Source: Neoconidiobolus thromboides FSU 785 (Eukaryota > Fungi > Entomophthoromycota). From it: 64,000 nucleotides of DNA. Below the pieces are notes generated by a model. That model searched no databases. It had not been told where the DNA came from and saw nothing but the letters and a program-made list of their open reading frames with translations. This document shows positions 1-64,000 of the stretch, piece by piece (positions within the stretch are counted from its first letter, which is position 1; each line of letters opens with the position of its first letter). Position numbers and translations under genes: made by a program. Location: positions 306 to 64,305 of the forward strand of contig MU626377.1 of the NCBI GenBank assembly GCA_025603075.1, in the 5' to 3' direction.

Positions 1-249
1 TTAATGATTTTCTCCAAGGTTTTTTTTCGAAAATTCATAAAGGATAAACAAAAATGTATAATACTAATATTATAAAAAAATAATTTTCTAATAAACCCTT
101 ATTTTTATAGATAGTATAGCTCTTAAAAAAACGCTTTATTTGTATAGTAAAAAACCTAATATTTTAAACATCAAAAAAAATTCTTAAAATATAAAAATCA
201 AAATTAACATAATAAATATTATAAGCATATATATTTTGGTTGATTTACC

Positions 250-355
250 ATATGGGGATGTATTTTTATGTTTAAGAATTTACTAACAATTTTTCCACTC
301 AAATAGTGCTTAAAAATGGGAAAAGTAATGAAGCCAAAAAAAACACCCCCCATAT
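250..355 (+). mobile_element. MITE family A copy (coordinates include TSDs)
   Basis: GGGGATGT...ACACCCCCC termini, conserved core TTTTTCCACTCAAATAGTGCTTAAAAATGG, flanks ATAT/ATAT. Confidence 0.9.
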
Positions 356-636
356 TGTACAATCAAGTTATATAAAATTTAATTCATCTATAGGCTTAAA
401 CTTGTTTAAAAAACTATTTTTACTCAAAACTTAAAGCTTGAAAACATTCTATTGTTATTACTATTATTACTAAATGTATGTTATGGAAAACTAAATTTTT
501 ATAGCACTATAATAGGTTCAATACTCAATGTAGCAAATTTTTATATAAAAGAATACAATTATATTAATTAATTTGAGTTTGAATAATATTTTAAAATTTC
601 AATTTAAAAAGTGTACAAAATTTAGGTTGTTGGAAG

Positions 637-741
637 ATGTGGTAATGTTTTTTTGGCTTCATTACTTTTTCCATCTTTTAAGCGCTATTTGAGTGAAAAA
701 TTGTTAGCAAAACTCTTAAATACAAAAATACATCCCCATAT
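637..741 (-). mobile_element. MITE family A copy
   Basis: Full reverse copy, flanks ATGT/ATAT, 243 bp upstream of the MATE ATG at 984. Confidence 0.85.
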
Positions 742-983
742 ATTGATATAGATTAATAATCAAAAATGTTAAGGAAGAGTGATTATGATTCTCAAAGTAC
801 AGTTGGCTCGTTAAAAGGAACAAAAAGTCGGAAATTCAGCTTTGAAAGACTGAGTATAAGTCTGTCATCATACTTTAAAGAATTAAATTTTATAAAAACC
901 CGAAATCAAGTGCTATGAGTATTTTTTTAAAAATATAAAAGTAGAGATATGAATCATTAAAAAATTCAAATTCTCATGAAAAA

Positions 984-2503
984 ATGGATAATAAAAAGAA
1001 CAATGAAGAATTAAGTAGTAGCTCACCATCAACTGAAACTAGCCCTTTACTTTCCAAACCAATTGACGATAAAGAACAAGATATATCTTATCCGTTTAAA
1101 ACTCAGGCGATTATTAATGAAATATTTTACATAATATCATGTGCAGTTCCAATCATTCTATCTACTTTTACCCAATTTGCTACTCCTACACTTAATTTAT
1201 ATTCCATGGGTCAGTTTTCTGCTTTAGAGGTTAGTTCTGCTGCGCTTTCGAACTTATTTTATAATGCCACCGCTAACTCATTAAGTTTGGGGATGGCAAC
1301 TGCATTAGATACATTATGTTCCCAGTCTTTCACAGGTTCAAGTGACAAACATCAAGTTGGTTTACATTTACAAAAAGGAATGATTATTCAGCAATTAATG
1401 TTAGTACCAGTTTATATTATATGGTGGTATTCTGAGTCTATATTACTTCTCTTAAAGCAAGACGCTGAGATGGCTTTTCTCTGTGGTCAATACTTAAGAG
1501 TCATGATTTTAGCTACTCCACCATACATTGCATTTGAATTACTGAAGAAGTATTTACAAGCTCAAAAAATCATGCGTGCTCAAACCTGGGTTCTGTTGGC
1601 TTCATTACCAGTTACTTTCTTTTTGAACTATATGCTTATGTGGAATCCAAAAACCTCTATTGGATTTTTAGGCGCTCCTTATACTCTCCTTGGTTCTAAC
1701 TGGACTTTATTTATATTTATGGTATTGTATATCAACTTTATTGAAGGTAAAGAATGCTGGGGAGGATGGAAAGAACAAAGTCTTAAAAACTGGGGAGTCT
1801 ATATTAAACTAGGGCTCTCTGGAATCCTAATGGTATGTTCTGAATGGTGGGCAGTTAATATTATGTCATTCAGTGTCAGTTATTTAGGCAGAGAAGCATT
1901 GGCAGCACATGCTATTACTATCAATATTGATATCATATTCTACTCATTTGCTATAAGCCTATCAATCGTAGCCAGTAACAGAATCGGGAACTTGTTGGGT
2001 TCAGAGCATATCAATCGAGCAAAGTTGGCTACTTTGTGTTTGGTTGGATTGGGATTGGGGATTTCTATGATGAATGCTTGTATTCTCGTTTTATTTAAAA
2101 ATCAATTTGCTTCTATCTTTACTCATGATGCCAATTTACAAAAGATCATTCTTACTTTAGTCCCTTTCCTTTGCTATTATCATGTAAAATATTTTCGTTT
2201 TTAATCATAACTATGACTAACTTTTTAAAGGTATTCGATAGTATCACTTGCATCAGCAACGGTATTCTAAGAGGACAAGGTAGACAAAAGATTGGTGCAG
2301 TAGTTAATTTAGTCAGTTGGTATATTATTGCTATACCAATTAGCTCCCTCCTTGGCTTTGGGCTACACTTTGGAGTTCAAGGAGTATGGGGTGGACTTGC
2401 TACAGCCCTTACATGTACTGGAGTCTCACTCACCTATTTGATGTCGAAGTCGGATTGGAATCAGCTAATTGGGAATGCTAAAGCCAGATTAAATTCTGCC
2501 TAG
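984..2503 (+). CDS. MATE family efflux transporter, 2 exons (984-2183, 2231-2503; ~490 aa)
   Basis: Motifs LGMATALDTLCSQSF, LKKYLQAQ, SEWWA, NRIGNLLG, GILRGQGRQKIGA. Intron 2184-2230 is GT..GACTAAC..AG and joins the two ORFs in frame. Confidence 0.95.
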
Positions 2504-3122
2504 CTACTTGAACGCATTTACACATTTTAATCTTATTTACTAAATGTTTAGAAACATAGAGTCCGGAGGTTTATGGGGCTCGGTTGAATGTTGTAACTTT
2601 ATAGAAGTTAATAAACGAGTAGAAAAATAAATGATATTATCTTTGGAATTATCATCTCTTGTTTTTTGTTTATTCGCTACATTTATCATTGACTCGTTAA
2701 AGTTGTTAGTAGAAATAGAATTATTACAGAAGTTGCTATTTTAAAACTGATATGAGATAATTTTATACTATACTATATAATAATCAGTGGTTATTCGAAA
2801 GCTTATCAAAACTATTTTACTAACAAAATATTATGTGATGATATTGCTATTTAGGAAATTTAGTTTTTTAATAAAAAGAATTTTTAGGTTTTATACCATA
2901 TAAGAATGGCCAAATCAGCAATAAAAAACAATTAATATATCAACTTTATAGTTTCTTTTTAGAAATACGTGGCTATGACAGTATTTATTTATAGTAAAAG
3001 AGATATTTTAAGAGAAACAGAGTTATAGTGTATTTTTAAGGATCGAAAGTATTCTCTAATTCTCTAATTTAAAAGCGACTAGGAATGACTCATTAGTTAG
3101 AAAGTGCTTCCACTCTGAACTG

Positions 3123-3380
3123 AATGAAGAAATAAGAACTAGACCACATTTATTTCCAAGTACCATTTTACAATAGTATATATGGATAGCCCGTATTATG
3201 GATATTGCAAGAAATGGCAAATCGGAATTGGAGCAAGAAAAAAACAGATTTGAAATAAATAATAAATTGCTGCCTCACGTGATATTATCACCTTCAATAT
3301 TATTACTTACAACAAAAGAGATTGTTAACCAGGCTTTCTGGATATAAGAGCAACTGGAGAAGGAATTTTATGATTTTAAA
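3123..3380 (+). pseudogene. Decayed coding fragment, identity uncertain
   Basis: About 85 codons read as protein-like sequence (EEIRTRPHLFPSTILQ*YIWIARIMDI...AFWI*EQLEKEFYDF) with only two stops in AT-rich DNA. Confidence 0.25.
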
Positions 3381-3468
3381 TCTGAATTAATTTTAAATAG
3401 CTTATAAAATATTACAAAAAAACCATGTATATCTTTATACTTTAATTTTAACAGATATTTATATAATG

Positions 3469-4560
3469 CTAACTTATACACATTTGAATTGAAGTAAACC
3501 TATAACTATCATAATAAAACAAGCAATTATTAACACTTAAAAAAGACATTTAGATAAAACGCAATCAGGATATGTGGATGTTTTTTTTGGCTTTATTATT
3601 TTTTCCATCTTTTAAGCGCTATTTGGGTGGAAAAATTGTTAGTAAAATTCTCAAATACAAAAATACATCCCCATATTCTAAATTGCTAGTTTTACATAGA
3701 GTAGTTCTATCATGTTCTAAAAGCAATTCATTATGGTTGTGGGAATTTCCAAGGATTTAGGAAGGTATTCGTATCTTGATATCTCTACTGTTAACAATCA
3801 TGGATGCCTTTAATATTTATAAATTAAACCATTTAGCAAAAGCGTCATTTCCAATCCTTGGTTCACTATAAGGGAGCAACTCCATTTGATCTCAATTTAA
3901 ATTCAATAATTTTAAGTCCAATAGAACTTATAGAAACTCCGTCACCTAAAGTACGATCTGTAATAATAATTCTATAATCATCACATTGTTTTAATGAAGC
4001 AGCAAACTCGTTTTTAAACCTGTGTAAAAATAATTTCATTCGATAATCTAATTCAGATTGGATATAAATGTTATTATCGCTATTTTCAACTGAGTATGGT
4101 GTTAGCAAAATTTGAAAATCAGCAATTCGATTCCGTAAATTATAATTACCTCTAAAAGATATAATGATTTATTTTGTGGCATCGTCTAAAGCCAAAAATT
4201 CTCTACCTCCTAAAATAGGTTCATCAAGCATGTATTGAACTTGAATACCATCACCTGCTTTTTTACAATAAACACAATTCCAGCTTTCTAAAATAAGACT
4301 ATTATAATAAGTGGTCCCAGAAAATTCGGATTTTTTTTTGCTTCATGTAGAGTACCAAATTTTAGATTAGATATAGTGAAGCTACATTGATCAATTGAAC
4401 TTCCTTATATATAGGTAATATTAATGAATTTTAAACCCTTAATAAAAATGGACCAAGTTAGGATCATTTCTAACATCAGGTAATTGAACATTGTCACTGA
4501 TTTGTACTGCAGTTCAATCACTCACTTTGAATCAATAATAGTGAAAGGGTTGATCAACAT
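3469..4560 (-). pseudogene. Class-3 (Lipase_3) secreted lipase pseudogene
   Basis: Minus-strand translation gives WNCVYC, IIISFRG, IADF, YRIIITDRTLGDGV (GHSLG position), YSEPRIGNDAFAKWFN, LEYPDC. Has several stops and frameshifts and a MITE insertion at 3570-3676. Confidence 0.85.
3570..3676 (-). mobile_element. MITE family A copy inserted in lipase pseudogene
   Basis: Flanks ATAT/ATAT. Removing the element plus one ATAT restores the frame T-S-N-L-E-Y-P-D-C. Confidence 0.92.
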
Positions 4561-5156
4561 TTGGCTGAAAACTATTTTCTGTTTTATGTTGAGTCGTTTG
4601 ATCAATTTATATCAATCTAATACAACATCTTTTGTCCAGTATTTGACGTGTGAGTTTAAAGGCATAATTATGATTATTCAATTTTAGTTGATTAGTTTTA
4701 AACTAAGCAAAAAAAGCCCCGTTTTCATAATATTCGGCTTTGGTTATCAGCTTTTATAAGAAGTAACTCGAAAATGGATTTAATCTTGAGTATAAGTAAA
4801 CTCAAGTTATATCTATTCATTATCAAACTTAGTATATAACCTAACCTTTTTCAATTCCTTAAAAGCTATAAGATTTTTATATTGAAAATTGATCTTTTTA
4901 ATAAAATAAATGTATAGAGAGTGAAATTTTTATATTATGAATACTTATTCTAAAAAAATTCGCTATATTTATGACTATCGTATCAAGTACATAGCTAAAG
5001 TACCAATTCCAAGATTTAGACTCTAGTCTTCTATATTATAAACAAAATATGATAGCACTAAGTTATAAGATCAAAAATTAATGTCTCATAAATAAATTTA
5101 CTACCTCTGTCTGGGAAAGAGGGCCCGGTTTGAGAAGACCCTTTGGTTTTATTAAA

Positions 5157-5263
5157 ATATGGGGATGTATTTTTGTATTTAAGAATTTTACTAACAAATT
5201 TTCCACTCAAATAGTGCTTAAAAAATGGAAAAAATAATGAAGCCAAAAAAAACATCCCCATAT
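5157..5263 (+). mobile_element. MITE family A copy
   Basis: Near-consensus copy (5161-5259, 99 bp), flanks ATAT/ATAT. Confidence 0.93.
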
Positions 5264-5463
5264 AGTAAAATATATACTTCTTTTTAAAAAAATTGCTTAC
5301 GTTGAGGATTATACAACAATGCTAGTATGGAATTTCTAGTATCAATACTGGTGGAGTTGTAATTTTCTAAAGTTTAAACAACCTCAGAATTTTTCAAAAT
5401 GCTTTGGCTATTTGACAAATATTAAGCAATTAGACATGACTTTTTACATTTTTGAAAAGGTTA

Positions 5464-5569
5464 GTATGGGAATATATTTTTATATTTAAGGACTTTACCA
5501 TCAATTTTTCGATTCAAATAACGCTTAAAAGATGTAAAAAGTGATGAAGTCAAAAAAACATCCTCATAT
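5464..5569 (+). mobile_element. MITE family A copy (diverged)
   Basis: GGGAATAT...ACATCCTC, flanks GTAT/ATAT. Confidence 0.8.
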
Positions 5570-6165
5570 AATGTTAATTATAAGTTTTTTAAGTTCTACT
5601 ATAATTAATAAAATATTTTAAAGCTTACACAAAAGAATTATAGCAAAATTTAAGATTTTAATCAAACCTCTTATAAATATCTAATATTATTGTAATAAGT
5701 CATGATAAAATCAATTAAGCATGATCGTTCGTATTATATTAATATAAAAATAATATTAGTAAAAAATCTTCATCAAAATTAGCCTTTATAGAAAAAATGT
5801 AAAATTTATATTATGTTTATGCTATTTTATTACACTTGTAATAATTCCAGAATATACAGTATAGTATTAGTAAAAAATAAATATTCTTATTTTACGTTAA
5901 AATCAATATAGAAATGTTTGAATTGATTTTATTTTTTTGTTTTATTTTTCAAATATTTTATATTAAGAATTTTGCTTGAAGTTTTATAAAAATAATTTTT
6001 TTACTAAAAGGCAAATTACTTAACAGTTTTAAATTATTTATTATAATATACGTTATATGTTAGTAGAATTTCTATTAGTTTCAATAAAAATTATTATATT
6101 GGCAAGGAATTTACTAACATAACTTATGTATTAACATTAATTAGAGTTATAATATGCAAATAAGT

Positions 6166-6272
6166 ATATGGGGATGTATTGTTGTGTTTGAGAATTTTAC
6201 TAACAATTTTTTCCGCTTAAATAGCGCTTAAAAATGGAAAAAATAATGAAGTCAAAAAAAACACTCCCATAT
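6166..6272 (+). mobile_element. MITE family A copy
   Basis: Full copy, flanks ATAT/ATAT. Confidence 0.9.
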
Positions 6273-6535
6273 GTTTTTGTAAAGCTTTATTAAAAAATAT
6301 TTATTATCAAATGCTTTATAACTGATATTTTAGATTTGCTATTAAATAAACAAATAAATAATTTCAATGCTGCAATTCCATTGTTGATATATTATTAAGT
6401 TAACAAATAACTACCTAGGAGGAAGTAATTGGCTCTAAGACTATAATTATTTATTTTTATATAACACAAACAATATAATGATAGTTTTTTGATTATTATT
6501 ACTACTTGTTTTTTGATTATTTATCAACTTAGCTA

Positions 6536-6997
6536 TGTGAAATATCGCTTTGTTAGCTCTATGATTGATTATAAAATAACAATCACTCAAATTGTTGCGT
6601 TCTGGAGTTCAGAGACAATCAATCCTATAGTCCTATTTTGATTTGTTATGAGAATTTCTAACTTCGCTTCAAAGAATGCTATCCTCTCATTTTGATATCC
6701 ATACCTGTTAGGGTACAAAAAAGGTTTTAGAACATAATAATTCAAGACTTTTTAATTATACTGTTCTCTGATATTGTACCTTTAATAAAGTCACTAAGTC
6801 TTTCTGATATTATTTTATGTAGATTTCACATTAGTATTATCTATTCCATTTGTCTTACATAGTCCATAGCCTATTACGTGCTATTCTTCATAATTCAAGT
6901 CTATCTTGGTCACATAAACTAAGACATTTCGACTTACAGTATAGTCAACTAAGCAAGGACTGCTTTTGATTCCAGTCACTGAATACCAGATTTCATA
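6536..6997 (-). mobile_element. Solo LTR-like repeat, family B (~460 bp)
   Basis: Reverse-complement homolog of 50580-51045 and 57385-57848. Termini TGTGAAAT...ATTTCATA, flanks GCTA/GCTG. Confidence 0.75.
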
Positions 6998-7155
6998 GCT
7001 GTTAGTAACTTCAGTAGTGTCAATATTTAATAAACTATTTGCTTGTTTAATAAATATTGAGTTTGATTTTTTAATTTTTTTTAATTTTCTATGAACTTTA
7101 TAAATTTAGTTAAAGTTATATTAAAATTTTTTAATTTGTTAAATACTGGATAATA

Positions 7156-7262
7156 ATATGGGGATGGATTTTTGTGTTTAAAAATTTTACTAACAACTTT
7201 TCCTCTCAAATAGTGCTTAAAAGATGGAAAAAGTAATGAAGCTAAAAAAAACACCACCATAC
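7156..7262 (+). mobile_element. MITE family A copy
   Basis: Full copy, flanks ATAT/ATAC. Confidence 0.88.
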
Positions 7263-7402
7263 AGTTTATTGCTATATTTAATAAAATATAAACATTTTTT
7301 AATACTTTGTTTTTTTTGTTTTTTTTTGTTTTTTGTTTTTTTGTTTTTTATGCTTTTTAAAAATTATGCTTGTTTTTCTATTATTTAGCTATTAGTCTTA
7401 TT

Positions 7403-7478
7403 ATATGTGAATATATTTTTTGTCTAATTTTACTAATAATCTATCCACTCAAATAGTGCTCAAAAAATATCACCATAT
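7403..7478 (+). mobile_element. MITE family A, internally deleted copy
   Basis: GTGAATAT...CCACTCAAATAGTGCTC..AATATCACC. Shares its right ATAT with the next copy. Confidence 0.7.
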
Positions 7479-7580
7479 GGGAGTGTATTTTTGTATTTAA
7501 GAATTTTACTAACAATTTTTCCACTCAAATAGCGCTTAAAAATGGAAAAAGTGATGAAACCAAAAAAAACATTCTCATAT
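7475..7580 (+). mobile_element. MITE family A copy (middle of abutting trio)
   Basis: Full copy, ATAT shared with a neighbour on each side. Confidence 0.9.
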
Positions 7581-7683
7581 GGGGATTTTTTTTTTGGCTT
7601 CATCATTTTTTCCATCTTTCAAGCGCTATTTGAGTGGAAAAATTGTTAGTAAAATTCTTAAATACAAAAATACACTCCCGTAT
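7577..7683 (-). mobile_element. MITE family A copy (inverted partner of 7475-7580)
   Basis: Junction CTC-ATAT-GGGG, right flank GTAT. Confidence 0.9.
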
Positions 7684-7726
7684 GGTAAATTATAGTTTAA
7701 TACTTCAAATAATCAAAATAAACTTC

Positions 7727-7832
7727 ATTTGGAGGTGTTTTTTTGGTTTCATCACTTTTTCCACTTTTTAAGTACTATTCAAGCAGAAAGATTATTAGTA
7801 AAATCTTTAAATAAAAAAATACATCCATATAT
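7727..7832 (-). mobile_element. MITE family A copy (diverged)
   Basis: GGAGGTGT...ACATCCAT, flanks ATTT/ATAT. Confidence 0.8.
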
Positions 7833-8105
7833 TAAAGTTCGTTTTAAAAAATGTCTCAAATTAATAAATAACGTCTACATTCTATGGAAATCGGTTATAA
7901 CTAATCACACAATCTACAAAAACATTACTTTATTATATTATTTAAATAAAATAGTATCAACTTAATTCTTTTTTTATTAAAATTAGATCTATCAATTAAA
8001 GAAAATTTAAAAGAAAATTAAATCTTAAATATCAATTATCCATTTTAATTAGCGTAATAAGCTTAGTTTTAATAAAAAAAACAACTTTCCCTTCTTTCCT
8101 CTTGT

Positions 8106-11100
8106 TTACTCCACATCTCCAACTTCTTCGCTTTCAAATATAGTATCCAATAGCTGAGTTGTATTTCCAGGTGTTTGTTCAAGTACTCTAGTAGTTGGAC
8201 CTTCTACGGCACTCAATTTACTCTGTTCTCCTTCATCAACTTGTTCTTTTTCTCTAATAGGCCCAGCAGCTTCATCTAGTACTTTAATATAATTGAAATA
8301 AGGGAGCCAATCGGGTATGGATTCTTTTGGATTATAAATTTCCATTGAAGTTTTGGTTTGTTTCATTCTAAATAATTAAGAAAATTAATAAAAACAGATT
8401 ATTTATTTTAATTTCAAATTAAAAGTTTAAAGTTAATAAAATAATAAACTTACAATTCTCTAGCATGTAATGGTACTAAAATACTTTTAACTACTAAGGA
8501 AAGTAATCGATATGTTTTTAATACTTTTAATTTTAATTTTTCCAAATCCTCTTTTGTTTTATTTTCCCCCTCTACTCCTTCTACTTCCCCTTCTTTGTCC
8601 TTATTTTCACCTTTCATAACTTTGATAACTTCTCTTATAAAAACTTGATGTGTTTTGGCTACATTTTTTGATGTTAATGTAGTATGTTTACCAATGTTTC
8701 TTAAAGTAGTTGCTATTAATTTTGTTAAACTTAAAGTTCCATGAAATTTATCTTCATCAACCATTGACTTTTTATAGGACTGAAAACAAAAAATAAAATA
8801 TTATTAATTATATAAAATAAATTTACCTCATAAACTACATCTTCCATAAATTTTAATGTTGATTCAAATACCTTAATTTCTTTTGTACGTTTGATTTTTT
8901 CCTTTAGATTTTGATAAAATATTAATTTAACACTTTCGTCAATAATGGGATCCATTAAACCAAAATTTTGAATTATATTAATCATTAGTTCAATTGGATA
9001 AACATTTAATAATGCTGTACGTAACATTGATATTATAATTTGTACATAACTTTCTCTTAATGAAGTTTGTTTTAATATAACTATCATTTAAAATAAATAA
9101 AGAATAAAGTTATTAATATTTATGTAGTTAATTAATTAATTATAATCTTACATGGATGTTCATTCTCTGCTAATCCTTCCTCATATTGTTTTAACAAAGC
9201 TTCATCCCATTCTTTCGTTATATTACTAGTAAATAACTTACAATTTTCCTGTAATGTTAAACTGGAAGGTAATAAAGAAATACTCTGTTGAAATATTGGA
9301 GTTTGAGTATCTAGCCAAGCAATGTCACAAATCATGACAAAACTCTATTAAAAAATAGATTAACTTTTGTTTCTTTTTTCAAAAATAAAATAAAATAAAA
9401 TAAAATAAAACTTACAAATCTTTTAACATGGAAATAATTTCGATTTTCTTGTTTAAATTGTTCATCAAATTGTAAAATATCTAATAAATGGCCTAATAAT
9501 TCTCTTCTCAGATTATTTAATTCTTTGTCTGAACCAGTTTCAGTTAATTGATTGTCAATGGTTGATTTACATAACCATAAATAAATTCGATATTTAATAT
9601 CTAAACAAGCAATTGAATTCTAAATTTAATTAATTGTTGTTATTATTATACAACAATAAGTATAGCTTACTTTTAAATTAATATCAATTTGATTTTGATC
9701 TCCTAATTCAATTAATTGTATAAATATTTCTAATATTTCCGTTTTTTTATAATAAATTAAATTAATTCCCCAATCATTCAATATGAATAATACTCTTAAT
9801 CGCTGTAATTCAGGTAATATATTTTCTGCATCATTCTAAACAAATAAAAAATAAAGAATTATTAATATCAAATCATATTACATCATATACTCTTCTCATT
9901 AATATATTCATATATTCAAACTTACTTTATATAATACTATTTTATCAGCTATATCATCAAATAATTTTTCAATAAATGATTGGAACTCTTGTGGTGGAAT
10001 AGTATCAAAAGTAGCTAAACTTTTTAAACTCAATGTAATTTGATATAACACCAAAGTATCACTATGAGTTAAAAATAACTTATTAATTTGTAATAATAAG
10101 TGTTCATAAGACTATAATAAATAAATAAAATAACATTGATATTAGTCAATATTAACTATCGTTATTACTAAAATAAACTCACTTTCATTTTTCCTGCATC
10201 TAAAAATAACTCCCCATTCAATGTGATTTCAATTAATTTTAATACTGAAATAATAGCTTCATCATTTGAAAAATACTTATTAATTAAAGCATCAAATGGT
10301 CGAGCTTCTTGAAGTAAATAATCTTTTAAATTAATAAAAGGATGAATTTCAATTGACTAAAACAAACAAAATTAGTTAAATTGGCATTATTCTATTGTTT
10401 TAAATTATTAATAATAACACAAGATATTTACCTTTTTTTCCAATTTTTCTTGGTTAATATCATTTAATTTACTTTCTTCCAATAATAATTTAAATGCTAC
10501 TTGCATAATTTTTAACAATAAAATATCTTCTTTTTCATTTAATTTAATTCCTCTTTTTCGATTTTGTTTATTTTGTTGTCCAGATAACTCAATTAAGGTT
10601 TTCCAGTCCTAATAAAAAAATAGAAAATTATTATTCATTATTATTTTTTATTATTATTGTTCTTACTTTAATAAATTCTAATTGATCCCAAAGAGCAGTA
10701 ACAATAGTAGTAATCATATTGTTTTGAGTTACTTTAGAAGCCAGTGAAAAACCATCGATAATATCTAATAATCCATTTTCATTATGATTTAAAAAATCTA
10801 ATTTACTATCCAATAAGATTTGCAATAAACATTTAACTCCTAACTGATTAATTTCATTTTCCTTCAACTTTCCTTTATTAGTTTCTAATACATCTTTACT
10901 TATTTCAGGTATCATTTCCTCAATAATAACATATTTAATAAAAGGAGCAATTGATTTTTGTACTTTTTCTTCTTTTGAAAATAACACATTAATCATTTTC
11001 TTTTTTTCATCTTCATCTAACAATCCATTTTGATGTAATTTATAAATCAATTTAATAGCTGAACATTTTACATTAAGTTCAATTTCTTTTAATCCCATTT

Positions 11101-11777
11101 CTAATATTCTTTCTTTATAATTACTAATAAATTGTTGAATAAATGTGGAAATCCCTTCTTTTTTTAAGATAATACTAATTCCTGCTAATGCTTCATTACG
11201 TACATTAGATGCCTATAATTTTATTAAATGTTGAATTTGATATTATTTTACAATTATAATTATAATTATTAATAAAATTACTTTATCTGATAACAACCAA
11301 CCTAAATATTTTAAATGTTCATTATTTAAAAAATAAGTGGGATATTTTAATGTAAATGAAGCTAATTCACTAGCACACTCAGCCCTTATATTATTATCAA
11401 TATCTCTATATCGAGGCTCAAATACTCTATAAATAAAATCAAAATTAGAAATTTCAATTTATTTTATTCTATTAAATTATTCTATTTTAAATAATAATAA
11501 TCTTACTTATCAAAAAATAATTCTAATATAGCTTCAAATTGATTTAATTGTTCTTCTAGTTCACTTTGTTTTTCCATTTGTTTCTTTTTTTCTCCTAAAT
11601 TTGATTTTTTCTTTTTCATTTGTTTAATAGCATTATTTTTATTATGCTCAATTTCAGAACATCCTTCACTTAGAAAACTCATAATATTTAATGCCAAACT
11701 AGTAGCTGTAATACGAAAAGGACGGTAATTACAGCTATTAAGTAAAGGGAATTAAATAAAAAATAAAATATTAATGC

Positions 11778-11857
<80 letters not shown>

Positions 11858-12431
11858 TACCTGGACATTCCGATTAACCAATTCATTAATAAAGATAAAA
11901 AGGACATATCTGAGATAACATCATATAAGCCCAGTTTAAATAATTGTTTAAAAAATTCAATTAATCTTTTCTTTATATGTTTTTTTTCTTTTGATTTACT
12001 ACCATATGGAAATTCATTGTCTTCTTCTCCCTATTTAAATAAATAAATAATAAAATTAATATTGGTCATTATTATTTTATATTTATGAATAATTCAATTA
12101 CAGTTACTTACCGCCTCAATCTTATCTTGTAGCTCTTCTAATACTGTATCAATTTTAAGTTCCCCTTGAATTGATTCTTTAGATACTACGATTGAACTAC
12201 CAGCACACTATAATAAAATACATATATAATTAATATAAATTATAAATGTTATTATTGCTAAGTCAGTATTTTACTTTTACAATAACACCCAATACTTGAT
12301 AAATAGCTTCAATTTGTTCTTTACTTGTATAAAGTTGAATCCAGTCTTTAACTAATTCTTGTACAGCGATATCTGTTTTAAAAATATTATCTAATAAAAA
12401 ATAAGTAAAATTAATTATAAATTAAATAATG

Positions 12432-12463
<32 letters not shown>

Positions 12464-12602
12464 ATAGAATACCATATAAATTTAAACTATTATCTTCAAC
12501 ACATAAGTTTAGAGTAAATTCTTTGGATTGATTTTTTTCTAATTTTCTTTTCTTAATTCCCTTTTTAGTTGGGGTTTTTGATTTTACTCCGTGTTTAGTC
12601 AT
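8106..12602 (-). CDS. SCC3: Cohesin subunit SCC3/STAG (IRR1/Psc3), many short introns; exon boundaries not all resolved
   Basis: Exon translations RPFRITATSLALNIMSFL, FEPRYRDIDNNIRAECASELA, HLKYLGWLLSDK, NVRNEALAGI are STAG/SCD-domain motifs. Basic N-terminus MTKHGVKSKTP. Confidence 0.88.
11785..11856. repeat. (TAT/AAT) trinucleotide microsatellite, ~24 units, intronic
   Basis: Uninterrupted TATTATT... run directly after the minus-strand splice donor near 11860. Confidence 0.95.
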
Positions 12603-12951
12603 CTTTTATTTTTTTTTCTTATTTTTACTTTATAAAAATAAATTTATATTATGATAATAAAAAAGATAAAAAGATATTTATTATTGAGAATTGAAGCCTT
12701 AAAAAAAATCAATTAAATTGTATTGAAATTTCAAGGATAGAAATCATCAGTAAAATGGAGCTTTAATTGGCTAATTGAAAGTATTAGTAAATTTGATGAT
12801 TGATTTTTGAAATGAGTTAACAATTTTCAATAAACATTCAATATAATTGGCTAAAACTAAAATATTAATATTATAATAATTTCTATTAAAAAAGCATTGT
12901 TTCTAATCAAATTTAAACTACTCATATTTTATTATCGATATTATCACATAA

Positions 12952-14728
12952 ATGAAACCAGATATTAAAAAAGTCAAAATAATTCATCCTTTTTTTACCA
13001 AGATTAATCAACCTGTTAGTACTACTTCCAATTTATTGACTTGGGAAGAAAAACACGAACAAAGTTTATTAATTGGGTATTATAAATTTAATAAAGAAAT
13101 CAAATCGAACAGTATATTGGCATTTGATTTAGATTCTACTTTAATCAAAGTTAAAGGTAATCATGTTCATGCTAAAGATGAGTTTGATTGGGAATTTTTA
13201 ATTAAAGATATTAAACAAAAGATAAAAGAAAGATTAAAAGAAGATCAATTAATGGTAATATTTTCCAATCAAAATGGTTTAGAACCAGAAAAGATGAAGA
13301 AAAATGACAAAAGGAAAATACAATTTAAAAACAAATTAAACGCATTTACATCTCAGGTAAATTAACTATAATTATAGTTATAATTAGAATAATAATAATA
13401 TTTATAATAATAATTATAATAATAATTATTATTATTATTATAAATATTGTTATTATTAAAAGTTAAGTTTTTTGGTATTAACTTATTTTTATTATTATAT
13501 AATAGTTAAATATACCAATGATAATTTTAGCAGCTACAAAAAAAGATCAGTATCGTAAACCTTTAATTGGGATGTGGAATGTATTATGTGAGATCTTAAA
13601 TTATGAACCTGATAAAAATCAAAGTAGTTATATTGGTGATGCTGCAGGAAGAAAAAAACAAGGGAAATTAGCTAATAGAAAAGATTTTGCTGATACAGAT
13701 AGGTAATCTATTAGTTATTAATTATTTTAATTAAGAAGTTAATTTATTTGATTTTTTTAATTATTAACATTTGAATATAGGAAATTTGCTTTAAATTTAA
13801 ATCTTGATTTTTTTACACCTGAAGAATATTTTTTAAATATTCAAAAAGAAGAATTTAATTTAACTGGTTTTAATCCAAAACAATATATTAAAAATATTGG
13901 TAATTATAATTCTTTTTTATGTTAACTAATTAATATATATATACTCATAATAATTTAATTTAATTTAATTTAGAACATATAAAAAAAGTAGAATTTAAAA
14001 AAAAGTATGAATTAGAAGTAATATTATTAGTTGGTTTACCCGGTAGTGGTAAATCGCATTTTTATCATAATATTACTAAACCTTTAGGATATGAGAGGAT
14101 TAATATGGTAAACTGATAATAATAAATAATAATAAACAACATGATTAATATTATTTATTATTATTTTAGGATACTTTAAAAACTTCCAAAAAATGTACAA
14201 CTAAATTAGAAGAATTATTAACTAATGCGAAATCAGCTGTTATTGGTAAGTAAAATCAAAAGCAAAGTATATTTAATAACTATAGAATAGTTACAATAAT
14301 TAATATACTTAGATAATACTAATTTGGATATTAAATCACGAGAATTATATATAACAAAAGCAAAAGAACATAAAGCTAAAATAAGAGTAATATTATTTAA
14401 TATGAACATTGATATTTGCTATCATAATAATTTATTTCGTGCTTATCATCCAACAGATAAGGTAATTAAAATGTGTTTTTATTAATATTATATTTAATAT
14501 TATTATTTAATAATAATATTTGTTTTCTTATAGGATGAAATTCGAACTCCAGTACCTAAAATGGTTTATGATATTTCATTGAAAAAATATCAAGAACCTA
14601 CGTTAAGCGAAGGTATTGATGAGATTCAAAAATGGCCATTTATTCCATTGTATTTAGATAGTGAAATTGAAATATGTAATAAGCAAAGGACTCATTATAA
14701 AAAATATTGGGAATTGTTTTATTTTTAA
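12952..14728 (+). CDS. PNKP: Bifunctional polynucleotide kinase/3'-phosphatase, multi-exon
   Basis: HAD motifs AFDLDSTLI, VIFSNQNG, YRKPLIGMW, YIGDAAGR, DTDR..FALN; kinase P-loop LVGLPGSGKS; DNTN. Confidence 0.92.
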
Positions 14729-14821
14729 CAGAAATTAATAAATATTATTTTTATTGAAGTGTAGTACTTAGTGCAATTTTTCTGCTTATTATTGAGTGTC
14801 AAATAAACAACATATTTGCAA

Positions 14822-14909
14822 ATATGAAAATGTCCTTTTTTATTTATGAAATTTGTACCGTTTTTTATTCAATAGTACTTAAAAGATGAAAACAAAAAAC
14901 ACCCAATAT
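14822..14909 (+). mobile_element. MITE family A, degenerate copy with internal deletion
   Basis: Alignable core AATAGTACTTAAAAGATG, end AAAACACCCA, flanks ATAT/ATAT. Confidence 0.55.
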
Positions 14910-15051
14910 AAAAATGTTTTTTTAATTTTGATATTTTTAATAATTATTTTTAAATTTAAGTTCTAATAAAATGAACAAACTAACCCAATTAAAACACTAC
15001 TATATTAATTTAATATACAGTCGTTTCTTCTAATTCTATTAGTAATTTAAC

Positions 15052-15154
15052 ATATAAAGGTGTTTTTTTTAGTCACCACTTTTTCCATTTTTGAGCATTA
15101 TTTGAGTAGAATAATGTTAGTAAAATTCTTGAACACAAAAATACATCCCCATAT
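15052..15154 (-). mobile_element. MITE family A copy
   Basis: One end decayed (AAAGGTG), other ACATCCCC, flanks ATAT/ATAT. Confidence 0.85.
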
Positions 15155-15246
15155 ATTACTTATATCAAAACCTCACATCCAATAGCTTTTAAACTTTTAC
15201 AAATTTTTTATTCACTGATCTATTATACTTACCTTTTTAATTTACT

Positions 15247-15354
15247 ATTTGGGGATGTATTTTTTGTATTTAAGAATTTTACTAATAATCTTTCCACTCA
15301 AATAGCGCTTAAAAAATGGAAAAAATGATGAAGTCAAAAAAAACATCACCATTT
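15247..15354 (+). mobile_element. MITE family A copy with ATTT target duplication
   Basis: Direct repeat ATTT at 15247-50 and 15351-54. Confidence 0.92.
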
Positions 15355-15621
15355 AATCATCCTTTATAAATCTGATGGATATTAAACCAATAAGATAGTA
15401 GTTATTTTTAAAAAATTTAATCTTAATTGCATTCTAATATAAGAGAACAAACACTACATGATTTTAAAAGAAATTACGTTTAAGGGAGAATTAACCAGAT
15501 GTTGTAATAACCAAGCGAGAAAAATGCATCATCAATTGAAATATATAAAATGAGAGAATTAAATTTTGTTTTTATTATTTTATTATTTTATTATCAACTT
15601 TAAATATATATAAAAACATTC

Positions 15622-16376
15622 ATGTCTTCGCATAACTTAACTTTATATTCTGTAGGTACCCCAAATGGTTTAAAAATCAGTGTAGCCTTAGCACTTATTG
15701 GATTAGACTATAAACTTCATCCCATTTCCTTTGCTAAAAATGAACAAAAGGAAGATTGGTTTATATCAATGAATCCAAATGGTCGTATCCCTACAGTAGT
15801 TGATCACCAAAATAAAGATTTTGTTATCTTTGAATCAGGTGCTATTTTATTATATTTAGCAGATAGATATGATCCAGAAGGAATATTAATTGCCAAAGAT
15901 AAAGATATTAAAAGTCAAGTAGAACAATGGGTCATGTGGCAAATGGGTGGTTTAGGACCAATGTTGGGCCAATTAGGTTGGTTTAAGAGACAAGAAGAGA
16001 AAAATGAGATGGCAATTAAAAGATATTTGGATGAAAGTATGAGATTATTAGGTGTAAGTTTTTATTGCATATTTTCAAGCATGTGAAGTGTTTAGTAATA
16101 ATTCTTTTTAGGTTTTAGAAATTCAATTAAACAAAACTAAGTATTTAGTTGGTGATCAATTAAGTATTGCTGATATTTCTAGTTTTTGTTGGTAAGTTGA
16201 ATATTATTATAATAGAATATATAATAAGATATTGACTTATCTATGACTCTAGGGTCCGCTTTGCTGATAAAATGGAATTGGATTTAACCGACTTCCCTAA
16301 AGTACAAGCTTGGATTAAATTAATTGAAGAAAATCCCAAAGTACAGGAAGGTTTAAAAGCTCATGATGCTAAATAA
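15622..16376 (+). CDS. Glutathione S-transferase (Ure2p/YfcG/GstII-like), 3 exons
   Basis: [53 protein letters not shown]. Confidence 0.93.
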
Positions 16377-17266
16377 ATTTAAAATTTAAACTATAACAAA
16401 AAATCTTTATTTTATCATATGTATATAATCATTTCGGTTTTATATTTCCATGTGGAAGATTTGATTTAGTTAAAAAGTATGTGATGTTAGAAAATCAATC
16501 GATAAAACAAGTGAAAAAGATATCAATATCTTATAACGCATATATTAAATAATAACTATTTTATAAACAGAACAACCAAAAGCAGCAACTAGAGCTATAC
16601 AAGAGACTTGAACAATAAAACGTATTATCAAGAAAATCCTTTTTTGATATAGTCAACGAATACTTTCTATAAATAAAGTGATAATATATAGTTAGCAATT
16701 CGTTTTTGATTAGGTCCATACATAAATCCCAATATCTAACCATTTTCTATCTGTCATGGCTGATTTCTTAAATAGGGAAGATAAAAAAGATAAAAACTTA
16801 GAAAGTTCATTTTATATAGGTATCTATAGTCATCTTTTTGATTCATGATGCTCTAGAATACTTTTTGGGAATATTTTATAGAAAAAGATAAAAAGTTAAT
16901 TAGCTTTATGTAAAATATTAAAAATTTTAATTGATATGTAAGGGAGTTTTGGCGAATGCTTATGTATTAAAGTGAGAAAAGTAATTTGATTTTTTGATTG
17001 AGAATTGATTTTTTAATCTAATTTGCATACATTCAATGCTCTAATTTCATTCAAAAAAAAACAGTCACTTTGGAGTTTAAATTAAAAGATTAATTGAAGC
17101 AAATTATCTTAATAATCAATATCACTAAACTTGATAGCTGAAATTTACTACATGTATATATAATAAATAATATTATCCTGGTATGAAACCAAATGTATAA
17201 TTTTACATATATATAATAAATAATAAATGATAACAAAATAAAATAATATTATCCCATTTAAATTTT

Positions 17267-17390
17267 ATGAGTCATAAAAACTAATCCCTTAAAAAAAATT
17301 AAATAAAGGATTTAAATTATATCACGCATGATAATAATCAACCATACAAAACATAGATAATGATAATAAAATTGATAAATGTTGAGTCAT
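17267..17390. promoter_or_regulatory. Two Gcn4/CpcA-type bZIP sites upstream of argininosuccinate synthase
   Basis: ATGAGTCAT at 17267-75 and TTGAGTCAT at 17382-90, about 210 and 95 bp upstream of the ATG at 17486. Confidence 0.65.
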
Positions 17391-17485
17391 GTCTTATAAC
17401 ACCTGTCAAAAAAATAGTATAAAAAGATATAAAAAAGCGAAATTGTTAGAAATAAAAAACAATTTAAAACTAAAATTAAATTAAA

Positions 17486-18941
17486 ATGTCCTCCAAAGGT
17501 AAAGTGTTATTAGCGTATTCTGGCGGTTTAGATACCTCTTGTATCTTAGCTTGGCTAATTGAAGAGGTAAGTTATTTTGAAAATTCACATTTTATTTTTT
17601 CTCATATTTAATCCCACTTTACCATTAGGGCTATGAAGTATTAGCATATATGGCTGATGTTGGTCAAGAAGAAGATTTTGAAGCAGCAAAAGAAAAAGCA
17701 TTATTAATAGGCGCTAAAAAAGTATTTATTGAAGTAAGAATTGATAGTATAATATTACATGATTTGTGACTTATTTAGTTTCTTTAGGATCTTAAAAAAT
17801 TATTTGTAGAAGAATTAGTCTTCCCTGCTATTCAGGCAAATGCTATTTATGAAGTAATTGATTATTTTTATTATAACTATATAAATACTAACCCTCAAAT
17901 TTAGGATCAATACCTATTAGGTACTTCATTAGCACGCCCAATAATTGCACGTAAACAAATAGAAATTGCCAAGAAAGAATCCTGCCAATTTGTGTCCCAT
18001 GGATGTACTGGAAAAGGCAATGATCAAATTCGTTTTGAACTCGCATATTATGCACTAGAACCAAGTATTCAAGTAATTGCCCCATGGAGATTAGAAAAAT
18101 TTTATACTCGCTTTCAAGGGCGTGCAGATCTATTAAATTATGCAAAAGAAAAAAGTATCCCAGTTTCCCAAACACCATCCAAACCTTGGTCTACAGATGA
18201 AAATTTATTTCATATTTCCTATGAAGCTGGTATTTTAGAAGATCCTAACATAACTCCTCCAGATGATATGTGGAAACTAACTAAATCTATTGAAGAGGCA
18301 TCGGATAAACCAGATATTATTACAATTGACTTTGAAAAGGGAATTCCAAAGAAAGTTACCAATACAGAAAGTGCGGAATGTAAGAGTTTTTATTAATGGT
18401 TTTGTTTACATTGATATTAATATTGTCATTCTTTTTATTAGCCTTTACTGATAGCTTACAATTATTCTTGTACTTAAACGAAATGGGCAAAAAGCATGGA
18501 ATTGGTCGTATTGATATAGTAGAAAATCGTTTTATTGGATTAAAATCCAGAGGATGTTATGAATCCCCAGGAGGAAGTATCTTATACAAAGCTCATTTAG
18601 ATTTAGAAGGCTTAACATTAGATCGAGAACTTCGCCAATTCAGAGATCGTTCATTAAAACCAATCATTAGTGATTTATTATATAAAGGATTTTATTATTC
18701 TTTAGAATGGGATGCTACAATTCCATCATTACTTCAAACACAAAAATTAGTTAATGGTCAAGTAAAATTGAAGTTGTATAAAGGTAATGTTATTGTATTA
18801 GGTAGATTTTCAGAGACTACAAAATTATACGACATGGAAGAGTCTTCTATGGATGTTCATGGCGGCTTTACTCCAACCGATTCGGAAGGCTTTATTAAAA
18901 TTCAATCCATTCGTATTAAAAAATGGTTATCTCATAAATAA
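17486..18941 (+). CDS. ARG1: Argininosuccinate synthase, multi-exon
   Basis: [77 protein letters not shown]. Confidence 0.97.
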
Positions 18942-19064
18942 ATAAAAGTAATTTTTTCTATTTAAAAAACAAATCAAATAAATTTATACTTTTGTTTCAA
19001 TTCCTTTAAAACCAATCTTTGAATATATATATAAAACAGTACAATATAATATATCATGTTTATT

Positions 19065-19964
19065 TTAAAAATAATTTGGGAAAAGGAATTTATATTTTTG
19101 TCTCAATTCCTCTGATAATATATCTTTTGAAGTAAGAATTGAGTATTTCATACTTCCTTTAATATTACTTAATAATTTCTTTTCAGCACCTGTATCCTCT
19201 AACTCTTCTTCCAAGCTTGGAATGATCTTTTCTAAGACTAATTTAGCATTCTGTGCATTTTGTTTCATTATTTTCATAACAGCTTGAACGGTCACTGATT
19301 CTTCACTTTCCCTCCAACAATCATAATCAGTGGACATACAGATCATTTGATAGCCAATTTCAGCTTCACGTGCTAATTTAGCTTCCGGTACAACAGACAT
19401 ATTGATAATATCGCAACCCCAATTTCTATATAAATTAGATTCAGCTTTAGTAGAAAAAGTAGGTCCTTCAATACAAACCAAAGTTTTTCCATCATGAAAC
19501 TTAACCTCTAAGCCCTTTACCGCATTTTGAATCAATTGACTTAAACCAAGATGAAATGGTTCAGCAAACCCAGCATGAGCTACACATCCTTTTTCAAAAA
19601 AAGTGTTCTCTCTTAATCCCTTAGTACGATCAATGATCTGTTCAGGTAATACAAAATGACCTGGTGCAATTTCTTCTCTTAAAGAACCAACAGCTGAAAA
19701 TGCCAAAATTACTTCAACACCTAAACTTTTTAAGGCTGATATATTGGCACGTACTGGTATTTCACTTGGGTTAATGGCGTGACTTTGTCCATGACGAGCT
19801 AAAAAGGCAATCTTGTGGCCATGTGCGCTTTTACTAATAACGATTTTGCTGCTTGGTTTGCCCCATGGGGTGTCTGGGTAATGTTCATCAATGGGTTCAA
19901 AGCCATCAAGGTTATAGAGACCAGAACCTCCAATAATACCAATTTTAACGGGTTCAGGAGTCAT
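19065..19964 (-). CDS. MEU1: S-methyl-5'-thioadenosine phosphorylase (MTAP), intronless
   Basis: IGIIGGSGLY, TPWGKPS, FLARHG, EGPTFST.AES, INMS..PEAKLAREAEI, STDYDCW. Confidence 0.96.
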   Translation of the reverse strand: MTPEPVKIGIIGGSGLYNLDGFEPIDEHYPDTPWGKPSSKIVISKSAHGHKIAFLARHGQSHAINPSEIPVRANISALKSLGVEVILAFSAVGSLREEIAPGHFVLPEQIIDRTKGLRENTFFEKGCVAHAGFAEPFHLGLSQLIQNAVKGLEVKFHDGKTLVCIEGPTFSTKAESNLYRNWGCDIINMSVVPEAKLAREAEIGYQMICMSTDYDCWRESEESVTVQAVMKIMKQNAQNAKLVLEKIIPSLEEELEDTGAEKKLLSNIKGSMKYSILTSKDILSEELRQKYKFLFPNYF

Positions 19965-20220
19965 TTTGTATATATGCTATGCAAAGTGGGTAAAATCGAT
20001 TAGTTTTAGCTAAAGATATTTATTATTTTTTTACGATTCTATGGGTTTAATGTTGTCGTTTAATTTTTTTTCGATGGTGAAATTTTAACCAATTAGCTTC
20101 CTGCTTTTAGCTATTTTTTTAAATTGCTAAATTGTAAAATTTTATTTTGGCCAATTAAAACACTCTTGTTTTTATTCTCTTTGACTTATACCACCATGAA
20201 ATATGAGTTTTTTATATATA

Positions 20221-20378
20221 AACAATTGACATACATCCTGGATGTCAACCTTTTTATAATAAACGTTATTTTTAACTGAATTATTTATATATAACTTTAA
20301 TCTTTGTTGTTTTTAAACTACCACCACTATTATATTTACTGGAGAAACAATCAAATCACTTTACAATTATCACAATAC
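20221..20378. repeat. Dispersed repeat family D, copy 1 (~155 bp)
   Basis: Aligns with 28518-28667 in the same orientation (ATCCTGG.TGTCAA.CTTTTTATAATA ... TTTACAATTATCACAATAC). Confidence 0.8.
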
Positions 20379-20621
20379 TATGATATCACTTATAATTAAA
20401 AAAAGCAAATAAGATTATAAAGTTTAGAATAGTTTTTATACTTAGTATTCATACTAAAGCTTTACTATTATAAACTAAAACGTATTGTCAAACTACAAAA
20501 ATCCAATTGAAATAGTATCATGATACTGAAAGTTACTAAAAAAGAATGGTTACTTATAAATTTTAAGACTCTATTGATTATAAAAATCAAATTTCAAGTA
20601 AAAAGACAATTCGCTACTATT

Positions 20622-20727
20622 ATATGGGGATGTATTTTTGTATTTAAGAATTTTTACTGACAATTTTTCCACGTAAATAGCGCTCAAAAAATGGAAAAAT
20701 AATGAAAGTAAAAAAACAGCCCCATAT
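20622..20727 (+). mobile_element. MITE family A copy (first of inverted dimer)
   Basis: Flanks ATAT/ATAT, right ATAT shared with next copy. Confidence 0.9.
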
Positions 20728-20831
20728 AGTAATGTTTTTTTTGACTTTATCACTTTTTTTCTATTTTTAAGTGCTATTTGAGTGGAAAATTTATTAGTAA
20801 AATTCTTGAACACAAAAATACATCCTCATAC
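20724..20831 (-). mobile_element. MITE family A copy (inverted partner)
   Basis: Junction CCC-ATAT-AGTAATG, ends ACATCCTC-ATAC. Confidence 0.85.
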
Positions 20832-20949
20832 TCTATATATATAACTATAAATATTTTACCCTGATAAATTATTCAACTACTACACATACATTCTACTTTT
20901 ACCAATTGTATAGTCTAAAGCTAAATTGTTACTACGGCTGCTTCAATAA

Positions 20950-21560
20950 ATAATTTATATACTCATTTTAATTAAACCTAACTTATAAGATATCACTTTT
21001 TGATCTTATAACTCAATACCATCAGTTATTATCAATTAAATAGACAAAGCTAATGTCCAAGTTCAAGTTATATGCAGGTGCTAAAATACAAACTATATAG
21101 TTAACCACTGCACATATCAAATAAAAAATTTAGCGTTTAACTCTAAATTAATATAAAAATATAAACTATTAATTATAAAAATTACCGATAGTCATTTCAC
21201 AATTGTACTTCCACAGTTGTACATTAGCTGTGTGTTTATTTGATACAAAGCTGTACCACTATTGCAGCCTAGTTTTGCGGTATCTTTTAGAGTTACTTGT
21301 TTGTTTGGTTTTTTAAAGCTTTGTACTTAGAGCTTGACTTGACTTTAGCTAAATTTTATTCTACAATAAAAGTTAACTAAGCCATAATAAATCTGAAATA
21401 ATGTATTCAAAAATACTGATTTTATTAAAATGGCTTTATTTCCAAATATGAAACTCTTGAATCTTTTAGGAGATTGATAAAGATTAGGATTATATACCAA
21501 TTTTAGCGGAGAATAGATATAACGTGAGTTTACTTATACTCAAGACTAAACTCACTTCCG
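20950..21560 (-). pseudogene. Highly decayed membrane-protein (possibly 7TM) remnant
   Basis: Minus-strand stretches ILIKSVFLNTLFQIYYGLV and LGCNSGTALYQINTQ...K*LSVIFIINSLYF with many stops. Confidence 0.25.
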
Positions 21561-21761
21561 AGTTACTTCTTGTAAAAGCTAATAGTCAAACCCAAATGCT
21601 AACAAAACAAGGCTGTTTTTGCTTAATTTAAAATTAATCAACTAAAATTAAATAATTATAGTTGTACCTTTAAATTCATACATCAAATACTGGACAAAAA
21701 GTGTTTTATTGAATCAATACAAATTGACCAAATAACTCAACATAAGACAATTTTCAATCAA

Positions 21762-22645
21762 ATGTTAAAAATATCAACCATTTCACTATTATTGATTCAA
21801 TGTTTCAGTAATCAAAATACAATCCAAAGTAGTAATAATGTTCAATTACCTCATGTTAAAAAGGATTCCAACTTGGTTCTTTTTATGAAAGGTCTAAAAT
21901 CCATTAATAATACCTTTATATATGAAAAACCAGTTATTAATTTAGTTTTATAGTTTGCAGTTTTAGGTTCAGCACACCAGAAGAAGCCAAAGAATCTCTA
22001 GATTTCTAGGTACAGCTTACTGTGGCAGTTTTACATTGGCCAGTTGGACCTGTGTTCATTGTAAAAAGCAGGTGATAGTATAGAAATTCAATATATGGGG
22101 ATGTTTTTTTTGGTTTCATTACTTTTTCCATTTTTTAAGCACTATTTGAGTGGAAGATCTGTTAATAAAATTCTTAAACACAAAAATACATCCCCATATA
22201 TTTGATGAACCTGTTTTTGGAGGTAGAGAATTTTGAAAACAAATTATCATGTCTTTTAGAGGTAGTTATAATTTACGAAAGTGGGATTGCTAATTTTCAG
22301 ATTTTGATGAGCCTCTATTTGGTCAACAATGGTAATAATAATATTTGTATACATTCTAGTTTAAATTGTGGAAGCAACTTATTTTTATCTAAATTTAAAA
22401 ATGAGTCTAGTACTTGATTAAAAACAGATAATAAGTATAAAATTGTAATTACAGATTATGCTTTAGGTGATGCGGTTGCTATTATAATTTCTATCGAACT
22501 TAAAAAATTATTAAGTTTAAATCGGGATCAAATGAAACTATTGATTCATGATAATCTTAGTTGCTCCATATCTAAAGGACCTTATTTAAGTATCAAAGAC
22601 CAACTGTTTTATTATGCTAATTTTATGTATGCTGCAGCTTGTTAA
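21762..22645 (+). pseudogene. Class-3 lipase pseudogene (paralog of 3469-4560)
   Basis: Signal-like MLKISTISLLLIQC, WTCVHC, MSFRGSYN, YKIVITDYALGDAVA. DNA aligns with the reverse complement of 3900-4690. MITE inserted at 22093-22199. Confidence 0.82.
22093..22199 (-). mobile_element. MITE family A copy inserted in lipase pseudogene
   Basis: Flanks ATAT/ATAT. The paralog gives the empty site TTCAATACATGCTTGATGAACC. Confidence 0.93.
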
Positions 22646-22813
22646 TATATACTCATAAAAAATGTTCGATATCAATATTAGATAAACGTCAGCTAAAACA
22701 AAATAATTACAGACATAATTTTTACTACATCTGGTTACCTTAAAATAATTAAAAGATTCAATTTTTTAGTTATTTCTTCTTTGCTTATAATAATAGGTTT
22801 ATTTTGGTAGTAT

Positions 22814-22920
22814 AAATGGAGATGTATTTTTGTGTTTAAGAATTTTACTAACAAATTTACCGCTTAAACAGTGCTTAAAAAATGGAAAAAGCAATGAAGT
22901 CAAAAAAAACACTCCCAAAT
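22814..22920 (+). mobile_element. MITE family A copy with AAAT target duplication
   Basis: Direct repeat AAAT at 22814-17 and 22917-20. Confidence 0.92.
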
Positions 22921-23110
22921 GTTTATTAATTTTTATGTTAAATCTTGTATATGTCTAGTAATAACGTTTTGATATTTCAATTTTTGATTTGGTTATTATA
23001 AGAAAATTTTATTAGCTTGTTTCAATTGTTTTCTTTGAATAGTTGTGATGAGTAAAAACTAGAATTATACAAAATCAATAACTTTTATTAATACAAATAA
23101 AACTAAGCAT

Positions 23111-23212
23111 ATATGAGGATATTTTTTTGACTTCATTACTTTATCTTTTAAGTGCTATCTGAGTGGAAAAATTGTTGGTGAAATTCTTAAATACAAAAAC
23201 ACACTTCCGTAT
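23111..23212 (-). mobile_element. MITE family A copy (diverged)
   Basis: GAGGATAT...ACACTTCC, flanks ATAT/GTAT. Confidence 0.8.
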
Positions 23213-23347
23213 AATAAATTAAATATTTAAAACTGTTGAATTTTTATTTTACCTTGATAAACAGGAATAATATAAAAACACTATTGAAGTTTAGAGAAAA
23301 ATTATTTATTCAATTTCAATCAAAACTGGCAAACCTATAAATTCATA

Positions 23348-23668
23348 TATTACACCCCACTATATAATCCAGTGTGTTGTTGTTCCATTTATTACAGCTT
23401 CTCGCATTAAACTTGTACTCAACCCACTCTCAACTTCATTTATTTCCTTATTCCTTGAGTGCCTGTAACTCATCTATTTAGTAGTTAAGCTCATGGTCCT
23501 AAGAATCTTATAACAAGACCTGTTGAGTTCTTTTGCGCCACTTTATATCCTTTCGAAATCTATCACCAGCAGTTTTATCTCTAATTGTGACTCTTCCTAC
23601 AAAAGTTGCCCTAGGTTCTCCCTCAATCTTCGATGTTTTATTTTATTATTTTATTAAGTTCTGTAATT
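23348..23668 (-). mobile_element. Degenerate LTR-like repeat, family F
   Basis: Reverse complement aligns with 62298-62540 (CCTAGG.CAA, TAAGA..CT..AGGA, AAATA.ATGA, CACTCA). Ends GTGTAATA, versus TGTTACAC at the start of the other copy. Confidence 0.5.
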
Positions 23669-25047
23669 TTATGCTAGATAAAAAACATCAAAAGGGAAAT
23701 ACAAACAGTACTCTTATATTACGTTTGCAAGTTCTAATTTGACTCTACATTTTTAAAAAATTATTTATGTTTTATTATAAATATTAATGCTACTAAAAAG
23801 GAACGTAATTTAGAAACCACATTTTTTACATTTGTTGGAGCTCTATTAAGATGTAGTTAACTGCTCATTTCAGAACTAAATTTTACTAAAACCAAACAAG
23901 TAAATAATAGCTCTAAAAATTCTGCAAATTAGGTCAAAATAGATTGCCAAATCTGTAAGAACAATTCAAAACTACTCCAAAACCATGTAAAAATTGCCAT
24001 AAATTTTAAGAGAAAAAGTTAATCTATAAGATTTCGGATAAGATTTCCTTAAAATAAATTCGTAAACATCAGCCAGTATATACTAACGTTAATACAAAAA
24101 CTTATAAGTAATCTTTAAAGTCATTAAAGTTATAGATAGATAGATTCATTGATTTTAGCCTTCTCACTTAGCTTCATTTCTGTTCCATAAAAAAAGTTTA
24201 AATATATTAATACTGCTTTGTTCCGAATCAAGTATTAAGAATATATTCAACATTATAAATGCAATCCAAATTGTGATACTGCATTTGAACTTTGCCACTA
24301 TTCTATCAATTCGGAAGCATATAGTGATGTATTTGTGTATTTTTTAAAAATAAATAGATTAATTACTTTCCAATAGCAGCACTATTTCCCAATCTTATGA
24401 GTATCCTTTTTAAAGTGACATAGTCAAGTATAAATTAAAAGTAAACACAATACTTAGCTTCATTGACAAAAGTTCAAAACTATAGTTAAGATTTCGATAT
24501 ATTGAGATATTAGTCTCTAAATAAACTAATAATGATTGATGTAGCTTAATATTTCGCCTTGCATCAAATCCAATAATTTTTCCATTTAATATGACTAAAA
24601 TAATAAACAGGTTTTTAACAATAGGAGTCCCTAAAAAAACTAATAAAGGCATCACATTGATTTAGCAATTTGCACCTGGATTTATGTTCTTTGAGTTCTA
24701 TTTTAAAATTTTATCACCTAATTTATTTATAGCTTTTTTTCCATTAGACTTTATTGGCTCAAAAGAAATCCATCTTCCAATAACAATACACTGAATATAC
24801 AATTAAAATATTAACCTTTCTTCCTATATCTAAATCATAGAACATAAAAATACAATAAATGAACTCATCTTGTAGAATCTAAGAATTACTCATGGCTAAA
24901 TTAACTGCTCATTTACCAGTTAATTTCAAAACCAATATTTAATTTTCTCGAATAATCAAAATATAAAAGCGTGTTCGATTGACTAAATAAATTAGTATAA
25001 ATTATCGTAATAAGTCTTCAAATTTTAAAAATTTATAGTTTTTCAAA

Positions 25048-26277
25048 ATGGAAGAAGTGCCCTACGTTAAGTATATACAAGATGTGGTTTATCCTAAATT
25101 ATCAATAATATCGGCTACCATGGCATGTATAGTGGTACTTGTAATGATTTTATTTAGTAATCAAACTATTAAGTTTTTAAGATATCAAATTAACACAAGC
25201 TATAGCTATTTATGATAAAAGTTTAGTAGATAGAGTATCTTTACGTTTACAGACTGTGATTTCATGTTATGATATTTGGGTACATACCGCTCAGATTTGG
25301 AAAAGGCAGTATCAAGATGGTCCTAGTGCTATGTGTACTTTTATAGGTTGGCAATATGTTTTCATTCCATTATTCTATGCCTTTTTAAACTTTTCGATTG
25401 GTGCTAATCTACAATTAATCTTTTTACATGGGGTTTATATTACTAAAAGGATAGAGACTCTATATTGGGTTATTCCAATAGTACTAGCTCTTATCATTTC
25501 TATACCCCCTTTAGGTTGGGTATATTAGTTCTTTCAAATTCTATTTTACTTATTTTTTTTAGCATTAGGAAAATTGGGGTATAGTGAGTTTAATGGCTGT
25601 TATACTACTGGCGAAGATGAAAACTATGGAAAGATGTTTGATTTGTATAGTTATGAAGTACCAATGTTAATTTGTATGGGATACTTGATTATAGTTGTCA
25701 TTTTAGTTATTAGGCATCTCAGTCAAGGTGCCAATATAATTAAAAAGCAGGGTAGTGTATATACTGATAATTCATCTTCAAAGGCAGTTAAAAGTTTAAG
25801 ATTATTAGCATATAGAGTGTAACTATTGTTCAATTATTTAATATTTTAATTAAGCAATTATTTAGTATGTTGTATCCCACCGTTATGATCGTTACTCATC
25901 TTGGTTTTGTTACTGCAAATACATACTACGATTTGAACACAGATCCATTAGATAATTTAGATGTATGGAATATGATATGTCGTGGATTGACTGGTACCTT
26001 GAATCTCATAGCCTTTTTGTGTGATCCCACTATACAATCCGCCTTCATAAAAGTATATGATAGGGTTATAAATAATAAGTTATTTGATAGTGAGGACACA
26101 AATAGATATGGTAAGTTTTTTATGAAAACTTATAAACTAAAACTAATTATTGTTACAGGATTTTCTAGAAGCATGGTAGAATCCGAATATCAATCGAATG
26201 GAAATATATTACCTGGCTCTTTAAATTCATCCGGTTCAAGCGAAGGAAATATTGGTGTTGTAATGCGTTCATTATAA
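25048..26277 (+). CDS. 7TM GPCR-like receptor (cAMP-receptor/Git3-like), multi-exon
   Basis: Seven hydrophobic segments across exons; DRVSLRLQTVISCYD, MCTFIGWQY, YSEFNGCY, LLAYR, GTLNLIAFLCDP. Confidence 0.75.
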
Positions 26278-26297
26278 TGATAGTTTTAAATATATCA

Positions 26298-26372
26298 GTT
26301 GAAGTAATAAAATTAAAAGTTGAAATAATAAAACTAAAAGTTGAAATAATAAAATTAAAGGTTGAAATAACA
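26298..26372. repeat. 21-bp tandem repeat, ~3.5 units (GTTGAAATAATAAAATTAAAA)
   Basis: Units at 26298, 26319, 26340 and a partial unit at 26361, in the 133-bp gap between two convergent stop codons. Confidence 0.9.
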
Positions 26373-26410
26373 AATGCGCCCATTTTTAAGTACTTTCTAA
26401 GCATCTTTTA

Positions 26411-27604
26411 TTATAAACTTTTAACAAAATCTCTCATAGTTGGATCTTCATCAAAAAATCCATCTTCATTTTTATTACTTTTGAGGTCTCCTATTCCTCC
26501 TAACTCGAACCCATCGTTTGCTATTAAAATTGTTAGTTGAAATGAATCAAAACGAATAGAAATGATTACTTGATTTTCCTTGTTTTCTATGAGATACAAA
26601 GTCATTATATACTTTTTTCAATGCAAATTGGATACTAGGATCACATAAAAAGGCTATGAGATTCAAGGTACCAGTTAATCCACGGCATATCATATTCCAT
26701 ACATCTAAATTATCTAATGGATCTGTGTTTAAATCATAATACATATTTGCAGTAACAAAACCAAGATGAGTAACGATCATAACGGTGGGATATAATAAAC
26801 TAAAGAAAGTTTGTTAATAAAGCTCGATTAAAATTAAAAAGCGAATACATCCTATAGCCTAAAAGCTTAATAACTTCAGTGTTTTGCCCACTCATTGAAT
26901 TTTGTTCATTTTTTAATACAGTAAAGCCACGTTTCAATTTCATTAAAACTAGAGTAACAGCAATGATAAGGTAAACCATAATTATAAGCATCGGAATACA
27001 ATAACTATATAAGTCAAACATCTTTCCATAGTTTTCATCTTCGCCAGTAGTATAACAGCGATTAAACTTACTATAACCTAATTTCCCTAATGCTACAAAA
27101 ATAAGTATAACATAAACTAAAAACGTGATATATCCAACCTAAAGGAGGTATCGAAATAATCAGACCTAATAATATAGGAATGATCCAATATAGAGCTTCA
27201 ATTTTTTTAGTAATTTTAACGTTATGTAGAAAGATCAATTGCAAGTTAACACCAATTGATACGTTTAAAAAAGCATAAAACAAAGGAACGAAAACATATT
27301 GCCAACCTATAAAAGTACACATAGCACTAGGGCCATTTTCGTACTGTCTTTTCCAAATCTGAGCGGTATGTAACCAAATATCATAACATGAAATCACGGT
27401 TTGTAAACGTAAAGATATTCTATCTACTAACTTTCGTTGGTAGATGGCTAGTTTTTGATGTTAGTTATAGAAGAGCATTGATAAATTCGACTTACATAAA
27501 ATTATCATTATTAAAACAACGAGCGAGGCCATTGTTGCAGAAAAAGTGGATAGTGCAAGATAGACATCATTCTGAATGTAATCCAGGTAAGTTGTCTCTT
27601 CCAT
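26411..27604 (-). CDS. 7TM GPCR-like receptor, inverted paralog of 25048-26277
   Basis: Starts MEETTYLDYIQNDVY. Same intron positions and near-identical blocks (MIVTHLGFVTAN.YYDLNTDPLDNLDVWNMICRGLTGTLNLIAFLCDP). Ends TMRDFVKSL*. Confidence 0.75.
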
Positions 27605-27912
27605 TTTTTATATTAAGTTTCAAACAAAAGAAAAGCCAATTTATGGTATCGAGTTTTTATAGCTCTTATATGACAATATAGTTTGCTATTCTGATGTTCC
27701 ATTTTCTATTTTAAGCACTATATTTGTTTTTCCACCATTATCTGTTTATTCTTTTCAATATTTTTCCTTTTACATGAATAAAAGCAATATGAAATAATGG
27801 TTATATGGAAATGTTCCAGTTTATTTTATATGATTTTATCATAGTGCATTAAGTTTATTTTTCTTTTCTTTCTTTATAGAGCATGTATTCAAAAGCCCAA
27901 TTCCCCAAATCT

Positions 27913-28018
27913 ATACAAGAATGTTTTTTAGTTTCATCACTTTTTCCATTTTTTAAGCACTATTTGAGTGTAAAGATTGTTAGTAAAATTATTAAATAAG
28001 AAAAGTACATTTCCGTGT
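27913..28018 (-). mobile_element. MITE family A copy (decayed termini)
   Basis: Conserved internal core, termini AAGAATGT...ACATTTCC. Confidence 0.75.
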
Positions 28019-28517
28019 ATTAAAATAATAGTCTATATAAAAGCGATTTTTTGTGAAAACGTATGATTTATTATTAGAGCCATTTAATATGATTAAATCT
28101 ATCAAAAGCTTACCCTGTGATATCTATTACTACTAAAAAATTCTAAACATAAAGCTGAGTGCTTCCAACTTTGTTCTTACTGAATTTTATCATATTAAAC
28201 TTCTATTTTTGTATTAAGCAAATACAAAATTGAAAATACTTTATGTTTTAAAAAATTAACTCAATTGAAACCTAAGGTTCAATATTTTTCCGATTTTACT
28301 TTAGTGCAAAAAAGGCAAATTAAGCATAAATATTGATTTTTGGGTATTGGAATTTTCAAAAAATATTTAGTTTGGTTGGATCAGAATTTTAGATTAATTG
28401 TCATGAAGTGTAAGTTTTTTCATATAAATGAATTTATGCAAAATGCTATAAAAAATTATAAATTATGTTATTTAACATAATATAAAATATGAATAAAGCA
28501 ACAATAGAAAATATAGA

Positions 28518-28667
28518 AACAATTTACATAAATCCTGGGTGTCAAACTTTTTATAATAGACATTATATTTAACTTGTTTATATATCAACTTTGAAATTTA
28601 TTTTAAACTACTACCAGTATTACATTTACTGGAAAACAACCAAATCATTTTACAATTATCACAATAC
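28518..28667. repeat. Dispersed repeat family D, copy 2
   Basis: Aligns with 20221-20378. Confidence 0.8.
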
Positions 28668-28709
28668 CACATAATCTTTTTGATTATTAGAGAATGATTT
28701 TTGCTTATC

Positions 28710-29130
28710 CAGAACTAAATTAGATGAGTATAGCTCATTATAGTTTGATTTTGATTTGAAGCTATATGCGAGCAAGGCTCATCATAGTTTAATTCTGCCC
28801 AAAAAATTTGGCAAACACTGCCTGCCCATAGTATTCAAGTGGTCAAAAATATGCCCAATTTCTTTAAGGTTTAAGCTATCTAGAAAAAAGTAATGAATAA
28901 AAAGTACACCATTTATTTGTTTCTGATATTTTGCTTAACCTTATGCTTTGCAAGTTTAAACCAAAATCAAAACTAGAAAAAACTATTTTGAATTAATTTG
29001 ACTTTTAAACCTATCCAATATTAAATCAACTATCATATAAAATTGCCTTTGCTTTAGTAATTCACTGAATTTTTAAAATTCATGTTAAGCAAAAAATGTA
29101 CAAAGATTATCCCAAAACCGTATCTCTATA
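28710..29130 (+). mobile_element. Possible non-LTR retrotransposon 3' remnant (zf-RVT-like)
   Basis: Decayed frame ACP*...E*KVHHLFVSD...FALVIH*IFKIH resembles the CxxC..E...HLF..C...W.IWK tail of LINE ORF2. Confidence 0.3.
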
Positions 29131-29218
29131 TAAATTGTGCTTAATTACCCTTCTCGTTATTTTTATACTCAGAGTTTTAATTTAAGTTCAATAGTTATAT
29201 TAAATACTAAGCCCTTGC

Positions 29219-29300
29219 ATATGGGCATATCTTTTTTAGAAATTCTACTGATAACTTTTCTATTCAATAACGCTTAAAAATGGAAAACAAATGAAAACGA
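29219..29300 (+). mobile_element. MITE family A, degenerate 3'-truncated copy
   Basis: ATAT-GGGCATAT...AATAACGCTTAAAAATGGAAAA. Confidence 0.55.
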
Positions 29301-29405
29301 AAAGAGGAAAGTTGTTAGTTACAACATAGATTTTTTTCAAAAGTTAAATTCTTAATTGGAAAGATATACTGTTGCTGCTTTGGATTTGCTCAAAAAAAAA
29401 GAAAC

Positions 29406-29509
29406 ATATGGGGATGTTTTTTGACTTCATCACTTTTTCCATCTTTTAAGCACTATTTGAGCGGAAAAATAGTAGTAAAATTCTTAAATACAAAAGTACA
29501 CCCCCATAT
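29406..29509 (-). mobile_element. MITE family A copy
   Basis: Full copy, flanks ATAT/ATAT. Confidence 0.9.
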
Positions 29510-29838
29510 CCAAGAACCTAATACAATCAAAAATTAATTTAGTTATTTAAAAATTAGGTTAATTGCTTGTAGAATAATGTTTTTAATGACATAATACTTG
29601 ATATTTAACATGAGATATCATTTGTGTAAATTTCCATATAAATTTTATCCTTAATATAATGGTAAGGTTTACTTTTATACTTAGGATAATAAATCTTGGA
29701 TGTTTATATTTTTATTTGTTAAAAGAATGATTGAGAAATAAAAACAAATAAAGAACTACATAGGTTATATCCTTGAAACTCATCCCCCATGTATTTTCAA
29801 CCTATTATTAATAACCATAGGAAATAATCTATAATAAT

Positions 29839-31421
29839 TTATTCTGGAACTTCAACCCTAACCTTTGCTTCAAGGATTAACGACTTCCAATCTGACCTTA
29901 AACAAATATATGCAAGGGATGATCCGGTTCCAAATAAGGCTATACAAATACCCATCCATATACCTTGTAATCCATAATCAAGATAGAATGCCATAAACAT
30001 CCCAATCGGAATAGCAAAATAATACCAAGATACTATATTTATTATTGCTCCTATCTTTTGCTTTCCTTGACCCCTTAAAATACCACTCCCACAATAAGCA
30101 ATACTACCAAATACCTTAACAAAAATTAGAAATCATCTAATCATAACAAGTTAATATACTTACATGATATATGCATATCATCGGTATCAAAGTAATTAAT
30201 ATGCTATTAAGCTTCTCTTCTTTGGCAAAAATCAAACTAATCTGCTTTCTAAATACACCCAAAATTGTTGAATTAAAGCACGATATAGCAATACCTAAGT
30301 AGAAAGAACATAGACTTGCTAATTTAGCACGATTTATCTGTCTAGCTCCTAGTAAGTTACCGATACGATTGCTTGTAGCAATGCCTACACCCAATGGAAA
30401 AGCATAGACTATTGCGTCGATATTTAAAGCAATATAATGTGCAGCTAAGGGATTTGGACCTAAATAATTTGATTTAAAATATAAATTAAAGTATTGAGTA
30501 ATCAGCTTTACCTAAATAACTTATAGTCAAAGATAATATACTCCATGCCCACCATTCTGAGCATAGCATTAATACACCAGATGCACCTAATTTTAAGTAG
30601 GGCTTCCAGTTAGTCAAGCATTCTTTTGACCATCCTCCCCAACATTCTTTTCCTTCAATGAAAAATATATACCCTAAAGTAAGCGAGAACATTAACCAAT
30701 TTCCTACCACTACTGTTAATGGTGCTCCGAGAAACCCAACTTTTGTGGCAGGATTCCACATCAACATATAATTAACAAACAATGTAATAGGAACAGCTAT
30801 AATTAAAACCCAAGTTTGAGCCCTCATTATTTTCTGTGCTTGTAAATATTTTTTAAGACATTCAAAAAAAATATAAGGTGGAGAGCCTAAAATTAATATT
30901 CGTAGAAATTGTGCGCTAAGTTCTATAAGTTCTGGATCTTGTCTTAAGAACATCAGTATAGGTTTAGCGTTCCACCATAATAGATAGATGGGTATTGACA
31001 TGATCATTTGAATAACTATCCCTCTTTGTAAATGTATACCAACTTGATGCTTACTATTTGCTCCAGTAAACGCTTGAGAGCATAAAGTATCTAAAGCAGT
31101 AGCCATTCCTAAACTAATCGAGTTCCCAGTTGTAGTAGCAATTACAGAACTAAGGGCTACTGCACTTACTTGAATTGGACCATACTGACTAACACTATAA
31201 ATATTTACAATAGGAATACTAAAATGGATTAGCATTGATAGCATAATCGGTATGGCTGAAGTGAGTAAATATATAAATTCGTTTTTTATAGCTTTTGTTT
31301 TAAAGGGGATTGTGATATCATTAGCTTCAGAATCTTCATGCTGAAGCAAATGTGTACTTTCCATAGCACCTTCTTCTGTATTCATGACATCTCTTTCAAT
31401 CAACTTATCATTTCCTTCCAT
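29839..31421 (-). CDS. MATE family efflux transporter, 3 exons
   Basis: LGMATALDTLCSQAF, LKKYLQAQ, SEWWAW, NRIGNLLG, GILRGQGKQKIGA. Ends VRVEVPE*. Confidence 0.93.
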
Positions 31422-32826
31422 TTCAATTAAAATTTAAAAATGATATTTAAAAATATATGCTTTCGTTGCTTTTATACTCTCAACGTTAAACATAATAGAA
31501 TAAATTTTCGAATTTTACCAAATATATTAAATTAAAAAAGCATAAAGTTTTATTGGATTACTACTTTTAGCATTAAGCTAAAAAAAAGGTAAAAAAATAT
31601 AAAAATCAGTATGGGAAATCCCGAAATTACGAATAACTTGATTAAGTTTTATCGCCAAAAATCGCAAATTAAAAAAATAGAATTGGTTCCGTGATAAAAT
31701 ATTATTTACTTTAGTATAACTTATCTCTATCTACTGAGTATAACTTCAATTTAAACATGGGTTGGGGATTTTCTACTTTGTATTTAATAGAAAAATAGAG
31801 GCAATCCTGATAACTAAATTAAGAAAATGCAAAATTAAAATATCTAATTCATATTCAAATCAAAGCATTTGTATCTTTTTAAAAATAAATTGCCAAAAAT
31901 AGAGTTTCTAAATTGCATAATTAAAATTACTAACTTTATTTAGCTAGCCTGATTTGGTCTTTAAACTATAAACTGTGGTATGTTATATAACTATTTACTT
32001 TATATAAATTTTAATATCTAAATATATTAATATTAATATTAATACCAGATATTGTTACTGGTGATGTTAAAACAATTGACCAACTTATAGATCCTAATTT
32101 TAAATAAATTTAAAAATTATATTATGTATAAAGTTAACTTTATAACTTATTAATTTATGATATTCAAACTATTATAAAAATAACTCAAATGATAAAAATT
32201 TACTTTACAACTATAACTTTGAACATGTATCTTTTTTTTAAATCTTGAAGGAGAGAAATTCATAAGTGGTTTATCCTTGGAGGTAAGTAGAAATATAAGA
32301 GAAGTAAATAATAAGTAGAACGCGTGAAGGAAAGAGTAAAATGAGAGTAAAAGGGGGCTTATGCTATAGTTGAAGTATAGGTTTATTTATTTATTTTAAG
32401 TATAGTAACATAGTAGTAAATACTTTGAAATAGGATAAAACAAAATAGAATATGAAAGCAGTATTAAATATAGTGTGATACAAACTCTTAAAAAATTTAT
32501 TTATTTAAAGTTATTTTTTTATAATGTTTGAATAAAACGCTTAATACTGATAAAAATATTTTTATAACAACTTAGTTTTCATAAAAACTTAATGAAAAAA
32601 GTCATTTCCACATTTTGTATTATAATAATCTTTTACCAATAGCATTTTGTTTATCAAACTTTCAAAAAACTGATATATTATATTGTGGGTATCAATCTTT
32701 TGTACGTATTATAATATTATTAATGATATAGAGTTAATCTATTTCAAATATCATTAAATTCCACAACAAGGTGCACCATACACTCTCACTGCCCTATTCT
32801 CGGTTTTAAATAACATAAGGTTCAAG

Positions 32827-32929
32827 TTATGGGGATGTATTTTTGTGTTTAAGAATTTTATTAATAGTCTTTCCACTCAAATAACGCTTAAAATGGAAAA
32901 AGTAATGAAACCAAAAAATATTCCCATAT
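32827..32929 (+). mobile_element. MITE family A copy
   Basis: Full copy, flanks TTAT/ATAT, 238 bp upstream of the GST pseudogene ATG. Confidence 0.88.
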
Positions 32930-33166
32930 GATTACTAATAATAACCTTTTCCTTATTGCGAAAACTATAATAGTTAATCCAACCTTTAAAACTATTGATT
33001 GCCGAAGCCTTTATTATGTCTAATTTACCTTAAAAACTACCAAACGGACTTGTATTAATAATCATATAGTAGCTTAGTCAAAATAAGAGAATATATATGA
33101 TACAAATATATATAAGCTCAAAAGAAATAAACATAGCGGATAAAAACTCAAATTATAACTATAAAA

Positions 33167-34096
33167 ATGTCAGAAGTTAAAATTCCTTTATATACCGCTG
33201 GTAGGCCTATATTTTAACAGAAAAGTAGCAAGCCTTATATTTATACTGGGTACTCCAAACGGTCACAAAGTAAGTATTGCATTAGAACTGTTGAATATCC
33301 CATATAAAGCATATAGCATCTCTTTTGCCAATAATGAACAAAAAGAAGACTAGTCTTTAAAGATTAGCCCAAATGGACATATCCCAGCTATTGTTGATCA
33401 TACCAATAATGACTTTTCTGTATTTGAATCTGGCGCTATCTTATTATATCTTGCTGATAAATATGGCCCAGAATACAAACTATTACTAGAGGACAATAAA
33501 TCGAAATCAGAGGCTATCAAATGGGTAAGCTGATTATAGCTATTTTTGTGATTGGTTCCAATATTACTTTATAGTTGATGTGGCAAATGGATGGACTTGG
33601 ACCAATGATGGGACAATTTACTCACTTTTCACATTATGCATCAGAAAAAATTTAATATGGAGTCAGCCGTTACCAAAATGAGAACAAAAGATTGGTTTCG
33701 GTGAGTGGTTCTTTAAGATCGGTTTAGTTTTTGTACTGATTTTTTGTTTTTCAGGTACTTGAAACTCATTTACAAGGTAAAAGTTATCTAATTGGCAAAA
33801 CGCTTACTGTTTCTGATATCTCTTCCTTCCCTTGGTAAGTTACTGATGATTCCACTATGTTTTTTAAAGTTAAGTTGATCTTTAGGGTACGTTATACACC
33901 TTGGGCCGGCGTTGAGTTATATAACTTCCTAAATATTAATTCATGGTTAGATAAATAGGAAGAAATTGATTATATTAAAAGAGGTTTAGATATACCAGAA
34001 AAAAATACAATTAAAGAAATGTTGAAAGATTCTAAATTAGCTGAACAAAAAACAAAGGAAGCTTCTGCTTGGATTTTAAAGAATCAACAAAAATAA
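33167..34096 (+). pseudogene. GST (Ure2p/YfcG-like) pseudogene
   Basis: [31 protein letters not shown]. In-frame stops at 33351 (EDW>ED*), 33653 and 33956; introns retained. Confidence 0.85.
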
Positions 34097-34297
34097 AAAC
34101 AAATTATTTTTAGTTGTACTAATATTATTCATTTTGTAATACCTCTTAATGCAGAAATAAACAAATTTGTTTAACGATATTAGTTTTAGTTAAAAGTATA
34201 TATTTGGATTAAGATTATTGTTGAGACCTTTCTTATATTTTATAAAATTGATTATTTAGTAAACTCTTAGGTTGGGATATGATATTTATATAAATTC

Positions 34298-34325
34298 TAC
34301 TACCTCTGTCCCAAAACAAGTGTCC
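34298..34325 (+). mobile_element. Isolated Stowaway/mariner-like terminal sequence
   Basis: TA-CTACCTCTGTCCCAAAACAAGTGTC. A related TA-CTACCTCTGTC is at 5099-5111. No partner end found. Confidence 0.35.
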
Positions 34326-35669
34326 AATTCATACTAATCAATTTCAAGAAAGCTAAAATCCTTATTTTCTAAAAGGATTTATTACGAATTATCGTTAAGT
34401 AAAAACATGAAAGTCAAACACTACAAACCGCAAATGGACGTTGAATCCCCCTTTACTAACAATTTATGGCTTCTTTATGCTTCAATTTTCATCAAAAGCC
34501 TTCCCCTTGATTTCTATCCTTTGATTTTATCGCGACCCTATTTCCCGATCCTTCGGGTTTCTTTCATTCTCTTTTTGCTTCCTTGGTGGTATGAGTTATT
34601 TATAGAACCTTCTAGACATTTCATTTAAGTTAATAGACTCACCTCTGTTGCTCCAAGTTGTGTTTTTAAAATAGGAAGCCCTAGTTCATTGTAAACGTAA
34701 GCATCTCCTAACAATTGCTATGCGTTATCAGAGCGGCCTGAAATATACTCTCGGTCTCATGTCCTCTTCTGGTGTTACTAAAAAATACACCTTTATTGCT
34801 TTCTTTTAATTTCATTCATCTGTATTCTCATTAATTTTGATAGGAATGAATTCCGCTACCTTTAATTGTGATAGATATGTTTAAAAGAAAGCTATATGAA
34901 AGTAATAAATTGGTCTTTAAGAATTTATTTCATACTATATTTTATATCAAATACAAATAATTTTAAAAAGAACCCTATTGGCTAAACAGGATTTTAATAG
35001 TTAATAGTTTATATTTAATATATATATATTTAAATTATTTATAATCGATATATAATAATAATGTAAAATATAAAAGGAAAACCTTAGCAAAGAATGCTTA
35101 ATAATCTTGAACTATGAATAGTTTTTATTTGATATTATTATCCAATAATAGATGTACTTTTAGTGAATTTAAATAGTTTCTTATAAATAATTTTTAAATT
35201 ATGACAAAATACCAAATTTGATCACTTTCTATTAGTCATTTTCTATATTATAATGAGAATTACTGTTAGGTACTAATTTAGCTTTTTATTTGTACTCGTT
35301 CTCACAAAGCTTTAACATTATTTTGATTAATGTCCCTCACTTATATAATCAGCTTGAGTTAATACTATACTAATCAATAAGCATAAATTATATAGAGGTA
35401 TTTAATAGTATTTCAACTATCGTCATTTTAATAAAACACTATGATGTTAGAATCAATTCAATTATTAGTAATAAGCCAAGTAAAATTTTACTCAGCTATC
35501 AACTTAATATTTGTTAAGTTGAACTTTTATAAATCAAAATTGTAATTGATATAAATAAGCTTACAATTTAAACTTTTTGTAGAAAATAATATTATAATTG
35601 TAATTGTAATTGGTTTCAACTAACGTCAGTACTTCTAAATAATCAGATGAAGTTTCAACACTAAGTGAT

Positions 35670-36419
35670 ATGGATAGCAGTTTGACTAATAATACAATAG
35701 AAAAAGCAAGAAAAAAGCGAATAGTGTTAAATATGCATGACAAAAAAGCAATTGTAAAGCTAGTAAATAAAGGCATGAGCCACAAAATGGTAGCTGAAAA
35801 ATTTAACGTAGCGCGAAGTACCATTACAAAATTAGCTTTAAGAAAAGAAGAAATCTTAAACTATCCAATTTTAGATAATGATCCACGCAAATGCTTTAAA
35901 AAGGAGACTGATGATGAGGTGGGCAATCATCTATACAAATGGTGTACAGAAGGACGGGAATTAGATTTGAAAGAGGTCACTATGCTTGATCCATCGCTCT
36001 CTTTAGATTTCATTATCAATAAAGCAAAGGAAATTGCTGATGACTTAGATTTAACAAGCTTAATTATCAATACTTCTTGGGCTAGAAAATTTTTAAGAAG
36101 GTATAAATTAAAGCTTTATTATTTAGATGTTAATTCTAGTACCTTAGATCACAGCCAAAATCAATCAGAGTTAAACACATATCCTACTTACTACCAAAGC
36201 ATGTCATTACCTGCTACTTGTCCCCTAAATTTAGAATTTCCATTACTTAATAATGACTTATTTTGTGGCAATGTTGAACATACCTCTCTGGTAAGTACTA
36301 CCAACCTAAATGTTTCGGCAGCCTCTTTGGATCCTTTTAATCTAATTTTAGATACTAAAAATCATGATTTTAGTAATTTCATAAATAATCCTCATCTTGA
36401 TTTTCCCTATTTTAAATAA
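35670..36419 (+). CDS. CENP-B/pogo-Tigger-type double HTH DNA-binding protein lacking the DDE domain
   Basis: HTH_psq-like KKRIVLNMHDKKAIV...VAEKFNVARSTITKL; Tc5-HTH-like LYKW...IINKAKEIA...SWARKFLRRY; low-complexity S/T/N/P tail; intact, intronless. Confidence 0.8.
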   Translation: MDSSLTNNTIEKARKKRIVLNMHDKKAIVKLVNKGMSHKMVAEKFNVARSTITKLALRKEEILNYPILDNDPRKCFKKETDDEVGNHLYKWCTEGRELDLKEVTMLDPSLSLDFIINKAKEIADDLDLTSLIINTSWARKFLRRYKLKLYYLDVNSSTLDHSQNQSELNTYPTYYQSMSLPATCPLNLEFPLLNNDLFCGNVEHTSLVSTTNLNVSAASLDPFNLILDTKNHDFSNFINNPHLDFPYFK

Positions 36420-37445
36420 CTAAATAAAAGTCATATAAGTTTTTTAGTGGTTGTCATTTAATCATTGCTCTTTATATTAATTAGCTTATAAAACTAGACG
36501 TTTTTAATAAAATGAAACACTATTATCTTTATTAAAAATAAAGACATGCTTATGGTCCAAAACTACAAGAGCCTAGTTATGTACTAAATACTTTATTACA
36601 ACCATAAATGAAGTCTGAATCAAAATTTCCGGGTGTTGATTGAACTATATTTTAACTTTAATCATTTTTTTGTACTATTTTCTCTATTCTTATCACATAA
36701 TATTATAATATTGTAAAAAAATAGATAATTAATAATTAATCATTTAAATCTTACATAATCAAGTTCTTGGTTTTAATATTGTATTTTTTTTGATTAGCTT
36801 TTTAACTGTTGAACCTTAATTTGCTTAAATTATAAAATTAAATTTACCACTTATAAAAATAAGCTTTCCCAGCATAAAAGTTGCTTTAATCGAAGGCTTT
36901 CATGGCATTATTAACATCAGATATTTTGGTTTAAATAACTTTGAAGCTTTTCAAAGCTACCATATTATAGCTAAGAGCCGATGTAATCATGATGATGGCA
37001 GTTTTTCTTTTACTTTTTTCTATATCGACGTAGTTCAAGCTACTATCAAGTTTAAGTTTCATTATAGTGTTAATGTATTGGGACTTTATAGTATTTTAAT
37101 GTAGGTTTATGTAACTATGATAATAGTTTGTTACAAGGATTTGGATATTCATAGTACTATAACTTTAATTTAAAGCGATTTCTTTAATTGGATTATTAAT
37201 AAATACCAAATAAACTATTTCATTACTAACAATAATGAATTAAGTTTAAATTGTAATATACGCAATCTATTTTTAGTTAAACTGGGATTTAATAACTTAC
37301 TACAGATTGTTATTTATATCTAATTGAGATCACGTTAGTTTTTATTAATTTGAATTTTATTTGAAAGATTAATTAGAGTTATATGAAAGAAAGCGAGATA
37401 ATAATAGAACGATAAAAAAGAAGAATTCACGTGTACAATTACGGC

Positions 37446-38351
37446 TTATTTACCAAGTAGATGACATAATAAAATATCCAGCTGAGCCTTAATCCCAGTA
37501 TGTAAAAACAATAGTAAAAAGGAATTCACAAGGATACCACACAAAAACAAGGCATGCGAAAACTGATTACTAATTACTATCAGATGACTGAACATAGTAT
37601 CATCAAAAAGCAATATCAAACTTGATTCAAAAATAGTAGCCAATATAGAGCCTAACATAAAGCAAAAATAAAAGACTAAAGTACAGTATATTCGAATGAT
37701 CCCTGCTTTATAATCTGTACCTTTGATATCAATGATGCCCAAACTATTAGTAAATTCTAACTCCAAGTCGATCATTTGAATGATTTTATTCACTTTAGTG
37801 ATAAGTTTATAATAGCAATAGAAAATGACCAGATTTCCGATTAATAAGCCGCTGGTGATGTAATAATAAGTGATTATTGTTAATACATGTAATTTGTTTA
37901 ATGGCAGGGTACAGCTAGCCCTTGACGTTGAAGGTGACAAGTCGTAAAAATAGGCACACATAAATAATAATATCAAAAATACCAACAAATACACTATTAG
38001 TGGTATATAAACATATTTCTTTCTCTTTTTTTCAGATATATTTAATAACCTTTCGTATGCTAATGGAATATTCAAAGCTATCTCAATTACATAAAATAAA
38101 TACAAAGTGATGCCATTAAATTGACAACCTATCTTATTATCAAGTATCCTTTGACCTGTAACCCAAGTATATATTAAGTCTGGGACAACAACTAATAAAC
38201 AGAGATATTCCGCTAGTGAAATCAAAATAATTAGCTTTACATCAAGTACTCTAGGTTTGATTTGGACAGCCAAATGGATAATCAGGGCGTTTAAACTGAT
38301 TAAGATAAGTACAATTAATTGAATTATAACATTGAAGTAATTAAATAACAT
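37446..38351 (-). CDS. Class A (rhodopsin-like) 7TM receptor-like protein, intronless
   Basis: Seven TM segments, TM1 Asn (SLNAL), TM2 LAE, Cys at top of TM3 (IGCQFNG), DRY-like YERL, extracellular-loop Cys (SRASC). Confidence 0.7.
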   Translation of the reverse strand: MLFNYFNVIIQLIVLILISLNALIIHLAVQIKPRVLDVKLIILISLAEYLCLLVVVPDLIYTWVTGQRILDNKIGCQFNGITLYLFYVIEIALNIPLAYERLLNISEKKRKKYVYIPLIVYLLVFLILLFMCAYFYDLSPSTSRASCTLPLNKLHVLTIITYYYITSGLLIGNLVIFYCYYKLITKVNKIIQMIDLELEFTNSLGIIDIKGTDYKAGIIRIYCTLVFYFCFMLGSILATIFESSLILLFDDTMFSHLIVISNQFSHALFLCGILVNSFLLLFLHTGIKAQLDILLCHLLGK

Positions 38352-39253
38352 GAAATGATGTGGAAAATATAGACAAAAAAGAAAAAGAATTTTTTCAGGG
38401 TAGTGAAACTTTTTTTGTTCTCTGATTTATTATTTTATTCAATTGATTTGAAAGTTATAATTTATTTTTCTACTTAATTTGTACAGATAAATCAGCTTGA
38501 TTTACCTTATTTTACTATGTTTGTTATTAAAATTATCATAGTCAATTGATTAAAATATTCTTTGTTTTCAAGGTTAGTAACCTACAAATTTACTTCTAAT
38601 CACTTGACTTTTTTTTCAAAAATGTGAATGTTTTTGCGTAGTCATATTGGAAATTCACTACTTTAGTTATCATAGTTAACTGTATGCTATGATAAAATTA
38701 AACTTGTTTGAATTTTCTTTAAAATTGAAGACAAATCTAACTTGTATAAATGATAAAAAACCAAAGTTATTTTAGACCTTATTTCTTGAATTTTAGTGCT
38801 GTTATTATACTAATTCTAATATAAAGTAAAATAAATTTATATCCAAATTAGTCATAAAACAATATAAGTGATATTAAATTCATTAGTTAATAAAATTGAG
38901 GTTTCAATAAAGTAAATCGTTTTCCTAAGATAAAAGCTTGACCTGCCTTTCATTTTGGAAAATAGCATTCCATTTAATAAATTAAACTAAAACCATTCGT
39001 TTATTACCTTGCTGAAAACTGTAGTTTAAAATTCTTCTTTGAAGAACATTTGGTTTTGGCCTAAGTTGAACATCAATAGCTATAGCCTTTAAATATTAAC
39101 AAATAGGTGACCAGATAAAAGTATATCGTTAATAGAGCACCTTTCTGTATTTTAATTATGCAATCAAAGTTTTATACAACATCAACTTGAAATTATAGTA
39201 TGACACAAATCGTAAAGAAAACATAATAATTACTTGCATTTATTAATTAAGGT

Positions 39254-39523
39254 TTAATAAGAATAGGGGTAATATTTATAGCTACGGTAATATCTACGAT
39301 ACTCATAATTACGATTCATGGAATTCTTATAGTTATAATCGGAGTTGTAGTTATCATCACAATCTTCAGCATAACCACGTCGGTAATAGGTTCTCTTATT
39401 TTCATAGCCCATATCTTTGGAATCAGATATTGAAGTGGGCACTGGAAAAGCATGTGCTCTTCTTGGTATAAAAGCAGCAATGATAAATAAAGTTAATAAG
39501 AAAAAAGGATTGGAAAACATCAT
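39254..39523 (-). CDS. Small secreted Tyr/Asn/Arg-rich peptide precursor (89 aa)
   Basis: Hydrophobic signal ending IAAFIPRRAHA, 16 Tyr in the last 51 residues, paralog at 40532-40747. Confidence 0.75.
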   Translation of the reverse strand: MMFSNPFFLLTLFIIAAFIPRRAHAFPVPTSISDSKDMGYENKRTYYRRGYAEDCDDNYNSDYNYKNSMNRNYEYRRYYRSYKYYPYSY

Positions 39524-40059
39524 TAATTGATTAGTGTAGTAACAATTATAAAAAGAAAGATTTAATTAATATTATAAATAAACAATGGTAGTTCTTTAAC
39601 AAAAGAATTTCTAAAGATACTTTTTCTCTCGATTTGTATCTCTATATTTATAGTTTTTTTGAGTTTTTACTGCCCTTTTCTTTGCTTGCTCATCAAACCG
39701 AATTTTTTGGTTGGGTTTTTAGTCATCAAACGCTTAAATGGAGTGATGATCTAAAATTAATTGAATGAATGCCTCAAATGAGATTGCAAATTTCCATTTT
39801 TAAGGATTTATGCAAAAATGACAAAGTCTTAAGTTTAGGATTTAATTTTTCTAAAAAGCAGTAAATTTTAGCTTGTCCATCAAACATAGTATTTTTTTAA
39901 TAAACAAGGCTCATATCTAGTGACTTAAGTATATTCCTGTATTTTCATGTTTTTGTTTAGTAGTGTAGAATTTCAAAAGATTTAGTATTAAGGAGTAAAA
40001 AGGAGCAGTGTTCTAAAATCGATTTCTATTCAAGTTAAACAAAGTTTTGTTTATATTAC

Positions 40060-40162
40060 AGTTGAGTGTGTTTTTTGGTTTCATCATTTTTTCCATTTTC
40101 AAGCGCTGTTTAAATGGAAAGGCTACCAGTAAGATCTTTAAACAAAAAATACATCCCCAGAT
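40060..40162 (-). mobile_element. MITE family A copy (diverged)
   Basis: GAGTGTGT...ACATCCCC, flanks AGTT/AGAT. Confidence 0.78.
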
Positions 40163-40531
40163 GTTTTCGTATATCACTTTTTTTCAACAATGTATATTTA
40201 CTGTATATAATTCGAAAAATAAATCAATTTACATAATTACAATTTTACAAAGTAAATACCTAAGTAATATTTATTAATTCAAAAATAAGAAAGAAGGAAA
40301 ATAATAGTCAGGAATAATATTAGCCTATTATTTTATTGAATTATTGGCAAAAGTTGTAAATCTGAATATCCTTTTTGTTAAGACTTTTTTAATGTAAGGG
40401 TTTAATACTATCATTTTTACATAAGAAAACTATCCACTACAATTTACAAATACAATAAGCAATTGAGAAAAAAAATACTATTTTATTATTTTATTATTTT
40501 ATTATTTTATTAAAATTAATTAAAAAGAGGC

Positions 40532-40747
40532 TCAATATCTAACTTGCTTTGAATACTTATCGTATTTTCCACCCCCATTATAGTATGCATTCTCATAATC
40601 ATTTGAATAGTTAGAGTTATAATATGAGTTTCTATTATAATAGTTATTGGAACTTCCCATTGAGTTAGTATTAGGTAAAGGGATTGCATGGGCTCTTCTT
40701 GGAATAAAAGCAGCGATCAATAAGCTTGTAAATAAAAAGTAGTTCAT
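40532..40747 (-). CDS. Small secreted Tyr/Asn-rich peptide precursor (71 aa)
   Basis: Same IAAFIPRRAHA signal end, 11 Tyr in the last 38 residues. Confidence 0.72.
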   Translation of the reverse strand: MNYFLFTSLLIAAFIPRRAHAIPLPNTNSMGSSNNYYNRNSYYNSNYSNDYENAYYNGGGKYDKYSKQVRY

Positions 40748-42013
40748 TATTAATATAAGTGAGGTTGGGTTTAACTTAAGGATCTAAAGGTGTAGTATAA
40801 AGTAGAAATTTATTTTATGTAATGTAGATGTGATTTTGAATCGTATATATACTTGTGATGCTAGTTATATTTTAATATTATAAGTTTATCAAACATTGGA
40901 TTATTAATCTTTTTTAATTTAGGTTATCAAACAAATTGTGGGCGAGATTTTAATTTGTCATTTTATTTTTAACTTTGTTTTTTTTTGTTACGCAATTGAA
41001 TGCGGAGTTTTAATTTTATTAAAATGATAAAAATTGTAATTTTATGAATGATTATAATTGTATGTATTGAGCAATATTTTTATTTCGATTTACAAAGTGA
41101 TAACATTCATTAAATTTCAGTGTGAACAATTAAATACTGTTATTTATAAATTTATAATTTAATATCAAATGAAATTAAGCTGAATAATTTCAAGTGCCAA
41201 TTGATTGCTAAAGGTATCGGATTATTAAAAGCGAAGATAACATTAAATATACTTCATTCAATCGTATTTAAATATGAAATATAAAATTAAATGACCATTA
41301 AATAAAGCAAGTCATACTTAAAACAGACTTAAAGCTAATATTTACTTTTGAAGTACAAAGCAATTTCTAAAGTGATCGAACTCCTTAGGCAAATCCGCTT
41401 CAGCTAGGGTGCAGAGGAGTTGCATTTTATTTTTTTCTAAAGTAAAAATATTTTGTTCTTAAGTGTAAAGAACATTTGCTGTAATCATTGAATTTTACTT
41501 TTGTATTGATTTCAGCCCAAAAGATTTGGTTTACTTTTGTAAATATTTTAATATTGTTTTTTATATGAATGTTCATTATTCAGAGTCAAGAATTAAAAAA
41601 GAGTTAGGTTTGTTTTTCTATTTAAAGCTATAAAAATTAATCTATAGATATAACTAAAATTTAATTTGATATACTTAATAACTTCATAGTGGGAAAACTA
41701 GTATTGTCGTTTTTTAAAGATGATTTAAATTTAGTACACGTAACACAATAGTATAGGATAAGAAGTGATAACAAGAAATAACATCAAGAACTCGAAACTA
41801 AATTGCGGTAAAAGTACTAAAGAACAAGAACAAATAAAATGGCCATAAATTAAGTTTAATAAATCATCTATCAACAAATGCCTTTGAGTCACCAATCAAT
41901 TTCGATATAGTGACTGACAACAGAGGGTGAACCAATCAAAAATCAAAGCGACAACGAAGCATAGAAACCAACCTAATCGAAGCAAGCCTTATTAACTTTT
42001 TTAATAAATAATA

Positions 42014-45000
42014 ATGCAAGAGATTGAAATTTTACCTAAGGACAAATATTTACACTATATTACTTTACCTAAGAACCACGATATCATCTCTTGGTCCTTT
42101 TCGACCCATAAAAAATCCATTTTATTTGGCCTATTTATACAAAGCACCGTTAATACGTCTAGCCATAATGTGAATGAAATTAATGAATTTAGCAGTAATG
42201 ATAGTAATAACCCAATGAATGGACTAGGTCTAACCGTGAATGGTACAATAAGAAGTATGAGTAGCAGGAAGCGACGGGGGTCTGTTAATTCACAATGGAA
42301 TAAACAAGATATTAGTGGTCTGGAAGTCCCTGGGGAAGAGATAAATAAAAACAACTCTAAGTTATCAATCGATATTAGCCACACAAGTGATTTTGAAACG
42401 GGTTCAAAGAAATCGATAAATTTAACGAATGGTCATAGAAAAAATAAATTTAATAAAGGAGGAGAGTTAATCGAAGTTTTGCCATTGAAAAGTTATGACT
42501 CGAATAAAACTACTATTAAAGGAGAACACAAAGTCAATCAACCTGGAACTTATATATTATATTTCGGTGATTAGTTTTAATTTAACTTTAATTTAATTAT
42601 TTACATTTAAAAGATAACTCGAATTCTTGGAACACTACTAAAAAATTAACTTTTCATGTTACTACATTTAAAGGTAAACTTAATACTAATTATTATTTTG
42701 CTTTATTTAATATGTTAAATAGAAAAAAAAGTAAAGATAGAGTCACCTTCTATTTCAGGATGGATATTAAAGAAAAAAAGGAAAAAGATGCAAGGTAAAT
42801 TAATTTGATAATTTAATGAAATAGGAATAATTTAATAAATAGGTTGGGCAAAAAGATGGTGTATAATAAAAGAAGGTATGTTATCATATGCTAAAGATGA
42901 TAAATCAATTGTTCGAGGCTCATTAAATATTGCTCATTCTGTGGCTACTTTTGATTATGATACCTTAATGTTGTTCATTGATTCTGGTAGCAATTTTTTT
43001 AGATTTAAGTTTTTAGATTTAGAGGCTTTTAAAGCATGGGAAAAAATCATAGTATATTATTTAGAGTTAGAAGATATACCACCAAAATCACCAATACTTA
43101 ACTTAGAAGAAATAGTTGAATCTGATTCTGAACAAAATCATATTGTAAATAGTATTTCTCGATCTTTGTCCATTAAACAATCTATTTTAAATAATAATCA
43201 TAATACTCTGGATCCTACTTTATCAGAGTCTAGATGCCCAGAGTTAAAAGGGATGATTGAAAATCTATTTATTGATTTTGATTTTTTATCCAATCAAATT
43301 ACTAAGACACTCAATGAGAATGATTTGAATTTACCAGACCTAAAGCTTGACGTTGAAAAAAATGGAACGGGTAAAGAAAATAAATTGCAGTTCTTCTCAT
43401 TTAGATCTAAGAAAGGTAATGATGATTTATAGCGTATAATAATAAAATTAAAACTAATTTTATAGAAAATCCAAATAAATCTATAAATTCACCTCAAAAA
43501 ACTAATTCATTAATTTCAACAACAATTGAAAATTTAAAATCAAAGCAAGAAGAATTAGAAGCATTCAAGCTAAAAGCGTATCAAATTTTAGAAGAAGAAA
43601 TTAATCAACGTCATAAATCACAACTGAATTATTTAAATTTAGTATCTGAATTGAGTCAATTAAAAAGTTCAAGGCCATCCTCGCCTTTACCATCTCCTTC
43701 TGATCCATCTGTAACCTTTCAAAATATGATGGCACCAACTCGTAATAGTCAACATAATCGCCGCCGTTCAGTTTATAGTCGAAGACAAAGCTCAATCATG
43801 ACCATGTCCTCAGCTGGAAACAATGATGAATTTTTTGATGCATTGGAAGGCGATGAAAGTCCTGATTTAGAAGAACCAGTGGTTGTTATTAATGAATCGG
43901 AGGATGATGATAGTGGTGCTGAAGAAGAGGAAGTAGAGAATGAAAGTAGTCATACTGAAAATGAAGAAAATGAGGAAAAGTTCAATGAAATTGAATCTAG
44001 CAATTTACTACAAGAAGAATTAATTGAAGCAGACAATTTCGAACCTAAAGGTGAATCACCAAACAAACAAGAAAATAAATTAATTAATCGAAGGAGTCAA
44101 CTTCCCTCACCAGTTTGTGGGGAAGAGATCAGTTTTTTGGGTATATTAAGAAAAAATGTTGGTAAAGATTTATCCACAGTAACATTACCAGTTTCGCTTA
44201 ATGAGCCCTTAAATATCTTACAACGTTTATGTGAAGAATTAGAATATTTTGAATTATTAAATAAAGCTAATACAACGGATGATTCTTTAGAGAGATTAAT
44301 TTACATAACTGCATTTGCTATTTCACCTTATGCAGCTTCAGGTCAAAGATCAGCAAGAAAACCATTTAATCCACTTTTAGGGGAAACGTTCGAGTATATA
44401 AGAGAAGATTATGGATTTAAATTTATATCTGAAAAAGTGAGTCACAATCCACCAATCTTTGCATGTTATAGTGAATCCGAAAATTATGAATTTTGGCAAG
44501 AATCCAGTCCAAAATCCAAGTTTTGGGGTAAATCTATGGAACTTAATTCTGGTGGAACAAGTCATATTCGACTTAAAAAATATAATGAGCATTATACATA
44601 TAATAAAGCGGTTGGATGGATGCGTAATTTAGTTGGTGGGAATAAATATTTAGAATATTCTGGAGAAGTAATTGTTAAAAATCAAACAAGTAAAGAATAT
44701 AGTAAAGTGAGCTTTAAAGAGAGCACCTTTTTTGTATCCTCAAATAATGAAATTAAAGCAACCATCTTTAATAATAAAGGAAAATCTATGTACCAATTAG
44801 AGGGTCAATGGAGTCATTCTATTTTATGGAATAAAGGAAATGACCATTTAGAAGTTATCTTTCGTCCCAACCCACCCATTGCTAATTCAGCTAAAATGTA
44901 TAACTTTACTAAATTTGCAGTGGAATTAAATGAACTTACACCGGATATTAAAGATAAGTTACCTATCACTGATACTAGATATCGACCCGATCAAAGGTAT

Positions 45001-45237
45001 TTTGAAGAGGGTAAAGTCGAACTAGCAGAGCAAGAAAAATCTCGGGTAGAAGAACTACAAAGAGCTAGACGACGTCATAGAGAACAAAATAATATCACAT
45101 ATACACCCGTTTGGTTTGAACTTAAACCAACAATTGATTATGAAGGTAAAAAATGTGAGTCATGGCAATATAAAGGAGGGTACTTTGAGGCAAGAGAAAG
45201 CAAAAGTTTTAATAATTTACCTAATCTTTGGAATTAA
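42014..45237 (+). CDS. OSH3: Oxysterol-binding protein, OSH3-like (GOLD + PH + ORD), multi-exon
   Basis: GOLD (ISWSFST, GTYILYFDNS), PH (GWILKKRKKMQGWAKRW), FFAT-like EFFDALE, ORD fingerprint EKVSHNPP, KPFNPLLGETFEY. Confidence 0.92.
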
Positions 45238-45689
45238 ATTAAGTTGAGTGTAATAAGTAATAGTTTATTTTATTTTATTTTTATTTTATTATAAAGGAAA
45301 AACGTATATTTGATTTTGATTTCTTTTTGCTTATTTTGAGTTGTATGATGGATGGATGATTTTTATACTGTTGTTATTGTAGATAGTTTGTTATATTTTA
45401 TTATTGTCTTTTGCTTATGATATTTAGACTAACTATTATAGTCGATTGAATTTAAGTTAAAAGACATCAATAAACTTTATTAAATTAATTTATAGCGTTA
45501 AGGATATTTTATTGATTTATTGATTATTACAGAAATATTGATATGATACAAGAGGTATTATTCTTGTTTAAAATATTACAATTTTGCAAAAAAAAAAAAA
45601 AATAGTATTAATAGGTTGCAACAGTAAATATTGCATTTTTAAAGCAACTGCTAGAGGGTCTCTTGAAGAGAATTTGATTTCAATTGAAT

Positions 45690-45795
45690 AAATGTGGATG
45701 TTTTTTTGTTTTCATTACTTTTACATTTTTTTAAGCGCTATTTGAGCGGAAAGTTTGTTAGTAAAATTCTTAAACAAAAAAATACATCCCCAAAT
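45690..45795 (-). mobile_element. MITE family A copy with AAAT target duplication
   Basis: Direct repeat AAAT at 45690-93 and 45792-95. Confidence 0.92.
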
Positions 45796-46203
45796 ATTGA
45801 CTAGAATAAAAAAGAATTATCTAGCTATTTAAGTTATAATGTTTCCTTCTGAACTTTCTATTGATAATAAAAGTTGGATTTCAAAGTTTTGAAAATTGGA
45901 ATTACTGCTACAATTAAAGATCCCTGTTTTAGGTTAAAGATTATAATGCTTTGAGTAAGAACACATCAACTGGATATTCAATTTTAAATTTTAACATTCT
46001 AAATAAGTAATATAATATAAGCTATGTATTTCTAAATGAAAGATAAAGTAAAAGTATCGGTAGTTGAACTTGATTATTTTAAATTTAGTAAATAAATAAA
46101 AAATTAATGACTATTTCTAAATATATAATTGTTTTCTAATAAGGTCTACTAAAGAAAATAAATCGAAAAACTTCATTTTTATTTGTTACTTTTATTATTA
46201 GTA

Positions 46204-47877
46204 TTAATTTAATATAAAATTTTTCAAAAACTTTTTCGATGTATTCAACACTAAATTACATAAGTGTAACATTTCTTGAGCTGAAAAATTGGCTGGTTTG
46301 GAATTAGAAGCATAAGATAAAGCAGCTAAACCTCTGTTGATAACTTGATCAGACAATGGATTTCTACCAATACAATAAATTATATATAAATTTAAAGCAA
46401 ACGATAAACTACCCAATTGAAAATGTAATGAATTAGTAGATATCTCATTACTACTTTGATTGACAATATGTTTTGCTAAGTTAATAATTGTATCAACATA
46501 TTTTATTTTAATGTTGACTTTGGTTTCTTTTGGTAAAGCTATGGCAAGGTAATTCATTACATATAGTACATATAGCAAGTAACTAAGTTGAATGTTTTGA
46601 AGCATAGATCGTTGAAATGGGGTGATTACATTATTGATTAAAGAAGATATCAACTTATAACAATTAAAAGTATGTTTATTTATTTTATTTAAATAATAAA
46701 AAGATAATATTTCAGTCTGTTGAAAGTTATTAAATCTTTTATATTTTAATTGATAAATTGATATAAAACAATACGCTTTTTTGTAATTTAAATCACTTAA
46801 TATTATGGACATTAATTCTTTAGTAGATTGAGTTATTGTTTTAGCTAATTTATAACAATTGATATCTTGTTCTATATCTTCTTTACTAAAGATGGAATGA
46901 GAATCATAACAAAAAGAACGTATTAAAAAGATATAATTTAAAGCAGAAAATGTAAGCTTTCTTTCTAATAAATGAAATTTAGATATATTTGGAGGTGAAA
47001 GATGTAATCCAAGTTTACTAGATAAATGAATAGTGGAATCAATTAAATTCTCTATATTAATAAACGGATGTTGAATTCTTCGTATGCCAAAATATAATAC
47101 AATAGAAGCTTGTAAAAGATAAAGATTGGATTTATATCTAGATACTTGAAATAAGTGAATATAAACTCGTTCTAATTGTTTCATTAAATTCAATACATTT
47201 TTACTCGGTATTAAAAAAGTTAAGCCAGATAACCAAATAGCTATATTAAGTAACATAGGTTGGTCTTCTGTATTATATCTAGATTCTAAAAATAAAGGGA
47301 TAAAAGTATTAATATTTTCAAAATAAGCTAATTTAGCCTTATTTAAAATCACTTCATTTTTTTGAATATTTAATTGTGTCACTGGATATTGTTTACTTTT
47401 GTTGAAATTATTTTTATTGTCTATTTTTGATGAACAGAAACTTAATAAATAAAATTTTTCTAGCTTATTATTAATTTTAATATTGGAAAATATGTTTAAT
47501 CCTAACAAAGTACCAAATCTATTGGCAAATGAACGCTCGTTATATTTTTTTTGAATCATCAATAAAGTAGTATTAATTGTAAGTTTATTATCTACTTGAA
47601 TAAAAGTCCCTACTATTCCTTTATCTTCATTTAGATACTTTAATGATTTTCTTTTACGGTTGAAATATCTTGGTTTCATTTGTAATATATTTATGCAATT
47701 GTAAAACATTGGGTTTTCTTGAGCTCGAACTTTTTTCTTTGTCAGTCGTAGATAAGTACATTGTATATCGCTCTTAACACATCGAATACATTTTGGAAGG
47801 CCCTTATCACATTTTACACGACTTAAATAACATTGATCACATATTTGTAACTGACCATTTTTCCACAATGAAGACAT
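46204..47877 (-). CDS. Zn(II)2Cys6 transcription factor with fungal_trans-like middle region, intronless
   Basis: CDQCYLSRVKCDKGLPKCIRCVKSDIQC; YFENINTFIPLF; HLSSKLGLH. Confidence 0.9.
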   Translation of the reverse strand: MSSLWKNGQLQICDQCYLSRVKCDKGLPKCIRCVKSDIQCTYLRLTKKKVRAQENPMFYNCINILQMKPRYFNRKRKSLKYLNEDKGIVGTFIQVDNKLTINTTLLMIQKKYNERSFANRFGTLLGLNIFSNIKINNKLEKFYLLSFCSSKIDNKNNFNKSKQYPVTQLNIQKNEVILNKAKLAYFENINTFIPLFLESRYNTEDQPMLLNIAIWLSGLTFLIPSKNVLNLMKQLERVYIHLFQVSRYKSNLYLLQASIVLYFGIRRIQHPFINIENLIDSTIHLSSKLGLHLSPPNISKFHLLERKLTFSALNYIFLIRSFCYDSHSIFSKEDIEQDINCYKLAKTITQSTKELMSIILSDLNYKKAYCFISIYQLKYKRFNNFQQTEILSFYYLNKINKHTFNCYKLISSLINNVITPFQRSMLQNIQLSYLLYVLYVMNYLAIALPKETKVNIKIKYVDTIINLAKHIVNQSSNEISTNSLHFQLGSLSFALNLYIIYCIGRNPLSDQVINRGLAALSYASNSKPANFSAQEMLHLCNLVLNTSKKFLKNFILN

Positions 47878-48482
47878 AATGAAATTAACTTTAAAAAAAT
47901 CAAAATACTTTTTTTCAATTTTTTATCTTTAATTTTACTTTTTGTTTGTTTAAATATAACTTAGTGATGACCAATTAATTTTATAGGGATTTTATTGATT
48001 TTTTATTGAAAACTTTGTATTTATTAATCTGACTTAAATCTTTTTTAATCGATTCTTAAAATCATTGGCTGATTGTTATATTTAGCTCAATAAACCTAAA
48101 TTAACAAGTTTAATTGAATATTACAATTTAATATTGTTCATATTAAATTTAGATCATTATTAACTATATAGATGTAGTTAGTTTGATACAATATTAAAGT
48201 TTTATTTGATACAAACTGATGGTATATCAAAAGAAAAAATCTTGTGTATAACAAAAGTTATCATTTATTATAATAAACAAAAAGGAAATATTAATATAAA
48301 ATAATAATAGAACTTATTTCCAATCTATTTATAGCTTGAATTATTATAGGCCACTATGTCTAAATTTAATATATCTTTCCAATATTGAATTCAACTTGTA
48401 CCTTTATTAAATTACATTGCATTAAAACTTATTAGAACTCGGAGAGTACTAAAAAAAGAAGTTCACTTATCGCATTTAATAG

Positions 48483-48576
48483 AAGATATAAGATATAAGA
48501 TATAAGATATAAGATATAAGATAGGAGATAGAAGATAGAAAATAGAAGATAGAAGATAAAAGATGGGAGATAGAAG
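48483..48576. repeat. 7-bp minisatellite (AAGATAT grading to AAGATAG), ~13 units
   Basis: Direct inspection: about 5 perfect AAGATAT units, then AAGATAG/GAGATAG/AAAATAG variants. Confidence 0.9.
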
Positions 48577-49221
48577 CCTTTTCAATTAACAACATAGATA
48601 GAAATAACATATTAAATTGGAATTAATAAAGTCATTAACAGTGATGATTTGTTTTTTATGCTAATGAGTGGAAAATAAAGATCTTGAGAAATGATATCAT
48701 TGGAGGATCTTATCCCTAATTTTTATTTTCAGCTATAAATTCCAAATTGTTAAGTTAGAATAATAGAGTAATTAGTTGTAAAATAATAACTATAAGATAA
48801 CCAATAATAATAGAAGTTCTTTAATATATTAAATTTCAAGACTAATTAAACTTTTAGTTTTATAATTTAATACTATTATTATTTATTATTATGATTTTAA
48901 AAGACTAAAATTAATATTAATAGGATTCTGTTAAATATTCAATTTCGTTAAAAAGTTGATCCGAAATCTCATTACTAGTGGTAAAGAAATGGGCTTCCCT
49001 TTTTTAGAATTTATTATCCTAAAGTCCCCTGGATTTTTCCTTATAGTCGATATGATCCTGCATAAATAATAATAACTGTTGTACCATTTTTAAGTTATAT
49101 TATAACTTGGAATTGAATATCAACGATTAAAAAGTATATAAAAATAATGTAAATCTAAAATATAAGTGAATCAAATGATTCTCTTCTTTTACTTGTATTA
49201 GAACAAAACAATAAATTCAAT

Positions 49222-49326
49222 ATATGAGGGTATATTTTTGTGTTAAGAATTTTACTAACAAATTTTCCGCTCAATACTGTTTAAAAGCTGGAAAAAGTAA
49301 TGAAGCTAAAAAAAACAGCCACATAT
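49222..49326 (+). mobile_element. MITE family A copy
   Basis: GAGGGTAT...ACAGCCAC, flanks ATAT/ATAT. Confidence 0.85.
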
Positions 49327-49664
49327 ATCTGCATTTAAGCTAAAAGTGGTTCTAAAAGTTCAAGCTCGCGCAATAGTAATCATAAGATTAAGTTATGGTT
49401 TGGATTAGAAGTTTATTAAAGAGATTATTAGTTAAATCGTGAAACTAACCTTATTTAGTTTATCCCTTAGTTTTTCACTATCCTTTCTTTTATAATAGAT
49501 TTTAATATTATTAATGTATTTCTTTTATTTTAAAATCTTCTATTATTGTTTAATATTAAGGTATTTTTTCAAATATAAATTGAAGTTTTTATCTTATATA
49601 TTAAATAGGGAATTAAGTTTTAAAAAACATTAATCGATTTGTGAAAAATAAATTAATTTTTTAT

Positions 49665-50579
49665 AAAATAAAATGCAAGCTTTCATAGCTAAACTTCGAA
49701 ATGGGATTTTTGAAAATTTTAATACAATAGAGAGGAGCACATTATAAATGTTATAATTCATTTGCGTTATTTTAACAACTATTCATAATAACTCAAAGTT
49801 TATGGAATTTTATAATAAAACAAAAAAAAGAAACAAAAATGGTTAAAGTTTATCAATAATGAGAATGTTTTTTTTAACTTCATCGTTTTTTCCATTTTTT
49901 TAAGCGCTATTTAAGCGAAAAGTTAGTAAAATTCTTAAATACAAAAATACATCCCCAATAATAAACTTAAGTAATATATGAAATTAATGCTTACGGGAAG
50001 TAGGAAGCAAAAACCAATAAGTAGCATTGTTATCAATTATAACTTCAGTATGTTCTTTTGATGAATGTAAAAGTTTTAGATTTAACATAAATAGAAACCA
50101 ATATGGTTATTCAAAAATAAGTAATAATAATAAAATAGCAGCATCACAGCCTATTATTAAAAATACAAAAAAAATTAATGACCAAATTGAAACTATTGTA
50201 CAGTATTTACTAAACAGCTCAACTATTTCATCAAGATTTAATAAAAAAATAGTGATAGTAAATATTCATCAGATAATATATATCAAATAAAGTAGAAGAA
50301 TCATATACAGTAAATACTTTGATGGTTTAAAAGGTAAAGCAGTAGCTAGGCCAACATTTTTTAAATATATACCAAATCATTTCAAAAACGCAACAAGAAA
50401 AACAGATTTATGTAATATATATGCCCAGTATACAGTTAGAAGAAAGTTGTTTAAAAATAAAATAAATACAGTAATAAAAAATAAAGCAAAGATAGAAGAA
50501 ATTTCCAATAAAGAAGAAAAGTCATATAAATTACATAAATTCTATATTGGTACTCAAAAAAACATATTTAATGAGACTA
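49665..50579 (+). mobile_element. Repeat family C: decayed DNA-transposon 5' part with transposase-like frame (50027-50579)
   Basis: 5' region aligns with 54877-55292 and the reverse complement of 57849-57940. Frame of ~185 codons with one stop (50288), containing LSII, YLLNSSTISSR, IYSKY, RPTFFKYIP, TDLCNIY. Cut by an LTR at 50580. Confidence 0.55.
49857..49960 (-). mobile_element. MITE family A copy nested in family C
   Basis: GAGAATGT...ACATCCCC, flanked by AATAAT on both sides; absent from the family C copy at 54877. Confidence 0.85.
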
Positions 50580-51045
50580 TGTGAAATCTGGTACTTAGTG
50601 ATTGGAGTCAAAAGCAACTATTACCTGATTGACTACACTGTAAGTTGAAAGGTCTTAGTTTATGTGACTAAGGTAGACTTGAATTATAAAGAATAGCACG
50701 TAATAGATTACAAGCTATATAAGACAAATAGAATAGACAATACTAATGTAAAGTCTATGTAAAATACTATTAAGTAAACTTAGTGGCTTTATCAAGTGTA
50801 GGAGATATCAAGGAATAATTCAGTTAAAAAGCCTCGAGTTACTATGTTCCAGAGTCTCTTTTATACTCCAGCAAGTATGGGTATCAAAATGGGGAGATAA
50901 TGTCCTTCGGAGTCATATTACAGAAATTATCATAGCAAATCAAAATAAGAGTATGGGATTAATTACCTCTGAACTCGAAAGCACAACAACTTAAGTGGTT
51001 GTTATGTTATACTCAATCATAGGGGTGATAAAGCGATATTTCACA
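50580..51045 (+). mobile_element. Solo LTR-like repeat, family B
   Basis: TGTGAAAT...ATTTCACA termini (TG..CA with short inverted repeat), internal CTATATAAG TATA-like box, no matching TSD. Confidence 0.8.
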
Positions 51046-51049
51046 GTTC

Positions 51050-51630
51050 ACAATCTGTTATAATTAGGGGTTTCTTTGTTAATCCAGGTAACTCTTGGTT
51101 GAACTTTCTAAAGTATGGGTTGGGCGATAAACTCTTATACCACCTCCTATGAGCCAAGACCCCCCATTACTATTTTAGGCCAGTAGCGTTTTCAAAGCTG
51201 GTTACTGGAAGACTTGATTCTACACCAAAATTATTTTCATTTTCTGAAGTAACTGATTTTTTCTCTTAGTTAATAAGAGCTTGAGCTTGAGCTTTTAAAT
51301 TGAATATTTTATCTTCTTTTCTTCTAAGAGGAGCCCAAGTTCTTATAGTGATTACTATATTTCCTTCTCTATTAACAGAATTCTATGTTTCTGAAATGGT
51401 TTTTCCGCTAACCATTTTAATAAAGATGCTTCCGCTTATTGCAAAAGTGCTAAGGTTCCTGGTTTAGTATTTTTTTTCTTTTTCATCAGTAGTATTTTGT
51501 TGAGTAGGGACATCTCGATCAGCGGGGCCTCTTCTAGAACGTTTTTATGAAGCTATGAAGGCAAAGAAACCTTTCGATTTTACCAAATTAACACCTTTGC
51601 TAATTTTTGCGTCTTTTTTAGTGAGGCTAT
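51050..51630 (-). pseudogene. Decayed coding sequence of unknown origin
   Basis: More GC-rich than its flanks. Minus-strand frame ...IVITIRTWAPLRRKEDKIFNLKAQAQALIN*...WGVLAHRRWYKSLSPNPYFRKFNQELPGL with sparse stops. Confidence 0.35.
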
Positions 51631-53251
51631 ATTGTAAAACAATAAAATATAAGTTTTAAAGCCTGATTTTTCAACTATATTAACATAAATATTATTAAAC
51701 TCAGGTCGGTATTTTTTACTTTTCGATTATTAGTATATATGCTAATACCAACTTGATATAGCCTAAATATTTAAAATACCAACAGCAACCTGATTTTCTC
51801 CTAATTCCAGACTTATCATATACAGTGCTTAAAAAATTTGTCCCAAAAAGTGAAGGACTAAATTTTGAGTCTCATTTCTTGCTTAAAGGTATAGGTAGAC
51901 AGTTCAAATAAACTCCTATGAATATAGCTATAAGGAGTAATTTGATGACTTTTATCATATATATTTAATAAATTCAAGTCTTTAATTAGCATTAGATTCA
52001 ATAAAGAAAAAGTGGCTTTAAGTGCTTTAAACACAAAGTATTTATTATTTGTAGAATATAATCTGTTGGACTATCATCAAATATTAAATACACAACATCT
52101 GGTTGATTTCATTGTGTGACTGTTTGAAAGAAAACAATCTATAAATAGGGGTTAACGATGATAGCGATAGATAATTCGAGGAATCTCATTTTTTATCGAT
52201 AATTATAAAAACATTATATAGTGTTAAGTCTATTAATTAATTGATAATTGGCTATTATAGTTAATGGCAATTTAACTATACACTATTTGAACGGAATGTT
52301 TTTAATTTTCAAAGTCTCTAAACAGATGCATTTATATCTATTCTATTTCTTTAGTAGCTAACTTACTCAAAATCAGCTTATTTATAATTTAATAATCAAT
52401 ATTTACCAATTTACTATAATATTAATTTTATTATAGTGACAGCAGGCTCAAACTTTATACAATTGAATATTATATATTAATAGTGGAGTAAAAGTCTATA
52501 TAGTTATTAAGTATATGAGAACCAAATTTTTTCTAAGGTATTGTGATAAGATAGTATATATAATACCAAAGAATAGTGTAATTTTTACAATACATATTCT
52601 TTATAAACAATTTCAAAGATGCATATTTTTTCTACGCCTTTATCTTTAATTTGTTGATTGGTTTGTACAATTTTACATTTATGTTTATTTCACTAAAGCT
52701 GTAGCAATAATAAAATTCTATATTGTATAACAGCGGTATTAGCAGTCCATACATATATTGAGAATAAAATTTAGTTGTTAAATCAATATTAAATTGTGTA
52801 TTGTAATAACATTGTTGCTGTAAACTTTCAAACCTTTACTTTTAGATTTAATAAATCCCAATGTTCTAAACAAACACATCTTATGAGCTTTAAAGCAGCT
52901 CATAATCTTTTAACTGTAACCAGCAGATAAATACAACATGGTTGATAGTAATTATTGTGTATTTTCTATGAAATTCTGTATTGAAGGGAAAATAGAGTAT
53001 TTTATTACCAAGCTATAAGCTTATTTTTTTATAGACTTGGATTTTAAATGTATCTATAATATATTAGTAAATTTGTATTATTTAAGTTCTTTTAATAATT
53101 TTCTAGTAGATGCACAAAAAAATTAAACAAGTAGGGGTTCTATATTTAAGAAAATTTAATAATAAACACTAATTCATAACTATTAATAGGATATGGTTAG
53201 GCTTTATAAAAAGGCTTTATTAATTATTTTACAAACATCATAAAATAAAAG

Positions 53252-54325
53252 TTAAATATCATCAACTTTGACTATAGCCTTGCCAAAGTTTCTGCCTTGA
53301 AGCATATCAATAAACGCTCCAGGTAAACTTTCAATACCAAAAGATAAATCTTCTTTATATTGGATTTTACCTTCCTTCAAATAGTTACTAAAAATTTGAT
53401 TAGATTTTGGCCAAAGATCTCTTCTAAAAGCAACACCAAACCCTTGCATTTTAATCCTTTTGCTTAAAATGTTCATAGAATTATGTAAACCATCCCTATT
53501 ATTACTATTATTGTATTGTGAAATCATACCACATACGCTTATACGGCATTCACTGTTAGCTACTTCCAATACTGCATCCAACATTTTCCCACCTACATTA
53601 TCAAAATAAATATCAATCCCATTAGGGCAATGCTGTTTAAGAACTGAAACAAAGTTCTTTTCATTCTTATAATTAAAGGCTGAATCAAACTTTAATTCAT
53701 TTAAAAGGAAGTCGACTTTTTCATCACTGCCTGCAGACCCGACCACATTTAATCCTAATAATTTACTGTACTGCCCAACAATTTGTCCTACAGCACCTGA
53801 AGCTGCTGAAATAAAAATAGTTTCTCCTCTTTTTATAGGTTCACATATAGTGTGCAAACCAACGTAAGCAGTAGCACCTAATATACCCGTGATACTTAAA
53901 TAATAGGATAGCGGTATTTGCGCATTTCTTTCCTTTGGTATAGGCTCCGTTACATTTACATCTACAATAGAGTATTTTGCCCAATCCCCAATAGTTATAA
54001 CAAAATCCCCTACTTCATACTGGTCATTTTTGGATTTTAAAACTTGTGCAATAGCTCCGCTACGGATTGGTGACCCTATCTTAAAAGATGATACTATATT
54101 TTTTGTATCTTCATCTCCCATTCGCCAACGTGTATATGGATCAATGGAAATATACATAATTTTCACTAGAAGCTCTTCGTGGGTTATTTTAATATTATCT
54201 ATATCAATATCCTCATAGACTACTTTGAAGGTTTCATCAACCTTTGGTAGGCCACGTGGAACACTTTGATAAACTACTTTGCTGTTCTTGATCATTGAAT
54301 ATATTATAATTTTTGTGTTTTTCAT
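53252..54325 (-). CDS. NADP-dependent MDR oxidoreductase (prostaglandin/alkenal reductase-like); start may be 54295
   Basis: YISIDPYTRWRM, GATAYVGL, ISAASGAVGQIVGQ, GIDIYFDNVGG, CGMISQYN, GRNFGKAIV. Confidence 0.95.
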   Translation of the reverse strand: MKNTKIIIYSMIKNSKVVYQSVPRGLPKVDETFKVVYEDIDIDNIKITHEELLVKIMYISIDPYTRWRMGDEDTKNIVSSFKIGSPIRSGAIAQVLKSKNDQYEVGDFVITIGDWAKYSIVDVNVTEPIPKERNAQIPLSYYLSITGILGATAYVGLHTICEPIKRGETIFISAASGAVGQIVGQYSKLLGLNVVGSAGSDEKVDFLLNELKFDSAFNYKNEKNFVSVLKQHCPNGIDIYFDNVGGKMLDAVLEVANSECRISVCGMISQYNNSNNRDGLHNSMNILSKRIKMQGFGVAFRRDLWPKSNQIFSNYLKEGKIQYKEDLSFGIESLPGAFIDMLQGRNFGKAIVKVDDI

Positions 54326-54458
54326 TAGTAGCCCTATTTAAATATTATATATCGCCATACTCATTACTAATAATAAAAACATCATTTATTAGTTCTTTAC
54401 ATAATATAACTCTGATTATTAATATCATCGAAAAAGTCAGAGTTAAATTTTTTATTTT

Positions 54459-54531
54459 AGATTCGAATATTTTATGTAAGTCCGAAATTTTCAGATTCGA
54501 ATATTTTATGTAAGTCCGAAATTCTCAGATT
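54459..54531. repeat. 34-bp tandem duplication in the oxidoreductase upstream region
   Basis: AGATTCGAATATTTTATGTAAGTCCGAAATT(T/C)TC at 54459-92 and 54493-526. Confidence 0.92.
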
Positions 54532-54740
54532 TTAATGTTTTTTAAAATAACAATTCTTGTAGTGTTTATTCAATTGAAAGGGTTACAACATCGTTAATAA
54601 AATTTAAGCCATTTATTACTCTTCCAATTTAAACAGATCCATATAATGTATTTTTTATTTAAAAATTCTATTAGCAATTTTTTTAATTATATGTTTTATA
54701 CTATTTTATTGAATGTTTAATAGATATATAATATATAAAT

Positions 54741-54843
54741 ATATGGGGTGTTTTTTTGGCCTCATTACTTTTTCAACTTTTAAGTACTATTTGAGCGGGA
54801 AATTGTTAGTAAAACTCTCAAACACAGAAACATATCCCCATAT
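54741..54843 (-). mobile_element. MITE family A copy
   Basis: Full copy, flanks ATAT/ATAT. Confidence 0.88.
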
Positions 54844-54876
54844 AGTTATATAGTTTATTTTGCTTTATTTTTTATT

Positions 54877-55292
54877 AAAATAAAAGCAAAATCCAAGCTT
54901 TTATAATTAAACTTCAAAATGGAAGTTTAGAATTTTTTAATATAATAAAGAAAAACACACTATACGAACATTGTAATTCATTTATATTAATTTTGACAAC
55001 TATTTATAATAACTCAGAGTTTACGGAATTTTATAATAATAATAAACTTAATCAAGCAACATATAAAATTAATACTTTAAAGAAAACAAGAAACAAAAAT
55101 CAATAGATAATATTATTATCAATTATAACTTCAGTATATTTTTTTGCTAAATGCAGTTTTGAATTTAATGTAGATAGAATTAATATAGTTTTGAATTTAA
55201 TGTAGATAGAAATTAATATAGTTATTCAAAATAATTAACAATAATAAAATATCAAGATTACAACATACTATTAAAATACAAAAAAAATAAAT
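54877..55292 (+). mobile_element. Repeat family C copy 2 (5' part)
   Basis: Aligns with 49665-50180 and contains an internal ~32-bp tandem duplication at 55155-55219. Confidence 0.65.
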
Positions 55293-55320
55293 ATAAATTA
55301 AAACTAAAAATAATAAAAAT

Positions 55321-55426
55321 AAAAGTAAATATTTTTTTTAGTTTTACCACTTTTTTTATTTTTCAAGCACTATTTGAGTAAAAAAGTTATTAATAAAATT
55401 TTTAAACAAAAAACATATTTCTATAT
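55321..55426 (-). mobile_element. MITE family A, degenerate copy
   Basis: Core CAAGCACTATTTGAGT...TAAAATTTTTAAACAAAAAACATATTTCT-ATAT. Confidence 0.6.
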
Positions 55427-55498
55427 ATTATTTGATTCAATAAAATTACTAAATAGTCAACAATTGATATTAATTATACTTTACTTTAAAAACTCACG

Positions 55499-56453
55499 CT
55501 AATTAAAATATGTTTGTCTAATATACTCCTTTAAAGACTCAAACTTAAACCCAGGAAGCAAATAGTTTGAATCCTTTTCAATATAAACATTTCCAAGCTC
55601 GATATCCCTCCCACAATGCGCAAACAAGAGATAGTAAATATCTTCAGCTTTTTCGACAATCAATTTTTCGATTTCTTTCAAATCAATATACTCAATCTCT
55701 AAAGGCTTTTGGCCAACTTCGCCTATTTGTTTTACAATTTCGTTCATGGTTGTGACTTGAGAAGATATATTGACGTGGGCATTCTTGACTTCAGGGAAAT
55801 GATAGGTTTGTGCAATAAAGCTAGCAACATCTCTAATACGAGTTATATTGAGCTTTGTGTTTCCAGAACCTACAATTTTGGCTTTATTGTTAATAACATC
55901 AATACCGAAAAGCTCGCTAGTTATATGCTCATAGAAAAAGCCACAGTTATAGTAAATGTAATTTAAACCAGATTTCTCAAGGTGTTTTCTAATTTCAGCT
56001 TTTGGGGCAGTGAATGGATTGTTGGTTCTAATGGTAGAGTTAGTAAAACTAGAATTAAAATAAAGTTAAACAAAAGTACCCCTCTAATTTACTAAAGAAC
56101 TCAGAAGGTATAAATAAATTGACATTATTTTTAACTGCTGCGTTAAGCAAAACTAAATTGATCTTTACAAAATCAAGACTATTTAGAGCTGACACTACTA
56201 CATCAATTTCTTTTAACGCAGCGTTTAATTCATCTTGGTTATTATAATCAACCTCAACAACTTCAGCACCGCGTTTAATAAACTTCTCTTTTAGTTGTGG
56301 ATTGCTCACTTCACCAGTACTTTTTCTAGTCAATACTTTTAATTTAATCCCCTCAATTTTCAAAAATTCCTCCGTAAGGTTCTGACCAAGGGCTCCAGTG
56401 CCACCAGCAATAGCTACTCTCTTAAGATTGTTTGGGATAGTTGATAAAGTCAT
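55499..56453 (-). CDS. NmrA/isoflavone-reductase-like NAD(P)-binding protein, 2 exons
   Basis: VAIAGGTGALG Rossmann motif, GAEVVEVDY, FIPSEF, CGFFYE, VGSGNTKLNITRIRDVASF. Confidence 0.9.
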
Positions 56454-57168
56454 TTTTGTTTTTTCAAATGTATTTGTTTTAAATTACAAGAATACTAAAT
56501 GGCAGCTTTTATACTTTTTCGTAGCACTGGTAAGATGGTAATATAAGGGTCGGAACCCTTGTGATGTTTCTTATGCTATAGTATTGTATAACATTATTAG
56601 TAATGATGAATTACTTTTAAAATTCAAAGTAATGAGAAGTTTGATTGTTTAATTGAATAAAGGTATGGGGCACTGCTCCTTCCTTATTAGGCTGGCCTAG
56701 TCGGAGTTTTCGCTTAAACTATTTACTAGGACAAAAAGTACGTTAAATTGGTTTTTTTTTTGGATGTAATAATATTCTTTTCGATTGAACTAGCCTAGTA
56801 AAATTGTGATTCTTACTAATATAATGCTGAGAATTAAAAACCTACTGTTTCCTACCGAATTACTCTAACCTAGCTGAAATTTTGGATTTGGTATTACTAA
56901 TCCAATTACATGTACTAACAAAACAACTATTGAATATTGACTAATAATTAATTTTAAAATATTCGAATCTTTATTGATTATTGAAAATCCAGATATTTAA
57001 GTTTATTGGAATTTTAAAAATAGATAGTTTTACTAACATCATCGACTTTTTAAAATTCATGTTTTAATGGTATATTATCAAACAAATACATAGGTTAGCA
57101 TTGTTGAAATTACAAAATATAGAGCAATAATTGGTTTCCAGTTAAAAATAATAAAAGTTTCAAATACC

Positions 57169-57181
57169 ATATGGGGATGTC
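57169..57181. mobile_element. Isolated family A terminus
   Basis: ATAT-GGGGATGT with no internal sequence following. Confidence 0.35.
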
Positions 57182-57384
57182 CAAATTGGTTTTGTTTTTT
57201 ATTTAATTTTTTATTAAAAAGGAAAAGTATCTGATACAGTTCTAAATTATTATATTATAGTTTATATTGTAAATTAGTTGAGTTTCTACTAGACCTAATA
57301 AAAATTGCCATATTAATAAGGCTTTTACTGATATAATATATATTAATATTAATCAAGGTTGTAGTATATAAATAAATACATGGG

Positions 57385-57848
57385 TGTGAAATCTGGTACT
57401 CAGAGTTTGGAGTCAAGGACAGCTATTGTTGGATTGACTACACTATAAGTCGAAAGGTCTTAGTTTATGTGACTAAGATAGACTTGGATTATGAGGAATA
57501 GCACGTAATAGGTTACAAGCTATATAAGACAAATAGAATAGACAATACTAATGTAAAATCTATGTAAGATACTATTAAGAAAACTTAGTGGGTTTATTAA
57601 ATGTTCGAGATATCAAGGAATAATTCAGTTAAAAAGCCTCGAACTACTATACTCTGTAAACTCTTTTATACTCTGAAAAGTATAAATATCAAAATGAGAG
57701 GATAATATTCTTTGGGATGGAGCTAGAAATTCTCATAGCAAATCAAACTAAGAACGTGGGATTGATTTTCTCTGAACTCAAGAACATAATAGCTTAGGCG
57801 ATTGTTATGCTATAATTAACCATGAAGCTGACAAAGCGATATTTCACA
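57385..57848 (+). mobile_element. Solo LTR-like repeat, family B
   Basis: TGTGAAAT...ATTTCACA, collinear with 50580-51045, no matching TSD. Confidence 0.8.
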
Positions 57849-57940
57849 GTTTATATTGTGTACTCTTCCCTATTGTATTGAAATTTTCAAAAATTCCATT
57901 TCGAAGTTTAGTTATGAAAGTTTTCATTTTGCTTTTATTT
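57849..57940 (-). mobile_element. Repeat family C fragment abutting LTR
   Basis: CTATTGTATTGAAATTTTCAAAAATTCCATTTCGAAGTTTAGTTATGAAAG matches the reverse complement of 49665-49750. Confidence 0.65.
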
Positions 57941-58533
57941 CAACAAAAAATAAAGTCAAATAACTATATTTATATAATTATATAATCATATAGTTATATA
58001 TTATATATCTATTAAATATTTAACAGAAATAGTATATTTCTAAGTAAATTCTGAAACCAATTCGGGCAACCCCAATATCCTTATATTATTTTAGTTAATT
58101 TAATCCAAAGTATTAGGTTTACCTTCTATTTGTTTAGATACACTTGAAAACTTATCTTTTTCATCGGCCAAGCATTGGACTTACCTTGCCTTTATATTGA
58201 TTTATCAGTTAGTATAGCAATGGGCTTAGGGGCTTGAAAGTCTTTATTATTTTTATATGATACTATCAGACTTACTTTTTATTTTGCTGTTCAAGGTATT
58301 TTTTAATTTTTACATATTAATTTAATGAATCATTCATTTTATTGTGTCAGTTTAATTAATTTGGATACTTAAGAGTGATTTGTTTATTAAATGTTTAGTT
58401 TTAACTTCAATTAAGATTAGAGAATAATTCAATATAAGATAATATTTTCTATTATTTATTTAAAGTTTTAAAAGAGAAGGGCATAAAATATCGTCAATAA
58501 CTTTAATGAACCAAATATCAAATAAAAGTCAAC

Positions 58534-60224
58534 TTAATTTTCACAAAGTTCTAATCGTTTTTTAGCGTCAGCAAATAATTGATCCCAATTAGAAAACATA
58601 ACAAAATAAAATAAAGCAAAAGAAGTACCAAAAAGAGCAATACAAATACCATACCACATACCAAATAATCCATATTTTAAATAAAAAGCTAATACAATAC
58701 TAATTGGTATAGCTACACAATACCAAGATAATAAATTCACTATACCACCTATCTTTTGTCTACCTTGACCTCTTAATATACCACTACAACAACACGCTAC
58801 ACTATCAAATACCTAATAACAACACATTAGTATTAATAACATTAATATTGTATTTAAAATTAAACTTACATGATATACACAAGTGAATGGAATTAAAACG
58901 ATTAATATATCTTTCAATTCTTTAACATTAGTAAATAAAGAAGCAAATTGATGTCTAAATGTAAATAAAAACAAAGAATTAAAGATTGGTACAGTAACGG
59001 ATAATAATATAGAACATGAAGAAGTTAATTTGGCCCTATTAACATGGTGTGCACCTAATAAATTACCAATTCGATTACTAGCAACAATACCAATTGATAA
59101 GGAATAAGCATATAACATTGAATCAATATTAAGTGCTATAAAATGTGCTGCAAGTGAATCCTCACCTATAAAATAATAATTTAATTTAATTTAGTCTATT
59201 TTTATATTTTGTATTTCAACAATAATAATGATAAATAAATAAGTAAATAAAATATTACCTAAATAACTAACAGTTAAAGATATTAAACTCCAAGCCCACC
59301 ATTCAGAACATAACATTAATATACCATTTAAACCCAAATTAATATAAATTGAAAAATTAGTTAAACAATCTTTCGTCCATCCACCCCAGCACTCCAAACC
59401 TTCAACATAATAAATATATATCATCATGGATAAAAAAGTAATCCAATTAGAAAATACAATTGTAAACGGAGCGCCAATAAAACCAATTGATGTAGTTGGA
59501 TGCCACATTAAAAAATAATTTACAATAATAGTAATTGGTACAGTTAATAGAAATACCCAAGTTTGAGCTCGCATAATTTCTAAAATAAAAAAGATTAAAT
59601 ATTAAATATTATGCTATTATATTACACTATGAAAAATGACTTACTTTGAGCTTGTAAGTACTTTTTCAAGCATTCAAATAAAATATAAGGTGGAAAACCT
59701 AAGATCATAATTCTTAAATAAATACTTGATAACTTAGCCACTTCTGGAGTTTGTTGTAAAAATAATAATAGTGATTCAGAGAACCACCAAACAGTAAAAA
59801 TTGGGATAGTCATCATCATTTGAATAACGATTCCTCTTTGTAAATGAACTCCTACTTGTTTTTTATCACTAGCTCCTGTAAATGCTTGAGAACATAATGT
59901 ATCTAATGCGGTTGCCATACCTAGACTAATTGAATTTCCTGTTGTATTTGCTAAAGTGGCTCCTAATGCAACTGCACTTATTTCAATAGCTCCGTATTGA
60001 CTCATACTATATAAATTAATAGTTGGTATACTAAATTGAATAAAAGTAGATAATATAATTGGTATTGCCGATGTAATTAAATAAATTAATTCATTAACAA
60101 TAGCTCTATAATGATAAATAAAAACTAAATCATGTTCTTCATTCTTAATACATTCTGCTAACAACAGACTATTTTCACTTGTCCCTTCTTCTATTGTATT
60201 AAAACTGTCACTTTTTTTATCCAT
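58534..60224 (-). CDS. MATE family efflux transporter, multi-exon
   Basis: LGMATALDTLCSQAF, LKKYLQAQ, SEWWAW, NRIGNLLG, GILRGQGRQKIG. Confidence 0.93.
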
Positions 60225-61004
60225 GAATTATTTGTTGTTAGGAATTCTATTTATTTTTTATAAAGAAGATAAGCTCAAATTTCATTCTTAATTTATAGAT
60301 AGAACAATTTAGGTATAGCGCAGCAATTCTCATAATTACCGACTTTTTAACGCAAATGGGATAGTTTTAATTCATAAGTAATTGTGACTCGAAATTCAAT
60401 TAAAGTATTAGAATATTAATTCTTGACTCAAAAGAAATCATATACTATAAAGTAAAAGAGATGAATGTTTCATCGCTATTATATCTATAGTATGTCTTAT
60501 ATGCATCCTTAGCACCTTCTTTGAGTTAAAGAGGATTTAGAATGAGACATTTATTTACAAAAATAGTAAGAATAAAAGCTGCGACAAAATTAGATGCGAA
60601 ACTTTGCAAATTTAAAAAAACTGGAATTTAAAATAAAAATAATTTAAAAACTATAAAAATCAGATGAGAAACTTTGCAATTTTAATTACTAATTCAGAGC
60701 TTAATATTCTACTCATTTAAACTAACAAAAAGATTAAGGATCATGAGTTTTAGTTGATAAAGGAGCTTAAAGATTAAAATTATATTGCTTTTCATACAAT
60801 GATTGAATGATTTTCTTTGTAAAAATTATTATTAAAAAGTTATCAAAAATAACGATTTTCATTGTCTTTAAAATATCCGATGCTTTGTTTTCTTCAAGCT
60901 TTTATGACTTATCATTAATATTATTTAATTAACTAATATTTATTATACCTCAAAGATCTTTTGTGATATACTTGACTCGAAGTTTTAACTTATTAGTTAC
61001 TTTG

Positions 61005-61082
61005 GAATTTTACTAACAGCCTTTTCGTTCAAATAGCGCCTAAAAAATGGAAAGAGTGATAACCAAAAAAACATCCTCTAAT
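61005..61082 (+). mobile_element. MITE family A, 5'-truncated copy
   Basis: GAATTTTACTAACAG...AAATAGCGCCTAAAAAATGG...ACATCCTC. Confidence 0.7.
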
Positions 61083-61419
61083 TTAAAAATTTTCATTTAA
61101 ATTTACTATAAAATTTTTTATTTATTAACTACAAAAAACATTGTTTTATATTTTAATGCCTGTATCTAATATTTATAGTATTTTAATTCAATATATAAAG
61201 AAACTTTTCAGAATAATGACTTTTTCAAAAAATTTTGCTGAATTTAATAAACTTATTTTTATCTTTATTTTATAGTTTTTATATAACTTAATTATTGCAT
61301 ATTATTTTTTTATTTATAAGTTTATTTTAATCATCAAAATTATTTTTTTTTGATTTATCATAAACAATTGATTAAAAAGCTTTTATAATCTTTTTAAGTA
61401 TTAGATTTTATATAATAAT

Positions 61420-61840
61420 CATCGGATCTCATACCCAATGACTGGAGTCAAAAACAGCTATTGTCTGATTGACTTACATTGTAGGTCGAAAGATCTTAGT
61501 TTGTGACTAAGATAGACTTGGATTATGAAAAATAATACGTAATAAGCTACGGAATATGTAAGACAAATAGAATAGACAATACTAATGTAAAATCTACGTA
61601 AAATATTATTAAGTAAACTTAGTGGCTTTGTTAAGTGTTCAAGACATCAAGGAATAATTCAGTTAAAAAGCCCAGAGCTATTTATCTTTTAGAAGTTCTT
61701 TTATACTTCGATAAGTATAGGTACCAAAACATGGAGATAATATTCTTTAGGACGAAGACACAAATTCTTATAGCAAATCAAACTAAAAGTATGAAATTGA
61801 TTGCCTCTGAATTCAAGAACTCAACAACTTAAGTGATATT
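61420..61840 (+). mobile_element. LTR-like family B copy, 3'-truncated by a MITE
   Basis: Aligns with 50580-51010, 5' end decayed, stops at the MITE terminus at 61845. Confidence 0.75.
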
Positions 61841-61877
61841 ATACGGGGATGTATTTTTGTGTTTAAGAATTTTACTA
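61841..61877 (+). mobile_element. MITE family A, 3'-truncated copy nested in LTR
   Basis: ATAC-GGGGATGTATTTTTGTGTTTAAGAATTTTACTA. Confidence 0.8.
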
Positions 61878-62188
61878 TTAATACAAAATAAGTAGCTCGA
61901 AGAAACAAAATTTACTTTAATAATAAAGCAAAAAACAAATTATTTGAGAAAAATGCCAATTAAATTAAGTAAAATTGACTAGCATTAACCCTGGTTTTAA
62001 TTCTTAATTTAACTATTAATATTTTTACAAATATAGTGATTTGTTATATATATAGCAGTGTTTTTTTAATTGAAATAGTGTAATAAACTACAAAGTAATT
62101 TTTTTTAAAAATTCCAACTAATATTGTAAATAAAGCTTTATTTTCATAAGTATTAAATAATTTTTTTAAATTCAAGGTTCAAAAGATT

Positions 62189-62293
62189 ATATTGGGATGT
62201 TTTCTTTGTTTCATTGCTTTTTTCATTTTTTAAGCGCTATTTGAGTGCAAAGATTGTTAGTAAAATTATTAAACAAAAAACATATCCTTATTT
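62189..62293 (-). mobile_element. MITE family A copy
   Basis: TGGGATGT...ATATCCTT, flanks ATAT/ATTT. Confidence 0.82.
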
Positions 62294-62297
62294 TATT

Positions 62298-62540
62298 TGT
62301 TACACGTAATACGTTAAGGAAGAGTAAAGTGGAGTCAGGATTAGCCTAGGACAATTATTAAAGAAAGAAGTGGATTTAAAAATGAAGTTACTCATGGCAG
62401 ACATCAAGAGAACATAGGATAATATAAGGTGATTGAGTGGACTTTGTTAAGAGCTCCTGAGGATGGTACACTCGACCTCCAAATAAATGATCCTGAGACA
62501 CTCAGTAAATAGAGAAGCACGGGAAGATTTGAACAAACAT
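62298..62540 (+). mobile_element. LTR-like family F copy (3'-truncated)
   Basis: Starts TGTTACAC, aligns with the reverse complement of 23400-23640. Confidence 0.5.
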
Positions 62541-62701
62541 TTATAACCTTATAATTGCTTTAAATATTTTTAGTTGACTTCAAAAGTTATAGTTTTATTC
62601 AATATTGAATAAGTTTATTAAAATAAAAAACTACAGATTCATTAAGTAAACTTTGTTTTAGTTCAAGGTTTACTATCTTGTTATAAAGCACTAATGATAA
62701 A

Positions 62702-62798
62702 ATATGAGGATGTATTTTTAAGGATTTTACCAATAAATTTTCCACTCAAATAGCGCTTAAAAAATGGAAAAAGTGGTGAAACCAAAAACACCCCATAA
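62702..62798 (+). mobile_element. MITE family A copy
   Basis: GAGGATGT...ACACCCC, flanks ATAT/ATAA, 50 bp beyond the GPCR stop codon. Confidence 0.85.
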
Positions 62799-62848
62799 AC
62801 TTAATAATTTGAACTTTATTATGTAGTGAGTAAACTTTAGACATGTTA

Positions 62849-64000
62849 TTATAAAGTCCTAATAAATTTTTTTAGAGCAGTGTCTTCATTATTGAAATTT
62901 CCATCTTCATGGTTTGTACTATTTTTGTCAATCCCACCGCTAAGATAAATTCCTTGAAAATTTAAATTACTATATATTACTAAAATTTGGTATCATAGTT
63001 ACCTTCGTTATGATCCTTATCAGCGTTCAAATCTTTCTTTAATACAAATCTATAATAAAGTGATTTAAAGGCTTCATGAATCGTAGGGTCTAAACAGAAA
63101 GCAATGAAATTAAGCGACCCAGCTAGTGATGATCCCATTATAGACCAGTTTTTTAGATATAGGGGACGTGTTCCATTTATATCAAAGTACGTCTGTGAAA
63201 CAACAACACCAGTATGGGTGAATATCATAATAGCTGGGTACAAAATGCTAAAAAAGTTTTAATCAAAAGTTTAATTTTTTTTACAATGTTTACATTCTAT
63301 AGCCTAATTGTTTTACATATTTTACAGCTTTTACAGAAGCATCAGAACCAGTAGAAAAACCTTGATTTTGGATGGTATTGATGTTTTTTGACAACCTTAG
63401 CAGTACTAAAATAACTACAATAAGGAGGTAAACCATTACAACTATATAGGTGAGCTGAAATACTAATAAATCAAAAATTTTTGCATCGCTTGCATTAGCA
63501 ATAACAATATAACATCCTTGATCTTTAGCATACCCGAGCTTACCAAGAGCTATTCATAAAATGTAAATAAATTTATAATGCACTAATTATATACCTAATG
63601 GGATCGTTGCACATATAAATGCTACTGTCAAAGATATAGCCCAATAAGCAATTTCTATCCATTTAGTAACAGCCTTATTATGAAGAAATGTTCGTTGTAA
63701 GTTTATTCCAACACAAGCGTTGAAAAAAGCATACAATAATGGGAAAAAGAAAAACTGCCATCCAATAAATGTACACATCGCACTCGGTGACTTGGCATAT
63801 GGTCTTATCCATAAGTGTGTGGTATGCAGCCAGATATCATAGCATGATATGACTGTTTGTAAGCGCAAAGAAACACGGTTAACTAACTTCCAGTCATAGA
63901 TACCTAGATTGAATGTTTAATATCCATCATATTATTTTTTTCTAAAAGACAATACTAAGGCATATCATTGTTAGTATAACTAGGAATGCAAAGAACGCAG
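62849..64000 (-). CDS. 7TM GPCR-like receptor, third paralog; 5' end lies beyond the window
   Basis: VNRVSLRLQTVISCYDIW, MCTFIGWQ, GSLNFIAFCLDPTI. Same intron pattern as 25048 and 27604. Ends ALKKFIRTL*. Confidence 0.75.

Follow-up and report, generated by a model that had tools for sequence, protein, structure and literature searches.

A ~99-bp element (GGGGATGT...ACATCCCC), present in 32–33 copies on a single scaffold of the fungus Neoconidiobolus thromboides FSU 785, is probably a Sola2-group MITE within the Sola superfamily, whose enzyme would come from a Sola2-type family represented in the same genome by a decayed transposon, here called element X. The window, i.e., the whole 64,000-nt stretch analysed, is nearly all of the 64,305 bp of scaffold MU626377.1. 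The element is short and non-coding, has terminal inverted repeats, and occurs in many copies, as expected of a MITE. It appears to be a very abundant Sola2-type family, of a known kind rarely recorded in fungi, and does not amount to a novel type of system. Few cut-and-paste superfamilies have been studied as little as the Sola transposons, and we know of no Sola transposase that has been studied biochemically.

The preliminary description of this DNA recognized a very abundant non-autonomous element with terminal inverted repeats, with about 34 copies, and this is borne out: its consensus used as a blastn query gives 33 matches in the window, and an HMM trained on 16 full-length copies finds 32. 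The 23-nt terminus, with up to three mismatches, occurs 19 times in the window (0.01 expected). Twenty-seven of the window copies are full or nearly full length (90–100 bp); the remainder are fragments or internally deleted. The consensus of these 27 is 99 nt, with ends GGGGATGT(A)TTTTTG and, as reverse complement, GGGGATGTTTTTTTTG; the earlier consensus was essentially right, differing at two positions and by one A. Divergence of copies from the consensus has a median of 13% and a decay span of 3–21%, with some copies at only 3–5%. No copy lies inside an ORF of at least 150 aa in the window or inside the gene models at 9.1–30 kb, in keeping with the claim that all are outside intact genes. 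Rfam and tRNA scans of the window gave no match, which leaves the element unsupported as a tRNA-derived SINE or as a structured RNA.

Another 21 copies are found in four other loci of the same assembly (69 kb), the density being ~0.4 copies per kb, or about 4–5% of the sampled sequence. In three 25–47-Mb assemblies of related isolates, 11,000–16,000 contigs each fall on the MITE portions of one 4.5-kb region. This gives indirect support to the earlier suggestion of thousands of copies genome-wide, and copy number would be on the order of 10^3–10^4. The family had also been called undescribed; no description of it was found in the searchable literature (Repbase and Dfam lie outside that search).

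The window copies include 254–351 (+; full length, 3% from consensus, flanks ATAT/(C)ATAT), 641–737 (-; ATAT/ACAT), and 5161–5259 (+; ATAT/ATAT). Also with identical flanks are 29410–29505 (-) and 49226–49322 (+), both ATAT/ATAT; 15056–15150 (-), ATAT/ATAT once its ends are corrected; 15251–15350 (+; ATTT/ATTT); 22818–22916 (+; AAAT/AAAT); and 45694–45791 (-; ATTT/ATTT, or AAAT/AAAT on the + strand). Copies with less regular flanks are 5468–5565 (+; GTAT/ATAT) and 7729–7826 (-; ATAT/AAAT), both old at 19% and 21% from the consensus respectively; 7160–7258 (+; ATAT/ATAC); 23115–23208 (-; ATAC/ATAT); 32831–32925 (+; TTAT/ATAT); 40064–40158 (-; ATCT/AACT); 62706–62795 (+; ATAT/ATAA); and 27917–28014 (-), whose flanks are degenerate (ACAC/GTAT). 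The HMM also records 62191–62287 (-), with degenerate ends, and fragments at 29232–29303 (+; profile positions 12–89), 55332–55413 (-), and 61000–61076 (+; profile positions 18–96).

The 4-bp target duplication of the MITE is real. Perfect 4-bp repeats flank 30 of the 47 copies in the window and the four other loci (ATAT 20, ATTT 5, AAAT 4, TAAT 1), in agreement with the AWWT-type rather than TA duplication first proposed. Within the window ATAT/ATAT flanks 11 copies (three of them only after a 1–3-nt end shift) instead of "at least 12"; a further 11 copies mismatch at one of the four positions, and two at more. The mismatches fit the 3–21% decay of the copies themselves. The three non-palindromic cases singled out earlier are exactly those now seen, ATTT/ATTT at 15251(+) and 45791(-) and AAAT/AAAT at 22818(+). 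The one clear exception among the 47 is 49861–49956 (-), inside a copy of X, with an apparent 3- or 6-bp duplication in an (AAT)n run; this site and that of 54745–54839 lie in low-complexity AT runs, and their paralogues bear further indels, which makes comparison with empty sites ambiguous for both.

Filled and empty paralogous sites give the same result. At 10648–10746 of locus L004, compared with its empty counterpart in L002 (...aaacaaaATATggaaat...), a single ATAT becomes ATAT-MITE-ATAT. The copy at 22097–22195 (-; ATAT/ATAT) in the window has a diverged paralogous empty site at ~4228–4230, the difference being the element plus 4 bp. In addition, hundreds of contig loose ends begin just beyond the 4-bp flank, at 5157, 5263/4, 6272, and 7580.

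Past the four duplicated bases the target preference is symmetric, each side favoring A at -7 and a pyrimidine at -5, for a target rule of A-N-Y-ATAT-R-N-T. The sequence AATTTAYY, which precedes the 5' ATAT of six copies, was considered as an extension of the element's terminus; farther out the copies are not alike, and the 3' side has the same bias, so it is read as target preference.

ATAT flanks alone would also fit a Stowaway-like MITE of Tc1/mariner/pogo type that duplicates TA, written as A-TA-[T...A]-TA-T: the true ends would then be TGGGG...CCCCA, and the outer A/T an ATAT target preference. Three copies with a non-A at -4 but A at +1 can be read this way, and the window does contain an ORF (35670–36419) for a pogo/CENP-B-like DNA-binding protein. 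That ORF, however, carries only CENP-B_N and HTH_Tnp_Tc5 and no DDE domain; DDE_1, DDE_3, and Transposase_1 have no match in the window's stop-to-stop frames of at least 75 aa. Tc1/mariner elements duplicate TA, whereas the central dinucleotide is TT or AA in 9 of the 30 perfect pairs, insertions add the element plus 4 bp, and the TAAT/TAAT copy has T, not A, after CCCC. Element X, whose ends and flanks are the same, codes for a Sola2-like enzyme. The TA-duplication reading is scarcely credible on this evidence and can be considered largely refuted. A 2-bp duplication with T...A inside the element would yield identical sequences at AWWT targets, and it is only by the one TAAT/TAAT copy and, by analogy, Sola2 that the 4-bp reading may be told from it.

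Element X is ~2.36 kb long, with ends GGGG(T/A)TGTCC... and ATAT flanks. Its four full-length copies are 84–89% identical and have 20-nt inverted ends; the ATAT flanks are seen in L002, L004, L006, and the window. The window has the 5' end of an X copy at 57841–58073 (-; terminus GGGGTTGCCCGAATTGG) and the 3' end of an X copy at 57173–57311 (-; + strand terminus GGGGATGTCCAAATTGG), the latter with a first 8 nt identical to the MITE's and an ATAT flank. There are also a fragment at 49653–50580 (+; X positions about 250–1090) with a broken N-terminal transposase frame at 50021–50581 (stop at 50288), a second, more diverged one (about 70% identity) at 54676–55304 (+), and a piece of the 3' part (X positions 1970–2218) at 6286–6536 (-). 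A 465-bp second repeat was considered as part of X and rejected, its junctions with X varying from copy to copy.

Translation of X yields a broken ~565-aa frame with Sola2 D-D-D motifs. LDFKQN, W.DTGNHFRS, and HGKSIVDGHF are found in natural copies as well as in the consensus; the corresponding motifs of Sola2_DFa-2 and Sola2_PPa-1 are DFKEN, W(S/C)D..(K/R)HFKS, and HGKS..D.HF (PMC3627910). In local alignment with Sola2_DFa-2 the z-scores are 15–22 for the first-D block and 9–13 for the N-terminal block, and none of 2000 shuffles scored as high. Judging by a transposase alignable with Sola2 transposases and by an AWWT-type duplication, X falls in the Sola2 group, an assignment by likeness to just two published Sola2 proteins, DFa-2 and PPa-1 (PMC3627910), in a comparison that covered Sola2 sequences only.

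All copies of X seen are broken. Queried with the N-terminal piece, an all-against-all protein search returned only five short proteins (194 aa at most), and the longest from a word-indexed search of proteins up to 340 aa was 310 aa. Scanned against Pfam, eight long ORFs of the window and all 59 of its other stop-to-stop frames of at least 75 aa showed no transposase domain, a result uninformative for Sola since Pfam has no Sola model (PMC5751038). Look-alikes of protein P0004 in the ESM Atlas were at chance level only.

The ends of the two elements can be compared directly: the MITE has GGGGATGT, X has GGGGTTGT, and one X copy has GGGGATGT. The terminal 8 nt of X match the MITE at 7–8 of 8 positions, the next ~10 nt are unlike, and the differences fall at positions 9–17. 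The last 34 nt are 74% alike, higher than in any of 5000 shuffles; without the terminal 8 nt the likeness of the ends is marginal (p about 0.03–0.07). X shares with the MITE only the terminal octamer, the flanks, and this partial 3' likeness, and may be a cousin rather than a parent of it. The search for long elements with the MITE's termini, suggested earlier, has turned up a transposase-bearing one, with a shared terminus of 8 nt and a broken frame. Given this partial match of the ends, and searches that turned up no intact transposase, a Sola2 enzyme is the inferred rather than the demonstrated driver of the MITE.

A Sola-like transposase had been proposed from the outset, of Sola1 type. 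The affinity to Sola-superfamily DDD enzymes is supported, via X; the group is Sola2-like, since it is with published Sola2 transposases that this transposase-bearing relative aligns. AWWT has been termed a Sola1 hallmark (PMC3845634), and fungal reports of Sola elements are most often of Sola1 (140 cases, in Rhizophagus and single Dikarya; PMC5751038). The target is not specific to Sola1, however, since ATAT, AAAT, and ATTT are also reported for the Sola2 of dictyostelids (PMC3627910). Apart from X, no transposase-bearing element with this octamer and these flanks was found, and X aligns directly with Sola2 proteins. Nor did any Sola1-like frame come to light, in searches that used no Sola1 profile. 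The Sola2 group was reportedly defined by Bao et al. in 2009, who are also said to have found the three Sola groups barely alignable with each other, a further point against Sola1. That a Sola1-type transposase moves the MITE is therefore highly unlikely.

Under the Sola2 interpretation, a DDD transposase encoded elsewhere in the genome would bind the inverted ends (GGGGATGT...), excise the MITE, and paste it at a new site, where a 4-bp staggered cut and its repair would duplicate four bases. ATAT would be strongly preferred as a target and AAAT/ATTT accepted, with other tetramers rare. The source of the enzyme would be the Sola2-type family represented by X, or perhaps a closer relative of X outside the sampled DNA. 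Each insertion would make two new ATAT sites, so that copies would land beside older ones and form chains and tail-to-tail palindromes. A three-copy chain of which neighbors share one ATAT consists of 7405–7474 (+; internal deletion), 7479–7576 (+; ATAT/ATAT), and 7581–7679 (-; ATAC/ATAT), the last two tail to tail. The copies at 20626–20723 (+; ATAT/ATAT) and 20728–20827 (-; GTAT/ATAT) are likewise tail to tail, with one ATAT common to both. Other repeats are also neighbors or hosts: 6170–6268 (+; ATAT/ATAT) adjoins the 3'-part piece of X, 54745–54839 (-; ATAT/ATAT) lies inside another X fragment, and a copy at 61845–61881 (+), with its first 37 nt followed by a very degenerate rest, is inside a copy of the second repeat family.

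The comparison of strains for presence and absence, also suggested earlier, shows one difference. The MITE at 3574–3672 (-; ATAT/ATAT) is present in the reference and in DNA run X2 and missing in runs X3 and X4, in single contigs of which just one letter separates 3570 from 3675, four letters being kept at the site. It is one of nine copies in the examined 4.5 kb. Because this copy is 8% from the consensus, its absence could reflect excision or deletion, not recent insertion. An active enzyme presumably exists or existed recently. It is possible, if doubtful, that the family is still moving in living N. thromboides strains, driven by an intact Sola2 transposase outside the sampled DNA; if so, an active Sola element would be on record for the first time from a fungus that grows in culture, its ~99-bp substrate defined and its ATAT target sharp. 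That the family is extinct, with all copies fossils and the difference at 3574–3672 a deletion between two ATAT repeats rather than a transposition, seems unlikely: the median divergence of 13%, the 8% divergence of the polymorphic copy, the broken state of every X copy, and the single difference among nine copies would all fit, but the empty allele retains exactly four letters, like an unoccupied site, some copies are just 3–5% from the consensus, and MITEs have landed at no fewer than four different sites in X copies that were there before them.

This insect-pathogenic fungus has a Sola2-type MITE that sits between genes and differs between isolates. For annotators of N. thromboides and related genomes it is a repeat to mask; for population work it is a ready set of presence/absence markers; and for tests of DNA choice and cutting by a Sola enzyme it offers a small substrate whose target rule is clear. 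A 2017 survey of fungal genomes recorded a single case of Sola2, in Aspergillus flavus, and none of any Sola group in Zoopagomycota (PMC5751038), and this would be the first Sola2 record for Zoopagomycota in the searchable literature, Repbase and Dfam being outside that search.

Of known systems, the dictyostelid Sola2 elements (DFa-1/2/3 of Dictyostelium fasciculatum and PPa-1/4/5 of Polysphondylium pallidum; Bao and Jurka, 2013, PMC3627910) are alike in their 4-bp AT-rich duplications (ATAT, AAAT, ATTT) and short inverted ends (12–22 bp), and share with X the motifs RSTF.K..PS...TD.C..C, DFK(E/Q)N, W.D...HF(K/R)S, and HGKS..D.HF, in the same order. They differ in size, at 10–15 kb with a transposase of 888 aa plus a captured Fanzor gene, compared to 2.36 kb and a ~565-aa frame in X; the ends of X begin with GGGG, the host is a zoopagomycete fungus, and the family here has given rise to a ~99-bp MITE at a density of about 0.4 copies per kb. 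The insect Sola1_NA MITEs (Bombyx mori, Rhodnius prolixus; PMC3845634) are also non-autonomous Sola elements with a 4-bp target preference (AWWT/AWDT) and ends beginning with GG, but are 250–700 bp long, number tens to hundreds of copies, have ends GGACCGTTTATT..., and are partnered by a Sola1 rather than a Sola2 transposase. Stowaway/Tc1-mariner MITEs are similarly short, AT-rich, very abundant, and near genes, with a TA-containing insertion site; they duplicate TA only, whereas the N. thromboides MITE duplicates four bases, the center of which may be TT or AA.

The window has a G+C content of 26%; scans of it returned no tRNA and no Rfam match, and the long ORFs in it correspond to typical fungal genes (MatE, oxysterol-binding protein, Zn2Cys6, ADH, and PNP). 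It lies on the 64,305-bp scaffold MU626377.1 of Neoconidiobolus thromboides FSU 785 (GCA_025603075.1), and window positions are scaffold positions less 305. A preliminary description counted about 34 copies of a ~99-bp MITE with GGGG...CCCC ends here, all outside intact genes. Its 98-nt consensus matches 33 places by blastn, and an HMM trained on 16 full copies matches 32. Twenty-seven copies are approximately full length (90–100 bp), and the 23-nt terminus occurs 19 times in the window at no more than 3 mismatches, with 0.01 expected. None is within an ORF of at least 150 aa in the window, nor within a gene model of the section 9.1–30 kb, where such models were available.

Across 133 kb sampled there are 53 copies, or ~0.4 per kb. 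In three related isolates, 11,374–16,366 contigs per 25–47-Mb assembly match 4.5 kb of the window at 90% or more, nearly all on MITE parts, although summed contig depth does not equal copy number; unaligned contig ends start just beyond the 4-bp flank (at 5157, 5263/5264, 6272, and 7580). Thousands of copies per genome, as first proposed, is the only reasonable reading. An assembly of RNA run X5, compared to window positions 3400–7900, includes more than 1000 MITE-bearing contigs, one of them a 2.8-kb contig beginning with a copy, so some copies are in transcribed regions. Many copies in other parts of the genome are probably included in transcripts, as UTRs or introns, with the proviso that RNA libraries can contain DNA.

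Target-site duplications were scored from the four bases preceding GGGG and the four trailing CCCC. Among window copies, 11 have ATAT/ATAT, two ATTT/ATTT, and one AAAT/AAAT; 11 are mismatched at one position and two at more than one. The same check at four other loci of the assembly (L002, L004, L005, and L006), with 21 further copies, 20 of them full length, likewise found 4-bp direct repeats. Altogether, 30 of 47 full-length copies have perfect repeats (ATAT 20, ATTT 5, AAAT 4, TAAT 1). Independent decay of an ATAT belonging to the element cannot explain these flanks, since changes are matched on both sides (TT with TT, AA with AA). In imperfect pairs, the mismatches are scattered over outer, inner, and central positions, in the number predicted by 10–15% decay. 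At A-W-W-T targets, a 4-bp duplication cannot be told from a 2-bp one if the element itself starts with T and finishes with A; 4 bp is favored because the TAAT/TAAT copy has T after CCCC, because central pairs are not limited to TA, and, by analogy, because the related Sola2 elements are known for a four-base duplication.

The 4-bp duplication originally claimed is borne out by empty sites of three kinds. At L004, a MITE at 10648–10746 splits a copy of X, a decayed ~2.36-kb transposase-bearing repeat: the L002 copy, which lacks the insertion, has ...gattttaaacaaaATATggaaatagg..., where L004 has ...aaacaaaATAT[MITE]ATATggaaatagg.... A diverged paralogue near 4228 has the two flanks of the window copy at 22097–22195 joined directly, and the lengths differ by the element plus four. 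Finally, the MITE at 3574–3672, present in the reference and in DNA run X2, is missing from single contigs of runs X3 (record 9) and X4 (record 16), which align at 3400–3570 and then from 3675 onward with one letter between, keeping four letters in place of 4 + 99 + 4. Contigs of these other runs differ from the window by ~0.5% in unique sequence, and therefore come from close relatives; X2 and X3 have identical organism labels.

Logos of 88 MITE ends (window and the four loci) show A at -7 (70%) and a pyrimidine at -5 (78%) on both sides, with base shares in the duplicated tetramer of A 91%, T 82%, A 83%, and T 94%. The target thus extends symmetrically beyond the tetramer, roughly as A-N-Y-ATAT-R-N-T, which fits a two-fold symmetric enzyme-target complex. 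Some neighboring copies have one ATAT in common (7405–7679; 20626–20827), and at L004 a MITE adjoins the 5′ end of X via a single common ATAT. Such side-by-side copies are expected if every insertion makes two new preferred sites.

The 27 window copies diverge from consensus by 3–21% (median 13%). Transitions outnumber transversions among window copies (233 vs. 88), and in the 27, G/C sites mutate 2.5–4 times as often as A/T sites, with C>T and G>A dominant. These patterns mark an old family that has been decaying toward A+T, with a few young-looking copies; the strong A+T-ward bias is consistent with the G+C content of the scaffold.

A frame at 49985–50579 has no Pfam match, but Pfam includes no model for the transposases of Sola elements (PMC5751038). 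A 97-aa piece of it matches five short proteins among 1.84 billion representative proteins, four of them N. thromboides proteins and the fifth metagenomic. These proteins lead to X, in copies 84–89% alike: L002 9520–11883, L004 9508–12005, L005 about 9764–12038, and L006 496–2855. Its termini are 20-nt inverted ends, GGGGTTGTCCRAATTGGTTT ... AAACCAATTCAGACAACCCC, with ATAT at both sides. Window fragments are at 6286–6536, 49653–50580, 54676–55304, 57173–57311 (3′ end), and 57841–58073 (5′ end). Every copy seen is broken, several positions within X contain a nested MITE, and the protein collection has no X gene model longer than 310 aa (word-indexed search covering lengths up to 340 aa). At L004 10631–10750, a MITE falls exactly within the codons for D-F-K-Q-N-M, the motif with the first catalytic aspartate, in a Sola2-type transposase relic, disrupting a copy of its own presumed enzyme family. 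The metagenome locus is a 575-bp contig (ENA assembly ERZ28578245) with a 137-aa ORF, P0005, 39% identical to the X transposase; its RATLYKY...TDMCEIC and ADFKQN blocks are intact, and it is a related Sola2-like gene of some metagenome member.

X carries a broken transposase frame, and its ends resemble those of the MITE in part. The MITE opens with the octamer GGGGATGT and X with GGGGTTGT, apart from one X terminus in the window that also has GGGGATGT; positions 9–17 differ. Further inward, the 5′ sides have TTTMAGAATTT(T)ACT in common, and the final 34 nt of the 3′ side agree at 74% of positions without gaps. None of 5000 shuffles scores as high for the whole end; without the last eight bases, 3% do. 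From this partial likeness of ends, the MITE appears to derive, by deletion long ago, from an X-like element, and may be moved by X's enzyme or by that of an unsampled closer relative. A 249-aa ORF at 35670–36419 (+), with CENP-B_N and HTH_Tnp_Tc5 domains and neither a DDE domain nor nearby MITE ends, appears to be a pogo-type protein, either domesticated or truncated; it is unrelated to the MITE.

A second, non-coding repeat family (~465 bp, ends TGTGAAATCTGG... / ...CGATATTTCACA) has four copies 75–82% alike, at 6536–6995 (-), 50582–51045 (+), 57387–57848 (+), and 61436–61837 (+), the last shortened by a GGGG-type MITE. These often adjoin X fragments, and are probably another non-autonomous transposon. 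There are also old segmental duplications (66–75% identity; 3883–4907 with 21419–22534, and 1107–2343 with 58700–60104 and 29927–31283), including three MatE transporter paralogues, all on scaffold MU626377.1.

Full-text searches of the literature on Conidiobolus and Sola, and on Entomophthoromycotina and MITEs, yielded no description of such an element; the repeat catalogues Repbase and Dfam are outside that search. The MITE is no new mechanism; what stands out is how densely it occurs, how sharp its target rule is, and that isolates differ in its presence or absence. A 2017 survey of fungal cut-and-paste transposons placed Sola1 in Rhizophagus and in isolated Dikarya, recorded Sola2 a single time (Aspergillus flavus) and Sola3 only from Rhizophagus, and had no Sola entry for Zoopagomycota (PMC5751038). 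AWWT has been named a Sola1 hallmark (PMC3845634), but dictyostelid Sola2 elements also have a 4-bp AT-rich duplication, “AWWT” (“ATAT, AAAT, ATTT”; PMC3627910), the same spectrum as found here. Since AWWT is given for both groups, the target alone cannot split them. Protein likeness does. Blocks of the two Sola2 transposases in the supplement of Bao and Jurka (2013) (RSTFYKFVPS...NRTDTCPYC; MDFKENIALG...FYGKPQRSILG...FD.FSDVLNHCSSY; FWSDGAKHFKS; YHGKSDVDRHF; PMC3627910) have counterparts in X (RSTFFKYIPS...RKTDLCNIC; LDFKQNMEIG...HYNKQAISVLG...FDYLSEILNHDSAY; IWADTGNHFRS; HHGKSIVDGHF), read in the natural frames of proteins P0001–P0007 and repeated in a five-copy consensus. In local alignments of two short Sola2 stretches to natural X proteins, z is 15–22 and 9–13, with none of 2000 shuffles as high. 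The superfamily first assigned, Sola, stands; the group, given as Sola1, should read Sola2-like on this protein comparison, whose references are two Sola2 transposases.
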